From Planctomycetota bacterium (GTDB lineage: Bacteria; Planctomycetota; J058): a stretch of DNA of 64,000 bases. Made by a program: the position numbers and the translations under genes. The stretch covers positions 1 through 64,000 of the forward strand of contig JAWKSZ010000043.1 in the NCBI GenBank assembly GCA_041402045.1. Reading direction: 5' to 3'. This document shows, piece after piece, positions 1-64,000 of the stretch (positions within the stretch are counted from its first letter, which is position 1; every line of letters starts with the position of its first letter). The notes under the pieces were generated by a model. The model did no database searches. It was not told the DNA's origin and saw only the letters and a list, made by a program, of their open reading frames with translations.

Positions 1-48
1 CGCCCCGCCTTGGCCTGGGCGGGGCGCCGTCTCCTACGTGACAGTGTG

Positions 49-507
49 TTATTGCGCGCGGCGGGCGACGGTCTTGCCGCGGGGGGTCACCCGGGGCTCG
101 ACGTCGATCACCATCCGCGTGAAGCGGTCACCGAAGTCCTCGGTGATCTCGACCCGGCACTCCTCGTCCTCCTTGTAGAGCACGAACTTCTGGGTCTCGA
201 GGCCGTATTTGAAGGCCACCTCCCAGCCCTGGCCGGGGAAGGCCTGCTCCACGAACTCGGCGACCTGGTCCTCGCCGAGGTACTCGTGGCGCTCGTAGAC
301 CAGGTGCAGCTTGCGGTAGGCGCTCCGGTTGTGGCGCCAGCTCGTGGTGCGGTTGAGCGTGAACTCCATGGGAGCGGGCACGTCGTCGTTGACGAGCTTG
401 CCCTTGGCCTCCGGAGTCAACGGAGGGTTGTCCTGAAAATACGCGCAGCCCGTGAACAGCGCGCCGACGAAGGTGATCCACAGGCCCCGGCGAAAGAACG
501 TCTTCAT
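49..507 (-). CDS. lipoprotein (hypothetical); signal peptide MKTFFRRGLWITFVGALFTGC with a lipobox Cys
   Basis: ORF 49..648 trimmed to the internal Met that begins a lipoprotein signal peptide. Natural amino-acid composition (K/E/F/Y-rich), unlike the overlapping R/G/P-rich frames. Confidence 0.6.
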   Translation of the reverse strand: MKTFFRRGLWITFVGALFTGCAYFQDNPPLTPEAKGKLVNDDVPAPMEFTLNRTTSWRHNRSAYRKLHLVYERHEYLGEDQVAEFVEQAFPGQGWEVAFKYGLETQKFVLYKEDEECRVEITEDFGDRFTRMVIDVEPRVTPRGKTVARRAQ

Positions 508-598
508 GCTTCCCTCCAGCCACTCCATCGGCATGGCGCGCGGGACCCTTGAGGAAGAATTTCTGGCCGCGGTAAGGTGCCCGCGAGAGGCAGGTCCC

Positions 599-1048
599 AT
601 GAGCACCGTGATCCACCGCTGGGTCGAAGCCGCCCAACGAGGCACCAACCCCCGCGTCGTGTGCCGGGCGCCCTCGGGCTGGATCGTGCTCGGCGACCCC
701 CAGGTCAGCCGAGGCTACGCCCTCCTGCTCCCGGACCCCGTCGTGCCGCACCTGAACGCCCTGGAGGGACCGGCGCGCGACCAGTTCTGGCGCGACCTGG
801 GCACCCTCGGCGACGCGCTGCTCGAGGTGACCGGCGCCGCGCGGATCAACTACGAGCTGCTCGGGAACCTCGAGCCGGCGCTCCACGGCCACGCCTTCCC
901 CCGCTACCTCGACGAGCCGGAGGCGCTGCGCACGAAGCCGATCTGGTTCCACGACTGGGACGGCGCCCCAGCCTTCGACCCGCAGGCCCACGCCCCCCTG
1001 CTGGGCGCCCTGCGCGCGGCGCTCGCGCGCCGTCTGCCGCCTGCGTGA
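599..1048 (+). CDS. HIT-like domain protein (divergent histidine-triad motif ALHGHAFPRY)
   Basis: Internal start MSTVIHRW of ORF 452..1048, with GAGAGG-like RBS upstream. H-x-H-containing HIT-like C-terminal motif. Divergent from the lipoprotein gene. Confidence 0.5.
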   Translation: MSTVIHRWVEAAQRGTNPRVVCRAPSGWIVLGDPQVSRGYALLLPDPVVPHLNALEGPARDQFWRDLGTLGDALLEVTGAARINYELLGNLEPALHGHAFPRYLDEPEALRTKPIWFHDWDGAPAFDPQAHAPLLGALRAALARRLPPA

Positions 1049-1122
1049 ACGCCGCCCTCCGCCGACCCCAGCGGGTAGCGAAGGCCGCTGCGATCGCGGA
1101 CACTCGCGGGTAGGGGGAGCCC

Positions 1123-1953
1123 ATGCCGATCCCGTTCACCTGCTCCTGCGGCTACTCCGGCGAAGAGGACGACGCGCTCCTCGGCAAGCTCAGCGCATGC
1201 CCGCGTTGCGGGGAGCTGCAACGCGTGGGCGGCGAACAACGCAAGGGCGTGCGCGCGGATCGGCCCCAGCCCCCCGCCTGGGCCGACCGCCCTGCCCCCG
1301 CCCAGGCGAAGCACGACCCCTACGCGCCCCCGGCCTCGACCAGCCCCTACGCGCCGCCCCAGGCCGAGTGGTCCCAGCCAGGCCCTGGGCGCTACGGGGA
1401 CCTGCCGCCCCGCGACCTCGAGCACGAGGCCCACGTGATCGCGATCGGCGCCTGGAACCAGATCGGCGGCGCGCTGCTCGTGGCCTTCGGGCTCCTGGGC
1501 GGGCTCATGTTCCTGGGAGGCGCAGCCGCCTCCAAGGGCCAGGGTCCGGCGTTGATCGCGGTGTTCGGCGCGTTCCTGTTCGTGTTCGTGCTGCTCGGCG
1601 GCGCCATGTTCGTCGTGGGAGCTGGGCTCCGCTCCATGAAGAACTGGGCGCGCTGGGTGACGGGCGTCCTGATCGTGCTCCAGCTCCTGTCGTCGGCGGT
1701 CAACGTGATCCAGCAGCCGTCGGCGATCCTCGGCGCTGGGATCTCGACCGCCTGGAACGTGGCGATCCTCTGGGCCCTGTTCTGCGAGCGGGCCAACGCG
1801 CTGTTCGACGCCAGCTACCAGCAGACCTTCTTGCGCTCGCCCGGTCAGCCTCGCTGGACCGCGAGCCCCTTCTTCTGGCTGCCCTTCGTCATGTGCCTCC
1901 TGGGCTGCTGCCTGGCGGCCGCGGCCGGCGGCATGGTCGGGGCCATGCGCTAG
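1123..1953 (+). CDS. membrane protein with N-terminal CxxC...CxxC zinc-ribbon and about 4 TM helices
   Basis: ORF track. N-terminus CSCG...CPRCG, Pro-rich linker, then hydrophobic helices. GGGGGAG precedes the ATG. Confidence 0.6.
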   Translation: MPIPFTCSCGYSGEEDDALLGKLSACPRCGELQRVGGEQRKGVRADRPQPPAWADRPAPAQAKHDPYAPPASTSPYAPPQAEWSQPGPGRYGDLPPRDLEHEAHVIAIGAWNQIGGALLVAFGLLGGLMFLGGAAASKGQGPALIAVFGAFLFVFVLLGGAMFVVGAGLRSMKNWARWVTGVLIVLQLLSSAVNVIQQPSAILGAGISTAWNVAILWALFCERANALFDASYQQTFLRSPGQPRWTASPFFWLPFVMCLLGCCLAAAAGGMVGAMR

Positions 1954-2079
1954 GCTCTCTCCGCAAACAGGGCCAGCGCGTCTTGCCCTCGTCGCCGCCG
2001 ACTGCGTTGGTCGCCGGCCACGTAACCCCATAACCCGCCCAGGCCTCCCGCCCCCCACCCGCCGGGGTATCGTCCCCGG

Positions 2080-3348
2080 GTGACCGGCGCGACCTGGGAC
2101 CTGCTCAAGCAAAACGGCGACTTCCGCCGCCTGTTCGCGGCGCGCTTGACCAGCCTGTTCGGGGACTGGCTGACGCTCCTGGCGGTGGTCGCCGCGCTGC
2201 GGGACATGCAGGGCGGCGGCGGCGCCAAGGCCTTCGCCTGGGTGCTCGTGCTCAAGACGCTCCCGGTGCTCGTGGTCTCGCCCTGGGCCGGGGTGCTCGT
2301 CGATCGGGTCTCGCGCAAGGGCCTGCTCGTGGCCTCGGACCTGTTCCGCGCGGCGACGGTCGTGGGGCTCCTCGCCGCCAGCCACGGCGGCAGCCCGACC
2401 CTGCTCTACCTGCTGATCTTCGCGCAGACCGTGGGAGTGGGGATCGCCGAGCCGGCGCGCAACGCCGTGGTCCCCGACGTCGTGGCCCCGGAGCACCTCA
2501 GCGCAGCCAACGCGCTCAACGCCGCGGCCTGGTCGACCATGTTCACCCTCGGCACCCTGGTCGGCGGCCCGATCGCGGCCTACGTCGGCCCCGACGCCGC
2601 GTTCGGGATCGACGCCCTGACCTACGGGCTCTCGGCGGCGCTGATCCTGGGGGTCGCGATCCCGCCGCACCCGCCCCGCGAGCCCGAGCCGCGCAGCGTG
2701 GCCTCGCTCCTGGGGATCGCGCAAATGGTCGCGGGCTGGCGCTACCTCTGGCAGCGCCCGCGGGTCCTGACCCTGGCCCTGGCCAAGCCCGGGTGGTCCC
2801 TGGCCGGCGCCACGACGCTCCTGCTCACGCTCCTGGGCGAGGACTTCGGCCGACGCTGGGGCCGCGACGACGGCGTGCTGTGGGTGGCCCTGCTCTGGGG
2901 CGCCCGCGGCCTCGGCACCGGCGTGGGACCGATCCTGGCCCGGCACCTCGCCCGCGACGAGTCGCGGCGCATGGAGTGGCTGATCGGCCTCGCCTACTTC
3001 TGGGGCGCCACGTTCTACGTGCTCCTCGGGTTCAGCGTCGGCTTCGCGACCTCGCTGGTGTGCGTGGTCCTGGCCCACCTCGGGGGCTCGACGGTGTGGG
3101 TCCTGTCCACGATCCGGCTGCAGGAGGAGTCGCCGACCGAGGTCCGCGGGCGGGTGTTCGCCAGCGAGCAAATGACCTGGACCCTGCTCATGGCCACCGC
3201 GACCTTCGCCTTCGCCGTGTGGATCGACGACTTCGGCGGTCAGCTGCGCCCGGCCCTGAGCGCGGTCGGTTGGCTGCTCGTAGCCCCCGGGCTGCTGTGG
3301 CTGCTGCGCATGCGCAGCGGCTGGTCCGCGCCGGCCGAGACCCTCTAG
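2080..3348 (+). CDS. MFS transporter (EntS/enterobactin-exporter-like)
   Basis: 422 aa with 12 predicted TM segments, MFS signature around GVLVDRVSRKG. GTG start. Confidence 0.8.
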   Translation: MTGATWDLLKQNGDFRRLFAARLTSLFGDWLTLLAVVAALRDMQGGGGAKAFAWVLVLKTLPVLVVSPWAGVLVDRVSRKGLLVASDLFRAATVVGLLAASHGGSPTLLYLLIFAQTVGVGIAEPARNAVVPDVVAPEHLSAANALNAAAWSTMFTLGTLVGGPIAAYVGPDAAFGIDALTYGLSAALILGVAIPPHPPREPEPRSVASLLGIAQMVAGWRYLWQRPRVLTLALAKPGWSLAGATTLLLTLLGEDFGRRWGRDDGVLWVALLWGARGLGTGVGPILARHLARDESRRMEWLIGLAYFWGATFYVLLGFSVGFATSLVCVVLAHLGGSTVWVLSTIRLQEESPTEVRGRVFASEQMTWTLLMATATFAFAVWIDDFGGQLRPALSAVGWLLVAPGLLWLLRMRSGWSAPAETL

Positions 3349-4283
3349 TCCAGGGCCAGGATCTCGCCGGAGGGGTCCTCCTCCGCGGCCGCCATGAGCT
3401 CCGGGTCCTCGGCGTCGAGTTCCTCGAGCTCGAGGTCCAGGTCCAGGTTGCCCGAGCGGAAGCGGTCGAGCAGGTCCTGGGTGCGGGTGAACTCGAAGCC
3501 CTCGATCTGGTCGCGCAGCGTGAGCGGGCAGTCGGTGATCACCGACTCCAGGCCCAGGAGGAACAGGCGCTGCATGTCCCGCACCCGGTTCACGGTCCAG
3601 GGCGTAATGAAGGCGTTGGCCTGGCGCATGCTCTCCACCAGGCTCAGGGACAGGCTCTTCCAATAGCAGTCGATCCCGCGCACCCCGTCCAGGCGCACCG
3701 CGCCTCGGGCCTGGCGCTTGGTGATCGTGAGGTAGCTCAGCGGGGTCAGCGGCGAGGCGGCGTGGACCTCGGCCACCCGGCTCGGCTCGCGGCAGATCAC
3801 CACCGCCTGGTCCTGCATGCCGTGGCGCGCCAGAGCCTGGGCCACGCGCTCGCCGGCGTCGGGGGAGCGCTTGCGCTTGACCTTGATCTCGATCATGGGC
3901 ACCGCGCGGCCCTTGAGCAGGTCCAGTACCTCGTCCAGGAGCGGCACGCGCTCGCTGGCGTAGCGCGGGTCGAACCAGGCCCCGGCGGAGACGTCGGCCA
4001 GCGCGGCGGTCGGCGTGCGCGCAATGTCCCCGGTGCCGTCGGTGGTCCGGTCGAGCTTGTCGTCGTGGATCACCGCGACGTCGCCGTCCTGGGTCAGGTG
4101 CACGTCGAACTCGACCAGGTCCGCCCCGTGCTCCAGGGCCAGGGCGAAGGCGGCCAGGGTGTTCTCGGCGCGTTCTGGGAGTCGCCGCGGTGGCCGACCA
4201 CGAGCACCGGGAGCTAGCGGCGGCCGCACGCGGGCGACCACGTCCATGAGCGGGCTGCGGGGCCAGTAGACCGAAGGGGGCAC
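3345..4283 (-). CDS. glycerophosphodiester phosphodiesterase (GDPD); the N-terminal ~45 codons are in the wrong frame (frameshift near 4165)
   Basis: ENTLAAFALALEHGADLVEFDVHLTQDGDVAVIHD is the classic GDPD motif. The canonical VVGHRGDSQNAP motif lies in the adjacent frame just upstream. Confidence 0.7.
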   Translation of the reverse strand: MPPSVYWPRSPLMDVVARVRPPLAPGARGRPPRRLPERAENTLAAFALALEHGADLVEFDVHLTQDGDVAVIHDDKLDRTTDGTGDIARTPTAALADVSAGAWFDPRYASERVPLLDEVLDLLKGRAVPMIEIKVKRKRSPDAGERVAQALARHGMQDQAVVICREPSRVAEVHAASPLTPLSYLTITKRQARGAVRLDGVRGIDCYWKSLSLSLVESMRQANAFITPWTVNRVRDMQRLFLLGLESVITDCPLTLRDQIEGFEFTRTQDLLDRFRSGNLDLDLELEELDAEDPELMAAAEEDPSGEILALD

Positions 4284-4650
4284 GGGGGCAGTGTGTCAGC
4301 CCGGGGAGGTCGAAGCCAGAGGGCCTACTCGTCGCGGAGGTGGCTGGCCGAGCTGTGGGGCGGGGGCCCGTCGTCGCCGCGGTCGAGGGGCGGCGGCGGA
4401 CGTCGGCGCGCGGTGGAGCGCGACGGGCCGCGGACCTCACGCGGCCGAGCCGGCGGCCAGGGAGCTTGGCGCTGGGCGCGCGCTCTCCTGCTCCTCGTCC
4501 TCGCCCTGGTCGCCGCCCAGCCGCCGCCCGGTCTTGGGCGGCTTGAGCGCACGCGGCGCGAGCGCTCGTACTCCAGGTAGTCCTCGAGCACCTTGGCCAG
4601 GCGCTGAGTCACCTGCTGCCCGTCGCGCACGCTCTGGCTCGAGGCGCGGA

Positions 4651-7600
4651 TCAGGGGCTCGACCGCCGCGCGCAGGGCCTGGACCTGCTCGCCCACGACC
4701 CGGGCCAGGGCCAGGTCCCCCAGGTCGACGGCCTCGACGTAACCTGAGGCGGGTTCTCCGCGAGCACGCCCAGGCGCTGGGCGAGCTCGCGCAGCGGGTC
4801 GCCCTCGCCGCCTTGGGCCTTGCCCGCGGCCTGGAGCAGCGCCTCGCGCACGCCCTCGACCTGGGTCCCCAGCGCGCTGAGCTGGCTCGTGACCCGGGTC
4901 ACGGGGTCGTCGTCGCGCCCGCCGAGCAGCCGCTGCCGGCCGAACTCCTTCTTGATCGCCGCCCAGCGCGCGGCCTGCTCGGGGGTCAGCCGCCCGCGCA
5001 GCTCGGCGAGCTTGAGCAGGTTCTGCTCGGCGCCGGTGGTCAGGGTCTGGGACTCGCCGCGGTAGTGGTCGTCGACCAGCGCCTCGAGCTCGTCGGGGGT
5101 CAGGGCCGAGGCCACCTTCTCCGCGAGCTTGTTCATGTTGCGGTAGCTGCCCTGGAGCTTGAAGGGCGGCTCCTCGCGGAACGCGTCGTCCATGCTCGCC
5201 GAGCGCACGTAGAGCCCGTTGACCTTGAGCAGCACGTCCCGCACCCGGAACAGGTGCTTCAGCACCGCGGTGATCTCGTTGAGCTCGACGCCGGAGTAGG
5301 CGTGGGTGAACTCCGTGGTCGGCACCGCCTCGCCCCGGGCCAGGCGCAGCAGCCGGGTCACGTCCTCGGGGTCGCGTCCGGCCAAGGGCGCCAGGGTCGG
5401 GTTCGAGGTCAGCGCGTTCTCGACGTAGCTCAGCGCGAACACCTGGTCCTTGCCCTCGAGCACGTCGCCCAGGTTGTAGGTGTCCGCGCGGTTGGCCAGC
5501 ATGTCCGGGATCTGGAAGGTCTCGCCGCTCTCGGTGTAGGGGTTGCCGGCCATGACCACGCAGAACTTCTTGCCGCGCAGGTCGTAGGTCCGCGTGCGCC
5601 CCTTCCACACGCCCTCGATCCGCCGCTGCCCGTCGCAGAGCGAAATGAACTTCTGCAGGAACTCCGGGTGGGTGTGCTGAATGTCGTCGAGGTAGAGCAT
5701 GACGTTGTTGCCCATCTCGAACGCCAGGTTGACCTTCTCCACCTCCTGCCGCGCCGTGGCGCTGGGCGCCTCCGCCGGGTCCAGCGAGGTCACGCTGTGG
5801 CCCAGGCTCGGACCGTTGACCTTGACGAAGGTCAGCCCCAGGCGGTTCGCCACGTACTCCATGAGCGTGGTCTTGCCGTAGCCCGGCGGCGAGACCAGGA
5901 GCAGGAGCCCCATGAGGTCGGTGCGCTTGCCCTCCCCCGCGGCGCCGATCTGCTTGGCCAGGTTCTCGCCCACGAGCGGGAGGTAGACCTCGTTCACCAG
6001 CCGGTTGCGCACGAAGGAGCTCAGCACCCGCGGGGTGAACTCCTCCAGGCGCAGGCGCTCCTTCTCGCGCTCGAGCAGCTCGCGCACGAGCACGCGGTAG
6101 GCGCGGTAGGCAGGCACCCGCCGGGTCTTGAACGCGCTCAGCCGCCCGAGGAACTCGTCCAGACGCAAGGTCAGGCTGCGGTCGTGGATCCGCGGGTGCT
6201 GCCCCAGGAGTCCAGGGACCTCCGCCTCCAGCGCGGCCGCGCTCGGCTCGTAGGGCAGCGCGCCCTGGGTCAGGATCAGGACGCTGGCCTCGTCGAACAC
6301 CCGCGCTCGCGGGTCGTCGTCGCGCTTGCCGCCGAGGAAGCCCTCGAGCCAGGCGCGGATCAGCCCCACCTGGGCGCCGAGGTCGCCGTCCAGGGCCTGG
6401 AGGTCCTCCTCCAACCCCTGGCGCTCCGGCCCCAGCGCCTGGAGGAAGGCCTCGATCAACTCCAGGGCCTCGCGGCTCTGCACGAAGGCCAGGGTCTCCT
6501 GGGCCAGCTCCTCGGCCAGGTAGCGCCCGGCCTGGGCCAGCTCCGCGGGGTCGATCTCGAAGGACTCCGCGACCTCCGCCGCGAGCTCCTGGGCCAGGGC
6601 GTCCATGGCCGGGGTCGGGCCCAGCCGCGCGGTCAGGCGCCCCAGGCTGCGCGCGCGCAGCAGCCAGCCCTCCTGCTGCTCCTCGTCGCCGTGGGCCCAG
6701 AACAGACACGCGTAGGCGCGCACCCGGGGCGGGAAACGCAGCAGCCCGGCGCCGGTGTAGAGCGCGAGCAAGCGCTCGAGGATCAGCGCCGCGTCGTGGT
6801 CGTGGATCCCGCGCTCGTAGCCCTCGTCGTAGCGATCCTGGGCGTAGCCGCGGACCACCGCGAGCAGCCCGCCCTCCTCGCGCTGGGCGTCGAGCAACCC
6901 CTGCAGGCTGCGCCCGCCGACCCCGCGCTCGGCCTCGTCCAGGATCGTGTAGGCGAGGTACTCGCCGCGGTAGACCTCCGGGGTCTCGCTCACGAGCTGC
7001 TGCTGCCAGAAGGGCTTCGTGGCCTGGAAGCCCTCGTCCTGCACCGGCTCGTAGAAGTCGGTGCCGGTCAGGTGCAGGGCCATGCCCTCGCCCCGGGGCA
7101 CGAGGGTCAGCTCCAGGGGCCGCGTGTTCACGTTGAACGCGTGCCGCCCGAGCTTGATCGTGTTCTCGCCGCCGCTGAACAGGTCGAGGCGATCGCGCAG
7201 GCCGCGCTGCGCGTCCTGCTTCGCGGTCTTCAGCGCGGCGAGGACCTCGTCGGCCTTGACGCTGTCCCCGAGCTCGCCCAGCTCCGCGCTGATCTGCTGC
7301 AGCTTGAGGACCATGGGGTCGGCGGCGAAGTAGGCGTTGAGCTCGTCCAGGGAGGGGAAGTTCTTGGCCCGCCGCCCGACCCCCGCCAGGATCCGCTCCG
7401 CGGCGCCGAACAGGTTCTGGGCCCGGCGCTGGCGCGCGTCGGTCAGGGTCTGACGCTTGGCGTCGAAGGCCTCGTAGACCTCCTCGCGCTTGGCCGCGAG
7501 GTCGGCGAGGAACTCGTCGAACTCGCTGAACCGGCTCTCGAGCTCCTCGAGCTGGAGCAGGACCCGGCTCAGCTGCTCGTCGCAGGCCTCGGGGGTGTCG

Positions 7601-9747
7601 GCCAGCGCGATCGCGCTCTGCACGTTCTGCGAGAACAAGCGGAACTGCGCGGCGAACTCGGCCTGACCCTCCGCCGAGAGCAGCTGCTTGCGCCGCCCGT
7701 CGAGGGTGGCCCGCACCCGGTTCTGCTGGGCGAAGGCCTCGCTGATCCGCTCCAGGACCTCCGTGCGCTGGGTGGGATCCTCGACCTCGAGCCCGCTCAC
7801 GACCTCGGTCAGCACGGTCAGACCCTCGGCCTTGGCCTCGAGCTCGGCGCCCAGGGGCGCGAGGTCCTTGGTCTTGGTCGTGGCCTCGATCTGCTCGAGC
7901 AGCCCGTCGAAGGCCTGCTTGATCGGCTCCAGGGCTGCCGGGCGCAGGAGGAACTCGATCGCGGCGCGGCTGATCCGCTCGAACTGCGCGACGATCTCCT
8001 GCTCCAGGGCCTCGACCCGGGCCACGTCCATGTAGCGCAGGTCCTTGAGCGTGATCGCGCGCCCGCGCTGGGTGCGCAGGCTGCGCAGGGCCTCCATGAA
8101 CGGCTCGACGCTCTGCCAGTCCTCGACGGTCAGCTCGCGCTCGACCTCGCGCTGGGCCTGGAGCGCCTCGGCCAGCGCGCGCTCGGCCTGCTGCCGCAGG
8201 ACCTGGACCTTCTCGAACTCCTCGAGGATCAGCTCGGCGTTCTTGCGCACCCCCTCGATCGGCTGCTTGAGCTCGCCGACCTCGGGGTGGTCCAGCCAGT
8301 AGTAGGCGTCGAGCGCCCGCTGCGCCGCGCGGATCAGGCCCTCGTAGACCTGCCGGTTGGGCGCCTGCTCCTCGACCGCCCGGGCCAGGCTCAGGCTGTC
8401 CGAGATCCCGCGCACGAGGTCGGCGTTGCCGACCTTCGCCAGGAACGAGCCGTCGCTCGGGGCCTGGGCCGCGTGCTCGGGGGTCATGAACGGCGTCTGC
8501 CAGATCTGCATCGGGTGCGTGCGCGTGGGTTCGTCGGAGAGCACCCGAAACACGATCATGGAGCCGTCGTCGAACAGCGTGGACCCGTGGCACTGGATCG
8601 GGGTCTGGACCTCCTTGCGAATCAGGTTGTAGGGGAACAGCACGTAGCTCCCCTCCACCCGGTGGTGGAACACGTAGAGCACGTCCTCGCCGTTGGGCGA
8701 CTTCACGCTGCGCAGGAACTCGAGGTCCTGGTGCGCGCCCTCGAACAGCTTGAACTCGCCCGACTGGAGGAAGTAGCCCCCAGGGAAGATCACCCCGTGG
8801 TCCTCGGGGAGCTGCACGCAGGTCTGCCCGATCGAGTCGACCCGGGTCACCGCCTGCGTCCGCGCGCAGTAGATCAGGTAGCGCCAGGCGACCTCGCCGT
8901 AGGGCAGGATCTTGAGCAGGATCAGGCTCCCGAGCTTGGCGTAGAGGATCTGCCCGTCGTCGAGGCCCTGGTTCGCGTCGTCGACGGGCTCGTTGTAGAT
9001 CCCCTTCCCGTCCTCCGTGTTGTCCTCGACCTTGATCGTGAGGTCGCCGCCCACGGTCTCGACGAAGACCTCGTCCAGGATCGAGACGTGGGGGTGCTGG
9101 CCCTGCACGTGGTCGTCGCGGGTCGTGGCCTTCCACTCGAAGTCGTGGCTCTTGGGGCGGGTGTGGTCGCGCTCGCCGCGGTTGTCGACGTAGCTCGGGC
9201 GCCCCTCGCCGTCGAGGGCCCAGCGAAACACCCGGATCGCCGACGGCCCCTGCCCCGTGCGGAACACCGCGAGGAGCTTGCCGTCCTTGACCCGCAACTG
9301 ATCGAGCTTCGACTCCTTGTAGTACTCGTAGAGCTCGTGGAACTCGCGCTGGAAGCTCTCGGCGTCGAACAGGCCCGGGAGCGCGCTGAAGGGCACGGGC
9401 TCCAGCGACCAGGCCCCGTCCGCGCCCCGGGTCACCTGCTGCAGGCTGAACACGTCCTCGACCCGCGTCTCGCGCTTGAGGCCGATGAACACGTTGTAGC
9501 CGAACAGCAGGTAGCCCCCGACGGTGGCGATATCCCGGGGCACGCAGTTGTTCTCGGTGCGCACCCGCTCGTTGCCGGTCACGACCAGCTCGGTGCCGCC
9601 GAAGGTCTCCTTGCGCCGCTCGTTGAGGGCCTCGGCCTTCTCGCGCACCGTACGCGCCAACCCCACGAGGCGCTCACGGATCACCTCGTAGTTGCCGGTG
9701 TCGAGGCCCTCGGCCCCTGCGCTCGTCTCGGCGGCTTCCTCGCTCAC
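4651..9747 (-). CDS. giant (about 1,700 aa) multidomain protein: N-terminal beta-rich region, long helical/coiled-coil middle, C-terminal P-loop AAA+ (MoxR/AAA_5-like) ATPase; last gene of the NfeD-flotillin operon
   Basis: Walker A LLLVSPPGYGKTTL and Walker B VMLYLDDIQ. Natural composition, unlike the two overlapping R/G/P-rich ORFs (4291..9852 +, 4325..9136 -). The 3' end probably continues to about 4437 through two frame shifts. Confidence 0.8.
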   Translation of the reverse strand: MSEEAAETSAGAEGLDTGNYEVIRERLVGLARTVREKAEALNERRKETFGGTELVVTGNERVRTENNCVPRDIATVGGYLLFGYNVFIGLKRETRVEDVFSLQQVTRGADGAWSLEPVPFSALPGLFDAESFQREFHELYEYYKESKLDQLRVKDGKLLAVFRTGQGPSAIRVFRWALDGEGRPSYVDNRGERDHTRPKSHDFEWKATTRDDHVQGQHPHVSILDEVFVETVGGDLTIKVEDNTEDGKGIYNEPVDDANQGLDDGQILYAKLGSLILLKILPYGEVAWRYLIYCARTQAVTRVDSIGQTCVQLPEDHGVIFPGGYFLQSGEFKLFEGAHQDLEFLRSVKSPNGEDVLYVFHHRVEGSYVLFPYNLIRKEVQTPIQCHGSTLFDDGSMIVFRVLSDEPTRTHPMQIWQTPFMTPEHAAQAPSDGSFLAKVGNADLVRGISDSLSLARAVEEQAPNRQVYEGLIRAAQRALDAYYWLDHPEVGELKQPIEGVRKNAELILEEFEKVQVLRQQAERALAEALQAQREVERELTVEDWQSVEPFMEALRSLRTQRGRAITLKDLRYMDVARVEALEQEIVAQFERISRAAIEFLLRPAALEPIKQAFDGLLEQIEATTKTKDLAPLGAELEAKAEGLTVLTEVVSGLEVEDPTQRTEVLERISEAFAQQNRVRATLDGRRKQLLSAEGQAEFAAQFRLFSQNVQSAIALADTPEACDEQLSRVLLQLEELESRFSEFDEFLADLAAKREEVYEAFDAKRQTLTDARQRRAQNLFGAAERILAGVGRRAKNFPSLDELNAYFAADPMVLKLQQISAELGELGDSVKADEVLAALKTAKQDAQRGLRDRLDLFSGGENTIKLGRHAFNVNTRPLELTLVPRGEGMALHLTGTDFYEPVQDEGFQATKPFWQQQLVSETPEVYRGEYLAYTILDEAERGVGGRSLQGLLDAQREEGGLLAVVRGYAQDRYDEGYERGIHDHDAALILERLLALYTGAGLLRFPPRVRAYACLFWAHGDEEQQEGWLLRARSLGRLTARLGPTPAMDALAQELAAEVAESFEIDPAELAQAGRYLAEELAQETLAFVQSREALELIEAFLQALGPERQGLEEDLQALDGDLGAQVGLIRAWLEGFLGGKRDDDPRARVFDEASVLILTQGALPYEPSAAALEAEVPGLLGQHPRIHDRSLTLRLDEFLGRLSAFKTRRVPAYRAYRVLVRELLEREKERLRLEEFTPRVLSSFVRNRLVNEVYLPLVGENLAKQIGAAGEGKRTDLMGLLLLVSPPGYGKTTLMEYVANRLGLTFVKVNGPSLGHSVTSLDPAEAPSATARQEVEKVNLAFEMGNNVMLYLDDIQHTHPEFLQKFISLCDGQRRIEGVWKGRTRTYDLRGKKFCVVMAGNPYTESGETFQIPDMLANRADTYNLGDVLEGKDQVFALSYVENALTSNPTLAPLAGRDPEDVTRLLRLARGEAVPTTEFTHAYSGVELNEITAVLKHLFRVRDVLLKVNGLYVRSASMDDAFREEPPFKLQGSYRNMNKLAEKVASALTPDELEALVDDHYRGESQTLTTGAEQNLLKLAELRGRLTPEQAARWAAIKKEFGRQRLLGGRDDDPVTRVTSQLSALGTQVEGVREALLQAAGKAQGGEGDPLRELAQRLGVLAENPPQVTSRPSTWGTWPWPGSWASRSRPCARRSSP

Positions 9748-9806
9748 GCCCTGGATCCTTCTGTCTTAGGCCTGCGCGCGCGAGTGGCCGCGCGCGCCGC
9801 TCGCCC

Positions 9807-12044
9807 TCAGCGCTCGGGCGAGAGGGTGTCGATCCCCAGCTCCTTGGCGTAGTCGAGCAGCGCCTGGACCTTGTCCTGGCTGGCGCCGCCCTGGGAGAGC
9901 TTGCCCAGGAACGCGGCCACGCTCAGGCGCTGCAGCGCGCTGGCGTCGAGCCGCGGGTTCTGGAGCACGTCCTTGAGGTCGGCGGGCAGGCTCTTGCTGC
10001 CGTCGAGGTAGTCCCCGAGCACGGTCTTGAGCGCGCTGCTCTGGTCGATCGCGCCGTCGATCGACTTGCCCAGGCTGACCGCGTTCACGAACTTGTCGAA
10101 GAACTGGCCGTCGCCGCCCACGATCTGAATGTTCGCCTTGCTGAAGGCCTCGCGCATGATCTGGGCCTGGGCGAAGGCGATGTCCTTGCGCACGGTGATC
10201 CCGGCCAGCTCGACCTCCTTCTCCTTGTCGAGGCGCAGGCGGAACTCCTCGTGCTCGCGGCCCACGCCGTCGAGCTCGCGCATGGCCGCGGCCTTCTCGG
10301 CGAGGCCCGTGGCCTCGGCGCTGAGCTTCTCCTTGATCGCGGCGGCCTCGGCGAAGCCCGTGCGCTCGATCGCCTGGGCGCGGGCCTCCTCGACCTTGAC
10401 CGTGGCCAGGCCCTTCTGCTCGGCGCCGGTGGCCTCGGCGACCAGCTTCTCGCGGGTGACCTTGGCCTCGGCGGTGCCCTTCTTCTCGATCGCCATGGCC
10501 TCGGCCTCGTGCACGCGCACCGTGGCCAGGCCCTTCTGCTCGTGGCCCTCGGCCTCGGCGACCAGCTTCTCCTTGACCACCCGCGCCTCGGCCATGCCGA
10601 GCTTCTCGGTGGCCTGGGCGTCGGCCTCCTTGACCGTGACTCGGGCCAGGCCCTCCGCCGCGGCCTCGGCGCGCACACCGTCGGCCAGGCGGATCTTGGC
10701 CTGGGCCTGCTTGTCGGCGACCGAGAGCTTGGCCTCGGCGATCGTGAGCTCTTCCTTGGCGCGGAACTTGGCCGCCTGCTCGCTGGCCTCGGCCTTCTTG
10801 ATGTCCTTGACGAGGGCTTCCTGGGCCTCGGCCTCGGCGGTGATCACGATCACCTCCTTCTGGCGCTTGGCGTCGGCGGTGGCGCGCAGGTCCTTGATCG
10901 CCTCCTCCTCGTGAGCCACGGTCTTGTCCACCGCGATCCGGGCGCGGATCACGTCGGCGATCTCCTTCTTCTGGACCTCGAGCTCCTTCTCCTTGGCGAT
11001 CCGCTCGAGCTCCACGGCGCGCTCGCGGCCGATCTCCTCCAGCGCGCGGTCACGCTCGACCTTCTCGGCCTCCACGGCGACCACCCGCTCGCGGTTCTTC
11101 TCGGCGACCTCGACCTGGCGGCGCTTGTTCTCGTCGCCGATCGCGATCTCCTCGTCGGCCTTGAGCCGGGCCAGCTCCGCGCGGCTGCGCTCCTCGGCCT
11201 GCACGCGCTGGGTCTCCGCCAGCTCGCGGGCCTGCATGGTCGTGATCTCGCGCTTCTGCTTGGCCTCGGCGTCCGCCTGCTGGCGTTCGAGCTCGAGGAT
11301 CGTCTCCTCGGCCTCGACGTCCTGCTTCTTGATCGCCTTGCGCTCTTGCTGCTTGAAGTCGTTGGTGAGGATGTTCTGTTGCGAGGTGAGCTCGGTGATC
11401 TTCTTGATGCCCTGGGCGTCGAGGATGTTCTGCTTGTCCAGGTGCTCGAGCGGCGTCTGCTCGAGGTAGTCGATCGCGGCGTCCTCGAGCACGTAGCCGT
11501 TGAGGTCCTGCCCGATCACCTTGATGATCTCGTCCTTGAACTCGTCCCGCTTCTCGTAGAGCTCCACGAAGTCCAGGCGCTTACCGACGGTCTTGAGCGC
11601 CTCGGAGAACTTCGCCATGAACAGCTCCTCGAGGGTCGACTGCTTGGACGCGCGCTCGCAGCCGATCGCCTGCGCCACCTTGAGCACGTCCTCGGCGGTC
11701 TTGTTGACCCGCACGAAGAACGAGACGCGAATGTCGGCGCGGATGTTGTCCTTGCAGATCAAGCCCTCCTTGCCCCGGCGCTCGAGCTCGATCGTCTTGA
11801 GCGAGATCTCCATGACCTCCGCCCGGTGCACGATCGGGAGCACCGTGGCCCCGGTGAAGGTCACCTTGGGCTCGCCGCGCATCTTGTTCACGATCAGGGC
11901 CTGACCCTGATTGACCTTGCGATAGAAGCGCGCGACGAGGATCGCCGCGCCCCCGAGGAACATGGCGACGAACAGGATCACGCCGACCACCGCGAACAAC
12001 GCGGGGGGAATGCCGGCAGCGGCCAGGAGCAGGGTCTGGTTCAC
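9807..12044 (-). CDS. flotillin / SPFH (band-7) domain protein, FloT/YqiK-like, with EA-rich C-terminal repeats
   Basis: N-terminal TM helix, SPFH domain, and repeated KEKLVAEA-type flotillin EA repeats. 745 aa, and 16 nt downstream of the NfeD gene. Confidence 0.85.
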   Translation of the reverse strand: MNQTLLLAAAGIPPALFAVVGVILFVAMFLGGAAILVARFYRKVNQGQALIVNKMRGEPKVTFTGATVLPIVHRAEVMEISLKTIELERRGKEGLICKDNIRADIRVSFFVRVNKTAEDVLKVAQAIGCERASKQSTLEELFMAKFSEALKTVGKRLDFVELYEKRDEFKDEIIKVIGQDLNGYVLEDAAIDYLEQTPLEHLDKQNILDAQGIKKITELTSQQNILTNDFKQQERKAIKKQDVEAEETILELERQQADAEAKQKREITTMQARELAETQRVQAEERSRAELARLKADEEIAIGDENKRRQVEVAEKNRERVVAVEAEKVERDRALEEIGRERAVELERIAKEKELEVQKKEIADVIRARIAVDKTVAHEEEAIKDLRATADAKRQKEVIVITAEAEAQEALVKDIKKAEASEQAAKFRAKEELTIAEAKLSVADKQAQAKIRLADGVRAEAAAEGLARVTVKEADAQATEKLGMAEARVVKEKLVAEAEGHEQKGLATVRVHEAEAMAIEKKGTAEAKVTREKLVAEATGAEQKGLATVKVEEARAQAIERTGFAEAAAIKEKLSAEATGLAEKAAAMRELDGVGREHEEFRLRLDKEKEVELAGITVRKDIAFAQAQIMREAFSKANIQIVGGDGQFFDKFVNAVSLGKSIDGAIDQSSALKTVLGDYLDGSKSLPADLKDVLQNPRLDASALQRLSVAAFLGKLSQGGASQDKVQALLDYAKELGIDTLSPER

Positions 12045-12060
12045 GGGGACCTTCCTCGAA

Positions 12061-12816
12061 TCAGAGGGTGGGGATCGGGGACTCCGTCAGCGGCTTGGTC
12101 CCGCTGGAGAGGCCCTCGTCGGGGTCGAAGGGTTCGATCAGGTAGACGTCGCGCTCGTGGTCGTACTCGACCAGGACCGCGGTCATGCCCTTGCTGGGGG
12201 TCTCGGAGCCGGCGTAGCGCACCTGGAGGATGAGGCCCGCCCCGCCGTCCTTGCACTCGGCCTGCCCGAAGGTCAGGTCGACGCTGTTGGTGGTGATCGT
12301 GCACAGCTTGCCGACCAGGCCCAGCTTGTGGGGCGCGGTCTCGATCTGGAAGAAGCGCGCGAAGGGGCGCACGAGCTGGCCGCTGATCAGAAGCGCGACG
12401 AACAGCGCGGCCAGGAACACCAGCGCGCCCGCCGCGAGCTGACTGATCCAGCGCGTGAGCAGCGGGGTCAGGTAGTAGCTCCCCAGCGAGGAGAACAGCC
12501 AGCTCCACACCGAGACCATGCTCAGGGAGAAGGTCAGCGGGACCTCCTGCACCCCCAGCGCGTGGAACAGGAAGCGCAGGACGCCGCCCTCGTCGGCCCC
12601 GTCGAGGGCGTCTCCCGCGCCGTCGGCGGCGCCCTCGGCCGCCCCGTCGACGGCGCCGTCCAGCGCACCGTCGGCGGCGCCGTCCAGGTCGACGTCCACG
12701 AGGTCCAGGTCGAGGAGCCCGAGGAACACCGTGCACCAGTAGAGCGTGCCGACCCCGAGCATGACGGTGAACACCACCGTGGGGAAGCTCAGAATGACCT
12801 GAAGGAACTCGTGCAT
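12061..12816 (-). CDS. NfeD-like membrane protein (C-terminal OB-fold), flotillin partner
   Basis: Internal start MHEFLQVIL of ORF 12061..12975. TM helices, an acidic DG repeat region, and a C-terminal OB-fold (GKLCTITTNSVDLTFGQAECKDGGAGLILQVRYAG). Confidence 0.75.
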   Translation of the reverse strand: MHEFLQVILSFPTVVFTVMLGVGTLYWCTVFLGLLDLDLVDVDLDGAADGALDGAVDGAAEGAADGAGDALDGADEGGVLRFLFHALGVQEVPLTFSLSMVSVWSWLFSSLGSYYLTPLLTRWISQLAAGALVFLAALFVALLISGQLVRPFARFFQIETAPHKLGLVGKLCTITTNSVDLTFGQAECKDGGAGLILQVRYAGSETPSKGMTAVLVEYDHERDVYLIEPFDPDEGLSSGTKPLTESPIPTL

Positions 12817-12856
12817 GCCCCGCTCGCGGGCCCGAGCGTAAGGGCCATCCCCGGGG

Positions 12857-15043
12857 ATGGCAACGGCCTCCAGGGGGGTGGACTTGTTCGTCGGAGGCGC
12901 CCGGGATACTCCGAAGGAGGTGAGCTGGTCGAGGTCCGAGGTCCCCAACTCCCGCTCGCAGTCCGGCGAGCTCACGCCCTCCCGCTCGGGGAGCGCGCCG
13001 GGTCGGCGTGCCCCGCGCCTGCCTCACGACCGGTTCGAGGTGCTCAACGAGCTCGGCCGCGGCGGCATGGGCGCGGTCTACCACGCCCGGGAGCGGCACA
13101 CCGGACGCGAAGTCGCGCTCAAGGTGATCCTCGACCCCGAGCGGAACCCGCGCCGCCTGGCGCGCTTCCAGCGCGAGGCGCAGCTCGCGGCGTCACTCAC
13201 GCACCCCGGAGTCGTGGCCGTGCACTCGGCGGACCTCGAGGGCTCGCCGCCCTGGATCGCCTACGAGCTGATCAAGGGCGCGCGGACCCTGGATCAGGGG
13301 ATCAAGGTCGCCCCGCCCCGGGTGCGGGTGGGCTGGATCCTGGAGGTCGCGCGGGCGGTGGGCGCCGCCCACGAGCGCGGGATCGTGCACCGCGACCTCA
13401 AGCCGCAGAACGTGCTGATCGACGGCATGGGCCGGGCCATGGTCACCGACTTCGGGCTGGCCGCCCACGAAGAGGCCGAGCGCCTGACCCGCAGCGGGGC
13501 CCTGATCGGGACCCCCCACTACATGGCCCCCGAGCAGATCGGCGCGGACCGCGCCGGCCTCGGCCCGCACACCGACGTGTGGGCGCTGGGGGTCATGCTC
13601 TACGAGGCGATCGTGGGCGAGCGCCCGTTCAACGGCCAGACCGTGCTGGCCCTCGGCGCCCAGATCACGAGCGAGCGGGTGCCGGTCCCCTCCCAGCACG
13701 CCGACGGGGTCCCCCCCTCGTGGGACCACGTGGTGCTCAAGGCCCTGAGCCGCCCCACCGGCCAGCGCTACCGCGACGCCAGCGCCTTCGCCGACGAGCT
13801 GGAGCGCGCGCTCAGCGGCGAGCGCCTGGGCGCCTCGCGCCGGCTGCTGCGGCGCGCCGCGCTCCTGGGCGGGCTCCTGGCCGCCCTCGCGCTGTGCGCC
13901 GTCGCCGTGGACTGGGTGCGCGGGCGCGTCCGCGACCCGGCCGAGCTGGCCGCGCCGCTCCTCGAGCTGGGGAGCCTGCCCGGGGAGACGCCCCGCGACG
14001 CCCTGCTCCTGCGCGGCACCGTGAGCGACGACGTCGAGGCGCTCACGGTCGAGCTCGGCGAGCGAAGCTTCACCCTCCCGGTGCGCGGGGGCCGCTTCCA
14101 GACCGAGGTCGCCCTCGAGCTCGGCGAGAACCATCTGCGTGTGAGCGTCCCCGACGGCGAGGCGCACACCGCGACGGTGATCCGCGTGCCCCCGTGGTGG
14201 CCCGGGCTCTCTCAGCGCCAGCGCCCGCGGCTCCCGCTCCCGCCCGGGCTCAGCTTCGGCGAGGTCGAGGGCGAGTACGTGAACGCCGTCGACGGCTCGC
14301 GCCTGGTGTGGATCCCGCCGGCCGAGGACGTGTCCCTGGGCGGGCGCAGCGGCGACCAGGGGGCGACCCACTTCTTCCGCGACGAGGTCCGCCGCTCGGT
14401 CCCCGGCTTCTTCCTGGGGAAGTTCGAAGTGACCTGGGCCCAGGTGGCGACCTTCTTCGAGGCGACCCAGCAGCAGGTCGACCTGACCCGTCGGCGCACC
14501 TTCCGCTCGGTGGGCACCTCGATCGACGGCTCCCAGCGCACGCTCAAGCGCGCGATGCGGGCCGGCGACGACGAGCCCGCGGTGCGCTTGCAGCTGAGCG
14601 AGGTCCAGGGCTACCTCGAGTGGGCGGGTCTGCGCCTGCCGACCGAGGACGAGTGGGAGTTCGCGGCGCGGGGCGACGAGGGCTTCTACTACCCCTACGG
14701 CGGGGAGCTCGACGAGCGCCGGGTCAACGCCAACGGGACCCTGGACCTCCCCCCGGGGGAGGAGGGCGACCGCTACCTGATCACGGCGCCGGTGGAGACC
14801 TTGAGCGTGGGTCGCTCGCCCTTCGGCTGCTACCACATGGCGGGCAACGCTCAGGAGCTGGTGATCAGCTCGTCGGCGACCGCGGAGTCGAGCAACCAGC
14901 ACACGGTGCTGCAGAACTACGTCGGCCGCGGCGGGAGCTGGGTCAGCCAGCCGCGCTACTGCAGCGGGGTCGTGCGCTTCCCCCTGACCGACGACGTCTC
15001 CACCCAGGAGCTCGGCTTCCGGGTCGCTCGCTCTGCCGATTAG
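12857..15043 (+). CDS. Ser/Thr protein kinase fused to a C-terminal FGE-sulfatase (formylglycine-generating enzyme family) domain
   Basis: Kinase motifs GRGGMGAVY, HRDLKPQN, DFG and APE. TM segment. C-terminal RLPTEDEWEFAARG...GNAQELV...GGSW, which is FGE-like. The exact start is uncertain. Confidence 0.8.
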   Translation: MATASRGVDLFVGGARDTPKEVSWSRSEVPNSRSQSGELTPSRSGSAPGRRAPRLPHDRFEVLNELGRGGMGAVYHARERHTGREVALKVILDPERNPRRLARFQREAQLAASLTHPGVVAVHSADLEGSPPWIAYELIKGARTLDQGIKVAPPRVRVGWILEVARAVGAAHERGIVHRDLKPQNVLIDGMGRAMVTDFGLAAHEEAERLTRSGALIGTPHYMAPEQIGADRAGLGPHTDVWALGVMLYEAIVGERPFNGQTVLALGAQITSERVPVPSQHADGVPPSWDHVVLKALSRPTGQRYRDASAFADELERALSGERLGASRRLLRRAALLGGLLAALALCAVAVDWVRGRVRDPAELAAPLLELGSLPGETPRDALLLRGTVSDDVEALTVELGERSFTLPVRGGRFQTEVALELGENHLRVSVPDGEAHTATVIRVPPWWPGLSQRQRPRLPLPPGLSFGEVEGEYVNAVDGSRLVWIPPAEDVSLGGRSGDQGATHFFRDEVRRSVPGFFLGKFEVTWAQVATFFEATQQQVDLTRRRTFRSVGTSIDGSQRTLKRAMRAGDDEPAVRLQLSEVQGYLEWAGLRLPTEDEWEFAARGDEGFYYPYGGELDERRVNANGTLDLPPGEEGDRYLITAPVETLSVGRSPFGCYHMAGNAQELVISSSATAESSNQHTVLQNYVGRGGSWVSQPRYCSGVVRFPLTDDVSTQELGFRVARSAD

Positions 15044-15510
15044 CGGGCGGCGGGTTCGCGGGCGCCGAAGCGTCGGGCGAGGGCCTCCGCGCGGTAGGCG
15101 AAGATCCGCTCGAGGTCGGGGCGCACGAACCAGCGTTCGATCAGCGGGCCGCCCCAGTGGGCGTAGTCCACGCGATCCAGCACGCGCGTCGTCTCCGCGT
15201 CGAGGGCCTCGAAGGTGTGGGCGTGGCGCCAGAGGGTGTAGGGGCCCTTGATCTGCTCGTCCACGAAGAACCCGGGCGGCTCCCAGGCAGAGATCCGGGT
15301 GCGCCAGCGCAGGGGCACGCCGTGGAGCTTGATCCGGTAGTCGATCAGCGCCCCCTCCTGCATGGGGATCTCGCCCTCGGTCAGGATCTGGAACTGGAGC
15401 CAGGGCGGGGTCAACGCCTCGAGGTTCCGCGCGTCCGCGAAGAACGCGAACACGTCGTCCAGGGAGCAGGGCAGGACCTGCTCTTGCTCAAGCCGTCGGG
15501 TGCGGGGCAT
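15040..15510 (-). CDS. SRPBCC (polyketide cyclase/dehydrase, RatA-like) family protein
   Basis: 156 aa, START/Bet v1-like composition. Overlaps the upstream gene by 23 nt (operon). Confidence 0.7.
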   Translation of the reverse strand: MPRTRRLEQEQVLPCSLDDVFAFFADARNLEALTPPWLQFQILTEGEIPMQEGALIDYRIKLHGVPLRWRTRISAWEPPGFFVDEQIKGPYTLWRHAHTFEALDAETTRVLDRVDYAHWGGPLIERWFVRPDLERIFAYRAEALARRFGAREPAAR

Positions 15511-16423
15511 GGGCGCCTCCTCGCGCGCGCGGGCCGAGGAGGTCGGCGAGCGCCCCCTCCAGCCGGGTGAACTCGAACTCGAAGCCCTGGTCCAGCGCCG
15601 CCTGGGGCACGACGCGCCGGCTGGTGAGCAGCTCGGCGGAGAAGCCGCCCAGGACCAGGCGCAGGGCGGTCTCCGGGACCGGGAGCCAGGCCGGGCGCCC
15701 CAGGGCGGCCGCCAAGGTCCGGGCGAACTCCGCCTGGGTCACGGGCTCGGGCGCGGTGGCGTTCAACGGACCGGCGACCTCAGGCGTCTCCAGCGCCCAC
15801 ACGATCAAGCGCACCAGGTCGTCGGCGTGGATCCAGGACCACCACTGCCGCCCGGAGCCCAGGCGCCCGCCGAGGGCCAGGCGGTAGGGAGTCAGGAGCG
15901 CTTCGAGCGCGCCCCCACGCGGATCGAGCACGAGCCCGATCCGCAGCCGGACCTCGCGCGCGGCGTGGGCTCGTGCCTCCGCCTCCCAGGCCTGACACAC
16001 CTCCGAGAGGAAACCCTCCCCCGCCGACGCGGCCTCGTCCAGGACGGTGTCTCCGCGCTCCCCGTAGTAGCCCATGGCGCTGGCGCAGATCAGGGCCGGC
16101 GGCCGCTCGAGCGCGGCGCAGGCGCTGACCAGCGCCCGTGTGCCGAGCACCCGCGAGTCGCGGATCGCCGCGCGCTTGCTCCGGGTCCAGCGACCGACGA
16201 CGGTCTCCCCGGCGAGGTGGATCAGCGCGTCCGCGCCCTCGAGGGCGGCCGTCGGCGGGGCGCTGCGCGCGTCCCAGCGCAGCGCGTCGACCTCCCGCGG
16301 GAGCTCGCTGCGCGCGCGCTCGGGGTCCCGGGTCAGCGCGCTGACCGAGTGCCCGCGAGCGCAGAGCGCGGGCAGCAGCCGCCCACCCACGAGCCCCGTG
16401 GCCCCGCTGACGACGACCTTCAC
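15488..16423 (-). CDS. TIGR01777/YfcH-family NAD-dependent epimerase/dehydratase
   Basis: N-terminus MKVVVSGATGLVGGRLL (Rossmann fold). C-terminus GFEFEF is typical of the YfcH/DUF1731 family. Confidence 0.75.
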   Translation of the reverse strand: MKVVVSGATGLVGGRLLPALCARGHSVSALTRDPERARSELPREVDALRWDARSAPPTAALEGADALIHLAGETVVGRWTRSKRAAIRDSRVLGTRALVSACAALERPPALICASAMGYYGERGDTVLDEAASAGEGFLSEVCQAWEAEARAHAAREVRLRIGLVLDPRGGALEALLTPYRLALGGRLGSGRQWWSWIHADDLVRLIVWALETPEVAGPLNATAPEPVTQAEFARTLAAALGRPAWLPVPETALRLVLGGFSAELLTSRRVVPQAALDQGFEFEFTRLEGALADLLGPRARGGAHAPHPTA

Positions 16424-16977
16424 GCCTGCTCCCTGGCGACGCCCAGCTCGCGCGCGGCCGCGAGCAGCTCCGCCACCGAGGGGTGATCCCCCGAGCGCTG
16501 GCTCACGTAGTGGTAGCGCAGGACGCCGTCCTGGATCACGACCACCCCGCCGTTCTGCCAGGGGTCGCCCTGGGTGCGGCCCTGACGGAACCCGTCGCGC
16601 CAGGCGCCGATCGCCGAGCCGACGGAGCCGGGTCCCAGCACGCGCAGGATCCCGCGCTTGAAGCCCAGGGCCTGGTAGAGCTCGAGCCCCGGATCGACCA
16701 GGAGCCGCACGTCCGCGGGCAACTCGGCCTCGTCACGAAAGGCCTGCGCCATGGTGGGGGTGCCGCTGCCGACGAACGCCAACCGCACGCCGGCGTCGCG
16801 CAAGGTGGAGTGGTGGGCGCAGACCTGCGCCACCTGTTGGCGGCAGAACAGTCACCCGAAGTGCCGGAGGAAGACCACCAGCGCGGGGGCCTCTGCCCAC
16901 AGCTCCCGGAAGAGCACCTGGGCGCCGTCGTCGGCGGTGAGGACGCGCGCGGCTGCGTCCGCGGGAACAGGGGTCAT
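16420..16977 (-). CDS. candidate selenoprotein: AhpC/TSA (peroxiredoxin-like 2) thiol-disulfide oxidoreductase with an in-frame UGA in the motif FLRHFG-U-LFC (U-x-x-C)
   Basis: ORFs 16852..17064 and 16420..16833 are in the same frame, separated only by TGA at 16852..16854. An fdhF-like SECIS hairpin (GGUC loop) sits 18 nt downstream. Confidence 0.6.
16813..16833 (-). other. bacterial SECIS-like hairpin (GUGGCGCA-GGUC-UGCGCC(C)AC) downstream of the UGA
   Basis: The apical part matches E. coli fdhF SECIS (GCA-GGUC-UGC with a bulge). The loop is 26 nt after the UGA. Confidence 0.5.
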
Positions 16978-17134
16978 GGCGCCTCGCATTCGTCTACAGT
17001 TTGTCCAGATTCTGAAGACATGCAAGCGCCCGGGTGTTTCCTTCCGCAGAGAAAGTTCCCACATGTCCGCAGAGCAGACTACGCTAAGCGGAAGGAGCAG
17101 GAACCTGGACGTGGGCGAGCGCGGAATCTACAAA

Positions 17135-18043
17135 ATGCGCACAATCTCTGAGAGGACGGGAATCTCGCCCTCTCTGCTCCGCGCCTGGGAGCGTCGTCAC
17201 GGGTTGCTCGAGCCCGAGCGCACCGACGGCGGCCACCGCCTCTACACCGAGACCGACCTCCAGGTCCTGCAGCGGATCCGCCAACTCCTGGACCAGGGCC
17301 GCTCGATCGGAGAGCTGGCGAGCCTCGGTCGCAAGGCGCTCCTGAGCCCCAGCCTGCCGCCGCTGGCGGCGCCCAAGGCCCCGCCGCCGCGCCCCCAGCC
17401 GACCGTCGTGGAGCCAGGCCTCTCAGGCCTGCGCGACCGGATCGTCGACGCGGCGGTCGACCTCGAGGAGGCGGAGCTGCAGCGCGCGCTCGACGCCTGC
17501 TTCGCGCAGGTCGCGCCGACGACGGCCCTGGACTACGTGGTGTTCCCTGCCCTGCACGAGGTCGGCGAGCGCTGGGCGCGCGGCGAGTGCAGCGTGGCCG
17601 GCGAACACCTGATCAGCGCCAAGGTCGTGGGTCGCCTGATCAAGCTCCTGGAGGTCGCGAATCCGTCCGCGGGGCCCGACGTGCCCCGCGCGATCTGCGC
17701 CTGCCTCCCCGACGAACAGCACGTGATCGGCGCCCTGGCGGTGGCCTACCACCTGGCGCGCAGGGGCTACCACGTGCACTACCTGGGCGCGGCGATGCCG
17801 CTCCCCGACCTCGAGCGGAGCTGTCAGGTCCTGCGCCCGCGGGTCGTGGCCTTGAGCGTGGTGCGGGCGCCCCTGCTCGGGACCCACCAACCAGGCCTGA
17901 TCGCCTTCGCTGAGCGCGTGATCCCCAACGGGACGCGGGTGCTGGTGGGTGGCCCGGGGGTTCGCGGCGCAGACCCAGCGCTCCCCGCCTCCGGAATCGA
18001 GCTGCTCCAGCCCGAGGCGGACCTGACCAAGGCCTTGGCCTAG
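17135..18043 (+). CDS. MerR-family regulator with C-terminal cobalamin-binding domain (CarH/LitR-like light-responsive repressor)
   Basis: N-terminal MerR HTH (MRTISERTGISPSLLRAWERRHGLL). C-terminal B12-binding region with DEQHVIG and a Rossmann-like GxxxG. AT-richer divergent promoter region upstream. Confidence 0.7.
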   Translation: MRTISERTGISPSLLRAWERRHGLLEPERTDGGHRLYTETDLQVLQRIRQLLDQGRSIGELASLGRKALLSPSLPPLAAPKAPPPRPQPTVVEPGLSGLRDRIVDAAVDLEEAELQRALDACFAQVAPTTALDYVVFPALHEVGERWARGECSVAGEHLISAKVVGRLIKLLEVANPSAGPDVPRAICACLPDEQHVIGALAVAYHLARRGYHVHYLGAAMPLPDLERSCQVLRPRVVALSVVRAPLLGTHQPGLIAFAERVIPNGTRVLVGGPGVRGADPALPASGIELLQPEADLTKALA

Positions 18044-18232
18044 TTCCGTCCCCGCGGCGGGGCGAAATCGCCCGCACAGCTGCAAAAGAACTTACGCATT
18101 TCTTTCAACGCCACGAGGCAGGCGGCCCGGCGTCGCATCGGACAAAACTGTCCCATATCTAGACAAATTTGGCACAGGGTTGTCGGCCGTTCAGATTGCG
18201 TACAGAATGCCGGCGTCAGAAGGAGAGCCCCC

Positions 18233-18697
18233 GTGGTCAACACCCCCCAACTGTTCAAAGACGTCCGTGTCCCCCATATCTCCGAGCGTCGTCCTGCCCC
18301 CCGCTGCGAGGCAGAGGGCTGCCAGGAGACCACCCGCAACGGCAAGCCGTTCTGCACCAACCACGTGGAGCACCTGCCCTACGTGGCCGACCTGATCGAC
18401 ACCCTCGACGCCCGCGACGCCGAGCTCGCGCGGGTGCAGCGCCGTGGCGCGCGCTGCGTCGACCCCACCGGGATCACGGCCCAGGAGATCCTGCTCCAGC
18501 TCAAGCTCTACGGCGGTCGAACCATCGCTCGGCTCTCCCGGGACCTCATGCTCGAGGAGGACGTGGTGGAGTCCTACGGACGCGCCCTGGCCAAGCTCGG
18601 CGCGGTCTCGATCGGCCGTCACCGCCGTGGCCTGCTGCTGCACCCCGAGGACCTCGGCTGCGTGCTGCGCCGTCCCTCCGCCGAGACGGCGGCCTGA
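18233..18697 (+). CDS. hypothetical protein
   Basis: GTG start preceded by GAAGGAGAG RBS. Natural composition, 154 aa. Confidence 0.55.
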   Translation: MVNTPQLFKDVRVPHISERRPAPRCEAEGCQETTRNGKPFCTNHVEHLPYVADLIDTLDARDAELARVQRRGARCVDPTGITAQEILLQLKLYGGRTIARLSRDLMLEEDVVESYGRALAKLGAVSIGRHRRGLLLHPEDLGCVLRRPSAETAA

Positions 18698-18700
18698 TCG

Positions 18701-19615
18701 GTGCCCGCGGCGGGCGCGGTCCTGGTCACTGGCGCGACGGGGTTCGTCGGGCACCGGCTGGTGCCTGCGCTGCTCGCGCGCGGGCACGAGGTCGTGTGCA
18801 CCAGCCGCAACCCTCGCGCGGCGCGCCTGCGCTGGCCAGGCCTGCGCTGGGTCCCGCTCGACGTGCACGACCCGGAGACCCTGGACGTGCTCGCGGGCTG
18901 CCGCGCCGCCTACTACCTGGTGCACTCGATCGGCGAGTCGAGCGACTACGCCGAGCGTGAGCGCCGGGCGGCGGCGCGCTTCGGCGAGGCGGCGGCCCGC
19001 CACGGGCTCGAGCGCCTCGTCTACCTGGGCGGCGTGCGCCCGCCGACCGGCTGTTCCCCGCACCTCCGCGCGCGGCTCGAGGTCGGCCGCGCCCTGCGCG
19101 CGGGCGGCGTGAGCGTCGTCGAGCTGCGCGCCGGCATGCTGATCGGCGCCGGCAGCGCGAGCTGGCAGATCGTGAGCGAGCTCGCTGCGCGCCTGCCGGC
19201 CATGCTCCTCCCGCGCTGGCTCGAGCGGCACTCGTGGCCGGTCGGGATCGAGGACACGGTCCACGCGCTGGTGGCGAGCCTCGAGCTCCCCGAGCGCGAC
19301 GCCGAGAGCTACGCGATCCCGGGGCCTGAGCGGATCTGCCACCGCGAGCTCCTGGCGCGCACCGCCGACGCCCAGGACCGGCACCCGTGGATGCTCGGCG
19401 TCCCGTTCGTGACCCCCACGCTCTCGAGCTACTGGATCGCCGCGGTGACGGGCGTGCCTCTGGGCCTGGTGCAGGAGCTCGTCGCCGGGTTGCTCTACGA
19501 GCTCGACCCGTCGACGCCTGCGCTGTGGCCGCTGATCGGCCACACGCCGCAGCCCTTGGATCAGGCGATCGCCGCCGCGCTGGCCGAGCAGGCCGCGCAG
19601 CGCGACGCCGGCTGA
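18701..19615 (+). CDS. NAD(P)-binding atypical SDR / NmrA-like oxidoreductase
   Basis: VTGATGFVGHRLV Rossmann motif. Starts 4 nt after the upstream stop (operon). Confidence 0.7.
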   Translation: MPAAGAVLVTGATGFVGHRLVPALLARGHEVVCTSRNPRAARLRWPGLRWVPLDVHDPETLDVLAGCRAAYYLVHSIGESSDYAERERRAAARFGEAAARHGLERLVYLGGVRPPTGCSPHLRARLEVGRALRAGGVSVVELRAGMLIGAGSASWQIVSELAARLPAMLLPRWLERHSWPVGIEDTVHALVASLELPERDAESYAIPGPERICHRELLARTADAQDRHPWMLGVPFVTPTLSSYWIAAVTGVPLGLVQELVAGLLYELDPSTPALWPLIGHTPQPLDQAIAAALAEQAAQRDAG

Positions 19616-19685
19616 GGCCCGCTCCCTCCTGACTCACTCGAACCCGGCGCGCCCGAGGGACGCGCCGGGTGGCGCAACCAAACGA

Positions 19686-19712
19686 AAACGGCGCGCCGGA
19701 GGCGCGCCGTTT
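19686..19712. terminator. bidirectional intrinsic terminator hairpin (12-bp perfect stem AAACGGCGCGCC-GGA-GGCGCGCCGTTT) between convergent genes
   Basis: Flanked by T/U-rich runs on both strands. Further GC hairpins lie at 19643..19669 and 19730..19747. Confidence 0.6.
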
Positions 19713-19757
19713 GGCGTTGGACAGCGAGCGGCGCCCCGCGGGGCGCCGTCCTCGAAC

Positions 19758-20369
19758 CTAGCGGCTGAGGAACTCGACGACCTGGTTGATGTCGACCGGG
19801 AGGCTGATCTCGTCGGCGACGGGCAGGCGCGTGATCTTGATCGTCAGCGCGTCCTTGTCGATCGCGAGGAACTCCGCGATGTCGCGGTCGATCTCCTCGA
19901 GGAGCTTGGTGTAGTGAGTCTTGAGGTTGTCGCGGCCGCGCACGGCGATCACGTCCTCGGCGCGCACGATCCGGCTGGGGACCTTGCAGCGCACGCCGTT
20001 GACCATGAAGTGCCCGTGGGCCACGGCCTGGCGCGCCTGGGCGCGGGTCTTGGCGAAGCCAGCGCGCCAGAGCACGTTGTCCATGCGGCGCTCGCACATG
20101 AGCAGCAGGTTCTCGCCCTTGTTGCCCTTCTTGCGGCTGGACTTGGCGAAGAACCGGCGGAGCTGCTTCTCGCTGAGGCCGTAGTAGTGGCGGACGGTCT
20201 GCTTCTCCATGAGCGCCAGGCCGTAGGGGGTCAGCTTGCGGCGGCGCCAGGGGTGCATGCCCGGCTTGAAGGGGCGGCGGCGGGACGCGCGGACGGCGCC
20301 GCTCGAGTCGTAGACGTCGATCCCCAGGCGGCGATTGATGCGAGCCTTGGGTCCGGTGTAGTGAGCCAT
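19758..20369 (-). CDS. rpsD: 30S ribosomal protein S4
   Basis: MAHYTGPKARINRRLG... is the canonical S4 N-terminus. GAGG RBS 7 nt upstream. 203 aa. Confidence 0.9.
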   Translation of the reverse strand: MAHYTGPKARINRRLGIDVYDSSGAVRASRRRPFKPGMHPWRRRKLTPYGLALMEKQTVRHYYGLSEKQLRRFFAKSSRKKGNKGENLLLMCERRMDNVLWRAGFAKTRAQARQAVAHGHFMVNGVRCKVPSRIVRAEDVIAVRGRDNLKTHYTKLLEEIDRDIAEFLAIDKDALTIKITRLPVADEISLPVDINQVVEFLSR

Positions 20370-20552
20370 GAGTGGTCCTCTGCGAGCTGTCTCAGCGCAG
20401 CCCGCTCCGTGTCTAGAACGCGGATGGTTTGCTTGTATGCCCGCTCGCGGTGGGCCGCGAACGAAGGCGCGTAGTTTAGCGTGGGCCGCCGGAGGGGTCC
20501 AGCGCGCGCACAGAAAACCATAACCGGCCAACAACGCGGGACTTGAGCCGAT

Positions 20553-22547
20553 TCATCCGAGCCTCTGCTTGAGGTGCAGATCGTCCAGGGTGCGCACACG
20601 GTCGATCTCGCTCAAGTCCTTCTCGCCGGTGCGGATCCGCACGATCTTGGGGTCGCGCAGCGAGAGCAGGCCGCCCTCGTCGCGCACGACCCCCTCGAAG
20701 CGGACCGTCGCCACGATCCCCGGGCGGAGCTCGACCCCGGCCTTGAGCCCGGTCGAGGTCTGGCGCTCGAGGGTTCGGCCGCTGAGCAAGCCCTCGTCGA
20801 GGATGGCCTGCATGAGCTGGGCCGAGTCCCGGGCGCCGAGGCCCTGGACGCGGCCCACCTCGACCAGCGCCGGCCCGTCCCCCAGCGCAGCGATCAGGTA
20901 GGTCCCGAAGCTGGCCCCGGGGCCGTCGGCGCTCGTGGTGTAGAGCGCGCCGACGACCGCGAGGTCGAGGGTCAGCGCCGGCTTGAGCTTGGTCCAGCGG
21001 TCGGAGCGCCGCCCGAGCTCGTAGGGCGAGTGCGGGTCCTTGGCGATCCCGCCCTCGTGTCCCTGGCTGCGGAACAGCTCGTAGAGCCGGCGCATGCTGG
21101 CCGCGTCCTGGACCAGGTCGCCGTCGGAGAGCGCGACCGGCAGCGGCAGGGGCAGCGCGGCGATCGGGGCCAGGAGCGCGCTCAGCGCCGCGCGGCGCTT
21201 GACCAGCGGCTCGCCGGTCAGGTCGCGCCCGTCGAGGTAGAGCAGGTCGAAGGCGGCGAAGCGGTAGCGCAGGGGCGGCCCCTCGCCGCGCAGGGTCTTG
21301 AGCAGGTCGTAGACCGAGGCCGGGCGCGGCCCGAGCTCGGTGAACACGTGGGCGTGCAGCTCGCCGTCGACGATCGCGTCGCGGCAGGGCAGCGCCCAGG
21401 CCAGGGCCTGGAGCCCGGGGATCTGCTGGGTCCAGTCCAGGCGCCGGCGGGTGAAGGCCGCGCAGCGCACGCCGCCGTGCTCGTTGGTCGCCTTGTGGAC
21501 CATGAGCCGGATCCCGTCGTACTTCGTCTCGAACAGCACCGGGAAGCGCTGGTCACTCGGCACCTCGGGGCCGGCGAGCATGGGGCCCACCGGCGCCAGG
21601 GGCTTGAGCGCCAGGGCCGCGAGCCCGGCGTGGCCCTCCTCCTCGAGCAGGTGCGCGAGCTCGAACATGTCGACCAGCGAGCGGGCCACGTCGAGCCGCG
21701 CGCGCTCGGCGCCGGTGACCTCGGCCAGGGCGTCGATCAGCGCGTCGTCGCCCAGGGTCTGGCCCACCCGGCTGCCCTGGCGGAGGAAGCCCACGAGGAA
21801 GAAGCGCTCGAGGCGTCCGGCGCGGCCGAGGAGCGAGGCCAGGGCGTCGCGCTTGAGCCGGGTCGGCAGGCCCTTGAGCCCGCGCAGGGCGACCAGCACC
21901 TCACGGGTCGTGAGCGGGGGATCGCTCCGGTGCAGCTCTGCGTGGGACACGAACAGCTCGCGCAGGTCGCCGACGCGTCCCAGTGTGTTTCGCAGCGCGC
22001 CGGGGGAGGTCATGCTCACCGTGGCCAGGGCGTCGAGGAGCACGTTCAGGCTCGTGCCCAGCCGACCCCCGGCGAAGGGGTCGCCGCGCACGAGGCACAC
22101 CTTGTCGACCAGGCTCAGCCCGGTGTCGGGCTGGGCCAGGAACCCGCTGACCAGCGCGCGGCGGCCGGCGCCGTCGAGGCGCCCCGGGCCGCGCAGCCCG
22201 AACAGGCGCAGGCTGCGCGCGGGGGCGAGCCCCGCGAGGGGCAGGAGCAGGCCGTAGCACACGTCGTGGAACGGGAGCGAGTCGAGGAAGCCCTCGGGGG
22301 GGACCTCGTGCGGGTCCTCGCGCCAGCGCTGCCACAGCGCGCAGGCGAGGTGGTCGGGCAGGCCGAGCGCGTCCTGGGCCGAGCGCATGCGCGCCAGCTC
22401 GGCCTCCCGCGAGCGGGGCTCGCCCAGGGGCTGGGCCAGGAGCTCCCAGAACCCGCGCACGGGGCCCTGGTCGCGGGCGCGCTCCGCCACGTCGTCGGCG
22501 CCGATCAGGCGCACGGCTGCTGCGAGGTCGCTCACGGGGTCGCCCAC
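20553..22547 (-). CDS. ATP-dependent DNA ligase (N-terminal DNA-binding domain + adenylation KYDG + OB)
   Basis: Motif I FETKYDGIRLMVH. GTG start overlaps the stop of the upstream KaiC-like gene (TAGTG). The first ~250 codons of ORF 20553..23309 were rejected as read-through. Confidence 0.8.
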   Translation of the reverse strand: MGDPVSDLAAAVRLIGADDVAERARDQGPVRGFWELLAQPLGEPRSREAELARMRSAQDALGLPDHLACALWQRWREDPHEVPPEGFLDSLPFHDVCYGLLLPLAGLAPARSLRLFGLRGPGRLDGAGRRALVSGFLAQPDTGLSLVDKVCLVRGDPFAGGRLGTSLNVLLDALATVSMTSPGALRNTLGRVGDLRELFVSHAELHRSDPPLTTREVLVALRGLKGLPTRLKRDALASLLGRAGRLERFFLVGFLRQGSRVGQTLGDDALIDALAEVTGAERARLDVARSLVDMFELAHLLEEEGHAGLAALALKPLAPVGPMLAGPEVPSDQRFPVLFETKYDGIRLMVHKATNEHGGVRCAAFTRRRLDWTQQIPGLQALAWALPCRDAIVDGELHAHVFTELGPRPASVYDLLKTLRGEGPPLRYRFAAFDLLYLDGRDLTGEPLVKRRAALSALLAPIAALPLPLPVALSDGDLVQDAASMRRLYELFRSQGHEGGIAKDPHSPYELGRRSDRWTKLKPALTLDLAVVGALYTTSADGPGASFGTYLIAALGDGPALVEVGRVQGLGARDSAQLMQAILDEGLLSGRTLERQTSTGLKAGVELRPGIVATVRFEGVVRDEGGLLSLRDPKIVRIRTGEKDLSEIDRVRTLDDLHLKQRLG

Positions 22548-23827
22548 TACGCCAGCGGGGGCAGGGCGTAGTCTTCGGGGTGGCTGGGGTGCACGATCAT
22601 GCGCCCGTCCTGGTCGAGCTTGATCCGCACCGGCCGGGGGAAGATCGGCGTGGTCACGCTCTTGATCGCGCGCAGCACGGTGATCTTGTCGCGGTACTTG
22701 CCGCCCCAGAAGTCGGCCATGTCCTTGGAGCCCAGCGCCAGGCTCTCGATCAGGAACACGACGTCGGCGGTGTGCATGAGCGGCTGCCCGCCCACCGGCT
22801 CCCCGGTGTCCTTGACCTGCCCGATCGTGACGCAGGTCACGCCGTGGCTGTGGTTGTAGGTCTTGAGCGTCGCCAGGTTGTCGGCGGTGCGGGTCTTGCT
22901 CGGGTCGAGGGTGTTCAGCGAGTCGACGACGACGAAGCGCACGCCCTCTTGCTCGACCACGTGGCGGTAGCGGCGAATGAAGTCGTCCCAGCTGTGTCCG
23001 CGGTGGTACTGCGCGAGGATGATCAGCACGTTGGGCAGGACCTTCTCGCGCAGCCCCGCCTCGTCGAGGCCGGTGGCGGCCATGGCCAGCTTCACGAAGC
23101 GGCTGCAGAGGTCGTCGCGCCCGCTCTGCTCCTCGTCGCGGAAGCCCTCCTCGGCGACGACGTAGGCGCACTTGGTCCCGCTGGCGGCGACCCGGGCCAC
23201 GGCCTCGAGCATGCTGCGGGTCTTGCCCTTCCCCGGAGGGCCCGCGAAGGCCACGGTGCAGCCCTTGGGGATCCCGCCCAGGGCGGTCTTGGCGTCGGGG
23301 CTCAGGCACAGCCGGTCGAGGACCTGCTGCACGGGGAGCGCCTCTTGCTCCTTGAGCAGGTCCTCGATCAGGGCGGGCTTGACGATGTCCGCCTCGAGCC
23401 CCTGCTCCTCCTCCTCGTTCACCCCGGCGAAGGGCTGCGCCGAGGGGTCGACCCCGCCCATGCCCAGCATGGACTGGGTCATTTGCATCATCTGCATCAT
23501 CTGGGCCATGGGGTTGCCGTAGCCCATGGGCATCATGCCGCCCTGGGCGCCGGGGTAGACCCCGCCCTGCATGCCCATGCCCGGCTGCATGCCGCCCATG
23601 CCCATGCCCTGCATCCCAGGCTGCATGCCCATGCCCGGCTGCATGCCGCCCATGCCCTGCATGCCCATGCCGGGCTGCATGCCGCCCATGCCCATGCCCT
23701 GCATCCCAGGCTGCATGCCGCCCATGCCCGGCTGCATGCCCATGCCCGGTTGCATGGCCTGCGGCTGCGCGGGGGCCTCGGCCTCCGCGACGGCCTTGGT
23801 CTTCTTGGTGGTCTTCTTCTTGGCCAT
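22547..23827 (-). CDS. KaiC/RadA-like RecA-superfamily ATPase with a Met/Gly/Gln/Pro-rich low-complexity N-terminus
   Basis: Start MAKKKTTKKTK with GAGGAG RBS. Walker A AGPPGKGKT and Walker B FVVVDSLN. N-terminal QPGMGMQPGMGGM repeats. Confidence 0.8.
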   Translation of the reverse strand: MAKKKTTKKTKAVAEAEAPAQPQAMQPGMGMQPGMGGMQPGMQGMGMGGMQPGMGMQGMGGMQPGMGMQPGMQGMGMGGMQPGMGMQGGVYPGAQGGMMPMGYGNPMAQMMQMMQMTQSMLGMGGVDPSAQPFAGVNEEEEQGLEADIVKPALIEDLLKEQEALPVQQVLDRLCLSPDAKTALGGIPKGCTVAFAGPPGKGKTRSMLEAVARVAASGTKCAYVVAEEGFRDEEQSGRDDLCSRFVKLAMAATGLDEAGLREKVLPNVLIILAQYHRGHSWDDFIRRYRHVVEQEGVRFVVVDSLNTLDPSKTRTADNLATLKTYNHSHGVTCVTIGQVKDTGEPVGGQPLMHTADVVFLIESLALGSKDMADFWGGKYRDKITVLRAIKSVTTPIFPRPVRIKLDQDGRMIVHPSHPEDYALPPLA

Positions 23828-24260
23828 GACGCTCCTCGGGATCGGGCGGAATCCTAAAGGAGCAGAGGACGTTCGGCCACGACGCCAGACGGCAGACGCT
23901 CGCCCGGTGCAGCTCCGCGAGGTCGGCATCGGCGCGCGGGATCCCTCCGAGATCGAGGAGGTGGAGGGACGGCCCTACCGGGAGCAGCGAGCTGCTCCCC
24001 TACAGGTTTTCTGGCCAAGGGACGGCGGCTGGCTCCGCGAGGTCCAGCTCGTCGCCGGCGCGCCTGCGATCCCGGCACGCCGGCGAGCGGCGTCCGCCGC
24101 GAGCGCGCAGCGAGCGCGCAGCGATCGCCGGCGCGCCCTGCGAGCGGCGTCAGCCGCTCGCGCGCAGGCGGCCGGCGAAGCCGGCCGCGAGCCCTTGGGG
24201 TGAGGCCGAGGGGCTTTGCCCCGAGGCCGAGGGGTCTGGGACAGACCCCCTGAGGCATCA

Positions 24261-24316
24261 GTTCCTTGGGCGGCGCAAGCAGTGACTTCGTCACTGCTTG
24301 CGCCGCCCAAGGAACC
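24261..24316 (-). terminator. perfect 26-bp inverted repeat (3-nt loop) spanning the stop codon of the kinase gene; putative terminator or structured element
   Basis: gttccttgggcggcgcaagcagtgac-ttc-gtcactgcttgcgccgcccaaggaac. Confidence 0.5.
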
Positions 24317-26117
24317 GGCCCAGCAGCGCCTTGGCCTTGAGCTTGCGCTGGCCGGCGCGGAGGAAGCCGTCGAGGTCGCTCTCGAGCTGGCGCGCGCTGG
24401 CGTAGCGATCGTCCTGCGCCTTCTCCATGCAGCGCAGCACGATGTCCGCGACCTTGCGCGGGATCTGGTCGTTGAGCTTGACCGGGTCCTTGGGCGGCTG
24501 GGAGAGCACCTGCTTGATGATCTTGCGCGGGTCGCGGCCCGAGAACGGGGGCTTCCCGGTGAGCAGGAAGTAGAAGGTCGCGCCCAGGGAGTAGATGTCG
24601 CTGGTGGCGTTGATCGAGCCGTGGCCGCCGCGGGGCTGAGCCTGCTCGGGGGGCATGTAGGAGGGCGTGCCCATGATCAGGCCCTTGTCGCGGCTCTTGG
24701 CCTCTTGCTCGGCGACGAGGCCGAAGTCGATCAGCAGGCTGCGGTAGGGCTGGGCCGTGGTGTCGAGCATGATGTTCTGCGGCTTGAGGTCGCGGTGGTA
24801 GATCTTCTGCGCGTGCACGTAGCTCAGCGCCGAGGCGATCTCCTTCACGATCCGGACCGCGAACAGCGCGGGCAGCGGACCCTTGCGCTGGACCTGCTGC
24901 CGGGCCTCGAGGCCCTCGATCAGCTCCATGGAGTAGTAGGTGAGGCCGGCTTCGACGCCGGCGTCGAACATGCGCACGATGTGCGGGTGGTCGAAGCCGA
25001 TCAGCGCGCGCACCTCGTCGAGGAAGCGCTCGGTCTCGGCGTCGGACTGGTGCATCATGACCTTCAAGGCCAGGTTGCCCTCGTAGCCGCGCTGGGTGGC
25101 CATGGACTTGGCCATGCCGGTCGGCTCGACCTCGAGCACCACGCCGAAGGCGCCGCGCGCGATCTCGCGCAGGATCTGGTAGTCGCCGACCTTCAGCCCC
25201 TCGAACTTGGCGCGGGCCTTGAGCCGACGCTGGAACTCGTTGCGGTCGAGGCTCCCCCCCGGCGCCCTCCCCGGCACCAGGGTCGGCTGCGGCCGAGCCA
25301 CCTGGCGCGTGGGCGAGGTCGAGTCGTTCATGATCATGGTCGGCTGGGCGAGGATCTCCTCCTCGGAGTCGGTCAGCCCGCCGCCCTCTTCCTTCACGAT
25401 CATGGTGGGCTGCGCGAGGAGCTCGTCCTCGCTCAGCCCGCCGCCGGGGTCCTGGTCGCTCACGATCATGGTCGGCTGCGCGAACAGCTCGTCCTCGTCG
25501 AGGGCCTCCTCCTCCGCGCGCTTGGCCGCGCGCTGGGCCTGCATGGCCTCGAACTCCGCCTCGCTGAGCATGTCGTCACGGGCCGCGCTCGTGCTGGGCA
25601 CGATCAGGGTCGGCTGCGCGTAGAGGTCGTCGTCGCTGAGGTCCATGCCCCGGGTGTCGGCCACGATCATGGTCGGCTGCGCGTAGAGGTCGTCCTCGCT
25701 CGGGCCGCCGAAGTCGGGCTCGTCGTCGCTGGGCAGGTCGATCGCGGGGAGCGTCGCCGGCGGGCCGAGGGCCGCGCTGGCGTGGGGCGCGAGCTCGGGC
25801 TCGCTGTCGGGCCCCAGGCCGTCGACCTCGTCCTCCATGGGGATCACGAGGGCGTCGGCCTCTTGCTCGAGGACGCTGCTGGGGGTCGGCGCTGGCGGCG
25901 GCTGTTGGCCGCGGGCGGCGGCGGCGGCGCGGCGGAACTCGGCGATCAGCCGCTCCCAGCCGGGTCGATCGAGGAGCCCGGCGCGGACCAGGATCTGGTC
26001 GAAGGTCATGCCCGGCGCGCGCGGAGCGAGCTCCATGGCCCGCTGCAACCCCACCCGATCCACCAGCCCCAGCTTCAGCGCGAGCTGGGCGAGGAGGGTA
26101 TCGCGGGGGTTGAGCAT
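24291..26117 (-). CDS. Ser/Thr protein kinase with N-terminal acidic domain carrying 5 copies of a (D/E)(L/I)(Y/F/L)AQPTMIV repeat
   Basis: Start MLNPRDTLLAQ with GAGG RBS. Kinase motifs HRDLKPQNIML, DFGL and PPEQ. Confidence 0.8.
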   Translation of the reverse strand: MLNPRDTLLAQLALKLGLVDRVGLQRAMELAPRAPGMTFDQILVRAGLLDRPGWERLIAEFRRAAAAARGQQPPPAPTPSSVLEQEADALVIPMEDEVDGLGPDSEPELAPHASAALGPPATLPAIDLPSDDEPDFGGPSEDDLYAQPTMIVADTRGMDLSDDDLYAQPTLIVPSTSAARDDMLSEAEFEAMQAQRAAKRAEEEALDEDELFAQPTMIVSDQDPGGGLSEDELLAQPTMIVKEEGGGLTDSEEEILAQPTMIMNDSTSPTRQVARPQPTLVPGRAPGGSLDRNEFQRRLKARAKFEGLKVGDYQILREIARGAFGVVLEVEPTGMAKSMATQRGYEGNLALKVMMHQSDAETERFLDEVRALIGFDHPHIVRMFDAGVEAGLTYYSMELIEGLEARQQVQRKGPLPALFAVRIVKEIASALSYVHAQKIYHRDLKPQNIMLDTTAQPYRSLLIDFGLVAEQEAKSRDKGLIMGTPSYMPPEQAQPRGGHGSINATSDIYSLGATFYFLLTGKPPFSGRDPRKIIKQVLSQPPKDPVKLNDQIPRKVADIVLRCMEKAQDDRYASARQLESDLDGFLRAGQRKLKAKALLGRFLGRRKQ

Positions 26118-26408
26118 GAACGACCTCGAACTGCAGCATACCGCTTGCCACGGCCCGAGCGTAGTCCTGGTCTCGCGTGGTCTTACGTCCAGGCTTGGGC
26201 TACACTCGAAGCGCACGCACAGCGCGCGGAGGCGCCCCTGACCCAGCCCGAGGGTCCACCTCAGGAGCCCGCCGACGCCAGCTCGGGGCGCGGAGCGATC
26301 AGCTCCAGCGAGACGATCGAGCTGGCCGGCGCCGAGACGACGCCCCCCCGCGGGGGCGGCGACCCCAGCACCGAGACCGGATCCCTCCTGGGCGGGCTGC
26401 GCTCGGGG

Positions 26409-27833
26409 TTGAGCGACCTGCGCCAGCGGGTCAGCGGCGAGTCCGGTGACCCGCCCCCGCCCCTGACCCCGGCCGACGAGTCCCACGCGGTCCTGCCCCC
26501 GGGCACCCAGCTCGGTCGCTACACCCTCGAGGCGACCCTGGGCAAGGGCGGCATGGGCGTGGTCTACAAGGCCCACGACACCTCGCTCAACCGCCACGTC
26601 GCGCTCAAGGTCCTCTCGCAGGACCTCAGCCGCAACAGCCAGTTCACCGCGCGCTTCCGCCGCGAGGCGCAGGCCTGCGCGCAGCTCAGCCACCCGAACA
26701 TTACGCACATTTACACGATCTCCGACGACACCGACCCCTGTCAGTACTTCGTCATGGAGTTCGTCGACGGCCCGACCCTCGCCGAGCGCGTCGAGCGCGA
26801 CGGGCCGCTGCCGGTGGGCGAGATCCTCGAGATCGGGCGCCAGACGGCGCGCGGCCTGCAGGCGGCGGCGCGGCACAAGATCGTGCACCGCGATATCAAG
26901 CCTTCGAACCTCATGCTCACGAGCTCGGGGCAGGTCAAGATCACCGACTTCGGCCTGGCCAAGGCGCGCGCCGACATGGGCCACACCCTCGACCTGACCT
27001 CGACCGGGGTCGTCATGGGCACGCCCTTGTTCATGAGCCCGGAGCAGGGCCGCGGGAAGACGATCGACCACCGCTCGGACATGTACAGCCTGGGCGCGAC
27101 CTTGTTCTTCCTCGCCTACGGCTGCCCGCCGTTCGAGGCGGACTCGCCGGTGGCGATCATTCTGCGCCACATAAACGACCAGGTCGTGTTCCCCGAGACC
27201 CGCGAGGTCCCCGAGTCGTTCAAGGCGCTCCTGCGCTACCTGCTGGCCAAGGACGCCTCGCGCCGGCCCCAGGACTACGACCAGCTCCTCGAGGACATAG
27301 ACCGCGCCGAGCGCGGCGAGACCCTGGCCCAGTCGGCGACGCGGGTCGTGACCCTCTCGCCGCCGCGGAGCACCGCGCGCCGCAGCCTGTTCAAGGCCGG
27401 CAAGCTCGCGGTGGCCCGCACGAACCTCAAGCTCAAGCGCCGCGACAAGGCCGAGGCCCTGCTCGCCGAGGCGATCCAGGACGGGGACCCCAGCCTGAGG
27501 TGCGAGGCCGCGCTGCTCCTGCTCGAGCTGCGCGAATCCGCGGGGGAGCACGGCGACGTCGAGCGCCTGATCCAGATCGTGGCCGAGACCGCGCGGGACC
27601 CGGAGACCAAGGCCTTCGCCGCCTGGAAGCTGGCCGAGCTCGACCAGCGCCGCGCGATCGAGAGCCTGGTGAACGCGGTCGAGCGCCTGCAGGCGATCGA
27701 GCTCGAGCGCCCGCCGGAGCTCCCGGCCGCGCTCCTCGACGAGCAGCTCGTGCGGCTGCGCGAGCAGCTCTCTGCCCTCGAGCGCGAGCAGGGCACGGTG
27801 CGCCTGTTCCTCGGGCGCTCTCCGGGCGCGTGA
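26409..27833 (+). CDS. Ser/Thr protein kinase; N-terminal extent uncertain
   Basis: Kinase motifs GKGGMGVVYKA, HRDIKPSN and DFGLAK. First canonical start is TTG 26409, but high third-position GC in frame back to about 26215 suggests an extension. Divergent from the kinase 24291..26117. Confidence 0.65.
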   Translation: MSDLRQRVSGESGDPPPPLTPADESHAVLPPGTQLGRYTLEATLGKGGMGVVYKAHDTSLNRHVALKVLSQDLSRNSQFTARFRREAQACAQLSHPNITHIYTISDDTDPCQYFVMEFVDGPTLAERVERDGPLPVGEILEIGRQTARGLQAAARHKIVHRDIKPSNLMLTSSGQVKITDFGLAKARADMGHTLDLTSTGVVMGTPLFMSPEQGRGKTIDHRSDMYSLGATLFFLAYGCPPFEADSPVAIILRHINDQVVFPETREVPESFKALLRYLLAKDASRRPQDYDQLLEDIDRAERGETLAQSATRVVTLSPPRSTARRSLFKAGKLAVARTNLKLKRRDKAEALLAEAIQDGDPSLRCEAALLLLELRESAGEHGDVERLIQIVAETARDPETKAFAAWKLAELDQRRAIESLVNAVERLQAIELERPPELPAALLDEQLVRLREQLSALEREQGTVRLFLGRSPGA

Positions 27834-29564
27834 GCCCGCGCCGCTCGCGCCCGCCCCGCTCGGCGCCGGCCTCGGGCAGCCTCGACGACCTGGCCCGGCT
27901 CCTGGAGCGGATCGACGGCCGCCCCTACCCCGCCTACAAGGACGCCCGCGGCAGCTTCCACGAGGACGGGCTGACGCTGCAGATCGACCACGTGCAGGGC
28001 GACCCCTTCGCCGCCCCGAGTCGCCTGCGGGGCGTGCTCGCTCCCTCCGAGGCCGGGCTCCCGCCCTGGGCCCTCGAGACCCCGGCGCGGCGAGTGAGCT
28101 GCGCGGACTTCCTCCTGCGCCGCTTCGTGCGGGCGCTGGACGCCGAGTCCGCGCGGCTGGGGAGCGGCAAGAGCGGCGAGCTCTCGGTCCCGCGCCCAGG
28201 CCCCTGCGTCCTCGCGCGCTCGAGCCTGGTCGTGCACCCCGACGGCGCGGTCGAGGCGCGCTTCCAGGCGGGGCTCCCCGCCCGCGGGCGCCGGGTGCTG
28301 GGCCGCGCCGCCGCCGAGCTGCTGACCGAGCGCGTGCCCGCCGCCCTCGACGCGCTGGGGTTCGCCGAGCTCGATCCGGACGCGCTGCGCGCGCACCTGA
28401 ACGCCGTCGAGGACGCCCAGGCGCTGCGCGCCCAGCTCGCCGAGCGCGGGCTCGTGGCCTTCGTGGCCGAGGGCGCGGTGCTCCCCCGGCGCTCGGGGGT
28501 CGACCCGGGTCCGCTCCAGGGCGCGGTGGCGTTCCGCTCGCCCCCCGCGTTGACGGTCACCCTGGAGACGCCCCACGCCGGCGGCTGCGCGGGCTGGGGG
28601 TCCCCGCGGCGTGACCTTGATCACCGGCGGCGGCTACCACGGGAAGTCGACGCTCCTGCGCGCCCTCGAGCACGGGGTCTACGACCACGTGCCCGGCGAC
28701 GGCCGCGAGCGGGTGGTGAGCCTCGCCGACGCGGTCAAGGTCCGGGCCGAGGACGGCCGCGCGATCGCCGGCGTCGATATCAGCGCGTTCATTGCCGACC
28801 TGCCGGGGGACCACGACACGACGCGCTTCACCAGCGCCGACGCCAGCGGCTCGACCTCCCAGGCCGCGGCGATCGCCGAGGCCCTCGAAGCGGGCAGCGG
28901 CTGCCTGCTGATCGACGAGGACACCTCGGCCACGAACTTCATGATCCGCGACGCGCGCATGCAGGCCCTGGTGCCCACCGCCAAGGAGCCGATCACCCCG
29001 TTCCTCGACCGCGTGCGCCAGCTCGCCGAGGCGGGGATCTCGAGCGTGGTCGTGATCGGCGGCTCGGGGGACTACCTCGACGTGGCGGACACGGTCCTGA
29101 CCCTCGAGGCCTACGTGCCCCACGACGCCACCGCCCGCGCCCGCGAGGTGGCCGCCCGGTTGCCCAGCGCCCGCGAGGTCCTGCCCGGCACCTGGACCCC
29201 GCCCCGCCCCCGCCGGATCCGCCCCCGCTCCCTGGACGCGAGCAAGGGCCGCCGCGACGTCGCGCTCAAGGTCCCGAGCCTCGACCGCCTGCTCTACGGC
29301 AGCGAGGAGGTCCTCGTCGCCGCGGTCGAACAGCTCGTCGAGCCCGGCCAACTGCGCGCGATCGGCGAGGCCCTGGCCTGGATCTCCCGCGCCGACCCCG
29401 CACCCCTCGAGGTCAAGGAGCTCCTGGCCCGCGCGCTGGCCGCCCAGTCCGCGGACGGCCCCGAGGCGTTCCTGCGCGGCGCCCCCAGCGCCGGCCTCAG
29501 CGCCTTCCGCGCTCAGGAGCTGATCGCCGTCCTCGGCCGCCTGCGCGCCCTGGAGCTGGGGTAG
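27830..29564 (+). CDS. ABC_ATPase-family (predicted ATPase of the ABC class) protein; frameshift at the G5 run 28596..28600
   Basis: N-domain (LERIDGRPYPAYKD...) is in one frame and the Walker A part (VTLITGGGYHGKSTLL) in the next. GTG start overlaps the upstream kinase stop (GTGA). Confidence 0.65.
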
Positions 29565-29589
29565 GGGACTCGCTCGCGGGACTCTTCTT

Positions 29590-29620
29590 CGTAGGGGCGC
29601 AGCTCGCCTGCGCCCACCCC
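29590..29620. repeat. REP-like palindromic element (GGGCGCAG-N5-CTGCGCCCCTAC)
   Basis: Inverted copy of the element at 29672..29708. A diverged third copy lies at 23981..24006. Confidence 0.5.
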
Positions 29621-29671
29621 ATTCCAGGAAACGACTCCTCCTGGGCAGAGCGTCGGTGCCCCGTCCGTAGC

Positions 29672-29708
29672 GGGGGTGGGATGGGCGCAGGCAAGCTGCG
29701 CCCCTACA
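29672..29708. repeat. REP-like palindromic element (second copy, opposite orientation)
   Basis: gggatgggcgcaggcaagctgcgcccctacag. The pair of copies explains the spurious small ORFs sharing MGWAQASCAPT. Confidence 0.5.
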
Positions 29709-29790
29709 GAGAGACCCCCTGGCGCCTCGTGCATGACCGCTTCGCAGGCGTCGAGCGAGGCCTCGACTCAGCGCGCCTGCGCAGACGAAA

Positions 29791-30525
29791 CTACCCGTTG
29801 GACCCGGCCGATCCGTCAGGCGCGCACCGTTGCCGCACTGGATCGAAGTAACCCAGCGCCCAGGGGGCAACCTCCTCGCGCAAGCTCGAACACGCCTGGG
29901 GCCAACGCTGCCAGACTGCAGCGTATCCAAGGCCGACATGCGCGAGAGTGGGGACGTGAGCGTCCAGCGAGTGGACACACTTGCAGGCGTATTCTGCGAC
30001 CCGTCCAATCGGCGTCTCCGCGAACCCGTCCAGGGGCATGCCGGTCTCTGGGTGATCGCCCCAGGCCGCCTGACGTGCGTCTTCCTCCGCGAACCGCACC
30101 TCCATGAGGTTCATGTCGGTAGGTTCCAACAACCAGGTTTCCACCGTGCTGAGTGCACGCGACACTCGGCGGAACTCGTCGTCCCATTCCTGCGGCGATC
30201 GATCAGCTATCTGAAACCTGGCCACCGCGAGGACGACGCGCACCAGTGCGTCCCTGGGGAATTGCGCGAGCACCCTGCACCCTGCCTCGATCTTGCGTTT
30301 CGCCCCGGGCGGGATCGGGATCGGAAATTCCTCGATCCGGGACAGGTGTGGGCCTCCCTCACTGGCTGCGCGGGCCCCAGGTTCACCCACCCAATACGCT
30401 AGAGCGAACCTGTCTCGTGATAGGTCGCCCAACCTCAAGCGCTCCCGGAGCAGCGCCGCTTCGTCCCTGACCTCGCCGGAGGCTCGCCACCGGCGTTCCA
30501 ACCTCCGCAGCACCTCGTCCGTCAC
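29791..30525 (-). CDS. hypothetical protein
   Basis: 244 aa with natural composition (MTDEVLRRLERRWRASGEV...). No family recognised. Confidence 0.5.
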   Translation of the reverse strand: MTDEVLRRLERRWRASGEVRDEAALLRERLRLGDLSRDRFALAYWVGEPGARAASEGGPHLSRIEEFPIPIPPGAKRKIEAGCRVLAQFPRDALVRVVLAVARFQIADRSPQEWDDEFRRVSRALSTVETWLLEPTDMNLMEVRFAEEDARQAAWGDHPETGMPLDGFAETPIGRVAEYACKCVHSLDAHVPTLAHVGLGYAAVWQRWPQACSSLREEVAPWALGYFDPVRQRCAPDGSAGSNG

Positions 30526-30658
30526 CCAGCGCCTTCCCTCACCGATTGCCTCCGCAATTGCGTCGCCCCGACCGACCGGTAGGGAGGCAACGCACCGTCG
30601 CGCCCCGGCCGCCGCGTGGTGCTCCCGGCCTCGCGCGAACTCGCCTCAGGTATCCCGC

Positions 30659-31411
30659 TCACGCCGTCGCGCCCTCGGCCGCCTCGACCAGATCGGCGAC
30701 TCGCGACAGGGTGACCTCGGCGGGGCCCTGCACGAACCAGCGCACGATCCCGCGGTGCGTGAGGCCGGTGGCCTCGAGGTCGAGTTGGCAGAGGGTGCCG
30801 CCGGCGGCGAAGGTCAGCTCGGGGAGCTCAGCGGCGGGATAGACCACGGCCGAGGTTCCCACGATCAGGCACACGTCGGCCTCCCGAGCCAGGCTCCGGG
30901 CCTCCTCCAGCACGTCCCGCGGGAGCTCTTCGCCGAAGAGCACCACGTCGGGCTTGAGCACGGCGTCGCAGCGCGCGCAGCGCGGAACCTCGGCCGGCAC
31001 GAGCGCAGCCCGGGGCGTAACCTCGTCGCAGTCGAGGCAGCGCAGGCGCTCCCCGCTCCCGTGGAGCTCGAGCACCCGGGTCGACCCCGCGCGCTGGTGC
31101 AAGCGATCCACGTTCTGGGTGATCACGGCGTGCAGGCGGCCCGCGCGCTCGAGGCGCACCAGGGCTTCGTGGGCGGGGTTGGGCACGACCTCGGCGAAGG
31201 ACGCCTCCAGCGCGCGGTGGAACGCCCACCACCCGACCGGGTCGCGGCGGAACGCGTCCACGGTGCCGAACTCTTCGGGGGGATAGCGCTCCCAGATCCC
31301 GCCCTTGCTGCGGAAGTCGGGGATCCCGCTGGGCACGGACACGCCCGCGCCGGTGAGGACGATCACCCGCTCGGCCTCGAGCAGGGCGTCGCGAATGCCG
31401 TAGACGCTCAT
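30659..31411 (-). CDS. cobB: NAD-dependent protein deacylase, Sir2 family
   Basis: GAGVSVPSGIPDFRS, the Zn-binding CxxC...CxxC pair, and GTSAVVYPAA. Confidence 0.85.
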   Translation of the reverse strand: MSVYGIRDALLEAERVIVLTGAGVSVPSGIPDFRSKGGIWERYPPEEFGTVDAFRRDPVGWWAFHRALEASFAEVVPNPAHEALVRLERAGRLHAVITQNVDRLHQRAGSTRVLELHGSGERLRCLDCDEVTPRAALVPAEVPRCARCDAVLKPDVVLFGEELPRDVLEEARSLAREADVCLIVGTSAVVYPAAELPELTFAAGGTLCQLDLEATGLTHRGIVRWFVQGPAEVTLSRVADLVEAAEGATA

Positions 31412-31465
31412 GCTCCTACGGTGGCGTGGTCACCGGCGACGTGCACGTCCGCCGACTCGCCCGCC

Positions 31466-31906
31466 TTACCCCAGCGAGTCGAGCAGGGCCCGGGGGTGGG
31501 TCTTGGGGTTCACGCCTTCGTGCACGCCCTCGATCGTGCCCTCGCCCGAGATCACGTAGGTGTTGCGGTTGGGGTAGGGCTGGCCGTCGACGTAGGCGCC
31601 GTAGGCCTTGGCGATCGAGTGGTCGGTGTCCGAGAGCAGCGGGTAGCTGAAGCGATACTTGGTGTGGAAGGCCTTGTTCGCGCCCGGGGTGTCGTAGCTC
31701 ACGCCGAGGATCTGGGTGCCCTGATCGGCGTAGCGCTCGGCGAGGTCGCGGTAGTTGCAGCCCTCGCGGGTGCAGCCCGGGGTGTCGGCCTTGGGATAGA
31801 ACCAGAGCACCACGCGCTTGCCGGCGAAGTCGGCGAGGGAGACCGGGTTCCCCTCCTGATCCTGGGTGCTGAAGGCGGGGGCGGTGTCTCCGACCTTGAC
31901 GCTCAT
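31466..31906 (-). CDS. bcp: thiol peroxidase Bcp (peroxiredoxin, AhpC/TSA family)
   Basis: FYPKADTPGCTRE active site. Start MSVKVGD with AAGGAG RBS. 146 aa. Confidence 0.85.
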   Translation of the reverse strand: MSVKVGDTAPAFSTQDQEGNPVSLADFAGKRVVLWFYPKADTPGCTREGCNYRDLAERYADQGTQILGVSYDTPGANKAFHTKYRFSYPLLSDTDHSIAKAYGAYVDGQPYPNRNTYVISGEGTIEGVHEGVNPKTHPRALLDSLG

Positions 31907-31920
31907 GAGGGCTCCTTTGC

Positions 31921-33771
31921 TCAGCGCGGGGTGAGGCTGTCGAGCCAGCGGGCGGTCCCCAGGGGGTCGCTGGCGAACTGGGTCTGAAACTGCTCCCACA
32001 AGGCCTCGGGGTCCTCGGTGAACCAGACCACGGACTCGGGGCCGTGGCGCACCGCGAGGATCGAGTGGGTGTCCAGGCGCTCGGGGCGCTCTGCGCGCTC
32101 GCCCGCGGCCCAGGCCAGGAGCGACGCGTGCTCGAAGTACTTGGGCACGACGACGTGCTCGATGTGGTCGAGCTGGGCGACGACGGGCTCGGAGCGCCAG
32201 AAGGGGACCTCGCAGCTGAACAGCTCGCGGAGCTCGGGGTCCGCGTCCTCGATCAGCTCGCCCAGGGCCAGGAGCGTGGCGTTGTTGCGCGTGATCCGGT
32301 CCGGATCGAGCAGCGCCTCGCCGCCGTGCTCCTGGATCGCGTCCAGGACCTCGCGGGGGGTGTGCTCGCCGTGGAGCAGGAGCGCGTAGAACGTGCGCGA
32401 GCACACGCCGAACAGCACCCGCAGCACGTTGCGGCGCACGAGGGTGCGCCGGGTCTCCTCGGGGGAGGTGTGGATCGAGTCCAAGGGGAACAGCTCGACC
32501 TCGGAGCGCCACGCCTCGCGCAGGGTGTGGCCCGGGATCGGGTCCACGTCCGCCGAGGCGCGCTCGTCGTAGCGCAGCTCGTCCTTGTGCTTGAACAGGT
32601 CCGCGCCGGGGTAGAAGCGCAGGGACGCGGTCGAGACGTCGCCGCGGATCGCGGGGTGCGCGCGCCAGCGCGCGGCGGCGAGGAGCGTCTCGTTGAGCTC
32701 CTCGTCGGTCTCCTCGGGGAAGCCAATGATGATCCCGGTGCTCGGCTTTATGTGCTGCCGCGCGGTGACCTCGACCGCCTCGTGGATCTTGGCCGGCTTG
32801 AGCTTCTTGCCCGTCCAGGCCTGGCGCTCGACGCTCAGGCTCTCGATCCCGAAGAAGATCGAGGTGCAGCCCGCGAGGAACATGGCCTCGGCCAGCTCCT
32901 CGGTCAGGTTGTCGGTGCGCGAGGTGCAGCTCCACTCCACGTCGAGGTTCCGCTCGCGGATCTCCTGGCAGAGCTCGAGCACGTAGCTCTTCTTGGCCAC
33001 CAGGTTGTCGTGCAGGAGCTCGAAGCGGTTCGTGCCCAGGTGCTCGATCCCCCAGGCGATCTCGTCCACCAGCCGCGGCGCCGACTTCACCCGGTACTTG
33101 CGCTGGAACATGTTCGTGGTCGAGCAGAAGTTGCAGTTGTAGGGGCAGCCGCGGCCGGCCTCGAGGGGGATCACCGGGTTGCAGGCCAGGTAGTCCCGGG
33201 GCTCGACCAGGTGGTAGGCCGGGAGCGGGAGCGCGTCCAGGTCCTCGATCACCCCCCCCGAGGGGTTGCGCACGACCTCGCCCCCGCGCCGCCAGGTCAG
33301 CCCGGGGATCAGCGCCAGCTTCTGCGGCGGGTCCGCGTATTCGAGGGCGCGCAGGAGCTGGGGGAAGGTGCGGTCGCCCTCGTCGCGCAGCACGTAGTCC
33401 ACGCTCGGGAACTGCTCGAGCACCTGGGTGTCGACGAAGGTCACGTGGGGGCCGCCGAGCACGATCGGCACCTGGGGGTGCTTGCGCTTGACCTCCTCCA
33501 CGAACTCCATGGTGATCCCGAAGTTGTAGGACCAGGTCGTGATCCCGATCAGGTCGATCTCTTTGCTCCGCCGCGGCAGGCGCCGGAGGAACTGGGTGCG
33601 GAACGAGCGCTGGGGGTCGAAGTCGCCGGCCTTCACGAACAGGTTCAGGTCGACGACGTGGGGCTCGTGCCCCTCGGCCTCGAGGATCGCGCCCAGGAGC
33701 AGGAGCCCCAGCGGCGGTTGGACGTCGCTCGCGATCCCCAGGTAGGGGGGCTGCACCAGATAGACCTGCAT
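31921..33771 (-). CDS. B12-binding domain-containing radical SAM protein
   Basis: N-terminal B12-binding-like region. Radical SAM cluster motif GRGCPYNCNFC. Confidence 0.8.
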   Translation of the reverse strand: MQVYLVQPPYLGIASDVQPPLGLLLLGAILEAEGHEPHVVDLNLFVKAGDFDPQRSFRTQFLRRLPRRSKEIDLIGITTWSYNFGITMEFVEEVKRKHPQVPIVLGGPHVTFVDTQVLEQFPSVDYVLRDEGDRTFPQLLRALEYADPPQKLALIPGLTWRRGGEVVRNPSGGVIEDLDALPLPAYHLVEPRDYLACNPVIPLEAGRGCPYNCNFCSTTNMFQRKYRVKSAPRLVDEIAWGIEHLGTNRFELLHDNLVAKKSYVLELCQEIRERNLDVEWSCTSRTDNLTEELAEAMFLAGCTSIFFGIESLSVERQAWTGKKLKPAKIHEAVEVTARQHIKPSTGIIIGFPEETDEELNETLLAAARWRAHPAIRGDVSTASLRFYPGADLFKHKDELRYDERASADVDPIPGHTLREAWRSEVELFPLDSIHTSPEETRRTLVRRNVLRVLFGVCSRTFYALLLHGEHTPREVLDAIQEHGGEALLDPDRITRNNATLLALGELIEDADPELRELFSCEVPFWRSEPVVAQLDHIEHVVVPKYFEHASLLAWAAGERAERPERLDTHSILAVRHGPESVVWFTEDPEALWEQFQTQFASDPLGTARWLDSLTPR

Positions 33772-33878
33772 GGGGCCGATCCTACTTCCTCGGGCCGAGG
33801 CGAGCACGCGCCCGCGGGCCCGCCCCGTGTGTCGCGCGAGCGGGCCCCGGCAACTATCCTCGGAGGCTGGAGGAGCCC

Positions 33879-34190
33879 GTGCTGGACCCGTTCTTGACCC
33901 GCGCCCTGGCCAAGAGCTCCGCGCTGCGCGCGGTGGTGGAGGGAGAGCTCGCGCGGCTCGCGGGCGAGGGCTTCCTCTCCGCCGAGGACGCCGAGGCCCT
34001 GCGCAGCGAGCACGCCGAGCGCCTGCGCGAGCTCACCGAGGGCGCGGGGGAGCAGGCGAGCGCCCTGCTCTCCGGGCTCGCGAGCGGGCTGCGCCAGGCG
34101 CTGGACCTCCCCAGCCGAGCCGAGGTCGTGGCCCTGACCGAGGAGCTGCGCCAGGCCCGGCAGCGGGCGGAGGAGGCGTCCGGCCCCTGA
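33879..34190 (+). CDS. small helical (phasin-like) ORF; possibly the N-terminus of the next gene, separated from it by a 1-nt frame change
   Basis: GTG start with GGAGGAG RBS. Ends inside a CCCC run, and the downstream frame continues with a coherent sequence. Confidence 0.45.
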   Translation: MLDPFLTRALAKSSALRAVVEGELARLAGEGFLSAEDAEALRSEHAERLRELTEGAGEQASALLSGLASGLRQALDLPSRAEVVALTEELRQARQRAEEASGP

Positions 34191-34222
34191 CCCCTCGCGA
34201 CGCGCGCCTGCTCGAGCTCCTC

Positions 34223-37200
34223 GTGGCCACCGACCACCTGTCCCCCGAGGGGGCGGCGGCGTGCCGCGCGGACTACGACCGCGCCCGCAAGGCGCGGCCC
34301 GAGCTGCGCTTTCGCCGGTTCCTGCGCGACGGCGACTACGTCTCGCCGGAGGTGCTCGAGGAGTTCGTGGGCGACGACGAGCTCGTCCCCCGCTCGGGGC
34401 TGGGCGTCGTGCCCGCGCCCACCGGGGTCGAGGCGCTGCTCGAGGAGGCGGTGCCCCACGACGACGACTCCCCCGCCGCCCGGCGCTCGGGCTCGCGCCC
34501 GGTGCGCCTCGAGGCGCCGCCGCCGCGCGGCGACGTCACCGACGAGGACTCCACCCAGCGCGTGGAGCGCGAGGTCCTGGCCCGGGCCTCGGCGCGCACG
34601 TTGAAGGAGCTCGCGACCCCGGGCAGGCTCGCGGGCGACGAGGGCACGAGCCGCTTCGACGGCTCGACCAAGCGCTTCGACGCCGACGCGCTGGCGGCGG
34701 CCTCCCAGCGCCACGGCGCGCCCGGCGCGCTCCTGGCCCTGCTCGTGGGCGGGGCGCTGGTCGCCGGCGGGGGCGTGCTCATGCTCGTCTACGGCGGCGG
34801 CGCGGAGCCCGCGATCGCCGTGACCCCCGGCGAGACCGACCCCCTGCCGAGCGAGGTCGTGACCCCGGACCGCGACCCGCCGCCGGAGGCGACCCCCGGG
34901 CAGGAGGAGCAGCGCGCCCTCGCGGCCCAGCTCCGGCGGGCGACCCAGCTCCAGGAGACCGAGGACTACCAGGGCGCGCTGCAGGTGCTCGCGACCCTCG
35001 CCCCCAAGCTGCGGGTGGCGCACACCGAACGGATCAAGACCCTCGAAGCCGAGCTGCGCGCGGCCGCGGCCTTCCGCCGCGAGGCCGACCGCGCGCTGGC
35101 CTTCCTCGACGAGCTCAACCCCGAGGCCCAACGCAACGTGGGCCTCGAGCAGCTCCAGGCCGCTCTGGCCGAGCAGCCCGGCCCCGCGGCCAAGGCGACG
35201 GCGCTGCGGCTCGAGGCGCGAATCGCCGAGCTGAAGGCGCCCCTCCCCGAGCCCGGGCCCGCGGAGCGCGACCCCGAGGCGGAGCCCCCCGAGCGCACCG
35301 CCTATTACGCCAAGCTCGGCGAGCAGGGGCGCTCGGTGGTCGAGGCCCTGCGCCGGCGGATCGACGAGGAGCAGGCCGCCCGCGCCGACCGCTCGGGGGC
35401 GGCGGTCGACGTCGCCCGCGCGCGCACCGAGCGCAAGCCGCTGCGCCTGAGCCTGCCCTCGGGCTACCGGATCGACCGCGGCACGATCGTGGGCATGGAC
35501 GACGCCGGCATGACCGTGGCCGACGGGGCCGACCGGATCCCGGTGTCCTGGGACGTGCTCTCCCCCAAGCAGGCCTACACCCTGCGCCGGCTGGCGGTGC
35601 GCGACGACGAGGCCGAGGACCACCTCAAGCTCGGGGTGTGGTGCCTGACCCAGCGCCAGTTCGACGCGGCCCGCGAGGCCTTCGGGCGCGCGATCGAGCT
35701 CGACGCAGGGCTCCGTCAGCGGATCCCCTCGGTCAACCGGATCGAGGCCGAGGGCCAGGTGTTCGGCGGACGCCTCGACCGCCGCGGGGGCACGATCAAG
35801 GTCGACTACCGCTTCACCTCCCCCGAGGAGTTCCGCGACTGGCAGGCGGAGGTCGGCTCGCAGCTCAAGGCCGGGGACGGGCGGATCGAGGTCGCCGGGC
35901 AGGGCATGTTCCTGGCCGGGCTGAAGGAGGTCGGGTTCGAGGATCAGGTGACCGTGGAGGTCGGCCTGGGCGCGGTGAGCAAGGGCAGCCAGGTCCTGTG
36001 CGGGCTCCTGTTCTCGCCGGGGACCGCCGACGAGAAGGCCTACCTCGTGGGGCTCTCGGCCCGCGGGCAGCCGACGCTCCTCGTGCGCAAGGACCGCCAC
36101 CTGCGCAAGCTCGCGCGCTCCACGACCCCGATCAAGGGCGACACCCTGCGGATCGTGCTCCGCGACAACCGGCTCAAGGTGCGCTCGGGCGCCCGCGACC
36201 TGATCAACCAGAAGGTCAGCCCGACCTGGGACGGCGTGCGCGTGCTCCTGGGCGGGCTCGCGGTGCGCAAGACCGACCCCGGCACCGCGGACTACACCCG
36301 GGTCGTGGTCCAGGGTCGGGTGCGGATCGACTGGCTGCGCAAGGCCTTCGGCGCGCTGGACGACCTGCTCCAGGGCAGCCTCGACGCGCTGGACGAGCTC
36401 CCGGTGTTCCGCCGCCCGCGCGGGACCCTCGCGCCTCCGGACCTCAGCGCCGAGGACGCCTTCGGCATGCGCGACGTCCCCGACCGCGCGCGGGCGGAGT
36501 ACGCGCGCGGGGTCGAGGCCTGGAACCAGGAGACCGCCGACGGCCTGGCGCAGGCGAACCAGGCCTTCGACCGCGCGGTCGAGCTCGCCCCGCGCTTCGC
36601 CGCCGCGCTGTATCGCCGCGGGCTGGCCCGCGAGCGCCTGGGCCGCACGCGGCTGGCGCTGGCCGACGCCGAGGACGCGCTCGAGGCCTGCCCGCACTTC
36701 TACGAGGCGGAGACCCTGATCAGCCGGCTGCTGCGGGTCCAGGGTCGGCTGGAGGACGCGCTCGCCGCCGCCACCCGCGCGCTGGAGACGCGCCCCGACT
36801 ACGCCGACGCGCGCCTCTCCCGGGGCGCGATCCTGTTCGCCCAGGGCGACCTCCAGGCGGCGCTCACCGACCTCGAGCTGGCCAACGCGCTCAACCCCTG
36901 GGACGAGACCGCGCGCCGCCTGCGGCGCAACGTGGCCACCGTGCTCGCGGGCCCTAGCTGGAGCAAGCGCAGCTTCAGCGTGGAGTCCAAGCACTTCGTG
37001 GTCGAGACCGACACGACCCACGACCGCGCCGAGGGCTTCCTCGAGCAGCTCGAGGCGGTGCACGCCCACTACGGGACCCTGTTCGGCGTCGACCCCAACG
37101 CCGAGCGCCCGCGCTCGAAGGTCCTGATCTTCGACACCCGCGAGGGCTTCCTCTCCTACGCCGCGCTGAGCACCAACGACCGCGTGGAGTCCTTGCTCGG

Positions 37201-37717
37201 CTGCTACCTCCCGCGCTACCGCCAGCTGCTCCTGTTCGAGGACAAGAACGCGACCGAGGAGCAGACCCTGCGCGTGCTGTTCCACGAGGGCTTCCACCAG
37301 TTCATAGACCCGGTGGTCCCGGAGCTCCCGCTGTGGCTGAACGAGGGCCTGGCCGAGTTCTTCTCCACGCTGCGCGTCGAGCGCGACGGCGTGCGCGGCG
37401 AGGGCGGCCCGATCCCGAGCCGCTCCCGCGACCTGGCGCGGTTCCTGGCCCAGGGCGGCCCGGTGCCCTTCGAGCAGCTCATGAACCAGACCCCGGGCGA
37501 GTTCTACTCGGGGCCCGTCGCCTTCAAGTACGCCCAGGCGTGGTCCATGGTCCGCTTCTTCCTCGACCGCCGCACCTCGCCGGACCTGCGCAAGCGCTTC
37601 CTGAGCTACCTCAGCGACCTGCGCGGCGGGGCCAGCCCGCGGCGGGCGTTCCTCGAGGCCTGGGACGGGACCGACTGGCGGGCGTGCGAGGCCGAGTGGC
37701 GCAAGAGCCTGGAGTAG
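34223..37717 (+). CDS. large TM/TPR-repeat protein with C-terminal DUF1570-like HExxH (HEGFH...NEGLAEFF) putative peptidase domain
   Basis: Real part of ORF 33770..37717. One TM, TPR-like repeats, C-terminal HEGFH motif. The start is uncertain (GTG 34223, or fusion with 33879..34190). Confidence 0.7.
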   Translation: MATDHLSPEGAAACRADYDRARKARPELRFRRFLRDGDYVSPEVLEEFVGDDELVPRSGLGVVPAPTGVEALLEEAVPHDDDSPAARRSGSRPVRLEAPPPRGDVTDEDSTQRVEREVLARASARTLKELATPGRLAGDEGTSRFDGSTKRFDADALAAASQRHGAPGALLALLVGGALVAGGGVLMLVYGGGAEPAIAVTPGETDPLPSEVVTPDRDPPPEATPGQEEQRALAAQLRRATQLQETEDYQGALQVLATLAPKLRVAHTERIKTLEAELRAAAAFRREADRALAFLDELNPEAQRNVGLEQLQAALAEQPGPAAKATALRLEARIAELKAPLPEPGPAERDPEAEPPERTAYYAKLGEQGRSVVEALRRRIDEEQAARADRSGAAVDVARARTERKPLRLSLPSGYRIDRGTIVGMDDAGMTVADGADRIPVSWDVLSPKQAYTLRRLAVRDDEAEDHLKLGVWCLTQRQFDAAREAFGRAIELDAGLRQRIPSVNRIEAEGQVFGGRLDRRGGTIKVDYRFTSPEEFRDWQAEVGSQLKAGDGRIEVAGQGMFLAGLKEVGFEDQVTVEVGLGAVSKGSQVLCGLLFSPGTADEKAYLVGLSARGQPTLLVRKDRHLRKLARSTTPIKGDTLRIVLRDNRLKVRSGARDLINQKVSPTWDGVRVLLGGLAVRKTDPGTADYTRVVVQGRVRIDWLRKAFGALDDLLQGSLDALDELPVFRRPRGTLAPPDLSAEDAFGMRDVPDRARAEYARGVEAWNQETADGLAQANQAFDRAVELAPRFAAALYRRGLARERLGRTRLALADAEDALEACPHFYEAETLISRLLRVQGRLEDALAAATRALETRPDYADARLSRGAILFAQGDLQAALTDLELANALNPWDETARRLRRNVATVLAGPSWSKRSFSVESKHFVVETDTTHDRAEGFLEQLEAVHAHYGTLFGVDPNAERPRSKVLIFDTREGFLSYAALSTNDRVESLLGCYLPRYRQLLLFEDKNATEEQTLRVLFHEGFHQFIDPVVPELPLWLNEGLAEFFSTLRVERDGVRGEGGPIPSRSRDLARFLAQGGPVPFEQLMNQTPGEFYSGPVAFKYAQAWSMVRFFLDRRTSPDLRKRFLSYLSDLRGGASPRRAFLEAWDGTDWRACEAEWRKSLE

Positions 37718-37840
37718 CCGGTCCCCACGCGGCGTCTGGCCCGCCGCAGGCGCCGCGGCAGCGGAGGCTGCCGCGGCAGAAACAGCGTCGGTCGGGGTGC
37801 CCGGCGCAGCCCGACGGGCTACACTCAGGGCTGATCTGAC

Positions 37841-40800
37841 GTGGCAAGTCCTTACGACATAACCTTCCTCCGCTTGCTCATGGATCGCCAGTTGGCTCAA
37901 AAGCCGCAGGCGATGCAGTGCATAGCCGAGATCGACTCGCAGGCCCAGCAAGGGCGCACCGTGTCGGCCGCGCAGCTCGTCGTGCAGTTCGGGCTCGTCG
38001 ACGTCGACCTGGCGCGCGAGGTCGACGCCCTCGCGCGCCAGGAGCTCTCGCGGGCCAACGGCGCCAACGGCTCCGGCGCGCCGCCGCCGCCCCCGCCGCT
38101 CCCCGGCGGGCCGCCCCCGGCGCCCGGCGCGCTCCCGCCCACCCCCGGCGCGCTCCCGCCCATGCCCGGCGGGCTGCCCCCGACCCCCGCTGCGCTCCCG
38201 CCCACCCCGGCGGCGCTGCCCCCACGCCGACGACGCTCCCGCCCACCCCCGGCGCGCTCCCGCCGCCCCCCGCCGCGCTCCCCGGGTCCGCCGCCGTCGC
38301 TGCCTCCGGCGCCGGGCGGACTCCGCCCATGCCGGCGCTGCCGCCGACCCCGCCCCGCGCCCCTGGCGTCCGACGACGGCGGCGGCGACGACGAGGCCTA
38401 CTACGCGCTGGAGGGCTCGCTCTCGGGCTACGAGACCGGCCCCAAGCTCGGCCGCGGCCCGGTGGGGACGAGCTACGCCGGCCGCCGCGCCGACGGCTCA
38501 CCGGTGGTGGTCAAGGCGCTGAGCAAGCGCTTCGCCAAGCACCCCGACGTCGTGCGTCAGGTCGAGGACGACCTCTCGCGCTGGAAGGGCTTCGCGCACC
38601 CGACCGCGGTCAGCGTGTTCGACGTCGGCACGAGCAACGAGCGCACGGTGATCGTCTACAGCCGCGCCCGCGGCGAGAACCTGGCGGACCTGATCGAGGC
38701 CACCGGGCCCCTGGCGCCGACCCTCGCCATGCGCGTGGTCTACGACGTGGCCCTGGCGCTGGCCTCGGCCAAGGAGAAGGTCAACCTCGCCTGCGGCGAC
38801 GTGCGCGCGCAGAAGATCTACTTCGACGGGAAGCGCGCGCAGATCGCCGACCTCGGCCAGTGGCGCGCGTCGTGCCTCGGCAACGGCTTCGGCAAGCACG
38901 GGCTGACCTTCGGGCACCCGGCCTACCTGGCGCCCGAGGTCCTGCAGGAGGGGCAGGCCCAGCCCAACCCGTCGGCCGACGTCTACGCGCTGGGGATCCT
39001 GTTCTACGAGCTCCTGTGCGGGCAGCAGCCCTTCCGCGGCGAGGTCGTGGACGTGCTCAGCCAGCACATGGAGGCCCCGCTCCCGCCGCCCCCGGGGGAG
39101 GTGCGCTTCAGCGCCAAGCTCGCCGCGCTGATCCTGCGCATGACCGCCAAGAGCCCTGCCTCCCGGCTCCCCGACGCCGCGGCGGTGGTCGAGTCGATCA
39201 CCGCGCTGCTCGAGGGCAAGGGGCTCCCGCCGCAGCAGGCCAAGGCCAACGCGGTCACCGCCGACGAGTGGGAGAAGACCCAGGCCCAGAACCGCGCCAC
39301 CGGGCGCTGGAGCCGCTCGCGGATCGACGCCGCGCCGGCGATCGGCCCCTCCGAGCTCGGGCGCGCCATGGACCTCGGCGCCGCGAGCTCGGTCAGCGGC
39401 ATGCTGCCCTCGACGGTCCGGCCCAAGGAGGCCGGGGTCGAGATCTCGCTGGGCAAGAAGATCGGCCGAGGGAGCGCGGGCACCGCCTACGAGGGCACCC
39501 ACACCAAGTTCCCGGGCAAGCTCGCGATCAAGGTGCTCACCAAGCGCTTCGCCCAGCACCAGGACCTGCTGGCGGAGATCAAGGGCGGGCTGCGGCGCGT
39601 GGTCGGGGTCAAGCTCCCGGGGGTCGTGCCGGTCCTCGCGCTCGAGGAGTCCGGCGGCCGCGACCTGGTGGTCTCGCCCCTGATCCCGCATGCCCAGAGC
39701 CTGCGCCAGCGGCTCGAGACCCAGGGCGCGTTCCTGCCCTCGGTCGCCACCGGGTTCATGAAGGCCGTGGTCCAGGCGCTGGCCGCCGCGGACCGCGCCG
39801 GGCTGCACCACGGCGACCTGCGCCCGGACAAGATCCTGGTCGACGGCGAGGGCCAGGCGCACCTCGTGGACTTCGGCCTCGCGCGCGCGTCGTGCTTGGG
39901 CGCGGGCTACGGCAAGGTCGGCCTGCCCTTCGGGCACCCGGAATACCTCGCCCCCGAGGTCGTGCAGGAGTCCCGCAAGCAGCCCTCCCGCGAGTCGGAC
40001 ATGTACTCGCTGGGGATCACCTACTACGAGCTGATCTGCGGGCGCGCGCCGTATCAGAGCCCGGACCTCAAGGAGATCCTGCGCCAGCACCTCGAGGAGC
40101 CGCTGCCGCGCCCGCCGGACGAGGTCAGCCTGCCCGGCGCCGTGGCCAACCTGATCACGGCCCTGACCCACAAGAACCCCGAGGTCCGCCCCGAGACCTG
40201 GGAGGAGGTCCAGCAGGAGCTCGAGAGCTGCCTGGGCCTGGACGGCTCGGCCTTCGACCGCCCCTCGGCGCAGATCGAGGAGTTCGACCCCCTCGCCGAC
40301 GACGACGAGCCCCTGGTCGAGGTGTGGGAGCAGACCTCCGAGATCCTGGCCAAGCCCGCGATCGCCTGGGACAAGTCCAAGATCACCCAGCCCAAGCGCG
40401 TCGGCCCCGACGACCTCGCCGCGGGCACGGTCGACCTCGCCGCGAGCGAGGGCGAGAACCTCGTGGCCGCGGCGATCAAGGCCGCCGCCGCCAGCGAGAA
40501 CCCCGCGACCAGCAGCACCCGCAAGCGCGGCAAGCCCAAGGCCAAGGGCGCTGCGGCGGGCGGCGGCAAGGACGAGGGCGGCGGCAACGGCAAGCAGCTC
40601 GTGCTCGCGCTGGTCGGGCTCCTGGGCGTCGTGGGCGTGATCGCGTTCCTGGCCCTGGGCAGCGGGGACGGCGGCGGCAGCGGCAAGCCCCCCAAGCCCA
40701 ACCCCAACGGCGGCGGCACGGGCGGCGGCGGCACCGGCGGCACCGGCGGCGGGGGCACGGACAAGCCGCCCCCCGAGACCCCCGACGCCTCGAAGTGGGC

Positions 40801-41548
40801 CCAGGTCGCCAAGGACCTCGAGCGCGAGGTCGAGAGCCAGCTCCGCTCGGAGGACTACAAGGACGCCCTCGACGCGCTGAAGGAGGTCTCCTCCGAGGCG
40901 CTCAAGCAGGGCGTCGTCAGCGACGCGGTCAACCGGCTGAAGACCGAGGTCGACGGGCGCTACCGCGACGCGCTGGCCAAGGCCGAGAGCACGCTGCTCG
41001 AGCACGTGCGCCAGGGTCGCGTGCGCGACGCCCACCGCGTCGCCGGCCGCGTCGCCGGCTGGGCGGTGAACCCGGACGACGCCAAGGCGCTCAAGGAGCG
41101 GATCGACCAGGAGCTGCGCACCATGCACGGCGTGGTCGCCGAGCTCGCTCCCCGACGCGCCCCAAGGTCTCGCAGCTCGAGGAGCGCCTGCGCGAGACCC
41201 TCGCCGGCTGGAAGGAGTACGAGTCGAGCTGCCTCGCCTTCGAGGGCGGCGGCGTGGTGGTGCGTTACCCCGACGGCGGCGGCTCGGCCCCCGACGACTG
41301 GGAGGTGCTCCAGGGCGAGGCCCCCAAGCTCGACACGCTGCCCAGCGGCGGGCGCGGGCTGCGCCTGTTCGCCGCGGCGGAGCCCACGATCCTGCGCTTC
41401 AAGCTCCCGTTCAGGAAGCTGGTCGACGTGCGCCTCAAGTTCGTGCTCGGCGCCGAGGCCAAGCCGGGCTCGCGGTTCACCGTGGTGCCCCTGCTCGAGG
41501 ACCCCGGCGACAAGGGCGGCGGCCTCGACTGGGGCCTCTACGCCATGA
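37841..41548 (+). CDS. membrane-anchored tandem kinase-like protein: two degenerate Ser/Thr kinase domains, proline-rich repeat linker, TM helix, Gly-rich segment
   Basis: Domain 1 lacks HRD and DFG (CGDVRAQKIYF and DLG). Domain 2 has HHGDLRPDKILV and DFG. A frame change near 41153 lets the extracytoplasmic C-terminal domain continue to 41829. Confidence 0.75.
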   Translation: MASPYDITFLRLLMDRQLAQKPQAMQCIAEIDSQAQQGRTVSAAQLVVQFGLVDVDLAREVDALARQELSRANGANGSGAPPPPPPLPGGPPPAPGALPPTPGALPPMPGGLPPTPAALPPTPAALPPRRRRSRPPPARSRRPPPRSPGPPPSLPPAPGGLRPCRRCRRPRPAPLASDDGGGDDEAYYALEGSLSGYETGPKLGRGPVGTSYAGRRADGSPVVVKALSKRFAKHPDVVRQVEDDLSRWKGFAHPTAVSVFDVGTSNERTVIVYSRARGENLADLIEATGPLAPTLAMRVVYDVALALASAKEKVNLACGDVRAQKIYFDGKRAQIADLGQWRASCLGNGFGKHGLTFGHPAYLAPEVLQEGQAQPNPSADVYALGILFYELLCGQQPFRGEVVDVLSQHMEAPLPPPPGEVRFSAKLAALILRMTAKSPASRLPDAAAVVESITALLEGKGLPPQQAKANAVTADEWEKTQAQNRATGRWSRSRIDAAPAIGPSELGRAMDLGAASSVSGMLPSTVRPKEAGVEISLGKKIGRGSAGTAYEGTHTKFPGKLAIKVLTKRFAQHQDLLAEIKGGLRRVVGVKLPGVVPVLALEESGGRDLVVSPLIPHAQSLRQRLETQGAFLPSVATGFMKAVVQALAAADRAGLHHGDLRPDKILVDGEGQAHLVDFGLARASCLGAGYGKVGLPFGHPEYLAPEVVQESRKQPSRESDMYSLGITYYELICGRAPYQSPDLKEILRQHLEEPLPRPPDEVSLPGAVANLITALTHKNPEVRPETWEEVQQELESCLGLDGSAFDRPSAQIEEFDPLADDDEPLVEVWEQTSEILAKPAIAWDKSKITQPKRVGPDDLAAGTVDLAASEGENLVAAAIKAAAASENPATSSTRKRGKPKAKGAAAGGGKDEGGGNGKQLVLALVGLLGVVGVIAFLALGSGDGGGSGKPPKPNPNGGGTGGGGTGGTGGGGTDKPPPETPDASKWAQVAKDLEREVESQLRSEDYKDALDALKEVSSEALKQGVVSDAVNRLKTEVDGRYRDALAKAESTLLEHVRQGRVRDAHRVAGRVAGWAVNPDDAKALKERIDQELRTMHGVVAELAPRRAPRSRSSRSACARPSPAGRSTSRAASPSRAAAWWCVTPTAAARPPTTGRCSRARPPSSTRCPAAGAGCACSPRRSPRSCASSSRSGSWSTCASSSCSAPRPSRARGSPWCPCSRTPATRAAASTGASTP

Positions 41549-41829
41549 GCTTCAACGGCCGGCGCAAGACCCTCGACGCCAAGCGCACCGGGCAGCGCGA
41601 CCTGAAGCTGCTCCCGGCGTTGGAGCCGCTCGAGATCAAGCTGGTCGTCCCCGGCAACAAGGCCACGGGCGCCCTGATCCCGGCCAAGGGCCGCGCGACC
41701 AAGGGCGATGCCCAGATCGACGTCGACCCCAAGGGCGGCTACGTGACCCTGGTCCTGGTCGACACCGAGCTGTGGCTGACCGACCTGGAGCTGCGCGGGC
41801 TGTTCGACCTCGCGCGGACCGCCAAGTGA
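41150..41829 (+). CDS. C-terminal domain fragment of the tandem kinase-like protein (out of frame relative to 37841..41548)
   Basis: Natural-composition tail PKVSQLEERLRETLAGWKEYE...LFDLARTAK in frame +2. Best explained by a single-base deletion in a CCCC run near 41153. Confidence 0.5.
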
Positions 41830-41842
41830 GCGCCGCGACGGC

Positions 41843-43166
41843 ATGAGCCAGACGGTGGGTCCGATCGAGCTCCCCCGCAACTCGCGGGTGGTCCTCCTGA
41901 GCCTCGTCCCGGGGCTGGGGCACTTCTACCTCGACCGCTTCGCCATGGGCTCGCTCCTGTTCGCGGGCTTCGTGACCGCGCTCAACGCGTGGTTCCTGGG
42001 GAGCATGCTGCACTCGCTGGAGAACCCCGAGCTCCTGCGCAACGTGGCCGGGGTGACCGTGGTCCTGATCTGGGCGGCGGGCATGTATCACGCCTACCGC
42101 CTGTCCTACGGCACCGACCGCGTGGCCCTGGCCAAGGAGCGCCGCGAGCTGATCCGGCGCGCGCTGATCCACTACCTGCGCGACGAGCTGGAGGAGGCGC
42201 GCAAGCTCCTGGCCCACGCCGTGGACCTGGACGTGGACTGGGTCGACCCGGACCCGTTGTTCCACCTGGGGGTGGTCCTGGCGCGGCTCGCGGAGCGCGC
42301 GGCGCTGCGCAGCGCGAGCGAGGCCCGCGGGCTGCGGCGGCGCGCGCTGAGCGTTCAAGGCCTGCCAGAGCCGGGACCCCGACGACAAGTGGGCGCGCGA
42401 GATCGCCGTCGAGAGCCGCCGGCTCTCGCGGCGCGAGTCGCGCCGCCAGCGCGACACCTCGTCCTTGAACGTGCAGGCGTCGCTCCCCTTGGGCGGCGAG
42501 TCGACGGACATGCTGCCCGCCCTGGCCCAGCTCTCGCAGTCGGGGGAGCACCTGGTGGTGGGCAAGGCCCTGGAGCGGGCCCCGCCCGATGACCCCGGAG
42601 CCCGAGACCGAGCCCGAGCTCGAGCGAAGCCGAGGCGCCCGCCGCTCAGGAGAGCGACGCCGAGCGCTATCCGTCCGAGTCCGCGGCGTTCCGCAAGCTC
42701 CCTGTTCGGCGACGGCAAGGCGCCGCCGGTCGAGGTCGACCTGATCGACCCCGAGGACTCGCTCCCGCCGAACCGCCCGCGCTCGCGGCGCCTGACCAGC
42801 CGGCGCCTGGCCAAGGCGCGGCTGCTGGAGCGGCTGGAGAGCGAGACCGAGCTGGAGGCCGTCGACGACGCCCCCGGGAGCGTGCCCCCGCGCCTGAGCG
42901 AGGAGGCCGCGCGCGCGCCGACGGCGTCCTACGGCGTGGCCGCTCCGGACGAGGCCGAGACCGAGGCCTGGAGGGCGAGCGACGAGCTCGACGCGAGCGG
43001 GGACGCCGAGGTCGACCCCTCCGCCGACGCCGAGGAGATCCTGGAGCCCGACGCCCTGGACGAGCTCGACGCGCCCCCGGCGGCGCCAGACGACGACCCC
43101 GAGGACGCGACCTCCGCGACCTCCCCCCCCAACCGGCCGAGCGGCCGGAGAGAGGACGAACCGTGA
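41843..43166 (+). CDS. membrane/TPR-like protein with acidic C-terminal region; frame-disrupted at about 4 positions (about 42350, 42596, 42630, 42697)
   Basis: ORFs 41843..42592 and 42465..43166 plus two short out-of-frame segments all have high third-position GC only in alternating frames. The terminal frame is translationally coupled to purF. Confidence 0.55.
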
Positions 43167-44584
43167 GCGCCGAGGACGCCCCGCGCGAGGCCTGCGGGCT
43201 GTTCGGAGTCCACGGGGACCCCGAAGCCGTAGCCAAGACCTACTACGGCCTGTTCGCGCTCCAGCACCGCGGGCAGGAGAGCGCCGGGATCGCCAGCGTC
43301 GTGGAGGGCGAGATCGTGCGCCACCGCGGCATGGGCACGGTCCCCAACGTGTTCGACACCGCGACCCTCGAGCGCCTGCGCAGCTCGATCGCGATCGGGC
43401 ACACCCGCTACTCGACCACCGGGAAGAGCAGCCTGGTCAACGCCCAGCCCCTGGCGGCCAACACGCGCTGGGGCAGCTTCGCGGTGGCCCACAACGGGAA
43501 CCTGGTGAACGCCCCCGAGCTGCGCCAGCGCTTCGAGGAGGCGGGCTCGATCTTCCAGACCACCGCGGACAGCGAGGTCGTGCTGCACCTCCTGGCCCAG
43601 GCCAGCGGGACCCCGGACCCCGTGGCCCGGGTCGTCGAGGCCTGCCGCGAGCTGCAGGGCGCCTACTCGCTCTTGTTCCTGACCCCGGACGCCATGATCG
43701 GGGTGCGCGACCCTCAGGGCCTGCGCCCGCTGTGGCTGGGTCGCACCGCCGACGGCGCCTACGCCTTCGCGTCCGAGACCCCGGCCTTCGACCTCACCCG
43801 GATCGAGGCCGTGCGCGAGGTCCCCCCGGGGACGGCGGTCGTGGTCGACGCCCAGGGGGTGCGCGAGCTGCGCTTCGCCGACCCCCAGCCAGCCCAGTGC
43901 ATGTTCGAGCACGTCTACTTCTCGCGGCCCGACGGTGTGGTGTTCGGCGACCCCGTCGAGCAGGTGCGGATCGAGCTGGGTCGCGTCCTGGCCCGGGAGC
44001 ACCCGGCGGACGCCGACCTCGTGATCGCGATCCCCGACTCGGGCAACGCCGCGGCGCTGGGCTTCAGCCGCGAGAGCGGGATCCCCCTGGGGCACGGGTT
44101 CATTCGCAACCACTACGTGGGCCGCAGCTTCATGCAGCCCTCCCAGGAGTCGCGAGCGCTGGTCGCGGACCTCAAGCTGAACGTGGTGCGCTGGGCGGTC
44201 GAGGGCAAGCGGGTGGTCGTCGTCGACGACTCGGTGGTGCGCGGCACGACGGCGCGCAACCGCTGCCGCTACCTGCGCCAGGCCGGCGCGCGGGAGGTGC
44301 ACCTGCGGGTGAGCTGCCCCCCGATCCGCTTCCCCTGCTTCTACGGCGTCGACTTCCAGTCCAAGGGCGAGCTGATCGCCTCGGGGAACTCCCTGGACGC
44401 GATCGCGCAGAAGCTCGAGGTCGACTCCCTGGGCTACCTCTCGGTGGAGGGCATGCTCTCCACCGTCAGCGGCCCGCCCGGCCACTACTGCACCGCCTGC
44501 TGGTCCGGGGACTACCCGGTCCCGATCCCTGAGGGGCTGGGCAAGAAGAGCTGCGGCGAGCTGCCCCTGCCCTCGCGCACCTGA
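43163..44584 (+). CDS. purF: amidophosphoribosyltransferase (glutamine PRPP amidotransferase), B. subtilis type with N-terminal propeptide and Fe-S Cys ligands
   Basis: Propeptide then CGLFGV (the catalytic Cys). PRTase motif VVVVDDSVVRGTT. C-terminal CTACWSGDYP. GTG start overlaps the upstream stop (GTGA). Confidence 0.9.
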   Translation: MSAEDAPREACGLFGVHGDPEAVAKTYYGLFALQHRGQESAGIASVVEGEIVRHRGMGTVPNVFDTATLERLRSSIAIGHTRYSTTGKSSLVNAQPLAANTRWGSFAVAHNGNLVNAPELRQRFEEAGSIFQTTADSEVVLHLLAQASGTPDPVARVVEACRELQGAYSLLFLTPDAMIGVRDPQGLRPLWLGRTADGAYAFASETPAFDLTRIEAVREVPPGTAVVVDAQGVRELRFADPQPAQCMFEHVYFSRPDGVVFGDPVEQVRIELGRVLAREHPADADLVIAIPDSGNAAALGFSRESGIPLGHGFIRNHYVGRSFMQPSQESRALVADLKLNVVRWAVEGKRVVVVDDSVVRGTTARNRCRYLRQAGAREVHLRVSCPPIRFPCFYGVDFQSKGELIASGNSLDAIAQKLEVDSLGYLSVEGMLSTVSGPPGHYCTACWSGDYPVPIPEGLGKKSCGELPLPSRT

Positions 44585-44615
44585 GGCCCGGGCTCGAACG
44601 CGACCCTCGAAGTGG

Positions 44616-45560
44616 ATGATAGCGCCGCGCTGCGGCGCGGGTCACGGTGCAGGCATGCACGACGCCGACGCACTGCCCTGCTCCGCCTGCGGAGCCCACG
44701 TTCACGCCCGCCGCACGCGCTGCCCGCACTGCGGCGCCCCGCTGGGCGCCTCGGGAGGAGCGAGCTGGACCCCGCAGGCGCGCCCAGGCCCTCGCGGCGC
44801 GGGCGGGGGCTCGCCGCTGGTCCCGATCGTCCTCGGCCTCGCGGCGCTGGGGGTCCTGGCTCTGGTGGCTGCGGCGCTCCGCCCCCGTCCGCGGCGGGTG
44901 CCGCCCGGTCCTCCTCCGGCGCTGGCGGGCTCGATCCTGCGTCCGGTGTTCCACACCCGCAGCGAAGGTCCGATCGAGGCGGGGACGGCCTTCGTGGTTC
45001 GGGTGCCCGGGCTCGAGCGCAACGTGCTGCTCACCGCGCTGCACCTCCTGGGCCCCGACGGCGGCATGTCGCGCGCGGTCCCCGCTGCCGAGGTCTCGGC
45101 GGAGGTCGAGGCCGTGAGCCTCACCGACGCCTTCACGGGCTACGGGGCGTTCGAGGCCGAGGAGGCGATCCTGATCCCCTCGGCGAGCCTCGCCTCGAAC
45201 AGCACGCCGGGGGACGTGCTCGCGTTCTGGGTGGCGCGGGGCGAGGGGAGCCCGCTGACCCTGGCCCCCGAGGCGGCGCGAGTCGGGCAGAGGGTGTGGC
45301 TCTCGGCCAAGCTCGTCGACGGCAGCGACACGCAGCTCCACCCCGCGCGCGTCGTCGAGCTCGCTCCCGGGACGTTCTACTACGAGTACCTCGGGCGCGG
45401 CCCGGAGCTCCAGGCGACCAGTGGCGCGCCCGTGCTCGACGGCGCGGGAGAGGTCGTGGGGATCAACCTCGGCGGTGGGGTGTACGAGGGCAAGCCCTTC
45501 GGCATGGGCAACCCGATCGACAACTGGCGCCCCGCCCTGGAGCGCGCGCTCGCGCGCTGA
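44616..45560 (+). CDS. trypsin-like (S1/DegP-like) serine protease with N-terminal zinc-ribbon and TM anchor
   Basis: CSACG...CPHCG zinc ribbon, then TM. Catalytic His near LLTALHLL and Ser in TSGAPVLD. An alternative start is ATG 44655. Confidence 0.7.
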   Translation: MIAPRCGAGHGAGMHDADALPCSACGAHVHARRTRCPHCGAPLGASGGASWTPQARPGPRGAGGGSPLVPIVLGLAALGVLALVAAALRPRPRRVPPGPPPALAGSILRPVFHTRSEGPIEAGTAFVVRVPGLERNVLLTALHLLGPDGGMSRAVPAAEVSAEVEAVSLTDAFTGYGAFEAEEAILIPSASLASNSTPGDVLAFWVARGEGSPLTLAPEAARVGQRVWLSAKLVDGSDTQLHPARVVELAPGTFYYEYLGRGPELQATSGAPVLDGAGEVVGINLGGGVYEGKPFGMGNPIDNWRPALERALAR

Positions 45561-45573
45561 GCTAGCGGCTCAG

Positions 45574-45605
45574 GCGGCGCGTACGGTCTTCACGTTGACG
45601 AAGGG
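45574..45605. repeat. 30-bp direct repeat copying the 3' end of the aldehyde dehydrogenase gene (second copy 49062..49093)
   Basis: Shared core gtcttcacgttgacgaagg. The pair brackets a lower-GC 3.5-kb segment. Confidence 0.55.
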
Positions 45606-45788
45606 AGCGGCCCGTCGTGATCCGGGGCGACGCCGACATGGCGTTCCCGCGACCCAGCGCCTGCGCGGAGGCCCGGCGCCTTAGGCTCCGCGTGAGGCCT
45701 CGTCCACCAGGCTATGCGGTTCGGCTGGAGCCGGAGGATCTCGTGGCGTCGGGGGAGGACAGCACTCCAGTCGGGGCCAGACAGAGGC

Positions 45789-46610
45789 CTAGAAGGAGGG
45801 GGTGAGCTGTCCCATGGCGCCCCGACGGTAGCGCTGTACCGCCGCTTCCAGCTCGGCAGCACTCGTCATGGCGAACGGACCGCTCCACATGACGGGCTGC
45901 TCGAGAGGCAGGCCTGCGAAGACGGCGCCTCGCCAAGGGTGTGCGGGCCCGGCCTCCAGCTCGATGCTGTCGTGGCTCCTGCCTAGCAGGAGGACCCCCA
46001 GCCCGCTCAGGGTCACGCCGGCACAAGCGGCGACTCCGCCGATCGAGAACACGAAGGTGTTCGCCCTGGCGACCTCGAGTTCTACCTTTGCTCCGGGGTC
46101 GAGGGAAACGTCGAGGAGGGTCACGGGTGTTTGCAGGTCGGTGAGGGGGGAACACCGACCTGCATGCTCGCCCGCTACCACGCGTACCGTTGCGCCTTGA
46201 TTGGAGAGGCTTGGAATCTCCTCGACGGCGGCGTGGAATGCCCGTGGCTCTGCTGCCTTGTTCTTCAGATCGACGAAGATCTGAAAGCCCCGACACTCAG
46301 TCCCCGGGGATTCGGGGACCTCCTCGTGCATCATGCCAGCGCCGGCCTGGGTCCAGTGGACGGATCCCGGTCGAATCCTGCTGTGATCCCCAAAGCTGTC
46401 GCGGTTCACGAAGGCCCCAGGGGATTCGGGCAGCATGTAGGTGACCGCCGAGAACCCTGCGTGGGGGTGGGGCGGGAAGGTCGGCTGCGACATGCGGAAC
46501 AGGTCGACGTTCAAGAACGGGTCGAGGTTCGCCTCACGCCCATGACGAATGCCGGCGCTCTGGAAGCCGGCCGACATGCTTCGCTCGGCGAGTGGAATCC
46601 AACTCGTCAT
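45789..46610 (-). CDS. pirin family protein
   Basis: HPHAGFSAVTYML cupin motif. 273 aa. Confidence 0.85.
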   Translation of the reverse strand: MTSWIPLAERSMSAGFQSAGIRHGREANLDPFLNVDLFRMSQPTFPPHPHAGFSAVTYMLPESPGAFVNRDSFGDHSRIRPGSVHWTQAGAGMMHEEVPESPGTECRGFQIFVDLKNKAAEPRAFHAAVEEIPSLSNQGATVRVVAGEHAGRCSPLTDLQTPVTLLDVSLDPGAKVELEVARANTFVFSIGGVAACAGVTLSGLGVLLLGRSHDSIELEAGPAHPWRGAVFAGLPLEQPVMWSGPFAMTSAAELEAAVQRYRRGAMGQLTPSF

Positions 46611-47518
46611 GCACCCCGCTCCAGCTGAGCGACGTAGTCGGCAATCGACATCGGCTCAACGCCCGGAAAGCGGCGGTTGTGCAGCTCAGGCGCCTTCCCC
46701 TTGCCGTTGAGCATGCCCCGCCAATACATCAGCGACAGGTAGCTGAACAGATCCTCCGGAGCGGCGGCCTGCCGCTCAGCGATCGTGCGGTCGAGGTCGG
46801 CGAGCGAACCACGACGAACGATCTCGAGGGGCTCTCCAGTGCCGCGTTCGATCTCGCGCGCCAGGCCCGCAACGTCGAGAACCGCGCCGGATACAAAGAG
46901 GCGGTCGGGAACTTCGCCTTCGGCCAGGAGCGCCTCCGCCGTGAACGCCGCCGTGTCGCGAAAGGTGGTGAAGTCCATGGGCTCGAGGCCGTCGCCCCAC
47001 AGCTCGAGCTTGCTGGAGGCTAGGTCCACGGCGCCAAGGAAGCCGAAGAGCACCTCGCGATCGATGAAACACCCGTTCATGACGTGAACGACTTGGACCT
47101 CGCCAGCCACACCGACCGCTGCCTCGGCAAACTCTCGCCGCCAATCCGAGTTTGGGTTGTCCCCCGGTGCGAGCGCGAAGAAGTTGAACGAGAAGTCGGA
47201 GGGAAAGAAGCGTCTCACGCCTTGCTCTTCGCAGGCCTGAAGCAGGGCTAGCTGGCCGTCGACGATCGTCTCGGGGCCGCCCTGCACCGCGGACACGACC
47301 CCCATGGCTCCAGCGCACACGGCGCCCAGCGTATTGGGGTCGCTCAAGTCCGCAGAGACGACTTCGACGCGCTCGGGCCAGGCGTCTGCGACGGTCCCCT
47401 CGCGCCCAGGCCGCACGACCGCGCGGACGTGGGCACCCCGGCGCAAGAGCTCGTCGACCAGCAAACTGCCTAGTTTGCCGTTGGCACCGACGACCGAAAC
47501 CGTATTCGAGTCGCTCAT
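46607..47518 (-). CDS. NmrA-like NAD(P)-binding protein
   Basis: VVGANGKLG Rossmann motif. 4-nt overlap with the pirin gene. Confidence 0.8.
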   Translation of the reverse strand: MSDSNTVSVVGANGKLGSLLVDELLRRGAHVRAVVRPGREGTVADAWPERVEVVSADLSDPNTLGAVCAGAMGVVSAVQGGPETIVDGQLALLQACEEQGVRRFFPSDFSFNFFALAPGDNPNSDWRREFAEAAVGVAGEVQVVHVMNGCFIDREVLFGFLGAVDLASSKLELWGDGLEPMDFTTFRDTAAFTAEALLAEGEVPDRLFVSGAVLDVAGLAREIERGTGEPLEIVRRGSLADLDRTIAERQAAAPEDLFSYLSLMYWRGMLNGKGKAPELHNRRFPGVEPMSIADYVAQLERGA

Positions 47519-47952
47519 CCGTTCCCTTCCATGAGCTTCTGGAACCCGGGGTCGACATCCATGCTACGGCTACGGAAACGCCAGCCTTGCGCCGTCTTCT
47601 CCGCGACGCTGTCGCGGTAGATCGCTGTGGCAACGATGTGTGGGACGTCGACGACCTCCATGACAACCATGTAAGTGGTGACCAGCGCTTGGTTGGGCAG
47701 TTCACCTGGACGAATGATCACGTTGCCGAGCAGGTGTCGCTTGCCGATGGCCATGCCGCGGTGGACGTGCTCGTCCTCGAACTCCCGGATCGCCGCACGA
47801 CCTTGGAAGTTCCCGAAGGCGCTGTTGAACGTGATGTCGTCGTCCTCGACCCAGCAGTCCATGAAGCCGTCGACGTCTTTCTCGTCGGTGGACACGTAGT
47901 AGCGGGCGCAGAGGTCTTGGATCTCGAGGCGGTCAAGTGCAGACAGGGGCAT
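47515..47952 (-). CDS. SnoaL-like / NTF2-like domain protein
   Basis: Start MPLSALDRL with GGAAGGAGAG RBS. 4-nt overlap with the NmrA gene. Confidence 0.7.
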   Translation of the reverse strand: MPLSALDRLEIQDLCARYYVSTDEKDVDGFMDCWVEDDDITFNSAFGNFQGRAAIREFEDEHVHRGMAIGKRHLLGNVIIRPGELPNQALVTTYMVVMEVVDVPHIVATAIYRDSVAEKTAQGWRFRSRSMDVDPGFQKLMEGNG

Positions 47953-48054
47953 AGGGGCTCTCCTTCCGGGGCCTGGTTCAATCGCAAGGCTAGTCCGCCC
48001 GTCAGGCGGGACAATGGGCCCGTAAGCTGACACACTGTCAACGTGAGTGAGCAT

Positions 48055-48948
48055 ATGGATCCCGCAGCCCTATTGACCTTCGCGGAAGTAGCGCGGACGG
48101 GGAGCTTCAGCGCCGCGGCGCGTAAGAGTGGGCGTTCCAGGCAGTCGGTAAACCGACAAGTCGCAGCTCTCGAGGCCCGGTTGGGACTGCGACTCTTCGA
48201 GCGCTCGACACGCAGGCTACGAATCACCGACGTGGGGCAGCGACTGCTCCTACACGCCGAGCGATTGCGGCGGGACGTGCTGGCAGCTACGGACGAAATG
48301 CGCGCCGCACGCTCCGCTCCGGGCGGGACCCTGCGGGTTACAGCGCCGGGTCTCCTGGGTGAGGAGTTCGTAAGCCCAACCATCGCCTCGTTCTTGAGTC
48401 TCTATCCAGAGGTGAGGATCGAAGAGGTGCTTTCGCTCGAGCGCGTCGACCTGCTCGAGCAGCGTTTCGATCTGGCGATTCGAGCGGGCCGGCTCGAGGA
48501 CAGCCCCCTCATTTCACGCCTGCTTGGACACGCCGTCGTTGTGTGTTGCGCTTCGCCAGCGCTCTTGGCTTCGGCCCCACCGATCGAGGTGCCGGGCGAC
48601 CTGCTCGACTTGCCGACGATCCACTACGGACGCCACCAGATCGGACCCGAAGTGACCTGGCGGTTTGGAGACACCGCAGTGAGAGTCCTTCCGCGACTTG
48701 CCTCAACAAGCACCCGCACCGCATGCAACGCCGCGGTTCACGGACTGGGGGTCGTCCGCCTTCCGCTCCTTGCTTGCCAGGCTGAGCTCGAGTCGGGCGC
48801 CTTGGTGGAGGTCTTGGTGGCCTGGCGAGACGAAACCGTTCCAATTCAAGCGGTCTACGCCAGCCCCTCAGCGACGAACCCCACCCTTCAAGCGTTCGTC
48901 GGCGCCTTGCTGGACGCCGCCCAACAGGCCACATGGCTTGTGCGCTGA
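48055..48948 (+). CDS. LysR-family transcriptional regulator, divergent from the SnoaL-NmrA-pirin operon
   Basis: N-terminal HTH (LLTFAEVARTGSFSAAARKSGRSRQSVNRQVAALE) and LysR substrate-binding domain. Confidence 0.85.
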   Translation: MDPAALLTFAEVARTGSFSAAARKSGRSRQSVNRQVAALEARLGLRLFERSTRRLRITDVGQRLLLHAERLRRDVLAATDEMRAARSAPGGTLRVTAPGLLGEEFVSPTIASFLSLYPEVRIEEVLSLERVDLLEQRFDLAIRAGRLEDSPLISRLLGHAVVVCCASPALLASAPPIEVPGDLLDLPTIHYGRHQIGPEVTWRFGDTAVRVLPRLASTSTRTACNAAVHGLGVVRLPLLACQAELESGALVEVLVAWRDETVPIQAVYASPSATNPTLQAFVGALLDAAQQATWLVR

Positions 48949-49058
48949 ATCCGAAGCCTCCAAAGGGAGCGAGCACTCGATTCGCTGGGTCGATTTGGGG
49001 GTTCTAGCCTGAGGAGTCCTACCCAGGCTTCGCCCACCAGGCGGGTGGCCTCGCGCAC

Positions 49059-50429
49059 CTAGGCCGCGTAGACCGTCTTCACGTTGACGAAGGCCAGGAT
49101 CCCCTGGCGCCCCAGCTCGCGGCCGTAGCCGCTGTCCTTGATCCCGCCGCAGGGCAGGCGCGGGTCCGAGCGCACGCGGTCGTTCACGAAGCAGGACCCG
49201 GCCTCGAGCTCGTCGCGGGCGATCTGCCAGCCGCGCTCCACGTCGCGAGTGAACACCGCCGCGCCCAGCCCGAAGGAGCCGGTGTTGGCGACCTCGATCG
49301 CCTCCTGGGCGTCGACCACCGGCACGATCGCCGCGACGGGCCCGAACAGCTCCTCGGAGAACGCGGGCATGCCCGCCACGACTCGGGTCAGCACGGTGGG
49401 GGGGTAGTAGGCGCCGGGCAGGTCGCGGGGGACGTAGCCCCCGAGCAGGCAGCTCGCGCCCAGGGCGACGCTGGCCCGGACCTGGTCGTGCAGGGCGTCC
49501 CGCGCGGCGACGCTGGCCAGGGGCCCGAGCTCGCAGCTCGGCTGGGTCGGGGGCTGCATGCGCGCGCGGCGCATGCGCTCGACGACGAGGGCCTCGAAGG
49601 CCTCCCGCACCGGCTCGACCACGATGAACCGCTTGGCGGCGGTGCAGCTCTGTCCGCTGTTCTCGAGCCGGCTGGTGACGCAGGCGTCGGCGGCGAGCTC
49701 GAGGTCCGCGTCCTCGAGGATCAGGTAGGGGTCGCTGCCGCCGAGCTCCAGCACGCTGGGCTTGATCGCCTTCCCCGCGGCCTCGGCCACCTCGCTGCCT
49801 GCGGCGGCGGTCCCGGTGAACGTCACGCCGCGCACCAGGGGGTGCTCGATCAGCCCGCGCACGGCGTCGGACCCGGTGAGCAAGGTCTGGAACACGCCCT
49901 CGGGGACGCCGGCGGCCGCGCACAGGCGCTCGATCGCCAGCGCGCAGCGGGGCACGTTGCTCGCGTGCTTGAGCAGGCAGGCGTTGCCCGCGGCCAGGGC
50001 AGGGGCGGCGAAGCGGAACACCTGCCAGAAGGGCTCGTTCCAGGGCATGACCCCCAGGACCAGGCCCAGCGGGCGGTGCACGACCTCGCTGCGCGCGGCG
50101 CCGGCACCGACGGGGCGGCTGGCGAGGAACTCGGCGGCGTGGCGCGCGTAGAACTCGCACACCTCCGCGCAGCGGTCGATCTCGGCCTCGCCCTGGAACA
50201 CGGGCTTGCCCATTTCGCGGGCCATGGTCACCGAGAGGTTCACGCGTCGCGCGCGGAGGACGACCGCCAGCTCGCGCAAATGGTCGCAGCGCCGGCCGAC
50301 GTCGAGGCGCCGCCAGCGCAGGAACGAGCGGTGCCCGCGTTGGATCGCGGCGCCGAGCTCCGCGCGGCCCGGGGGCTCGAAGGCTTCGATCAGGGTCCCC
50401 GTGCTGGGGTCGACGGTGGCCACGGACAT
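49059..50429 (-). CDS. NAD(P)-dependent aldehyde dehydrogenase (succinate-semialdehyde dehydrogenase-like)
   Basis: ELGGSDPYLI and catalytic Cys in SGQSCTAAKR. 456 aa. Confidence 0.9.
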   Translation of the reverse strand: MSVATVDPSTGTLIEAFEPPGRAELGAAIQRGHRSFLRWRRLDVGRRCDHLRELAVVLRARRVNLSVTMAREMGKPVFQGEAEIDRCAEVCEFYARHAAEFLASRPVGAGAARSEVVHRPLGLVLGVMPWNEPFWQVFRFAAPALAAGNACLLKHASNVPRCALAIERLCAAAGVPEGVFQTLLTGSDAVRGLIEHPLVRGVTFTGTAAAGSEVAEAAGKAIKPSVLELGGSDPYLILEDADLELAADACVTSRLENSGQSCTAAKRFIVVEPVREAFEALVVERMRRARMQPPTQPSCELGPLASVAARDALHDQVRASVALGASCLLGGYVPRDLPGAYYPPTVLTRVVAGMPAFSEELFGPVAAIVPVVDAQEAIEVANTGSFGLGAAVFTRDVERGWQIARDELEAGSCFVNDRVRSDPRLPCGGIKDSGYGRELGRQGILAFVNVKTVYAA

Positions 50430-50495
50430 GCTTCGCTCCTTCCACGGAGGTTCCCCTGGGTGAGCGCCGGAGAGGCAGACGCGCGTCGCCGCGAA

Positions 50496-50867
50496 CTAGG
50501 CGGTCTTGGCGACGTCGGGGTGGGCCCAGGACCAGTCGAGCTGCTCGGGGTGCTGCACGTACTTCCATGGGTCCCGGATCACCCGCTCGAGGTGGCCCCG
50601 CGGGATCCGCCACTCGAGGCCGGGGGCGCCGTCGGCGGGCGGGGAGGCGCGCAAGCAGCCGTGCTCCAGGCGCACCCCCAGCGGGGTCGGCGGGCTGCCG
50701 TCGTGGTGGGTGATTTCACAGACCACCGTGCGGTCGCCCAGGTTCGTCTCTGCGGCCAGCAAGCGTTGGAGCATGCGGCGCTGGCTGCGGTGGACCTCGA
50801 TGCTCCGGTTCACGACGTCGAGATATCGAGCGAGGAGTGCCGAGTCGTCGGCGAGGGCTGCCATCAT
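50496..50867 (-). CDS. hypothetical protein, first gene of an operon with the aldehyde dehydrogenase
   Basis: Start MMAALADD with AGGAGG RBS 5 nt upstream. A motif array lies upstream. Confidence 0.5.
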   Translation of the reverse strand: MMAALADDSALLARYLDVVNRSIEVHRSQRRMLQRLLAAETNLGDRTVVCEITHHDGSPPTPLGVRLEHGCLRASPPADGAPGLEWRIPRGHLERVIRDPWKYVQHPEQLDWSWAHPDVAKTA

Positions 50868-51002
50868 GTGCACCTCCTAGGCACAGAGGCAGTGCAAGTC
50901 GAGGTCCGGGGGCGTCTCGGGCGCGGGCGCTGGATCACGGCTGCCACAACACGGTGTCCAGTCAACCTTCGAGGCTCGAGGGGGCGCTCGGACTGCAACG
51001 CG

Positions 51003-51075
51003 GGCGAGGGGACAGTGGGCGGATCTGTCCCGTGGGATGGGACAGGCGTGTCAGGGCCCCGACAGACGTGTCCCC
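51003..51075. promoter_or_regulatory. array of GGGACAG / GTGTC half-sites (GGGGACAG-N9-CTGTCCC; GTGTC-N8-GACAG) upstream of 50496..50867
   Basis: Resembles CRP-family (MrpC-like GTGTC-N8-GACAC) operators. A weak sigma-54-like GG-N10-GC element lies at about 50895..50915 on the minus strand. Confidence 0.4.
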
Positions 51076-51176
51076 TTCCAAGATTCCACACGCCTGGAAA
51101 ACACCTGGAGAACGCTCCTGAGCGGGGGATCCGCAGACTGTGGGGACGCGTGCCAACCTGATCCTGCCTTCGGTTT

Positions 51177-51560
51177 TTACAGCACCATGCACAGCGCGGC
51201 GGCGCCCACGCTGAGGCCGGCGCAGAGCCAACCGCCGATCCGGCGCAGGCGTTGGGCCCGGCGTCGCCGGCGCAGGTAGGGGAACAGGGCGTCGAAGTCG
51301 CGGGCCCGGATCCAGCGCAGGCGTTCGGACTCGATCCGACCGCGCTGCATGTCGCGTTGGCGGCCCGACCACAGGGGGTCGTCCACCGCCTCGGGCGGCA
51401 CGATGGTTCCGTCCTCGAGCACGAGGTCCCCGGTGTCGGGGTCGATCGCCCGAATGAACACGGGCCAGCCGTCGTCGGCGCGGAACACGAGCTGACCCGC
51501 GCGCAGCGGAGGGAGGGGGGTGCGGCGAAAGGAAGGGCGGACGGACCACAGGGAAGGCAT
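51177..51560 (-). CDS. small hypothetical protein with C-terminal TM helix
   Basis: C-terminal real part of ORF 51177..52553, starting MPSLWSV. Confidence 0.45.
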   Translation of the reverse strand: MPSLWSVRPSFRRTPLPPLRAGQLVFRADDGWPVFIRAIDPDTGDLVLEDGTIVPPEAVDDPLWSGRQRDMQRGRIESERLRWIRARDFDALFPYLRRRRRAQRLRRIGGWLCAGLSVGAAALCMVL

Positions 51561-51679
51561 AGGGGGCTCGCTTGGGTCTAGGTCGATCGCGTCGATTCCC
51601 CTGCGGCGCGACCTGGGTTGTTGAATCGGGTGCCTCGCGCTGCGGGGCTTCCCCGGGCCCCGCGCTGCGCTGTGGAGCG

Positions 51680-52366
51680 CTAGCTGCCCTGGCCGCCGCG
51701 GTCGCGGAAGTGGGCCTCGGTCAGCCAGGTCAGGACGGCGCGCTCGTGGGCGCGGGCGCTCTGGATCCAGGCCAGCAGGTCCTCGCGCAAGGCCTCGATC
51801 GCGCGCCGCCGGGCGGCGGACGCGCTGGCCCAGCTCGGCTCGAGCACGCGCTCCCAGAGGTGGCAGAGCCCGGCGACCAGCTCGCCTTGCTCGGCGCGCA
51901 GCTGCTCGACGCGGGCGGCGAGGGTCACGTCGGCCTCCAGGATCTCGCCCAGGACCTCGCGGTTGACGCGCAGGTTCGCGCTCCAGGCCTGCTCGGCCTG
52001 GGGCAGGAGCTGAGTCAGCTCGCGCAGGTAGTCGCTCTCGCGGCCGGGGACCACGTCGCCGAGGAGGAAGCCCTCCAGGCGCTCGAGCCAGCGCTCGCAC
52101 TCCGCGGCCGCCGAGTTGACGCCGTTGGCGTTGGCCAGGGCCTGGCGGGTGAGGTCGGCCAGGAGCCCCTCGGGCGCGGGCCGCAGGCGGTCCAGGGCGG
52201 CCACCCGCAGCGCGGCGTGCAGCCCGCCGCGCGCCAGGAGGCGTGAGGTCACGGCCTTGCCGTCTTGCACACTCAGGATCACGCACAGGGACTCGACGGT
52301 GGGGGGGCGGGCGTCGTCGACGACCAGCGCGCCGATCTCGAGTTCCTTGAGTTCCGTGAGCTTCAT
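51680..52366 (-). CDS. hypothetical protein
   Basis: Start MKLTELKELEIG with GGAGG RBS 7 nt upstream. 228 aa, helical. Confidence 0.55.
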   Translation of the reverse strand: MKLTELKELEIGALVVDDARPPTVESLCVILSVQDGKAVTSRLLARGGLHAALRVAALDRLRPAPEGLLADLTRQALANANGVNSAAAECERWLERLEGFLLGDVVPGRESDYLRELTQLLPQAEQAWSANLRVNREVLGEILEADVTLAARVEQLRAEQGELVAGLCHLWERVLEPSWASASAARRRAIEALREDLLAWIQSARAHERAVLTWLTEAHFRDRGGQGS

Positions 52367-52539
52367 GGGGGACCTCCGTTCCACCCCCAAGAGCGCACGC
52401 CGCATGCCGGGGGCGCTGCGGGCAGAACTCGGGCGCGAGCGGGCGACGCCGCGTCGCGTCGCGACAGCGCTGTCGGCGCCGTGGACAGCTCTGACCCCCA
52501 GCCGTGGGGGCGCGCCGCGCGATCGCGTAGGCTGAGCGG

Positions 52540-55242
52540 GTGACCAAGCGCAAGCTGCGTCCTAGCCAGGACGTCTACCATCGGATTCGCTGGGACCCGC
52601 GGCTCGAGCCCACGGAGTTCGAGGTCGTGCACCGCGAGCGCTCGGGGCGCTTCGAGGCCACGCCCCTGGTGGAGTTCGTCCCCGGCGGGCGGATCCCCTG
52701 GTCCCGGGTCTACCGCGTGCGCCGCCGCGACGGGTTGGTGGTGTGGGACCGCGAGGCGCGGCGCGACCTGTTGTTTGGCTCCGGCGACACCGCCCCCGAG
52801 GAGCGCCTCGAGCCCACCCGCGGCGCCGAGCCCGACGACGGGTTCCTCGTGCCCCTGGTCCCCTGGCGCCACGGCGCCGAGGGCTGGCGCGAGGACCGCG
52901 CCCCCGCCGCGCCGCTCCCGCGCCGCCCGCTCTCGGTCCTCAGCTACAACGTGCTGTTCGAGCGCTTCCGCGCCGAGCACCTGCGCACCGCCGAGCGGCG
53001 CCCGGCCCAGCTCGCGCTCCTGGGCGCGCAGCAGGCGGACCTGATCGCGCTGCAGGAGGTCACGCCGCCCTACCTCGAGGCGCTCCTCGCCGAGCCCTGG
53101 GTCCAGCGCGACTACTGGGTCAGCGCCGGGCCCGGGAGCGAGGTCGTGGAGCCCAACGGCCAGGTCCTGCTCTCGCGGGTGGCCCCCGCGCGGCTCGGAC
53201 TCCACGCCTACAGCGGGCGCAAGCACGTGCTGGTGGCCCGCTTCGCCGACGGCGTCGGCGGGCTGTGGGTCGCGGTGGTGCACCTCACGAGCAACATGAC
53301 CCCCAACGCCCCCGAGGTCCGGGTGGGTCAGCTCGCGGCGCTGCGCGGGTTCCTCGAGCGCAACGCGCGGGAGGCGACCTGGCTCGTCGTCGGGGACTTC
53401 AACCAGCGCGAGGGGGAGCCCCTGGGTGGGCTCGTCGAGGCCGGGGCGCTGGACCTCTGGCCCGCGCTGCACCCGGGCGACCCGGGCTACACCTTCGACC
53501 CCGGCGCCAACGCCCTCGCCGCCGAGCTCAGCAGCAGCCCGCACCCGGTGCGCTACGACCGCGTGCTCCTGCGCGCGACCGCCGACCGCTGGCGCGGCGC
53601 GGCCCTCGAGCGCTTCGCCTGCGACCCGGTCCCCGGGGTCGAGCCGCCGCTGTTCCTCTCGGACCACTTCGGCCTGACCCTCGAGCTGCGCCCGGGGGAC
53701 GGGAGCCAGGGTCAGCCGGTGCACACCAGCGCGCTGGCGGTGGTCCCCCCGCCGGGGGCCTGGCCCGCGCTCCAGGCCCTGCGCCGGGCGCACGACCCGC
53801 GGCACCGGCGCTGGCCCCCGCACGTGAGCGTGCTCTACGGGTTCGTGGCCGCCCCGCACCTGGAGGCGGCCACGAGCGCCGCGCGCGAGGCGCTGCGCGG
53901 GCACGCGCCGTTTCGCCTGAGCCTCGACGGCCTCGAGCGCTTCGCCCACCGCCGCCGCGCGTCGGTGTGGCTGCGCCCCGAGCCCGCCGAGCCCCTGCGC
54001 GCGCTGGAGGCCGACCTCCTGCGCGCGTTCCCCGCCTGCAGCGAGCAGCGCCACAAGGGGACCGCGGGCTACACCCCGCACCTGACCGTGGCCCAGGTCT
54101 CCCTCGCCGAGACCCCGAGCTTCCTGAGCGAGGTCGGGCGCGGCTGGACCCCGCTCGCGTTCGAGGTCGACGCGCTGTGCGCGCTGACCCGGGAGCAGGG
54201 CACGGGCTTCGACCTCCAGGCCGCGATCCCTCTGGGGGCCCCGCGCTCGCTGGAGCAGGCGACCGCGGCCTCGGGCCTCCTGGGGGAAGGCCCGCCCCCG
54301 GGGCTGGAGGCCCTGCGCCGGGCGAGCCCGCTCGAGCTCGCGGTGTTCGGCTCCTGGGCCCTGGACGCGGCGCTTACCTCCAGCGACCTCGACCTGGGCG
54401 CGACCCTCGGTCCCGGCCAGGAGCCCCTGGCCTACTACGAGCTGGTCGCGGAGAGCCTCGAGCGCGCGGGCAGCCTCCGCGAGCGGCGCGTCGTCCCCGG
54501 CGAGCTCCCGCTCCTGCGGCTGGAGCTCGAGGGCGGCGCCAAGGTCGACCTCCTGGCGAGCGTCGGCGCCCCGCCGCCCCAGGCGGGGGTCCCCGCCTTG
54601 CTGCGGACGGCGGCGGGCGCGCGCTGGGAGCTGGCCCGCGCGACCCTGCGCGCGCTCCGCGCCTGGGCCTCGGCCCGGCAGCTCGACGCCCAGGCCCTGG
54701 GCGGCCTCGGCGGCGTGGCCTGGGCGGCGCTGGCGGTCGAGGCGACGCGCGGCGCCGCGAGCGCTCCCGAGGCGCTGGAGGCGAGCCTCGCCGCCCTGGC
54801 CCAGGACGGCGCCGACGCCGTGCGCGCGGCCAGCGCGCGGCTCGCGATCCCGGGGGAGCCGACCAAGGGGCTCACGCCCTCGACCCGCGCGCTCCTCGCC
54901 CGCGAGGCGCGCCGCGCCCTGGGGTTGGCTCAGGCCGCGCGCCGCGGCGAGGGGGCCTGGAGCGGGCTGTTCTACCCGGCGCCGCTCCCGCCGGAGCCGG
55001 TGGTGTGGATCGAGCCTGCGCGCGAGGGACCCGGGGTCGAGGGCGCGCTCCTGGGGATCGCCCAGCGCGTGATCGCGGCGCTGGAAGAGAGCGGGGCCAC
55101 GGTGCGGCCCTGCCCGCAGCGCGAGCCGCGGGGCTGGGCCTTCGGGGTCGACGTGCTGGGGCCGAGCCAGGCCCGGGCCGTCGAGCGCGCGCTGCGCCCG
55201 GCGCGCGAGCTGCGCGCGGCCTTCGAGCCCGAGCCCGACTGA
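52540..55242 (+). CDS. multidomain RNA-repair-like enzyme: N-terminal DUF504/MJ1316-type cyclic-end recognition domain, EEP (endonuclease/exonuclease/phosphatase) domain, 2H/LigT-like phosphoesterase (HVSV...HLTV), C-terminal polymerase-beta-type nucleotidyltransferase (GSW...DLDL)
   Basis: DVYHRIRWD...RIPWSRVYRV. EEP motifs LSYNVL, LQEV and SDHFGL. Two H-x-S/T-x motifs. GS-x(n)-D-x-D motif. 900 aa. Confidence 0.75.
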   Translation: MTKRKLRPSQDVYHRIRWDPRLEPTEFEVVHRERSGRFEATPLVEFVPGGRIPWSRVYRVRRRDGLVVWDREARRDLLFGSGDTAPEERLEPTRGAEPDDGFLVPLVPWRHGAEGWREDRAPAAPLPRRPLSVLSYNVLFERFRAEHLRTAERRPAQLALLGAQQADLIALQEVTPPYLEALLAEPWVQRDYWVSAGPGSEVVEPNGQVLLSRVAPARLGLHAYSGRKHVLVARFADGVGGLWVAVVHLTSNMTPNAPEVRVGQLAALRGFLERNAREATWLVVGDFNQREGEPLGGLVEAGALDLWPALHPGDPGYTFDPGANALAAELSSSPHPVRYDRVLLRATADRWRGAALERFACDPVPGVEPPLFLSDHFGLTLELRPGDGSQGQPVHTSALAVVPPPGAWPALQALRRAHDPRHRRWPPHVSVLYGFVAAPHLEAATSAAREALRGHAPFRLSLDGLERFAHRRRASVWLRPEPAEPLRALEADLLRAFPACSEQRHKGTAGYTPHLTVAQVSLAETPSFLSEVGRGWTPLAFEVDALCALTREQGTGFDLQAAIPLGAPRSLEQATAASGLLGEGPPPGLEALRRASPLELAVFGSWALDAALTSSDLDLGATLGPGQEPLAYYELVAESLERAGSLRERRVVPGELPLLRLELEGGAKVDLLASVGAPPPQAGVPALLRTAAGARWELARATLRALRAWASARQLDAQALGGLGGVAWAALAVEATRGAASAPEALEASLAALAQDGADAVRAASARLAIPGEPTKGLTPSTRALLAREARRALGLAQAARRGEGAWSGLFYPAPLPPEPVVWIEPAREGPGVEGALLGIAQRVIAALEESGATVRPCPQREPRGWAFGVDVLGPSQARAVERALRPARELRAAFEPEPD

Positions 55243-55307
55243 ACGGAGCTCCGCGACGCTGCGGGATCGCGCGAGCCGGGGCTGGGAAGACGCGGCCCGC
55301 TTCCGTT

Positions 55308-55425
55308 GAAGCGAAGCCTCTCCTAGGAGCCGGAGTCACGATCCTGAGCGGGCGAGGGACCTCCGGCGCGGCGACGACCGTCCACGACCCTCGCCCGCTC
55401 AGGATCGTGAACTCCGGCTCTTAGC
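55308..55425. repeat. about 115-bp structured repeat: conserved 5' flank (aagcgaagcctctNctag) plus long imperfect hairpin (about 28-bp arms); copy 1
   Basis: Arms ccggagtcacgatcctgagcgggcgaggg / ccctcgcccgctcaggatcgtgaactccgg. Second copy at 61958..62074 with compensatory changes. Both copies lie between convergent gene ends. Confidence 0.6.
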
Positions 55426-55780
55426 GGCCGGTCGGGGGCCCGGTGAACTCGATCACGTCGGCGGTGATGATCACCGAGTCGCCGCTCACGATCCCTACGT
55501 TGTAGCTGGAGACGTCCTCGGAGACGTTGATCAGCGCCCGGGGCCGGTCGTCGAGCTCGGCCAGGATCCGGACCTTCTCCAGCGCCTTGGCGTACTGGGC
55601 GTTGATCCCGATCCCGAACACCTTGAACCCGGAGTCCGAGCCGCGCACGCCGGTCTGGATCACGCGGTAGTTGTTCGAGGTCAAGGTCACGTTGGTGACG
55701 TTGTTGCCGCGAAAGGCGCCGTCGGAGGTGCAGGCGCTGAGGGCGCAGCAGGCGGCGAGGACGAGGAGACGCACGTTCAT
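55421..55780 (-). CDS. small lipoprotein (hypothetical)
   Basis: Start MNVRLLVLAACCALSAC with GGAG RBS. Lower-GC region. Confidence 0.55.
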   Translation of the reverse strand: MNVRLLVLAACCALSACTSDGAFRGNNVTNVTLTSNNYRVIQTGVRGSDSGFKVFGIGINAQYAKALEKVRILAELDDRPRALINVSEDVSSYNVGIVSGDSVIITADVIEFTGPPTGR

Positions 55781-55836
55781 GGATCGCTCCGTGCCGGGCA
55801 GGGGCGGGGAGTTGGGTGGGTTGGAAGGAAGCAGGA

Positions 55837-56532
55837 TTACTCGGCGACCAGGCGCTTGCGCAGGTCCGGGATCAGGCTCTCGGTCTCCTGGAAGATCCGG
55901 GGGTATTCGATCTGCTCGCCGTTGTCGTCGAGGATCGACTTGATCTGGACCTTGTAGATCAGCGGGTTGCGCGAGGTGATCGAGCAGAAGAACTGGTTGG
56001 TCAGCGCGACGGTCTTGGTCGGGCCGCGGCGCAGGGACTTGGTCTTGCTCTTGCTCGCGATGTACCCGGCCTGGTTGTCCTGGTTGTCCAGCTCGGGGTA
56101 GTAGCGGGTGAGGGTGTCGATCAGGACGTCCCACACCTGGTCCTCGTCCATGTCGCTGTTGACCTCGAGCTCGAGCCAGGTGTTCGAGGCGTCCGAGGGC
56201 ACGGTGTGGGTCCACACCTCGTCCTCGTGGAGCTTGATCTCAATGAACTCCTTGCCGTCCTCGACCCCGTTGCGCTCGCTGAAGGCGTCGATCGTGAGCT
56301 GGTGCACGAGCTTGGTGGAGCGGACGTAGCCCTCCTTCGTCGCCGCGACCTTGTAGCGGGTCTCGGGGTCGGCGAAGTCGAAGCCGTAGAGCACGGGCGA
56401 CACGCCGATCGGCTTGTCGTCGACCGAGATCTCGGCGCCCTCCTCGGGCACGGTGCGGATCTCGACCTGGCGCACGGTCTCGCAGCCGCAGAGCAGGGTC
56501 AGGGCGAGGGTCAGGGCAACGGTACGGGTCAT
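55837..56532 (-). CDS. lipoprotein (hypothetical)
   Basis: Start MTRTVALTLALTLLCGC with AGGAGG RBS 6 nt upstream. Lower-GC region. Confidence 0.6.
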   Translation of the reverse strand: MTRTVALTLALTLLCGCETVRQVEIRTVPEEGAEISVDDKPIGVSPVLYGFDFADPETRYKVAATKEGYVRSTKLVHQLTIDAFSERNGVEDGKEFIEIKLHEDEVWTHTVPSDASNTWLELEVNSDMDEDQVWDVLIDTLTRYYPELDNQDNQAGYIASKSKTKSLRRGPTKTVALTNQFFCSITSRNPLIYKVQIKSILDDNGEQIEYPRIFQETESLIPDLRKRLVAE

Positions 56533-56633
56533 GCCGGCCTCCTGGGATCGAGCGGCGCACGGTAGCACGGGAGCCCAGGGGCTGCGAGCGCTCTCCTAGA
56601 GGGCTGCAGTGCAACGGAGGCCCGGCAGGCCCG

Positions 56634-59600
56634 CTACTCGGGCAGCTCGAGGAGCACGCGGAAGCCGACGTCGTCGTAGCCCTTGATCGTGCGCCCGCGG
56701 CGCGAGGTCGCCCGCGTGTCCTGGAGCGGGGTGCAGAAGCTGCCCCCGCGGTAGATCCCGGCGCTGCCCGAGGCCTCGAAGGGGTCCGTGAGCTCGGTGG
56801 TGCTGTCGAGGGGGTAGGCGGTGAAGCCGTCGCGCACCCACTCCGCCGCGTTCCCGATCGTGTCGTAGAGCCCGAAGGGGTTGGGCGCGACGCCCTCGCG
56901 CCCGACCGCGGCGAGGAGCGTGGCCCCGTCGCTGCAGCCGAAGTACTCCTGCCCGCGGCCCTGGAGCTTGGGGGCGTAGGCCTCGACGTAGTCGTCGTCC
57001 TTGACGTTGGCGCGGTCCCGCGCCCCGGCGACGGACTTGCCCCAGAACCACGGACCCCGCGTGCCCGCGCGGCAGGCGTACTCCCACTCGGCCTCGGTGG
57101 GCAGGCGCAGGCGCCCGGCGAGGCCGGCCGCCTCCCCGAGCTTCGCGCAGAAGCTCGAGGCATCGATCCGGGTGACGCCCACCGCGGGCCAGGCGGGGTC
57201 CTCGAGGCTGAGGGTCGGCGGCTCGGCGAGCCCGGCGCGCCCCTCGTGGGGGGTGAACTCGGGGGCGGTGTAGGCGCCCATGACCGCCGCGTACTGCGCC
57301 TGGCTGACCTCCCACGCGCTGAGGTAGAAGCCGCGGGTCAGGCGCACGAGGTGCGGCCGCGCGTCGTCGTCCCGCGCGCGGAAGAAGGGGTCGTCCTCGG
57401 GGTTGGAGCCGCGGGAGTAGACCCCCGGCGGGATCAGCACGAACTCGATCCCCTCGACGGTCTTCGTCAGCGGCTGGTTGTGATCCTTGGCGAAGCTCTC
57501 CTGCGCCGGGGTCACCGTCCACCAGGCGCCCTCGAGGACCTTGGGGGCCTTGCGGGTGACCTGGGCCTCGCCGCGGCCCTCGTTGCCCACGTCGTCGGTG
57601 GCCGCGACGGCGAAGGTGTAGGTCCCTTCGGAGTCGATCTTGATCCCCTTCCACACCCACACGCTGCCCACCCGCTGCGGGGGGCCCTGCTGCACGGTCC
57701 CGGCCCCGCGCTTCTCCAGGGTCACGGCGCTCGGCGGCTGGGCCTCGCCGGAGATCCGCACCTGGACGTCCACCTGGGTGATCGCCTCGGGGTCGCCCTC
57801 GGGCCAGGCGGTGGGCACGACCTCGACCTCGACGGTCGGCGGGGTCGCGTCGCGCACCGCGACCAGCTCCAGGCGCGTCTCGTTGCCCACCTCGTCGCGG
57901 GCCACCACCGCCGCGGTGTGCTCGCCCTCGCTGCCGAGGGCCCAGCTCCCGCGGAACACGCCGTCGGCCGCGGCCTCGAGGGCCACCCCGTCGAGGGTCA
58001 CCCCCGCCAGGTCGTGGTCCTGGGCGCGGACCTCGACCGGCACGGCCGCGTCGCGGGTGCGCAGGGGCGCGCCGTCGGGGGACTGGGGCGGGAGCCGGAG
58101 CTGGAGCGTCGGCGGCTGGCGCAGGAGCTCCTCGCGCTCGGCCGCGAGCCGCTTCTGCTCTTCCTCGCTCTCCGTCTCCTGGTCCTTGACCACCTGCTCG
58201 CGGTCGCGGAGCTCGGCCTGCTGGCGCTCGAGCTCGCGCTGGTGCCGCGCGCGGCTGAAGAAGGCCAGCGCCCCGTAGGTCACCCCCGCGAACACCAGCA
58301 CCAAGGTCAGCGCCGTGAGCGCCGCGGGCTTGGGGTTGCGCCGCACCCAGCGCCGGAGCTGCTCCAGCGCGCTCGGGCGCTGGGCCACGATCTTCGTGCT
58401 GGCCTGGTAGCGGCGCAGGTCCTCCGCCAGGGTCTCCATGCTCGGGTAGCGGTGGCCGACCTCCTTCTCCAGGCAGTGGAGCACGATCGTCTCCAGGTCC
58501 TCGGGCACCTCCGCGCGCTGGCGGCGCAGCGTGGGCGGGCTCTTGGAGAGCACCTGGTGGATCACCGCGCCCACGGTCTTGCCTACGAAGGGCGGGCGCC
58601 CGACGAGCGCGTAGTAGAGGGTCGCCCCCGCGCCGTAGACGTCGGCGCGGGCGTCGACCGGCGCGGCCATGCCCGCCTGCTCCGGCGGCATGTAGCCCGG
58701 GGTGCCCAGCAGGGTGAAGCCCTGGGTCAGCCCCTGGCTCGGGTCCTCCTCGAGCAGCTTGGCCAGGCCGAAGTCGGTGAGGCGCACCGTGCCTTCGCGG
58801 TCGAGCATGACGTTGTGCGGCTTGACGTCGCGGTGCAGCACGTTCTGCGCGTGGGCGTAGCCCAGGGCGTCCGCCAGCGCCGCGCCGATCTCGGCGGCGC
58901 GCGCCGGGGGCAGCGGGCCTTCGCGCTCGACGAGGTCGTGGAGGGTCTCGCCCTCGACGAGCTCCATGGCCATGTACCACAGCTGGCTGCGCTCGTCCTG
59001 CTCGAGGTCGAGCACGCTCACCAGGTTCTTGTGGCTCAAGCGTCCGGCGGCGCGGCCCTCGACCAGGAAGCGCTGGACCCCGGTCTCGGCGCCCGGGGGC
59101 GCGCGCAGGACCTTGAGCGCGACCTTGCGGTCGGTGCGCAGGTGCACGGCCTCGTAGACCGCGCCCATGCCGCCGGCGCCCAGGGCCTTGAGCAGGCGGT
59201 AGGGCCCCAGGCGCGAGGGGATCGCCGAGCCCGGCTTGCCGCGGGGGATCGTGGCCTGGCTCTGCTGGAGCTGGCTGCCCTGGCTGGCCTGGGTCGGCGG
59301 GTCGACCTGGGTGTCGCCAGGGCCGGCCGACGCCGGCCCTTCGCGGGTGTGTTCGGCCCGGGTCTGCTCGTCGCCGCCGTGGCTCGACGCCGCGGGGGGC
59401 GGCGGCGGGGTCAGCCCGGGGTGCGCCCCGGTGTGGGAGCCCGTCTGCGAGCCGTGCTGCCAGCCGGGTTGGGAGTGGAACCCGCCCACCCGCGAGTCGA
59501 AGGCGTTGGGGTGCGCGGCCACGTTCGAGTCCGAGAGCGTGCGCGCCGCGCGCACGTCGCCCCCGTCGCTGAAGGTCGAGTCGGGGCCCTCGCTGAAGTC

Positions 59601-60080
59601 GGGGAGCGCGATCGGCCCCGACTGGTTGAGCGTGCTCTCCAGGTCCGAGGGCGCCCCGGCCAGGGTCCGCGCGTCGCGGTCGAAGGCCGCCAGCGGCGGC
59701 TCGTCGTCCTGAGGCGGCGGGCTGTAGAGCGTGGGCGCGTTGGGGTCGAGGGGCTGGTCCAGGGCGCTGGGGCGAGCGCCGACCCCCGGCGGGAGCGGGG
59801 CCTCGGCGAAGGTCATGGCGCCCCGGTCCACCGACGGCGGCGCGGGCGCGGCCTCGGCGAAGGTCATGGCGTCCCGGTCCACCGACGGCGGCGGCGGCGC
59901 GGCCTCGGCGAAGGTCATGGCGTCCCGGTCCACCGACGGCGGCGGCGGCGCGGCCTCGGCGAAGGTCATGGCGTCCCGGTCCACCGGCGGCGGCGGCGGC
60001 GCGGGGGGCGGCGGGTCCGGGTGCAGGGGCTGACCCGAGGGGTCGAAGGGCTGCTCGTCGTCGGGAGGGGTGCCGCTCAC
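56634..60080 (-). CDS. Ser/Thr protein kinase with N-terminal PPPPSVDRDAMTFAEAA x4 repeats, TM helix, Ig-like region and C-terminal FGE-sulfatase domain
   Basis: Kinase motifs GAGGMGAVYEA, HRDVKPHNVML and DFGLAK. C-terminal RLPTEAEWEYACRAG...GNAAEWV...RGGSF. 1,148 aa. Confidence 0.8.
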   Translation of the reverse strand: MSGTPPDDEQPFDPSGQPLHPDPPPPAPPPPPVDRDAMTFAEAAPPPPSVDRDAMTFAEAAPPPPSVDRDAMTFAEAAPAPPSVDRGAMTFAEAPLPPGVGARPSALDQPLDPNAPTLYSPPPQDDEPPLAAFDRDARTLAGAPSDLESTLNQSGPIALPDFSEGPDSTFSDGGDVRAARTLSDSNVAAHPNAFDSRVGGFHSQPGWQHGSQTGSHTGAHPGLTPPPPPAASSHGGDEQTRAEHTREGPASAGPGDTQVDPPTQASQGSQLQQSQATIPRGKPGSAIPSRLGPYRLLKALGAGGMGAVYEAVHLRTDRKVALKVLRAPPGAETGVQRFLVEGRAAGRLSHKNLVSVLDLEQDERSQLWYMAMELVEGETLHDLVEREGPLPPARAAEIGAALADALGYAHAQNVLHRDVKPHNVMLDREGTVRLTDFGLAKLLEEDPSQGLTQGFTLLGTPGYMPPEQAGMAAPVDARADVYGAGATLYYALVGRPPFVGKTVGAVIHQVLSKSPPTLRRQRAEVPEDLETIVLHCLEKEVGHRYPSMETLAEDLRRYQASTKIVAQRPSALEQLRRWVRRNPKPAALTALTLVLVFAGVTYGALAFFSRARHQRELERQQAELRDREQVVKDQETESEEEQKRLAAEREELLRQPPTLQLRLPPQSPDGAPLRTRDAAVPVEVRAQDHDLAGVTLDGVALEAAADGVFRGSWALGSEGEHTAAVVARDEVGNETRLELVAVRDATPPTVEVEVVPTAWPEGDPEAITQVDVQVRISGEAQPPSAVTLEKRGAGTVQQGPPQRVGSVWVWKGIKIDSEGTYTFAVAATDDVGNEGRGEAQVTRKAPKVLEGAWWTVTPAQESFAKDHNQPLTKTVEGIEFVLIPPGVYSRGSNPEDDPFFRARDDDARPHLVRLTRGFYLSAWEVSQAQYAAVMGAYTAPEFTPHEGRAGLAEPPTLSLEDPAWPAVGVTRIDASSFCAKLGEAAGLAGRLRLPTEAEWEYACRAGTRGPWFWGKSVAGARDRANVKDDDYVEAYAPKLQGRGQEYFGCSDGATLLAAVGREGVAPNPFGLYDTIGNAAEWVRDGFTAYPLDSTTELTDPFEASGSAGIYRGGSFCTPLQDTRATSRRGRTIKGYDDVGFRVLLELPE

Positions 60081-60120
60081 GCTGGCGAGTGTAGCGCGTA
60101 GGCGGGGGCTTGTCGGCCTC

Positions 60121-61233
60121 TTACGCCTCCCCTGCGGGCTTCGAGGGTGCGTTGGGGTCGGTGACGCTCCCCTCGGCCCGAGGCGCGTTGAGCTGGGTCG
60201 GCGGCGCCGGGCGCTTGGGCCGGAGCCCGAGGAACACCAGGCTCAAGATCCGCGAGCGCAGGAGCGCCTTCTCGATCACGAGCGGGACCCCGAGCCCGAA
60301 GCCGAGGGACAGGAAGAACAGCCCGAGCCCGGCCTCCAGCCCCAGGACCTTCTTGGCCACGATCCTCGAGCCGGCGGTGCCGAACACGTGGAACAGGTAG
60401 ATCCCGTAGGAGTAGAAGCCGAGCCGCGCGAGCCAGGGGGTCTCCCAGCGGATCCGGAACAGGATCAGGCACCCGGTGAGCCCCACCAGCATGCCCAGGG
60501 CGGCGCCGCGGTATTCGGTGTCCATGCGCTCGAGCAGCGGGAGCGGCCAGCCGTACCACGACCCCTGCTGCCACACCAGCCCGAGGAGCAGGATCGCCGC
60601 CGCGGGCAGGACCACGGCCGGCCCGCGCAGCAGCGCCTCGAAGCGCCCGAGACCGACGCCGAGCAGGAAGAACGGGAGCAGGTAGAGGAACGCGGGGAAG
60701 GAGAAGAACGCGGTGACCGGGAACGGCGGGCTCCAGCGGATCAAAGCGGCGACGAGGAGCACGCCGGCCCAGCGCGCGGGGGTCTTCAGGGCCTGCACCC
60801 GCTCGAGGGCGGTCACCGTGAGGAACACGAGGAAGATCGCCTGCAAGAACCAGAAGTGGTCGAAGGAGAACAGGTAGATCCGCCAGATCTGCGAGAGCTC
60901 GACGCGGGCGTTGGTCCCGGGCACGGCCCAGCGCATGAGGAACTCGAGGGTCGCGACCGCCGCCATGGGCAGCAGGATCCGCCGCGCCTTGCCCCGCAGG
61001 AAGCCCAGGCTCTTGCCCGCGGCGACCGGGCGCAGGGTGTAGACGAACCCCGAGATCACGGTGAACAGGGGCATGCGGAAGAACTGCAGCGAGTAGTAGA
61101 AGTGGCGGAACTCGGAGTCCGCGGCGACCTTCATGCCGTTGGTCGCTTTGTCCCCGATCACGTGCCCGGCGACCATGAGAATGATCGCGAGCCCGCGCAG
61201 GGTCTCGATCGACTGATCCTTCCGCTTCGGCAC
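60121..61233 (-). CDS. acyltransferase family 3 (OpgC/OatA-like) membrane protein
   Basis: LRGLAIILMVAGHV N-terminal motif and about 10 TM helices. GTG start. Confidence 0.8.
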   Translation of the reverse strand: MPKRKDQSIETLRGLAIILMVAGHVIGDKATNGMKVAADSEFRHFYYSLQFFRMPLFTVISGFVYTLRPVAAGKSLGFLRGKARRILLPMAAVATLEFLMRWAVPGTNARVELSQIWRIYLFSFDHFWFLQAIFLVFLTVTALERVQALKTPARWAGVLLVAALIRWSPPFPVTAFFSFPAFLYLLPFFLLGVGLGRFEALLRGPAVVLPAAAILLLGLVWQQGSWYGWPLPLLERMDTEYRGAALGMLVGLTGCLILFRIRWETPWLARLGFYSYGIYLFHVFGTAGSRIVAKKVLGLEAGLGLFFLSLGFGLGVPLVIEKALLRSRILSLVFLGLRPKRPAPPTQLNAPRAEGSVTDPNAPSKPAGEA

Positions 61234-61391
61234 GGCGCGGAGGATACCCAGCCTGTGCAGCGACGTCTCGCCTCGGGTGACGCCCGTGGGGCGCGCCCGG
61301 GTAAACCGCTTCCCGCGCGAACGCTAACTCCTTGTGTCGGATCTCGGCCCGGGGCGTGCACTGCGTCCGCCCGCGGGGAAGGAGGCGAGGC

Positions 61392-61817
61392 ATGTCGAGC
61401 AAGAAGCGGTTGGCGCTGTTCCTGGCGGTGTTCGTGGGCGGGGCGCTGTGGTTCGGGCTCCCCTTCGCCCGGGCCCTGCGCTACCGCAACGACTGCCAGC
61501 TCCTGGTGGACGAGGTCGCCCGAGACCCCGTCCCCGAGGGGCTGTTCGCGCTCCCCGAGCGCGCTCGCGCCCTGGCGCCGGCGGCGGGGATCGACCCCGC
61601 GGTCGTCCGCCTCGAGGTCGGCCTGCGGCGCCTGGGCCTGCCCGAGGCGCCCCGCTACCGCGTGGAGCTGAACATGGTCCACGGCCCCTGGGACGACCGC
61701 GTGGTCGCGGGGATCGACGGCCAGCGCGTCGACTTGGACTACCTGGAGGCGCTGGTCGAGGGCGGCGTGGAGCTGCGCGGCATGGCGGAGGAGTCCGCCG
61801 AGCTCGAGGCCCGCTAA
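61392..61817 (+). CDS. hypothetical membrane-anchored protein
   Basis: Start MSSKKRLALFLAVFVGG with GGAGG RBS. Internal part of ORF 61332..61817. Confidence 0.5.
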   Translation: MSSKKRLALFLAVFVGGALWFGLPFARALRYRNDCQLLVDEVARDPVPEGLFALPERARALAPAAGIDPAVVRLEVGLRRLGLPEAPRYRVELNMVHGPWDDRVVAGIDGQRVDLDYLEALVEGGVELRGMAEESAELEAR

Positions 61818-61957
61818 ACGGAAGTGCGCGATTCTGAGTGGTCAGCACTGAGACCACGTGCTGACCCTCCACCGAATCGCGCCTTCCGTGTAGCTACTGG
61901 AAGCTCTGCCTGGGCGCTAGCGTTCGGGAGACTCGGCGCTGCAGGACACGTCACGGC

Positions 61958-62074
61958 CAAGCGAAGCCTCTACTAGAAACCAGAGTCACGATCCTGAGCG
62001 GGCGAGCGAGCGCCAGATCGCTGACGACATGGGAGCCACTCTCGCCCGCTCAGAATCGTGAACTCTGGTTTAGC
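61958..62074. repeat. structured hairpin repeat, copy 2 (arms ccagagtcacgatcctgagcgggcgag / ctcgcccgctcagaatcgtgaactctgg)
   Basis: Same element as 55308..55425. Base changes between copies preserve pairing (ccgg/ccgg versus ccag/ctgg). Sits between convergent gene ends. Confidence 0.6.
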
Positions 62075-62079
62075 AGCTG

Positions 62080-62613
62080 TTAGACGAGCGCCGAGAGCGT
62101 GGTCAAGGACTCGAAGCGGTAGCCCGCCTCCTCGATCCGCTCGCGGCCGCCGGCCTCGCGATCGACCATGCACCACACCCCGAGCACCGTCGCCTGCTCG
62201 GCGACGCGCTCGGCGGCCTTGAGCACCGAGCCGCCGGAGGTGACCACGTCCTCGACCAGGACCACGCGGTCGTCGGCGCCGAGGCTCGCGCCCTCGATCG
62301 CCTTGCCCAGCCCGTGCCCCTTGGGGGTCGGGCGCACGTAGACGAGCTTGAGGGGCACGCCGTCCTGGGCGGCGAGCACCCCGGTGGCGGACACCAGCGG
62401 GCAGGCGCCGGTGACCGGCCCCGCGAGGCAGGTCGCGCCCCAGCGCTGGGCCATGGCCAGGATCTCGCGCCCGAGGAGCAAGGACCCCAGCGGGTCCAGG
62501 CTCACCTTGCGCCCGTCGACGTAGACGGTGCTGGTGCCGCCGGAGGCGAGCTGGATCGGGGGGCCGTGCGCCACGCTCCGGCGCAAGTGCTGAAGGAGTT
62601 CGCTGTCGCTCAT
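62080..62613 (-). CDS. pyrE: orotate phosphoribosyltransferase
   Basis: PRTase motif VVLVEDVVTSGGS. 177 aa, the short OPRTase type. Confidence 0.85.
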   Translation of the reverse strand: MSDSELLQHLRRSVAHGPPIQLASGGTSTVYVDGRKVSLDPLGSLLLGREILAMAQRWGATCLAGPVTGACPLVSATGVLAAQDGVPLKLVYVRPTPKGHGLGKAIEGASLGADDRVVLVEDVVTSGGSVLKAAERVAEQATVLGVWCMVDREAGGRERIEEAGYRFESLTTLSALV

Positions 62614-62671
62614 GGCGCGATCTTACGCGCTGGCGGGCGAGGGGTAGAATTCCCCCGAAGGGGAGGTCCGG

Positions 62672-64000
62672 GTGGCCGCGCTCCAGACACGGGACAGCGA
62701 GCTCGTCGAGCTCGGCGGGGTGTGGGTCGCGCGCAGCGTCCCCGGGCTCTACCAGCGCTGGGTGCGCGAGCACGCCCACGAGCCGGTGGTCTACCGCCGC
62801 GCCGCCGGCGCCTGGCACGGGATCACCGCGCTGGCCCAGGCGGAGCAGGTCGAGCGCCTCGCTCGGGGCCTGATCGCCCTCGAGGTGGCCCCCGGCGACC
62901 GGGTGGGGATCCTGGCCGAGACGTCGGCCGAGTGGGCGGTGGCGGACCAGGCAATCCTGCACGTGGGCGGGGTGACGGTCGGGGTCTACCCCACGCTCCT
63001 CGGGCCGCAGGTGGCCTACCAGCTCGACCACGCCCAGGTGCGCGTGCTGTTCGTCTCCGACGTGGCGCAGCTGACCAAGGTCCGCGCGATCCGCGAGCAG
63101 GTCCCGAGCCTGGAGCGGATCGTGCTCTTCACCCCGGGGGTCGGGCAGCAGAGCGCGCCGAGCGACGCCCTGGACCTCGCCGCCCTCGAGGCGCTGGGCG
63201 CCAGCGTGTCCCCCGACGAGGTCGAGGCGCGCTGGCGCGCCCTGGGCCCCGACGACCTCGCGACCCTGATCTACACCTCGGGCACCACCGGGCAGCCCAA
63301 GGGCGCGGAGCTGACCCACGGCAACCTGACCTTCACCGCGGTGGCGGCGGCGACCGCGCACCCGCCCGGCGTCGACGAGCGCACCGTGGTGTTCCTGCCC
63401 CTGGCCCACGTGCTCCAGCGCTGGATCTGCTACGCCGCGCTGACCCGCGGCGCGGTGCAGTACTTCGCGGCCTCGCACCACACGATCATGGACGACCTGC
63501 GCACCGCCGAGCCGAACTTCCAGGTCTCGGTCCCGCGGATCTGGGAGAAGGTCCACGCGCGGATCCTCGAGCGCCTGGGCCAGGCGCCCAAGCACCGCCA
63601 GCGGCTGTTCGCCTGGGCGCTGGGGGTCGGGCGGCGCGCGATCCCCTACCGCGAGCGCCAGGCCACGCTCCCGCTGCGCCTGCGGCTCGAGGCCGCGGTC
63701 GCCTCGCGGGTGGTGTGGAGCCCGCTCAAGGCGCGGCTGTTCGGCACGCGCCTGCAGTACCTCAGCTCGGGGGGCGCGCCGATCGGGCGCGCGCTGCTCG
63801 AGTTCTTCCTGTCCCTCGACGTGTTGATCCTCGAGGGCTGGGGCCTGACCGAGACCTCGGCCCCGGCCACGATCAACCGCCCGCTGGCCTTCCGCCTGGG
63901 CAGCGTGGGCCAGCCCTTGCCCGGGGTCGAGATCAAGGTCGCCCCCGACGGCGAGCTCTGCGTGCGCGGCCCCGGCGTGTTCCGCGGCTACCACCTCGAC
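62672..64000 (+). CDS. AMP-dependent synthetase/ligase (long-chain fatty-acid-CoA ligase-like), 3' partial at the window end
   Basis: Not in the ORF track because there is no stop before the window end. GTG start with GGGGAGG RBS. AMP-binding motif IYTSGTTGQPKG. Confidence 0.8.
   Translation, partial: MAALQTRDSELVELGGVWVARSVPGLYQRWVREHAHEPVVYRRAAGAWHGITALAQAEQVERLARGLIALEVAPGDRVGILAETSAEWAVADQAILHVGGVTVGVYPTLLGPQVAYQLDHAQVRVLFVSDVAQLTKVRAIREQVPSLERIVLFTPGVGQQSAPSDALDLAALEALGASVSPDEVEARWRALGPDDLATLIYTSGTTGQPKGAELTHGNLTFTAVAAATAHPPGVDERTVVFLPLAHVLQRWICYAALTRGAVQYFAASHHTIMDDLRTAEPNFQVSVPRIWEKVHARILERLGQAPKHRQRLFAWALGVGRRAIPYRERQATLPLRLRLEAAVASRVVWSPLKARLFGTRLQYLSSGGAPIGRALLEFFLSLDVLILEGWGLTETSAPATINRPLAFRLGSVGQPLPGVEIKVAPDGELCVRGPGVFRGYHLD

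Follow-up and report, generated by a model that had tools for sequence, protein, structure and literature searches.

Clustered single-base frame breaks in a 64-kb G+C-rich sequence probably reflect errors of the assembly consensus

Decaying genomes, such as those of Mycobacterium leprae and of recent symbionts, accumulate genuine pseudogenes. Programmed frameshifts, as in prfB (+1) and dnaX (-1), are conserved among relatives and rely on defined slippery motifs. Frameshifts induced by indels are, in addition, described as a problem of long-read genome and metagenome assemblies (PMC9262707; bioRxiv 10.1101/2021.08.23.457338).

The window considered here (the whole stretch of 64 kb that was analysed) has a G+C content of 72% and ~47 genes. 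NCBI protein MEZ6187383.1, encoded on a 67.5 kb contig of a MAG labelled Planctomycetota bacterium (locus tags of the form R3F62_xxxxx), matches its ORF at 41843-42589 without a difference. Several of its genes are interrupted by changes of reading frame, which are most probably errors of the assembly consensus and not biology (probability about 0.8).

Extent and distribution of the breaks

Nine frame breaks were confirmed in the sequence, or eight if two adjoining jumps in the gene preceding purF (pre-purF) are a single event, and the total ranged from nine to 13 single-base insertions or deletions. They affected five of the ~47 genes (GDPD, the giant ATPase, an ABC_ATPase-family gene, a tandem kinase and pre-purF), where a preliminary description had counted at least a dozen; the other ~42 were intact and coding density was high. 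Nor were they pervasive across the window, as had been proposed. The events fell into three patches, at 4.17-4.75 kb, at 28.6 kb and at 38.2-42.7 kb, a significant clustering (P~0.001), and spacing could be very tight, as with the +1 and -1 indels of a compensating pair, separated by 50 nt, or with three to four events inside 350 nt. Insertions and deletions were both present, as already described; the window carries, for example, one T too many at 4216 and one G too few at 4166. A premature stop was seen in none of the ~47 genes, one Sec-type TGA excepted, and stop codons were absent from all repaired frames, whose GC3 past the breaks was 0.93-1.00.

A codon-usage Viterbi frame tracker served as a detector independent of homologues. 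It recovered eight of the confirmed breaks and displayed no such switch when run over 20 kb of coding DNA of two relatives assembled from short reads. Likewise, a frameshift-aware aligner called no frameshift in purF, the TPR gene, the radical-SAM gene, AhpC, the small ORF or the ATPase body. Relatives used for comparison were L003 (ENA, MEGAHIT), L004 and L005 (both JGI) and L001; the closest comparator was ~95% identical (94.8% for L004) and belonged to another strain than that of the window.

Two further switches of the tracker, at 15532 and 18698, were ordinary gene boundaries, and the same was true of the phasin/TPR junction treated below. That all apparent breaks are such boundaries, misread among the six open frames of a 72% G+C sequence, is nevertheless highly improbable: the other junctions are each bridged by a single Pfam domain or a single homologous protein, neither stop nor start codons lie at the switches, and the controls gave zero false calls. 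This explanation was refuted for the nine confirmed sites and holds at the phasin/TPR junction only.

Each break had initially been assigned to a short run of G or C and attributed to homopolymer indels. Since 69% of window positions have a G/C run of at least three no more than 10 nt away, such proximity carries no evidential weight. Enrichment at runs of at least four was not found either (three of the nine events within +/-15 nt, against a background of 0.29), which leaves the homopolymer mechanism without support. The two indels located to the exact base, both in GDPD, lie outside long homopolymers: one adds a T within GCTAGC, and the other reduces GG to a single G. Sites that do involve C or G runs were 28596-28605, ~41160 and ~42705. 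No slippery motif recurred across the break sites.

Table 1. Coordinates of genes, frame breaks and related features in the window
Feature	Position	Strand	Details and evidence
GDPD (glycerophosphodiester phosphodiesterase)	3345..4247	-	300 aa after repair
GDPD indel 2, missing G (GCC-GAG; relative GCCGGAG)	4166..4167	-	DNA alignment with L004
GDPD indel 1, extra T (GCTAGC; relative GCAGC)	4216	-	DNA alignment with L004
Giant ATPase (DUF3686 + DUF7902 + AAA)	4437..9747	-	Pfam, three-frame reading, Viterbi segmentation
ATPase tail break 2 (probable), window 1 nt short	4546..4582	-	4/7 homologues
ATPase tail break 1, window 1 nt short	4698..4773 (~4742)	-	7/7 homologues
PRXL2/AhpC-TSA_2-like gene	16420-16989	-	In-frame TGA at 16852..16854
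Kinase reported "at 26409"	26260..27833	+	No frame break detected
ABC_ATPase-family gene (ABC_N + ABC_ATPase + MRB1590_C domains)	27836..29564	+	Pfam profile match
ABC_ATPase frame break(s), at GGCGGCTGCGCGGGCTGGGGGTCCCCGCGG	28577..28610 (~28600)	+	PF09818 split
Small stand-alone gene	33879..34190	+	103 aa; no frameshift
TPR gene, intact	34187..37717	+	Frameshift-aware alignment
Tandem Ser/Thr kinase	37841..41829	+	Two Pkinase stretches (Pfam); ~1327 aa after repair
Candidate compensating pair, kinase Pro-rich linker (~38215, ~38352)	38200..38365	+	Codon log-odds; possible
Kinase tail break, window 1 nt short	41144..41170 (~41160)	+	Frameshift-aware alignment, Viterbi, DNA alignment
Pre-purF (membrane/TPR-like protein, acidic tail)	41843..43166	+	~437 aa after repair
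Pre-purF break 1, net +1, lone A opposite a whole codon of the relative, no homopolymer	42345..42355	+	Aligner, Viterbi
Pre-purF breaks 2 and 3, +1 each, or alternatively one -1 event	42580..42660	+	
Pre-purF break 4, extra C (CTCCCTG; CTCCTG implied)	42699..42706	+	

Broken genes and their repaired frames

The frame disruption of GDPD was borne out, as two compensating indels instead of one. Alignment with L004 (94.8% identical over 1167 nt, 61 substitutions) contained exactly two internal gaps, at these indels, which between them scramble the catalytic HRG segment. Pfam PF03009 matched the gene as assembled with 115.8 bits (profile 9-242) and the repaired gene with 129.3 bits (profile 1-242), and the repaired product was 98.3% identical to JGI protein P0161. 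Codon differences from L004 were synonymous in 41 cases and non-synonymous in five; the two located between the indels were both synonymous in the repaired frame.

The giant ATPase, whose true stop is probably at 4437-4439, had been reported as disrupted twice at its 3' end. Homologues continue in one frame through this tail. The break near 4742 was called by all seven of them and coincided with a change of frame by the tracker at 4741/4742. The second, where the tracker changed frame at 4545/4546, is probable; its weaker support follows from the poor conservation of the tail. The same seven homologues called no frame jump in the gene body.

For the ABC_ATPase-family gene the reported disruption was confirmed, PF09818 positions 3-79 and 77-272 matching in different frames (68 + 304 bits). 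Single-base editing rejoined the halves into a single match over 3-272, with 383.5 bits when one G of a G5 run was dropped and 396.6 bits when two bases were inserted. At least one break is present, and a second one is probable.

The tandem kinase is a single ORF of 1341 aa in L003 and L005. Its alignment to an intact relative scored 4675 if frameshifts were allowed, against 3928 otherwise (+747). Three disruptions had been claimed, of which the one near 41160 stood: the tracker changed frame at 41144/41145, and the frame would be recovered by extending a C4 run to C5. The pair in the Pro-rich linker is possible. There, an LPPTPGALPP motif carries on in the alternative frame, which was 25 nats better by codon log-odds; the linker is of low complexity, so that homologue alignment is uninformative in this segment. 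Past the tail break the kinase displayed 59% amino-acid identity and a (pos1+pos2)/(2×pos3) ratio of 0.91. This weaker conservation could reflect a fast-evolving domain or slightly relaxed selection.

Pre-purF is likewise a single-ORF gene in L003 and L005, and the 451-aa protein P0001 covers 92% of its repaired product. Alignment to a relative scored 1189 with frameshifts allowed against 689 without (+500), with jumps at ~42350, 42591, 42655 and 42701. Four breaks had been announced; three or four events were retained, as the second and third jumps adjoin and may be one. Aligner and tracker independently found the short intermediate-frame segment between these two. Removal of one C at the last break restored KLLFGDGK, where the relative has KLLFGDGN. 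The conserved block past the four jumps displayed 85% amino-acid identity, a GC3 of 1.00 and a (pos1+pos2)/(2×pos3) ratio of 0.19, compared with 0.33 for intact purF.

Fragmented annotation had been predicted from such breaks and was encountered, as the NCBI pipeline gave garbled or split products. PGAP annotated a garbled GDPD of 312 aa, devoid of the catalytic motif, as an ordinary protein (MEZ6187359.1), and only a truncated 249-aa product of pre-purF as a "hypothetical protein" (MEZ6187383.1).

Programmed ribosomal frameshifting or transcriptional slippage might in principle decode the sequence as it stands. Full-length frames could indeed be rebuilt by +/-1 shifts, some sites fell at short C/G runs, and the junction of the small ORF with TPR (CCCC-TGA) recurs in a relative. 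In relatives, however, a single frame suffices for GDPD, the ATPase tail, the kinase and pre-purF, the sites share no slippery motif, and two separate genes account for the small-ORF/TPR junction. We know of no precedent for programmed frameshifting with four shifts in one gene or with a compensating pair as in GDPD, and the probability of such decoding is close to nil.

Genes and codons set apart from the indels

A frameshift had also been reported in a "phasin/TPR" gene. This candidate was rejected and is a true boundary between two genes. The TGA of the small gene overlaps the CTG opening the TPR reading frame (CTGA; 4-nt overlap), and L001 shared both this stop and the change of frame at 34187-34190 (CCCC-TGA), without indels between it and the window at this junction. 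The small ORF had 17 homologues, all of them stand-alone proteins of 97-141 aa, and no frameshift was called in the TPR gene against the proteins of L001 and L003.

The kinase at 26409, considered possibly broken, was found in one frame. The Pkinase profile matched over positions 1-256 of 263 in that frame, GC3 was 0.93-1.0 in one frame, and the tracker returned one segment without a switch.

The in-frame TGA had been regarded as genuine and of another kind than the frame breaks, and this view was supported. FLRHFG-U-LFCR aligned with FGCVVCR of PDB 9us9, which puts the TGA opposite the first Cys of CxxC, the catalytic motif, and the Redoxin match, at 17.8 bits with U, reached 30.2 bits when U was replaced by C. 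Judged from sequence, the TGA is probably a selenocysteine codon, separate from the indels. A hairpin was predicted right downstream of the UGA, with an energy no better than that of shuffled sequence (z = 0.03). The window contained no tRNA genes.

Origin of the breaks and comparison with known systems

The breaks are read as technical because the tested genes are intact in relatives, purifying selection persists downstream of them and nonsense mutations are absent. In independent assemblies of relatives, every tested gene was intact and in a single frame at the tested sites. Comparison with a closely related finished genome had been proposed earlier as a check; against the relatives used here the genes were intact, and in GDPD the relative at 94.8% differed by exactly the two indels; the earlier preference for technical indel errors over pseudogenes was retained on the grounds of these intact relatives and of the purifying selection continuing past the breaks.

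Real and recent mutations in the sampled population, leaving five young pseudogenes or altered alleles, are an unlikely explanation. The breaks are lineage-specific and absent from relatives, none of the five genes is demonstrably essential, homopolymer enrichment was lacking, and the kinase tail displayed a somewhat higher non-synonymous share past its break, all of which would suit this view. It would require, on the other hand, ~10 independent and very recent indels in 64 kb without a single nonsense mutation, of which three to four would have hit 350 nt of one gene and left it free of substitutional decay, pre-purF retaining its ratio of 0.19 and GC3 of 1.00. It would also require the +1/-1 pair in GDPD, whose members are separated by 50 nt although the differences of this gene are synonymous in 41 cases and non-synonymous in five, and independent mutations would not cluster at P~0.001. 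The intact state of the other ~42 genes and the high coding density are also unlike a decaying genome. Signs of pseudogenes (substitutions at all positions, stops in the ancestral frame) were not found in the affected genes, with weaker evidence for the kinase tail (0.91).

A natural population carrying very recent, clustered single-base indels in five genes has only a small chance of being the source. If so, clustered multi-hit frameshifts under ongoing purifying selection would be unusual, and the compensated pair would replace exactly the catalytic HRG segment of a GDPD otherwise strongly conserved. Error-prone repair or mutagenesis acting locally would then be indicated, or else selection for full-length variants without catalytic activity.

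Under the preferred reading of consensus errors, the five affected genes would most likely be intact in the living organism, and single bases would have been gained or lost in the assembly at nine to 13 positions in the three patches. We infer an origin during consensus building, with a noisy long-read or strain-mixed assembly, incompletely polished, as the likely cause. The value of the observation is then practical, for annotation quality, and not biological. Garbled or truncated records such as MEZ6187359.1 and MEZ6187383.1 contaminate protein databases and bias domain statistics, estimates of completeness and counts of pseudogenes. For scans of very GC-rich sequences, frame tracking combined with homologue controls can separate true breaks from overlapping gene boundaries, and the proximity of a break to a run of G or C is no evidence at 72% G+C.

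Among known systems, decaying genomes such as M. leprae and recent symbionts share with the window frameshifted ORFs whose orthologues are intact in relatives, but nonsense mutations, downstream decay and loss of coding density are missing here and ~42 of the 47 genes are intact. As for prfB and dnaX, the full-length protein is read only after a +/-1 shift of frame; unlike theirs, the present sites are absent from relatives. Classic long-read errors are tied to homopolymers and spread genome-wide, whereas three patches without enrichment at runs of at least four were found here. The window nonetheless resembles frameshifted long-read assemblies (nanopore/PacBio CLR), as these are outlined in PMC9262707 and in the proovframe preprint (10.1101/2021.08.23.457338), in that conserved genes are split and one-base edits restore the matches to homologues, and in that automated annotation was left with truncated or split products.

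Frame breaks and their distribution

Frame breaks were encountered in five genes of the window: GDPD, the giant ATPase, ABC_ATPase, the tandem Ser/Thr kinase and the membrane/TPR-like gene preceding purF (pre-purF; see table). The window displayed a G+C content of 72 %, and long open frames occurred by chance in all six frames. Genes (~47) were mapped by GC3 periodicity, a codon-usage Viterbi frame tracker and Pfam; the 64-kb window was devoid of tRNA genes and Rfam matches. Three approaches, independent of one another, were applied to the breaks. A seven-state Viterbi tracker, trained on the window's codon usage, reported stop-less frame switches on the same strand; Pfam profiles revealed whether a domain was split over two frames and rescued by a one-base edit; and a frameshift-aware protein-to-DNA aligner was run with query proteins from independent assemblies of relatives. 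The comparators were L001 (a MAG contig among the GTDB genomes, showing synteny to the window at 31.4-38.1 kb), L003 (an ENA contig from a MEGAHIT assembly), L005 (a JGI contig, found by metagenome scan and conspecific with L003) and L004 (a JGI contig with 94.8 % nucleotide identity to the GDPD region). A scan of genome contigs with the kinase matched only L001 and one unrelated Paenibacillus locus.

Eight genuine stop-less switches were tracked in the window, whereas 20 kb of L001 and L003 coding sequence yielded none, and the aligner called no frameshift in the controls (purF, TPR, radical-SAM, AhpC, the small ORF and the ATPase body). The preliminary description of single-base frame disruptions was thus largely right in substance and about right in the count of events, as it was in stating that both insertions and deletions occur. 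It overstated their extent: five genes were hit rather than at least a dozen, and the events were clustered rather than pervasive. Seven of nine lay no more than 700 nt from another event (P~0.001, 100,000 simulations), and none was detected in the remaining ~45 kb of coding sequence. Location at a short G or C run was not diagnostic either, as such a run, of at least three, occurs no further than 10 nt from 69 % of window positions; runs of at least four were not enriched (three of nine events, background 0.29). Local G+C was only mildly raised at the events (0.755 vs 0.724), and a test for GC-driven short-read dropout was therefore not decisive.

Frame breaks by gene, with window coordinates
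Gene	Break	Position	Strand	Type	Detail
GDPD	indel 1	4216	(-)	insertion	extra T, GCTAGC vs GCAGC in L004
GDPD	indel 2	4166	(-)	deletion	missing G, GCC-GAG vs GCCGGAG in L004
Giant ATPase	first tail break	4698-4773	(-)	deletion, ~4742	Viterbi switch 4741/4742
Giant ATPase	second tail break (probable)	4546-4582	(-)	deletion, ~4550	Viterbi switch 4545/4546
ABC_ATPase	domain junction	~28600	(+)		
Tandem kinase	linker pair (possible)	~38215 and ~38352	(+)		
Tandem kinase	tail break	~41160	(+)	deletion	
Pre-purF	four +1 jumps	~42350, 42591, 42655, 42701	(+)	insertions	

Breaks in the individual genes

As assembled, GDPD matched its Pfam profile from position 9 and displayed the catalytic HRG motif in a different frame. 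Over 1167 aligned nt, L004 differed by 61 substitutions and by exactly two indels, spaced by 50 nt and mutually compensating. Reverting both yielded a 300-aa protein with 98.3 % identity to the JGI protein. Codon differences with this relative were 41 synonymous and five non-synonymous, and both of those located between the two indels were synonymous in the repaired frame.

The preliminary description had the 3' end of the giant ATPase broken twice. One break was confirmed by all seven true homologues; the second, called by four of them, is only probable since the tail is poorly conserved. The same seven homologues called no jump in the gene body. Best matches of this tail came from Myxococcota MAGs (Polyangiales, 77 %, also Kofleriaceae and Nannocystis), and given these, the Planctomycetota label or the history of the gene may be worth checking.

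Domain PF09818 of ABC_ATPase was split, with profile positions 3-79 in one frame and 77-272 in the next. Removal of one G from a G5 run produced a single PF09818 match of 383.5 bits, and insertion of two bases a match of 396.6 bits. The gene carries at least one event and possibly two, the 13-bit difference in Pfam score being the sole discriminator. A metagenome scan with a codon-aware pattern beside this break returned no match.

For the tandem kinase, three disruptions had been proposed. The tail break stood: a relative's intact 1341-aa kinase aligned in two frames, one holding residues 1-1111 and the other residues 1111-1341 (score 4675 with a frameshift allowed vs 3928 without). A compensating pair may lie in the Pro-rich linker, where the LPPTPGALPP motif carried on in another frame, favoured by 25 nats of codon log-odds; in this low-complexity stretch homologue alignment was uninformative, and L005 was of no help because it belongs to the same species as L003.

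The four breaks proposed in pre-purF were recovered by the aligner with a relative's protein and, independently, by the Viterbi tracker, although the second and third could formally be one -1 event instead. Frameshift-aware alignment scored 1189 vs 689 with a 451-aa protein and 1040 vs 526 with a 495-aa protein. Blocks RYPSESAAFRKL and LIDPE.SLPPNRPRSRRLTSRRLAKARLLERLESE were perfectly conserved, yet in different frames. The acidic (DA/EA) repeat tail of the pre-purF protein differed in length between L003 (6238-7593, protein of 451 aa) and L005 (3996-5543, protein of 495 aa); as these are two independent assemblies of one species, the difference reflects either true variation in repeat length or repeats collapsed during assembly.

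Intact junctions, the in-frame TGA and neighbouring genes

A frameshift had also been proposed in a phasin/TPR gene, i.e. a small ORF (33879..34190 (+)) followed by a TPR gene (34187..37717 (+)). Through this junction L001 aligned to the window with no indel, sharing both its stop codon and its change of frame, and frameshift-aware alignment with L001's two proteins called no frameshift. An exhaustive search of a 1.8-billion-protein library returned 17 homologues of the small ORF, all of them stand-alone proteins of 97-141 aa aligning end to end, for which reason a -1 frameshift at CCCC-TGA fusing both genes was rejected. The junction is an ordinary boundary between two genes that overlap by 4 nt (CTGA). 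The small-ORF TGA overlaps a CTG from which the TPR frame runs on, in the same way in both genomes (window 34181-34190, L001 6478-6487). At the junction this frame lacked ATG, GTG and TTG, and the three nucleotide differences from L001 just past it were synonymous in the TPR frame; CTG re-initiation via translational coupling, or a different start codon, is suggested. The break suspected in the kinase at 26409 (26260..27833 (+)) was not borne out, its domain being complete (profile 1-256 of 263) in a single high-GC3 frame.

Region 29557-30665 (1.1 kb) displayed no codon periodicity in any frame and had no counterpart in L001. Its only sizeable ORF (29791..30525 (-), 244 aa) had a low GC3 of 0.70-0.78 and no Pfam match. 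This ORF, its atypical codon usage and the lack of a frame-switch signal led to rejection of the region as a heavily frameshifted gene.

The TGA at 16852-16854 (-), in gene 16420-16989 (FLRHFG-U-LFCR), was rightly set apart as being of a different kind. It matched the first Cys of the catalytic CxxC of PDB 9us9, a prostamide/PGF synthase and PRXL2-type thioredoxin-fold protein, and its replacement by Cys improved the Redoxin match. The predicted fold of a SECIS hairpin 3' of the TGA was no better than shuffled sequence (z = 0.03) and no tRNA-Sec lay within the window. The product is a probable PRXL2/AhpC-TSA_2 thioredoxin-fold selenoprotein.

A lower-G+C island (45556-49059, ~0.65) with atypical codon usage encoded pirin, NmrA-like and SnoaL-like proteins and a LysR regulator. 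In L005, purF and the RNA-repair gene (from window 52531) were separated by other genes, and gene transfer may therefore have brought in the stretch at ~44.6-52.5 kb. The RNA-repair gene (52531-55239 (+), 903 aa) was conserved in L005 (80 % nucleotide identity) and combined MJ1316, Exo_endo_phos, 2',5' RNA ligase-superfamily and a fragment of the poly(A)-polymerase central domain. MJ1316 domains recognise RNA cyclic-phosphate ends and Exo_endo_phos is a nuclease/phosphatase domain; the product resembles enzymes that repair RNA or heal its ends. Ser/Thr kinase genes amounted to five per 64 kb, two being paralogous fusions to an FGE-sulfatase (formylglycine-generating-enzyme-like) domain (12842-15040 (+) and 56637-60242 (-)).

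Deposited annotation and origin of the breaks

ORF 41843-42589 was identical to MEZ6187383.1 ('MAG: hypothetical protein R3F62_20525 [Planctomycetota bacterium]'), and several other window proteins were on record from the same contig (67,563 bp), which places the window in a deposited metagenome-assembled genome. MEZ6187383.1 holds pre-purF codons 1-249 including an out-of-frame tail, labelled hypothetical protein by PGAP; an unassigned accession between it and the purF record is probably the 3' fragment. The garbled 312-aa GDPD (MEZ6187359.1) was annotated by PGAP as a normal protein. No 100%-identical record of the giant ATPase was found among the matches of the homologue search, which suggests that PGAP flagged it as a pseudogene.

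The breaks were lineage-specific and missing from every independent assembly of relatives. Past them GC3 was 0.93-1.00, and repaired frames were stop-free; in the conserved block after the four pre-purF jumps, (pos1+pos2)/(2*pos3) was 0.19 vs 0.33 for intact purF. Sequence 3' of the breaks thus appears to be still coding and under purifying selection. Programmed frameshifting is highly improbable, since relatives do not share the sites. Real recent mutations are an unlikely origin, as there would have to be many of them, all extremely recent, grouped in space and confined to indels; no premature stop codon occurred in any of the ~47 genes, and several events lay tens to hundreds of bases apart, one compensating pair among them. 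The frame breaks are probably not a real biological feature, and we attribute them to local patches of consensus indel error (probability ~0.8), which would account for all these observations in a simple way. The earlier interpretation as artefact was right in spirit, but homopolymer errors of an uncorrected long-read assembly exceed the evidence, since the classic homopolymer signature was absent among the events. Low local coverage, strain mixtures or incomplete polishing would produce patchy consensus errors and would offer a better fit. Indel errors as such are a documented problem in long-read (meta)genome assemblies (PMC9262707; bioRxiv 10.1101/2021.08.23.457338).

Follow-up and report, generated by a model that had tools for sequence, protein, structure and literature searches.

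SELENOU1 genes with selenocysteine (Sec) are known from birds and fishes (PMC13134290), and SelL, "a Prx-like protein", is found in both domains (PMC2398784). Selenoprotein L (SelL/SELENOL) of fish and invertebrates, with reported bacterial homologues, has a Prx-like fold and carries two Sec residues in a UxxU motif that forms a diselenide. Known Sec-Prx proteins carry TxxU, and canonical peroxiredoxins (PF00578) the motif Pxxx(T/S)xxC. Prokaryotic "Prx-like" UxxC proteins (Zhang and Gladyshev; Sargasso/GOS Prx-like 1-3) were set by matches to PF00578, PF08534 or pfam04592, and a 2026 review table lists a "Redoxin family protein PF08534 UxxC". Compared by accession, neither PF13911 nor NF040769 is given among the 119 families of PMC13188914.

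Here we describe a gene with an in-frame UGA in a 64,000-nucleotide stretch of DNA, referred to in full as the window, from a MAG to which its submitter gives the label Planctomycetota. We consider it about 90% probable, judging from sequence, that the locus is one 185-residue selenoprotein and not two ORFs, with the UGA decoded as Sec via a downstream hairpin. The family is already recognised (NF040769; PF13911; eukaryotic SELENOU/SelL), and the window gene adds a member to it. Eukaryotic SELENOU/PRXL2 proteins, including human PRXL2B, share about 25-30% identity with the window protein; their SECIS lies in the 3'-UTR, whereas that of the window gene would be of the bacterial type, within the coding region. 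The Sec of bird and fish SELENOU1 presumably occupies the same motif position as the window UGA. SelL has its redox motif in the same place as well, but the window protein is UxxC: the second position is UGC (Cys45), and the UG of this codon (alignment columns 10-11) is invariant across 68 of 68 Sec-form sequences. The TxxU of the known Sec-Prx proteins likewise differs from this UxxC, and the sequence RHFG-U-LFC lacks the PxxxT/S of canonical peroxiredoxins. The UxxC of the tabulated redoxin family is shared by the window protein, which matches PF08534 only weakly.

Reading frame and protein family

The coding sequence occupies 16420..16977 on the minus strand and comprises 185 codons, Sec42 included, followed by a stop; it would encode a PRXL2/SelL-related thioredoxin-fold protein. 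ATG 16977..16975 is the likely start and the stop lies at 16422..16420 (translation of window:16420-17064:-). A Shine-Dalgarno-like GAGG (16982..16985, minus strand) can be read 4 nt upstream of the ATG. Orthologues carry AGGAG or GAGGA in the same place, and their starts align with the predicted one. Translation gives ...ALVVFLRHFG*LFCRQQVAQVC..., where the asterisk is TGA 16854..16852 on the minus strand. A preliminary description of this DNA had reported two same-frame ORFs split only by a TGA, and translation of the minus strand bears this out; all of its sequence statements check out, although it left the strand of the gene unsaid. Read as Sec, the UGA (16852..16854, minus strand) would be residue 42 and the first place of a U-x-x-C motif, whose proposed resolving residue is Cys45, read from the UGC codon at 16843..16845 (minus strand). 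The same description expected default annotation to split the gene, as it has done: GenBank entry MEZ6187367.1 (P0001) is only the downstream 137-aa fragment, with a 41-aa ORF called upstream, and the entries of two relatives, MCA8921477.1 and MCC6216520.1, are likewise truncated.

The best Pfam match of the joined protein was PF13911 (AhpC-TSA_2; 7.6e-17, 62.2 bits against a threshold of 27), and PF00578 (26.7 bits against a threshold of 26) and PF08534 matched weakly. The sole NCBIfam match was NF040769, "SelL-related redox protein" (E = 3e-33, profile positions 10-172 of 173), with which the protein has the signatures RHFG-[U/C]-x-x-C-R and GDPWQxGG in common. Counting U as C, it scores 114.7 bits, slightly below the curated cut-off of 120, whereas scores of 121.9-146.1 bits put the nearest orthologues and the majority clade above it (L004 121.9, L010 134.4, L006 134.1), and the window protein is thus a borderline or peripheral member. 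A literature search found no paper citing NF040769.

An AlphaFold (AF2) model was of high predicted quality (pLDDT 91.6, pTM 0.89) and thioredoxin/peroxiredoxin-like, with residue 42 placed between strand 32-36 and helix 44-53. Foldseek returned PGFS (PRXL2B) as the closest structure (E = 2.9e-12, TM 0.72/0.81), followed by PrxQ/BCP. Human prostamide/prostaglandin F synthase PRXL2B was also the best solved relative by sequence (E = 8.5e-14). A Pfam score above threshold, a predicted thioredoxin fold and a U-x-x-C modelled at the start of the first helix place the protein in PF13911, in agreement with the peroxiredoxin-like-2/AhpC-TSA assignment made at the outset.

The candidate SECIS hairpin

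The candidate SECIS hairpin spans 16812..16834 on the minus strand, with a 5' arm at 16834-16826, a GGUC loop at 16825-16822 and a 3' arm at 16821-16812. Its letters are G16834-GUGGCGCA in the 5' arm, G16825 G U C16822 in the loop and UGCG(C)CCACC-16812 in the 3' arm. The stem has 9 bp, made up of 4 bp, a bulged C on the 3' arm and a further 5 bp, and begins 17-18 nt past the UGA, where the preliminary description had put it at eighteen. It is the minimum-free-energy (MFE) structure of nt +13..+57, at -14.8 kcal/mol.

The bacterial SECIS consensus calls for an upper stem of 4-16 bp capped by an apical loop of 3-9 nt, a G at loop position 1 or 2 usually followed by G/U, and an MFE of <= -7.5 kcal/mol (PMC13188914 Fig. 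2A). Here a 4-nt GGUC loop reading G-G-U-C sits on 9 bp, 26 nt separate the UGA from the loop (positions 4-29; 16851..16826), and the energy is -14.8 against -7.5 kcal/mol, a weak threshold in DNA of 72% G+C. The hairpin agrees with the published bSECIS description in all four respects (loop size and stem, loop G, spacing and energy), and its loop is a putative SelB-binding site.

The energy of the hairpin alone is unremarkable. In a 71-nt context its z-score was 0.25 against shuffles and the MFE picked a competing fold, and 55% of the 1060 TGA trinucleotides in the window (72% G+C) are followed by a fold of equal or greater stability. The shape is rarer: 6% of these 1060 TGAs have a suitably spaced hairpin with 8 bp or more; when a tetraloop with GU is asked for besides, by criteria chosen post hoc, this TGA is the only one left. 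Rfam returned no SECIS or other relevant family, either for the whole window at gathering thresholds or for 16760-16900 at E up to 10. Support for the hairpin comes from the +13..+57 fold and from comparative data.

The hairpin is retained in orthologous loci L003, L004, L006 and L010, where the bulge moves and one G-C pair has become G-U; within the clade of the window gene (five sequences), support consists only of these two features. Pairing in the equivalent 7-bp stem of 68 distinct Sec-form sequences reaches 87.8%, compared with 77.3% after shuffling (0/500 shuffles reach the observed value). Double changes occur in six of the seven pairs of the relatives' stem, and sliding the partner reduces pairing to <=55%. 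The register of the window hairpin (9 bp, GGUC loop) differs from that of the NF040769 majority clade (7 bp, AGUU/AGGU loop), so these covariation figures come mainly from relatives. Loop U32 is present in 68 of 68 relatives and G30 in 66 of 68. For the Gln codon within the loop, 58 sequences use CAG and none CAA, whereas for a Gln codon lying 9 nt upstream 42 use CAG and 19 CAA. Four Cys-form genes are without the hairpin.

A resemblance to the E. coli fdhF SECIS had been proposed and holds for the apex. Checked on NC_000913.3, the apical GCA-GGUC-UGC is identical, with G and U in the loop. It does not extend to the bulged strand or the loop distance: in fdhF a U is unpaired on the 5' arm, in the window hairpin a C is bulged on the 3' arm, and, counted from the U of UGA, the loop of fdhF begins at nt 22 and that of the window hairpin at nt 30, 8 nt further. 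The lower stems are unrelated.

Conservation of the UGA and alternative readings

The TGA is kept in orthologues at 75% (L003) and 63% (L004/L005) protein identity, in L010, L006 and L008, and down to about 40% protein identity. Genome hits numbered 215, and the best match among GTDB representative genomes has 64% identity. Alignment of the 80 best GTDB species-representative loci gave TGA in 78 and TGC in the other two (L015 and L074). With 78 of the 80 closest species-level genomes carrying the Sec form, protein databases under-represent the family and are skewed to its rarer Cys forms. As the preliminary description had proposed, the UGA falls on the first Cys of a CxxC motif: this Cys aligns with the TGA both in full-length database homologues (RHFGCLFCR) and in human PRXL2B (RRFGCVVCR), where the PDB title of a PGFS/PRXL2B double mutant gives the Cys pair as C44/C47. 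At dS 0.6-1.2, dN/dS is 0.37-0.58 upstream of the TGA and 0.22-0.65 downstream, and these substitution rates (dN/dS 0.2-0.65) indicate that purifying selection acts on both halves of the gene. An in-frame TGA opposite a conserved Cys, TGA-bearing orthologues elsewhere and coding conservation on both sides together have the form of a Cys/Sec pair. This comparative evidence supports the earlier proposal of Sec recoding in a UxxC thioredoxin-fold protein of the AhpC-TSA_2/peroxiredoxin-like-2 family.

The genetic code is standard, since TGA is the ordinary stop of many window genes. Only two window TGAs have coding-type GC3 on both sides, that at 16854..16852 and one at 18695. The possibility of a second selenoprotein at the latter same-frame junction (18695-18697) was weighed and dismissed: the junction divides a gene for a 157-aa protein of unknown function from an SDR gene, and the two overlap in different frames in L004.

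Read-through of the UGA with another amino acid, such as near-cognate insertion of Trp or Cys stimulated by the hairpin, is improbable, even though the inserted amino acid is not distinguishable from sequence data. The position is that of the nucleophilic Cys of CxxC, and TGC is the sole alternative codon in relatives, the classic Cys/Sec pair. The G/U features of the loop and its spacing match SelB-dependent SECIS elements, and the family is curated as selenoprotein L-related.

Slightly less probable still is that the UGA is a true stop, so that the locus is a split gene or two genes yielding a 41-residue peptide and a separate 137-residue protein from GTG 16833. This is exactly what gene callers give (MEZ6187367.1 and the 41-aa upstream ORF), and selA, selB, selC (tRNA-Sec) and selD are all absent from the 64-kb window: ARAGORN found no tRNA in it and no tRNA-Sec in 60 related loci, and Pfam scans of about 40 window ORFs did not find SelA, SelB or SelD. 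However, the 137-aa fragment would be without strand 1 and the entire redox motif. Its GTG lies inside the hairpin stem, with no Shine-Dalgarno-like motif seen by eye just upstream. The 41 upstream codons are themselves under purifying selection, Cys forms are single ORFs, and independent splits would not place a stop on the catalytic-Cys column in 78 of 80 genomes.

A pseudogene, or a TGA arising as a sequencing or assembly artefact of TGC/TGT, is in practice already refuted by the comparative data: TGA and TGC are one base apart and MAG assemblies contain errors, but the identical sequence, TGA included, occurs in three independent assemblies (the window and two Logan assemblies from different runs), which argues against an error in the reads or the assembly. 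Phyla-level MAGs share the TGA, which has also persisted over dS about 1, and dN/dS is below 1 on both sides; the orthologue alignment gives no support to the substitution artefact that the preliminary description had raised as a possible objection.

Neighbouring genes and possible function

For the preferred reading as a single selenoprotein, a course of decoding can be proposed from the general bacterial mechanism. On reaching the UGA at codon 42, the ribosome would meet, 17-18 nt further on, the hairpin acting as a SECIS, whose GGUC loop lies 26 nt past the codon. The element would recruit SelB-GTP-Sec-tRNA(Sec), Sec would be inserted and translation would go on; we infer such insertion from the sequence. 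The product would be a thioredoxin/peroxiredoxin-fold oxidoreductase in which Sec42 and Cys45, at the N-terminal end of its first long helix, make up a U-x-x-C redox centre. By analogy with PRXL2B, Sec42 may be the attacking nucleophile, and Cys45 may resolve it as a selenenylsulfide that is then reduced by a thioredoxin-type reductant.

Downstream on the same strand lies an extended SDR gene (Epimerase + DUF1731; 15488..16423, minus strand). The overlap of its GTG start with the stop of the selenoprotein gene, in the letters GTGA, suggests that translation of the two is coupled. The SDR gene is a conserved downstream partner in L001-L004 and L010. A gene for an SRPBCC/polyketide-cyclase-like protein of the hydrophobic-ligand-binding type (15040..15510, minus strand; Pfam PF03364) would be the third of a putative operon; conserved counterparts in L004 and L010 show 63-78% identity, and one also lies near a fused form in L040. 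In about 22 relatives, the selenoprotein homologue is physically fused to an SDR domain. Equivalence of this fused SDR with the downstream SDR of the window was considered and rejected, as only the Rossmann motif aligns (E = 0.019).

Divergent from the selenoprotein gene is one for a CarH-type regulator with a MerR HTH and a B12-binding region (17111..18043, plus strand; start GTG 17111 or ATG 17135). It matches MerR_1, B12-binding_2 and B12-binding in Pfam, and its translation contains RAWERRH, W-x9-EH and ExHxxG, motifs defined in PMC9304148. The gene is syntenic in L004 and L010, and homologues lie near distant family members. A pattern scan with the CarH operator consensus nnnnTnnACAn (PMC9304148) identified three tandem 11-bp operator-like repeats (dr-DR-dr) at 16990..17022 on the minus strand, CATGTCTTCAG AATCTGGACAA ACTGTAGACGA, and one perfect DR is found at the same place in L003, L004 and L010. 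These repeats are suggestive of a putative CarH operator overlapping the selenoprotein promoter, and we infer from the neighbouring regulator that the gene may be under light/B12 control.

With PRXL2B and the SDR and SRPBCC neighbours as guides, the substrate might be guessed to be a lipid hydroperoxide or endoperoxide. To our knowledge, prostaglandins are not expected in bacteria. Taken jointly, these features allow a tentative and rather doubtful reading in which a light-controlled photo-oxidative-stress module would begin with the selenoprotein gene. An AdoB12-dependent CarH-type photoreceptor would repress the module in the dark, and the selenoprotein, an NAD(P)-dependent SDR partner and a lipid-binding SRPBCC partner would reduce lipid hydroperoxides or endoperoxides generated by singlet oxygen. 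Were this true, bacteria would have, in this module, a counterpart to the reduction of endoperoxides by PRXL2B. It would also include the first CarH-regulated selenoenzyme as far as we have found, a CarH-selenoenzyme link being absent from the literature covered in a non-exhaustive search.

These results leave the understanding of the Sec decoding mechanism unchanged. The family does offer, with three alternative SECIS registers in the same coding stretch, a compact example of co-evolution between an RNA element and a protein sequence. The recurring links to an SDR domain and a CarH-type regulator provide a testable hypothesis for PRXL2-type function in bacteria. The gene would imply a selenium-dependent redox function in this lineage and in many Myxococcota, Acidobacteriota and related MAGs.

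An interrupted reading frame and its conserved UGA

The minus-strand reading frame window:16420-17064:- was broken solely by a TGA at 16854..16852 (translation ...ELWAEAPALVVFLRHFG*LFCRQQVAQVCAHH...). Translation most likely starts at ATG 16977..16975, a codon that GAGG precedes by 4 bases and that lines up with orthologue starts. From this start the product has 185 residues, of which number 42 is the recoded one and number 45 the motif Cys. Listing ORFs mechanically broke the gene in two, a short upstream ORF and one of 137 aa from GTG 16833. GenBank record MEZ6187367.1 ('peroxiredoxin-like family protein', from a Planctomycetota-labelled MAG) is exactly this fragment, bearing out the preliminary description, which had expected default annotation to split the gene. 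This record (P0001, 137 aa) and those of two relatives, MCA8921477.1 (P0003, 133 aa) and MCC6216520.1 (P0030, 121 aa), are N-terminally truncated and start past the Sec codon. Of the 48 protein-search matches, 11 had such a truncated length.

Seven of these 11 truncated homologues were checked at the DNA level (P0001, P0002, P0003, P0015, P0026 and P0030 among them; relatives of P0037 were left out). In each, a TGA stood in frame at this codon, in the context RHFG-TGA-(L/M)(F/L)C, at loci L003 (75% identity), L004/L005 (63%), L010, L006/L007 and L008/L009. The window sequence also recurred identically in two Logan assemblies from separate sequencing runs (L001 and L002). A scan of GTDB, with one genome per species, was summarized for the best 80 loci, from Myxococcota, Acidobacteriota, Binatia, Gemmatimonadota and other MAGs; the codon was TGA in 78 and TGC in two. 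The suspicion that the TGA is a substitution artefact is thus countered by both the Logan matches and these 78 loci. Protein-database homologues of full length have RHFGCLFCR at the motif and, with the two TGC loci, place the TGA at the first Cys of CxxC, as proposed at the outset. Within the window clade, dN/dS was 0.37-0.58 for the 41-codon part upstream of the TGA and 0.22-0.65 for the part downstream (dS 0.6-1.2), indicating that both halves are translated and constrained. Many window genes stop at TGA, so the genetic code is standard. Taken together, these comparisons establish the TGA as genuine and conserved.

Coding-type composition on both sides marked just two of the window's in-frame TGAs, this codon and a gene junction at 18695. 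The latter (18695-18697, plus strand), with coding-type GC3 and the same frame on both sides, was rejected as a second selenoprotein. It separates a 157-aa gene without Pfam match from an SDR gene, and the L004 counterparts of these two genes overlap in different frames.

The RNA element downstream of the UGA

On the minus strand, a SECIS-type hairpin of 9 bp (G16834-GUGGCGCA, loop GGUC at 16825-16822, UGCG-C-CCACC-16812) carries a bulged C on its 3' arm. Folding nt +13..+57 gave this hairpin as the minimum-free-energy structure (-14.8 kcal/mol). Its loop lies 26 nt from the UGA, and the hairpin agrees throughout with the published bacterial SECIS consensus (PMC13188914), which asks for a stem of 4-16 bp capped by a loop of 3-9 nt, a G at loop position 1 or 2 with G or U next, a spacing of 16-37 nt to the UGA, and an MFE of -7.5 or lower. 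Stability by itself is no evidence in DNA of 72% G+C. Of all the window's TGA trinucleotides, 55% had an equally stable downstream fold, and the 71-nt context gave z = 0.25 and an alternative fold. Hairpins of 8 bp or more at a suitable distance followed 6% of window TGAs; with a GU-containing tetraloop also required, only this TGA was left, by criteria picked after the hairpin had been seen. The likeness to the E. coli fdhF SECIS claimed in the preliminary description holds for the apex, GCA-GGUC-UGC, which is identical (NC_000913.3). It does not extend to spacing, the loop starting at nt 22 in fdhF and nt 30 here, or to the unpaired base, which lies on the 5' arm in fdhF but on the 3' arm here.

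Comparative data argue more strongly for the element than shape or energy. In the window clade the nine pairs are kept and the bulge shifts (C in the window and L003; A, 1-2 positions off, in L004 and L010), and in L006 one G-C pair becomes G-U. At the same codons the majority clade forms a stem of 7 bp capped by AGUU or AGGU, with the stem variants GUCGCGC/GCGCGAC, GCGGUGC/GCACCGC, GUCACGC/GCGUGGC, GUGGUGC/GCACCAC and GCGACCGG/CCGGUCGC. Among 68 distinct sequences in an ungapped alignment, this helix was 87.8% paired against 77.3% in shuffles, a level reached by none of 500. Double changes occurred in six of its seven pairs (39 cells), and pairing was at most 55% when the 3' partner was slid along. 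Counting from the U of UGA, loop base U32 was invariant and G30 was present in 66 of the 68. The loop Gln codon was CAG:CAA 58:0, compared with 42:19 for an internal control, the Gln codon 9 nt upstream; the contrast shows selection acting on the RNA. All four Cys-form genes lacked these hairpins.

A further stem, GCGAGC/GCUCGC, lies nearer the UGA with an AGGUC-containing loop in L031, L046, L086 and L090. Across the family, three SECIS registers occupy the same few codons: 9 bp with GGUC in the window clade, 7 bp with AGUU/AGGU in the majority, and GCGAGC/GCUCGC in four loci. The amino acids after the motif vary with register (QQVAQVC, EQVAQLRD, EQVRSLS).

Putative operon, divergent regulator and SDR domains

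At 16420-16423 the sequence GTGA holds both the stop codon of the selenoprotein gene and the GTG that begins an extended SDR (Epimerase + DUF1731), and the SDR overlaps a following SRPBCC/polyketide-cyclase-like gene by 23 nt (15488-15510). This compact, putative three-gene operon is kept in L001, L004 and L010. Divergent from it, at 17111-18043 on the plus strand, is a MerR + B12-binding regulator with the signatures RAWERRH (MerR HTH), W-x9-EH (WARGECSVAGEH) and ExHxxG (EQHVIG), as defined for CarH (PMC9304148). By these signatures it is a predicted CarH-type B12 photoreceptor/repressor. A putative CarH operator lies just upstream of the selenoprotein start (16990-17022, minus strand), consisting of three tandem 11-bp repeats, CATGTCTTCAG AATCTGGACAA ACTGTAGACGA, in a dr-DR-dr arrangement fitting nnnnTnnACAn. 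One perfect operator-like repeat is common to L003, L004 and L010, and the entire arrangement of operon and divergent regulator is kept in L004 and L010. In L027, L028, L037, L038, L047, L056, L065 and L071, distant, SDR-fused family members likewise have a CarH-like gene (29-35% identity, E 1e-18 to 1e-31) no more than 3 kb away, so the association reaches past the window's clade. The CarH-type neighbour and operator-like repeats suggest that light/B12 may control the operon.

About 22 of some 70 Sec-form relatives join the selenoprotein domain to a C-terminal classical SDR domain in one ORF of 507-560 aa (L016, L021, L023, L025, L027, L029, L032, L037, L038, L040, L045, L047, L055, L056, L065, L071, L077, L078, L080, L083 and L089). 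The SDR motif TGANSGIG lies ~197 residues past Sec, and L040 has NCBIfam SDR matches. The fused SDR is not the one downstream of the window gene; the two are unrelated beyond the Rossmann motif. The fusions tie the family, in Rosetta-stone fashion, to NAD(P)-dependent reductases. Together with the operon, regulator, operator-like repeats and synteny, they suggest a light-induced module acting on oxidised lipids.

In L037 (~5628) and L080 (~4695), the Sec-type gene is followed at 1.6-2.5 kb by a second, Cys-type paralogue (RHFGCIFCRE...), with GDIWRMPG in place of GDPWQxGG. Two Ser/Thr protein kinases fused to C-terminal FGE-sulfatase (formylglycine-generating-enzyme-like) domains are encoded at 12842-15043 (plus) and 56634-60242 (minus); the first keeps its synteny with the selenoprotein operon in L004 and L010. 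More large kinases lie at 24204-27833 and 37835-41548. A 1704-aa DUF3686 / DUF7902 / AAA ATPase (4651-9765, minus) and a B12-binding radical SAM protein (31921-34032, minus) are apparently unrelated to the selenoprotein.

Protein family and proposed selenocysteine decoding

Pfam placed the product in PF13911 AhpC-TSA_2 (7.6e-17), with marginal Redoxin and AhpC-TSA matches. The sole NCBIfam match was full-length, to NF040769 'SelL-related redox protein', at 114.7 bits, below the 120 cut-off; scores of 121.9-146.1 bits put the nearest orthologues and the majority clade above it. Among solved structures, human prostamide/prostaglandin F synthase (PRXL2B, 9us9; E = 8.5e-14) comes nearest, its RRFGCVVCR lining up with RHFG-U-LFCR. 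In humans the SELENOU family is represented by PRXL2A/B/C; birds and fishes have Sec-containing genes of this family (PMC13134290). The AlphaFold model (pLDDT 91.6, pTM 0.89) has strand 32-36 on one side of residue 42 and helix 44-53 on the other, which is where thioredoxin-fold proteins classically carry their active site. Top PDB matches to the model were PGFS, then PrxQ/BCP peroxiredoxins. A canonical peroxiredoxin was ruled out by the missing PxxxT/SxxC motif, and SelL proper by UxxC versus UxxU.

The gene combines a conserved UGA, a SECIS-type element and Cys/Sec pairing. By the established bacterial pathway, SelB-GTP-Sec-tRNA(Sec) would bind the apical loop and supply Sec when the UGA occupies the A site. 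By analogy with PRXL2B and with CxxC/UxxC chemistry in general, Sec42 would attack the substrate, Cys45 would resolve the selenenylsulfide, and a thioredoxin-type reductant would recycle it. No tRNA, selA, selB or selD lies within the 64-kb window, so small a span that it says little either way. Conservation of UGA and hairpin across so many lineages would be hard to explain if these organisms did not decode them.

Bacterial UxxC 'Prx-like' selenoproteins have been known since 2004-2005, SelL and SELENOU are established eukaryotic selenoproteins, and NCBI curates this bacterial subfamily as SelL-related (NF040769). PF13911 and NF040769 are absent by accession from a 2026 inventory of 119 prokaryotic selenoprotein families. 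Its nearest entries, Prx-like PF00578 (UxxC/UxxU), Redoxin PF08534 (UxxC) and cd02970 (UxxS), were compared by accession, and one of them may be equivalent to this family. The gene is a further member of a recognised kind of selenoprotein: a correct and useful re-annotation, of modest scientific surprise.

Follow-up and report, generated by a model that had tools for sequence, protein, structure and literature searches.

In the 64-kb window, the whole stretch of DNA analyzed here, the gene at 17111..18043 (+), hereafter carH, appears from its sequence to encode a class I LitR/CarH-type photoreceptor-repressor. By analogy with characterized CarH proteins, the best explanation of the locus, and one that we consider likely, is that this protein represses two flanking operons, a divergent selenoprotein operon headed by selL and a downstream orf152-SDR operon, and that light relieves this repression. 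Besides the selenoprotein gene, the proposed regulon takes in the TIGR01777, SRPBCC, orf152 and SDR genes.

The regulator comprises a MerR-type DNA-binding domain, a four-helix bundle and a Rossmann B12-binding domain, as seen in Pfam and NCBIfam matches, in motif searches and in an alignment with Thermus thermophilus CarH (TtCarH). The joining of a MerR helix-turn-helix to a cobalamin-binding domain claimed in the original prediction is thus borne out: Pfam places MerR_1 at residues 2 to 61 (E 1e-16), B12-binding_2 at residues 99 to 162 (E 1.4e-11) and B12-binding at residues 185 to 279 (E 7e-10). The closest solved relative is TtCarH (5c8d; E 1.4e-32 over residues 4 to 266). The open reading frame first assigned to the regulator, 17135..18043 (+), is indeed present, but its start needs revision, as the true start is probably GTG 17111 rather than ATG 17135, which gives a protein of 310 instead of 302 residues. 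The eight codons upstream of the ATG (GERGIYKM) match the N termini of homologues, and in the alignment as read their frame is unbroken in the orthologues, where codon differences are synonymous or conservative; in addition, a Shine-Dalgarno sequence, GGAAGGAG, can be read ~11 nt 5' of the GTG. With this start the intergenic gap measures 133 bp and not the 157 bp first given, though the region is indeed AT-richer, with a GC content of 56–59% compared with 72% for the window.

Transcribed away from carH is the operon of selL (16420..16977, −), which encodes a SelL-related Prx-like selenoprotein. Its second gene (15488..16423, −) encodes a TIGR01777-family (YfcH/ThyD-like, DUF1731) NAD-dependent oxidoreductase (TIGR01777, 317.6 bits, cutoff 207; Pfam Epimerase and DUF1731), and its last gene (15040..15510, −) encodes an SRPBCC protein of the polyketide cyclase/START-like type (Pfam Polyketide_cyc, E 8e-8). 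As read from the sequence, the GTG start of the TIGR01777 gene overlaps the selL stop (GTGA), and the SRPBCC and TIGR01777 genes have 23 nt in common; the arrangement is that of genes translationally coupled to selL. TIGR01777 genes also adjoin carH homologues in L007, L037 and L064 and lie farther from carH in L045, while SRPBCC genes are found beside or near carH homologues in nine loci (L007, L008, L022, L037, L042, L043, L064, L082 and L084).

On the other side, the product of the uncharacterized orf152 (18233..18697, +) carries a CxxxxC...CxxH motif in its N-terminal part and, in its AF2 model and fold matches, a predicted C-terminal winged helix. It has no Pfam or NCBIfam match; its family has 840 representatives at E ≤ 1e-3. 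The AF2 model (mean pLDDT 70.6) shows three successive helices and then a β-hairpin at residues 83 to 138 and weakly matches MarR-type folds (E ~1e-3, TM 0.37–0.40); orf152 is a candidate second-tier regulator. Homologues of orf152 accompany carH in only 7 of about 210 loci, all of them related, and the family was rejected as a general CarH partner. The next gene (18701..19615, +), which begins 3 nt after orf152, encodes an NAD(P)-binding SDR/NmrA-like oxidoreductase (Pfam Epimerase and NAD_binding_10). Its homologues (36–41% identity) occur within ~3 kb of carH-like genes in ~30 of the 80 more distant loci, and Epimerase/NmrA is the top downstream-neighbor family of the regulator subfamily.

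CarH operators consist of three to four tandem 11-bp nnnnTnnACAn repeats that overlap the −35 or −10 element (PMC9304148). A search of the intergenic region for such direct repeats, as the original prediction had proposed, was positive. The putative operator O1 (16989..17022) contains three tandem 11-bp repeats on both strands, CATGTCTTCAG AATCTGGACAA ACTGTAGACGA on the minus strand and TTCGTCTACAG TTTGTCCAGAT TCTGAAGACAT on the plus strand, each set scoring 10/12. These are the top two three-repeat TnnACA sites of the window, and dinucleotide shuffling of the intergenic region reached their score in only 6 of 2000 trials. O1 is also the sole match in the window to two copies of nAnnTnnACAn at one mismatch or fewer (0.07 expected). 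Generic repeat finding in the same region returned only short, uninformative repeats, and a repeat-like pair in the 5' coding region of carH (17123..17144) is explained by its conserved GIYKMRT codons. A second putative operator, O2 (18145..18177, +; AAACTGTCCCA TATCTAGACAA ATTTGGCACAG), scores 9/12, with a perfect repeat at 18156..18166, and its score was reached by 49 of 2000 local shuffles. ATCTRGACAAA occurs in the window only in O2 and O1 (0.12 expected), and the ATCTnnACAAA of O2 is kept in the orthologous loci L003 and L004. Over the 128,000 positions of both strands only four sites score at least 9/12, three of which flank carH; the fourth (62055..62087, 9/12), at the 3' end of a phosphoribosyltransferase-like gene, contains no perfect repeat and was judged a chance match. 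Homologous regulators were compared at 84 loci: of the 409 repeat sites there, many of them perfect (12/12), 283 lie no more than 350 bp 5' of the regulator, in 70 of the loci, a concentration which indicates that the subfamily uses CarH-type operators.

Neither a promoter nor a terminator emerged from a strict σ70 and terminator scan of 16800..17300, and the promoter calls, along with the overlap of operator and promoter, therefore rest on cross-species alignment. The putative selL-operon promoter (16998..17025, −) has a −35 element TTGCAT (17025..17020), a 16-nt spacer and a −10 element CAAACT (17003..16998), and the alignment of L001, L003 and L004 reads as a selL-ward element TTGCGn-16-CArrAT. 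O1 as a whole overlaps both putative elements, and its central, perfect repeat (17001..17011, −) lies in the spacer and overlaps the −10. The TGTnnA core of this repeat is the same in the window and in L001, L003 and L004, while the flanks diverge; in L001, L003 and L004 only this central repeat is well conserved, and three-repeat scores in the selL-carH gap fall below 8/12. Similarly, the putative orf152-SDR promoter (18180..18208, +) would consist of a −35 TTGTCG, a 17-nt spacer and a −10 CAGAAT, with TTGnnn-17-TAGAyT conserved in the alignment of L001, L003 and L004, and O2 is located just 5' of its −35. Read in this way, operator and promoter would overlap at the selL operon and adjoin at the orf152 operon.

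The same repeats might instead serve another purpose. If the protein is a genuine CarH photoreceptor but the repeats at 16989..17022 function in autoregulation only, perhaps together with control of orf152-SDR, the adjacency of selL would merely reflect lineage-specific synteny. Indeed, the best operator of the actinobacterial homologues lies 26–76 bp 5' of the regulator start and reads as covering the regulator's own promoter, and SelL is a neighbor in none of the 80 more distant regulator loci. In addition, three contexts of SelL homologues (L085–L087) contain Sec-SelL genes with no CarH and no repeats. However, the perfect repeat is located 24–34 nt 5' of the selL start, inside a conserved TTGCnn-16-CAnnnT element that reads towards selL, and ~100 nt from the carH start. 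Moreover, the gene order SRPBCC<TIGR01777<selL(Sec)<>carH>orf152>SDR holds in L001–L004, whose CarH proteins are ~70% identical, and CarH is found beside Sec-SelL in at least four other arrangements, or at least five when the present locus is counted. In L090, where CarH is 51% identical, divergent genes for Sec-SelL and an orf152 homologue flank two perfect tandem repeats, and the near-identical AATCTCGACAA is present 5' of the Sec-SelL gene despite carH being 3.7 kb away. In L092 and L111 a MerR-SelL fusion combines a CarH-type MerR DNA-binding domain (RAWERRY) with a SelL-like CxxC domain; repeats precede the fusion and a Sec-SelL gene follows it, and L092 also has a full CarH directly upstream. 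The two genes run in tandem, carH then selL, in L112 and L211, and are divergent in L132. On balance we regard purely autoregulatory repeats as unlikely. The broader proposal that SelL genes are generally CarH-regulated was rejected, as repeats showed no enrichment upstream of Sec-SelL genes (7 of 105, compared with 10 of 402 control windows).

Whether the regulator responds to light bears directly on the preferred reading, repression of both operons that light relieves. CarH proteins are recognized by an RxWERRY recognition helix, a W-x9-EH motif and the sequence D/E-x-H-x2-G/P-x41-S-x-T/V-x22-27-GG, and such motifs tell them apart from the B12-independent CarA, which has lost the W-x9-EH that caps the adenosyl group (PMC9304148). 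The regulator contains RAWERRH at residues 24 to 30 of its 310-residue form, with His in place of the Tyr, and all 39 homologues fit the pattern R.WE.[RH][YHF]. Its W-x9-EH, WARGECSVAGEH, aligns with TtCarH W131, E141 and H142; a pattern search recovered this motif in 39/39 homologues and its key residues are invariant in the alignment. The B12 motif reads EQHVIG-x41-SVV-x28-GG, the final spacer being one residue beyond the published range, and the EQHVIG histidine, the lower axial ligand, aligns with TtCarH H177 and is invariant in the 39 homologues. Hence the B12-binding His and Trp residues, on whose presence the original prediction depended, are all found in the alignment, as equivalents of W131, E141, H142 and H177.

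Other TtCarH features are missing. The residue that follows the Trp, where TtCarH has H132, is Ala (WA, not WH), and an upper-ligand His at this position is absent in 39/39 homologues. In the alignment to 3whp/5c8d, the R176-D201 dimer salt bridge is replaced by Gln and Ala. H132, which provides the bis-His light state of TtCarH, and the Arg-Asp salt bridge occur in many homologues but not in all, and are not strictly defining. Because neither is conserved here, the oligomeric state and the photoproduct may differ from those of TtCarH. The best family match of the regulator is the NCBIfam CarH model NF052513, at 144.7 bits, which is under the equivalog cutoff of 400, and by this measure the protein is no equivalog of the seed proteins. 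These departures, together with the L092 and L111 fusions of a related MerR domain with a redox (SelL-like) one, would fit a cobalamin-binding sensor of B12 availability or redox state rather than light, or a B12-independent, CarA-like repressor relieved by some other factor. We consider this quite improbable, as the W-x9-EH that CarA has lost (PMC9304148) is intact and invariant across the subfamily, and the subfamily's neighbors, photolyase, cyclopropane/furan fatty-acid synthase-type CMAS, DUF1295 and folE2, are typical light-damage genes.

The predicted Sec-containing thiol oxidoreductase divergent from the regulator was likewise confirmed, with support from Pfam, NCBIfam and orthologues. 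An in-frame TGA (16852..16854) lies inside FLRHFG-U-LFCRQ and would supply the Sec of a U-x-x-C redox motif. With U changed to C, the protein matches Pfam AhpC-TSA_2 (PF13911; E 7.6e-17, 62.2 bits, cutoff 27), and its sole NCBIfam family match, NF040769 ("SelL-related redox protein"), scores 114.7 bits, just under the cutoff of 120. In Cys homologues the counterpart of HFG-U-LFC is HFGCLFC, which places the TGA at exactly the first Cys of the family CxxC motif. Both the TGA and the downstream frame are kept in L001, L003 and L004, making four orthologues with the window, and in more than 100 metagenome loci. A SECIS-like hairpin (16812..16834, −) with a GGUC apical loop (16822..16825) starts 18 nt after the UGA, a prediction shared by the three orthologues. 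RNAalifold returned no consensus structure for 121 fixed-register sequences downstream of the UGA, and support for the hairpin came instead from explicit pair counting: the equivalent stem is paired in 83–92% of the 121 distinct homologous sequences, with an apical AGUU loop in 90 of them and some stem pairs that change on both sides. Rfam, at gathering thresholds, identified no family in the window. That the TGA is a true stop in a split or decaying gene, so that the selenoprotein pairing is an annotation illusion, is highly improbable: gene callers divide the gene into pieces of 40 and 119–137 residues in every database record, and the window, outside which the Sec-insertion genes would lie, contains no visible sel genes and, by tRNA search, no tRNA and no tRNA-Sec, but the position of the TGA, the protein conservation across it, the hairpin with its G-U-containing loop at a fixed distance and some compensatory changes, the SelL-related family name and the well documented Prx-like UxxC selenoproteins (PMC2398784) all argue otherwise.

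In the mechanism that we draw from the characterized CarH proteins, the regulator would bind adenosylcobalamin in the dark and oligomerize, and the oligomer would sit on the tandem 11-bp TnnACA repeats, where it would cover the promoter of the divergent selL(Sec)-TIGR01777-SRPBCC operon at 16989..17022 and abut the −35 of the downstream orf152-SDR operon at 18145..18177. Near-UV, blue or green light would then cause Co-C photolysis, the oligomer would dissociate and both operons would be derepressed. The expected output would be a photo-oxidative-stress response and not carotenogenesis, with a Sec U-x-x-C thiol oxidoreductase, two NAD(P)-dependent oxidoreductases, an SRPBCC ligand-binding protein and the winged-helix protein orf152, which may pass the signal further, as its products. 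AdoCbl binding, light response and repression by the regulator are presumed from its CarH relatives, and the physiological role given to the operon products is a proposed one. Since a CarH-type site is placed on the putative selenoprotein-operon promoter, this antioxidant gene set is probably induced by light; the predicted light dependence of the selL operon derives from that sequence arrangement.

The pairing was originally called unusual because CarH normally controls carotenoid genes, and this holds only in part: carotenoid genes are rarely adjacent in this subfamily, and non-carotenoid LitR/CarH targets are known (PMC9758184). LitR/CarH control of non-carotenoid photoprotection genes is thus established, while the target class proposed here is unreported. 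Our literature search found no selenoprotein target of B12-based light sensing, no link between the SelL/Prx-like family and a light-responsive regulator, and nothing relevant that ties DUF1731 to light or CarH to peroxiredoxin. The at least five gene arrangements and the MerR-SelL fusion behind CarH-type repeats in L092 and L111 raise the further, speculative notion that CarH and SelL-type thiol/selenol oxidoreductases are a recurrent functional pair and not merely a regulator and one more target gene; we hold this to be unlikely. If it is true, a LitR class not described so far may use the SelL-like domain as its redox (peroxide/singlet-oxygen) sensor and have operators in common with the B12 photoreceptor. 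Alternatively, light may generate the substrate of the free Sec-SelL enzyme, one linked to the chemistry of CarH, such as photolysed or oxidized cobalamin or a lipid-derived product. The winged-helix protein orf152 would then be a second-tier regulator of the response.

Should light-relieved repression of the two operons be correct, B12 light sensing would reach the Planctomycetota, the phylum to which the source MAG is assigned, and would have a selenoprotein among its targets; within one cell, light exposure and cobalamin supply would both bear on the use of selenium. Light-induced oxidative stress would then provide a testable physiological context for several widespread but functionally uncharacterized families, namely SelL-related Prx-like2 proteins, TIGR01777/DUF1731 oxidoreductases and their SRPBCC partners, the NmrA-like SDR and the orf152 winged-helix family. 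CarH proteins serve in optogenetics, and photochemistry or oligomerization could be different in a clade that naturally has neither the R176-D201 salt bridge nor the bis-His ligand H132.

Comparison with TtCarH/LitR (PDB 5c8d, 5c8a, 3whp) reveals the same three-module architecture in a full-length alignment, conserved equivalents of W131, E141, H142 and H177, an operator, here putative, of three tandem 11-bp TnnACA repeats over promoter elements, and a regulator gene divergent from its target operon, here a proposed one. In contrast to TtCarH, the regulator has Ala for H132 and Gln/Ala for R176/D201, contains a longer Pro/Ala-rich linker between its DNA-binding and B12 modules, and would act on operators with only one perfect repeat each, flanked by pseudo-repeats; further, its adjacent putative targets are the selenoprotein-oxidoreductase and orf152-SDR operons, where TtCarH has crtB. 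The CarH proteins of the myxobacteria Myxococcus xanthus, Cystobacter, Sorangium and Haliangium share with it the RxWERRY-type helix, W-x9-EH and the classic B12 motif (PMC9304148). In experiments, such myxobacterial proteins recognize operators in which pseudo-repeats accompany one or two perfect repeats, and for some of their operators a role at two divergent promoters is expected (PMC9304148). They control carotenoid clusters, however, whereas the present locus has no CarA, CarS or CarQRS circuitry and its regulator scores 144.7 of the 400 bits that the NCBIfam CarH model requires. The class II LitR proteins of Pseudomonas (PplR1-3, PmlR) control a light-inducible non-carotenoid set that includes photolyase, an SDR, an FAD oxidoreductase, furan fatty-acid synthase, folate genes and unannotated proteins, with no selenoprotein or Prx-like target reported (PMC9758184). 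They are without a Rossmann B12 domain, PmlR2 being the effector of a LOV photoreceptor (PMC9758184), unlike the class I regulator described here with its full B12 module. Finally, the selL product resembles the SelL/Prx-like UxxC selenoproteins (PMC2398784; NF040769), a family that occurs in nature in both Cys and Sec forms, in its thioredoxin-fold Prx-like2 type and its U-x-x-C in place of CxxC, and differs from the known members in that its gene is the first of an operon behind a putative CarH-type operator.

The open reading frame at 17135..18043 (+), predicted to combine MerR and cobalamin-binding domains, proved to be real: it contains MerR_1, B12-binding_2 and B12-binding domains, and its protein is identical to P0001, from a MAG labelled Planctomycetota. 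Regulator homologues carry an N-terminal extension (...GxYKM), and GERGIYKM is encoded in frame upstream of the ATG at 17135, from a GTG at 17111 that is preceded by the Shine-Dalgarno sequence GGAAGGAG. The frame of these codons is kept in orthologue DNA, where codon differences are synonymous and conservative. Because of the homologue extension, the kept frame and the Shine-Dalgarno sequence, we place the carH coding sequence at 17111..18043. The gap to the divergent selenoprotein gene, selL, had been described as AT-richer and 157 bp long; its composition (56–59% GC, in a window of 72% GC) agrees, and its length becomes 133 bp, counted from the GTG.

Three signatures mark CarH proteins (PMC9304148): the recognition-helix motif RxWERRY; W-x9-EH within a four-helix bundle, a motif that the B12-independent paralogue CarA has lost; and D/E-x-H-x2-G/P-x41-S-x-T/V-x22-27-GG. 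Motif inspection revealed RAWERRH, WARGECSVAGEH and EQHVIG-x41-SVV-x28-GG in the regulator, which aligns over its whole length with Thermus thermophilus CarH (TtCarH; 5c8d, E 1.4e-32). TtCarH residues W131, E141, H142 and H177 are all matched, and the B12-binding His and Trp on which the original prediction turned are thus present, aligned to H177 and W131; the equivalents of all four residues are invariant in 39 homologues (40–100% identity). In contrast, TtCarH H132, the upper ligand in the light state, is Ala in the window regulator, and a His after the Trp of W-x9-EH is absent from the whole subfamily (0 of 39 homologues in alignment A3). The TtCarH R176–D201 dimer salt bridge likewise aligns to Gln and Ala. 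With the His and the salt-bridge residues missing, light-state ligation or the oligomer interface may differ. Against the NCBIfam CarH equivalog model the regulator scores 144.7 bits, where 400 are required. By its defining sequence features we file the regulator as a class I LitR/CarH-family member, though not as an equivalog of characterised CarH proteins, and we infer AdoCbl binding and a light response.

In published CarH operators, an 11-bp nnnnTnnACAn unit is repeated in tandem three or four times and overlaps the −35 or −10; CarH also binds where just one or two of the repeats are perfect and the others are pseudo-repeats (PMC9304148). All window positions were scanned on both strands for three tandem repeats, scored at T5/A8/C9/A10 (maximum 12), and only four sites reached 9 or more. 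The CarH-type direct repeats suggested for the selL–carH gap were found there as the two top sites of the window, 16989..17021 (+) and 16990..17022 (−), both scoring 10. A site scoring 9 lies at 18145..18177 (+), between carH and orf152. The fourth, 62055..62087 (+), also scoring 9, lacks a perfect repeat and sits at the 3′ end of an unrelated gene, at the stop codon of a phosphoribosyltransferase-like gene (62080..62613, −; 177 aa); it was judged to be chance. Dinucleotide shuffles reached the observed score in 6 of 2000 cases for the selL–carH gap and in 49 of 2000 for the carH–orf152 gap. In the window, a stricter pattern (two nAnnTnnACAn repeats, at most one mismatch) matches solely at 17002..17021, with 0.07 expected, and ATCTRGACAAA is confined to these two gaps. 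A perfect repeat and a pseudo-repeat, GGAATCTACAA AATGCGCACAA, also occupy the first carH codons (17123..17144, +), as they do in L001–L003. The pair probably arises from the conserved GIYKMRT codons, though it may be an intragenic CarH site.

Since a strict consensus scan found no promoters around the selL–carH gap, promoter positions were read from alignments with three orthologues (L001, L003 and L004; CarH ~70% identical). Towards selL, the window and all three share a TTGCnn-16-CAnnnT element, giving a putative P_selL with −35 TTGCAT (17025..17020, −) and −10 CAAACT (17003..16998, −), followed by a short leader and a GAGG-type ribosome-binding site. At the centre of the putative operator O1 (16989..17022), the perfect repeat AATCTGGACAA (17001..17011, −) takes up the spacer and runs into the −10, and none of the four sequences departs from its TGTnnA core. 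The −35 and the likely start site fall under the pseudo-repeats on either side. The orthologues conserve only this central repeat well, and their triplet scores stay below 8. CarH bound at P_selL would block RNA polymerase. Alignment also places a putative conserved promoter, TTGnnn-17-TAGAyT, ahead of orf152; its window position is 18180..18208 (+). Just upstream of its −35 lie the perfect repeat of the second putative operator, TATCTAGACAA (18156..18166), and a GnnACA pseudo-repeat, from which bound CarH would extend to the −35.

Across 84 loci with homologous regulators, 283 of the 409 sites scoring at least 9 fall in the 350 bp preceding the regulator. Such sites occur in 70 loci, often as perfect 12/12 triplets, so the subfamily uses CarH-type operators. 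The carH homologues of L020–L084, mostly Gaiellales, Solirubrobacterales and other Actinomycetota MAGs, have perfect three-repeat operators including a TTGACA, many with a second operator ~95–115 bp upstream.

The selL gene (16420..16977, −) carries an in-frame TGA (16852..16854) inside FLRHFG-U-LFCRQ, in place of the first Cys of the family CxxC motif. It matches AhpC-TSA_2 and, with U replaced by C, scores 114.7 bits against NCBIfam "SelL-related redox protein" (cutoff 120). The frame runs on across the TGA in L001, L003 and L004. A search with a degenerate DNA pattern over H-[F/Y]-G-TGA-x-F-C-R yielded at least 120 stretches of metagenome sequence; ~115 of these can be aligned to SelL, in most cases through the TGA. 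Among 121 distinct sequences, nucleotides 23–28 after the UGA pair with 33–38 in 83–92%, the loop is AGUU in 90, and some stem pairs change on both sides (e.g., CG/GC, CG/UA); the window equivalent is a bulged hairpin with a GGUC loop (16812..16834). Selenoproteins of the Prx-like UxxC type are well known (PMC2398784).

The selL stop (16422..16420) overlaps the GTG start of a TIGR01777/DUF1731 oxidoreductase gene (317.6 bits), which overlaps an SRPBCC gene by 23 nt. Downstream of carH, orf152 (18233..18697, +) and an NmrA-like SDR gene are 3 nt apart. By the annotation of syntenic L001, the module lies between a Ser/Thr kinase–FGE-sulfatase gene and, at its other end, rpsD and a DNA ligase gene. 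The kinase gene, with its C-terminal FGE-sulfatase domain (12857..15043, +), is convergent with the SRPBCC gene and overlaps it by 4 nt, an arrangement syntenic in L001–L004. Orf152 has an N-terminal CxxxxC...CxxH motif, a predicted winged helix (AF2 mean pLDDT 70.6; weak MarR-type fold matches) and no Pfam or NCBIfam match. Its family numbers 840 representatives at 50% clustering and occurs in only 7 of ~210 loci (including L090:10833-11480 and L007:3706-4140), each time adjoining carH or a CarH-type operator.

L001–L004 retain the full synteny; at 80 more distant regulator loci (33–52% identity, several phyla), SelL is never a neighbour. SDR genes recur beside carH homologues in ~30 of these 80, and SRPBCC and/or TIGR01777 genes in about a dozen. 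Other recurrent neighbours are Fasciclin (23 loci) and DUF378 (11 loci), the commonest genes upstream of carH in L020–L084, together with CMAS, photolyase, DUF1295, ECF sigma factors and folE2. The relatives at 50–55% identity (L088–L091) all have a DCC1-like thiol-disulfide oxidoreductase gene (PF04134) as an immediate or close carH neighbour. The genes alongside are DUF1295/DUF2177, SDR-acyltransferase pairs or two carotenoid-desaturase-like amine-oxidase genes, and in L089, L090 and L091 the promoter gaps hold operator-like repeats. CarH is absent from three SelL homologue contexts, and CarH-type repeats are not general upstream of Sec-SelL genes.

Several arrangements nevertheless repeat the association. 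L090 has a Sec-SelL gene 3.7 kb from carH, divergent from an orf152 homologue, with two perfect repeats, AATATGGACAA ACACTGTACAG, between them and AATCTCGACAA ahead of the Sec-SelL gene. In L092 and L111, repeats (AGCTTGTACAA ATACGTGACAA in L092) precede a single-ORF MerR-SelL fusion (L092:1032-1910, +; L111:3442-4359, −) that joins MerR RAWERRY to a Prx-like2 domain with HFGCIFCRE (CxxC) and lacks a B12 module; a Sec-SelL gene and, further on, SRPBCC follow. Directly upstream of the L092 fusion is a CarH whose motifs are intact, and the fusion may represent an undescribed redox-sensing LitR class. In L112 and L211 selL comes after carH in tandem, and in L132 the two are divergent; L188, with partial SelL and CarH matches and an SRPBCC gene nearby, is a weaker case. 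Because the CarH-SelL link recurs in these arrangements yet is missing from the 80 distant loci, it is uncommon but not accidental. This association, the MerR-SelL fusion and the orf152 winged-helix family are the newer leads.

The original prediction held the pairing unusual because CarH targets are usually carotenoid genes. The SelL neighbour is indeed uncommon, and our literature search turned up neither a selenoprotein nor a Prx-like protein as a reported CarH target, but non-carotenoid targets were already known: LitR/CarH-family regulators control light-inducible photolyase, SDR, FAD oxidoreductase, furan fatty-acid synthase and folate genes (PMC9758184). Judged by sequence, the regulator joins the CarH/class I LitR kind, its mechanism most likely being the known AdoCbl- and light-dependent repression, here with a predicted local regulon in which a selenoprotein leads a non-carotenoid set for oxidative stress.
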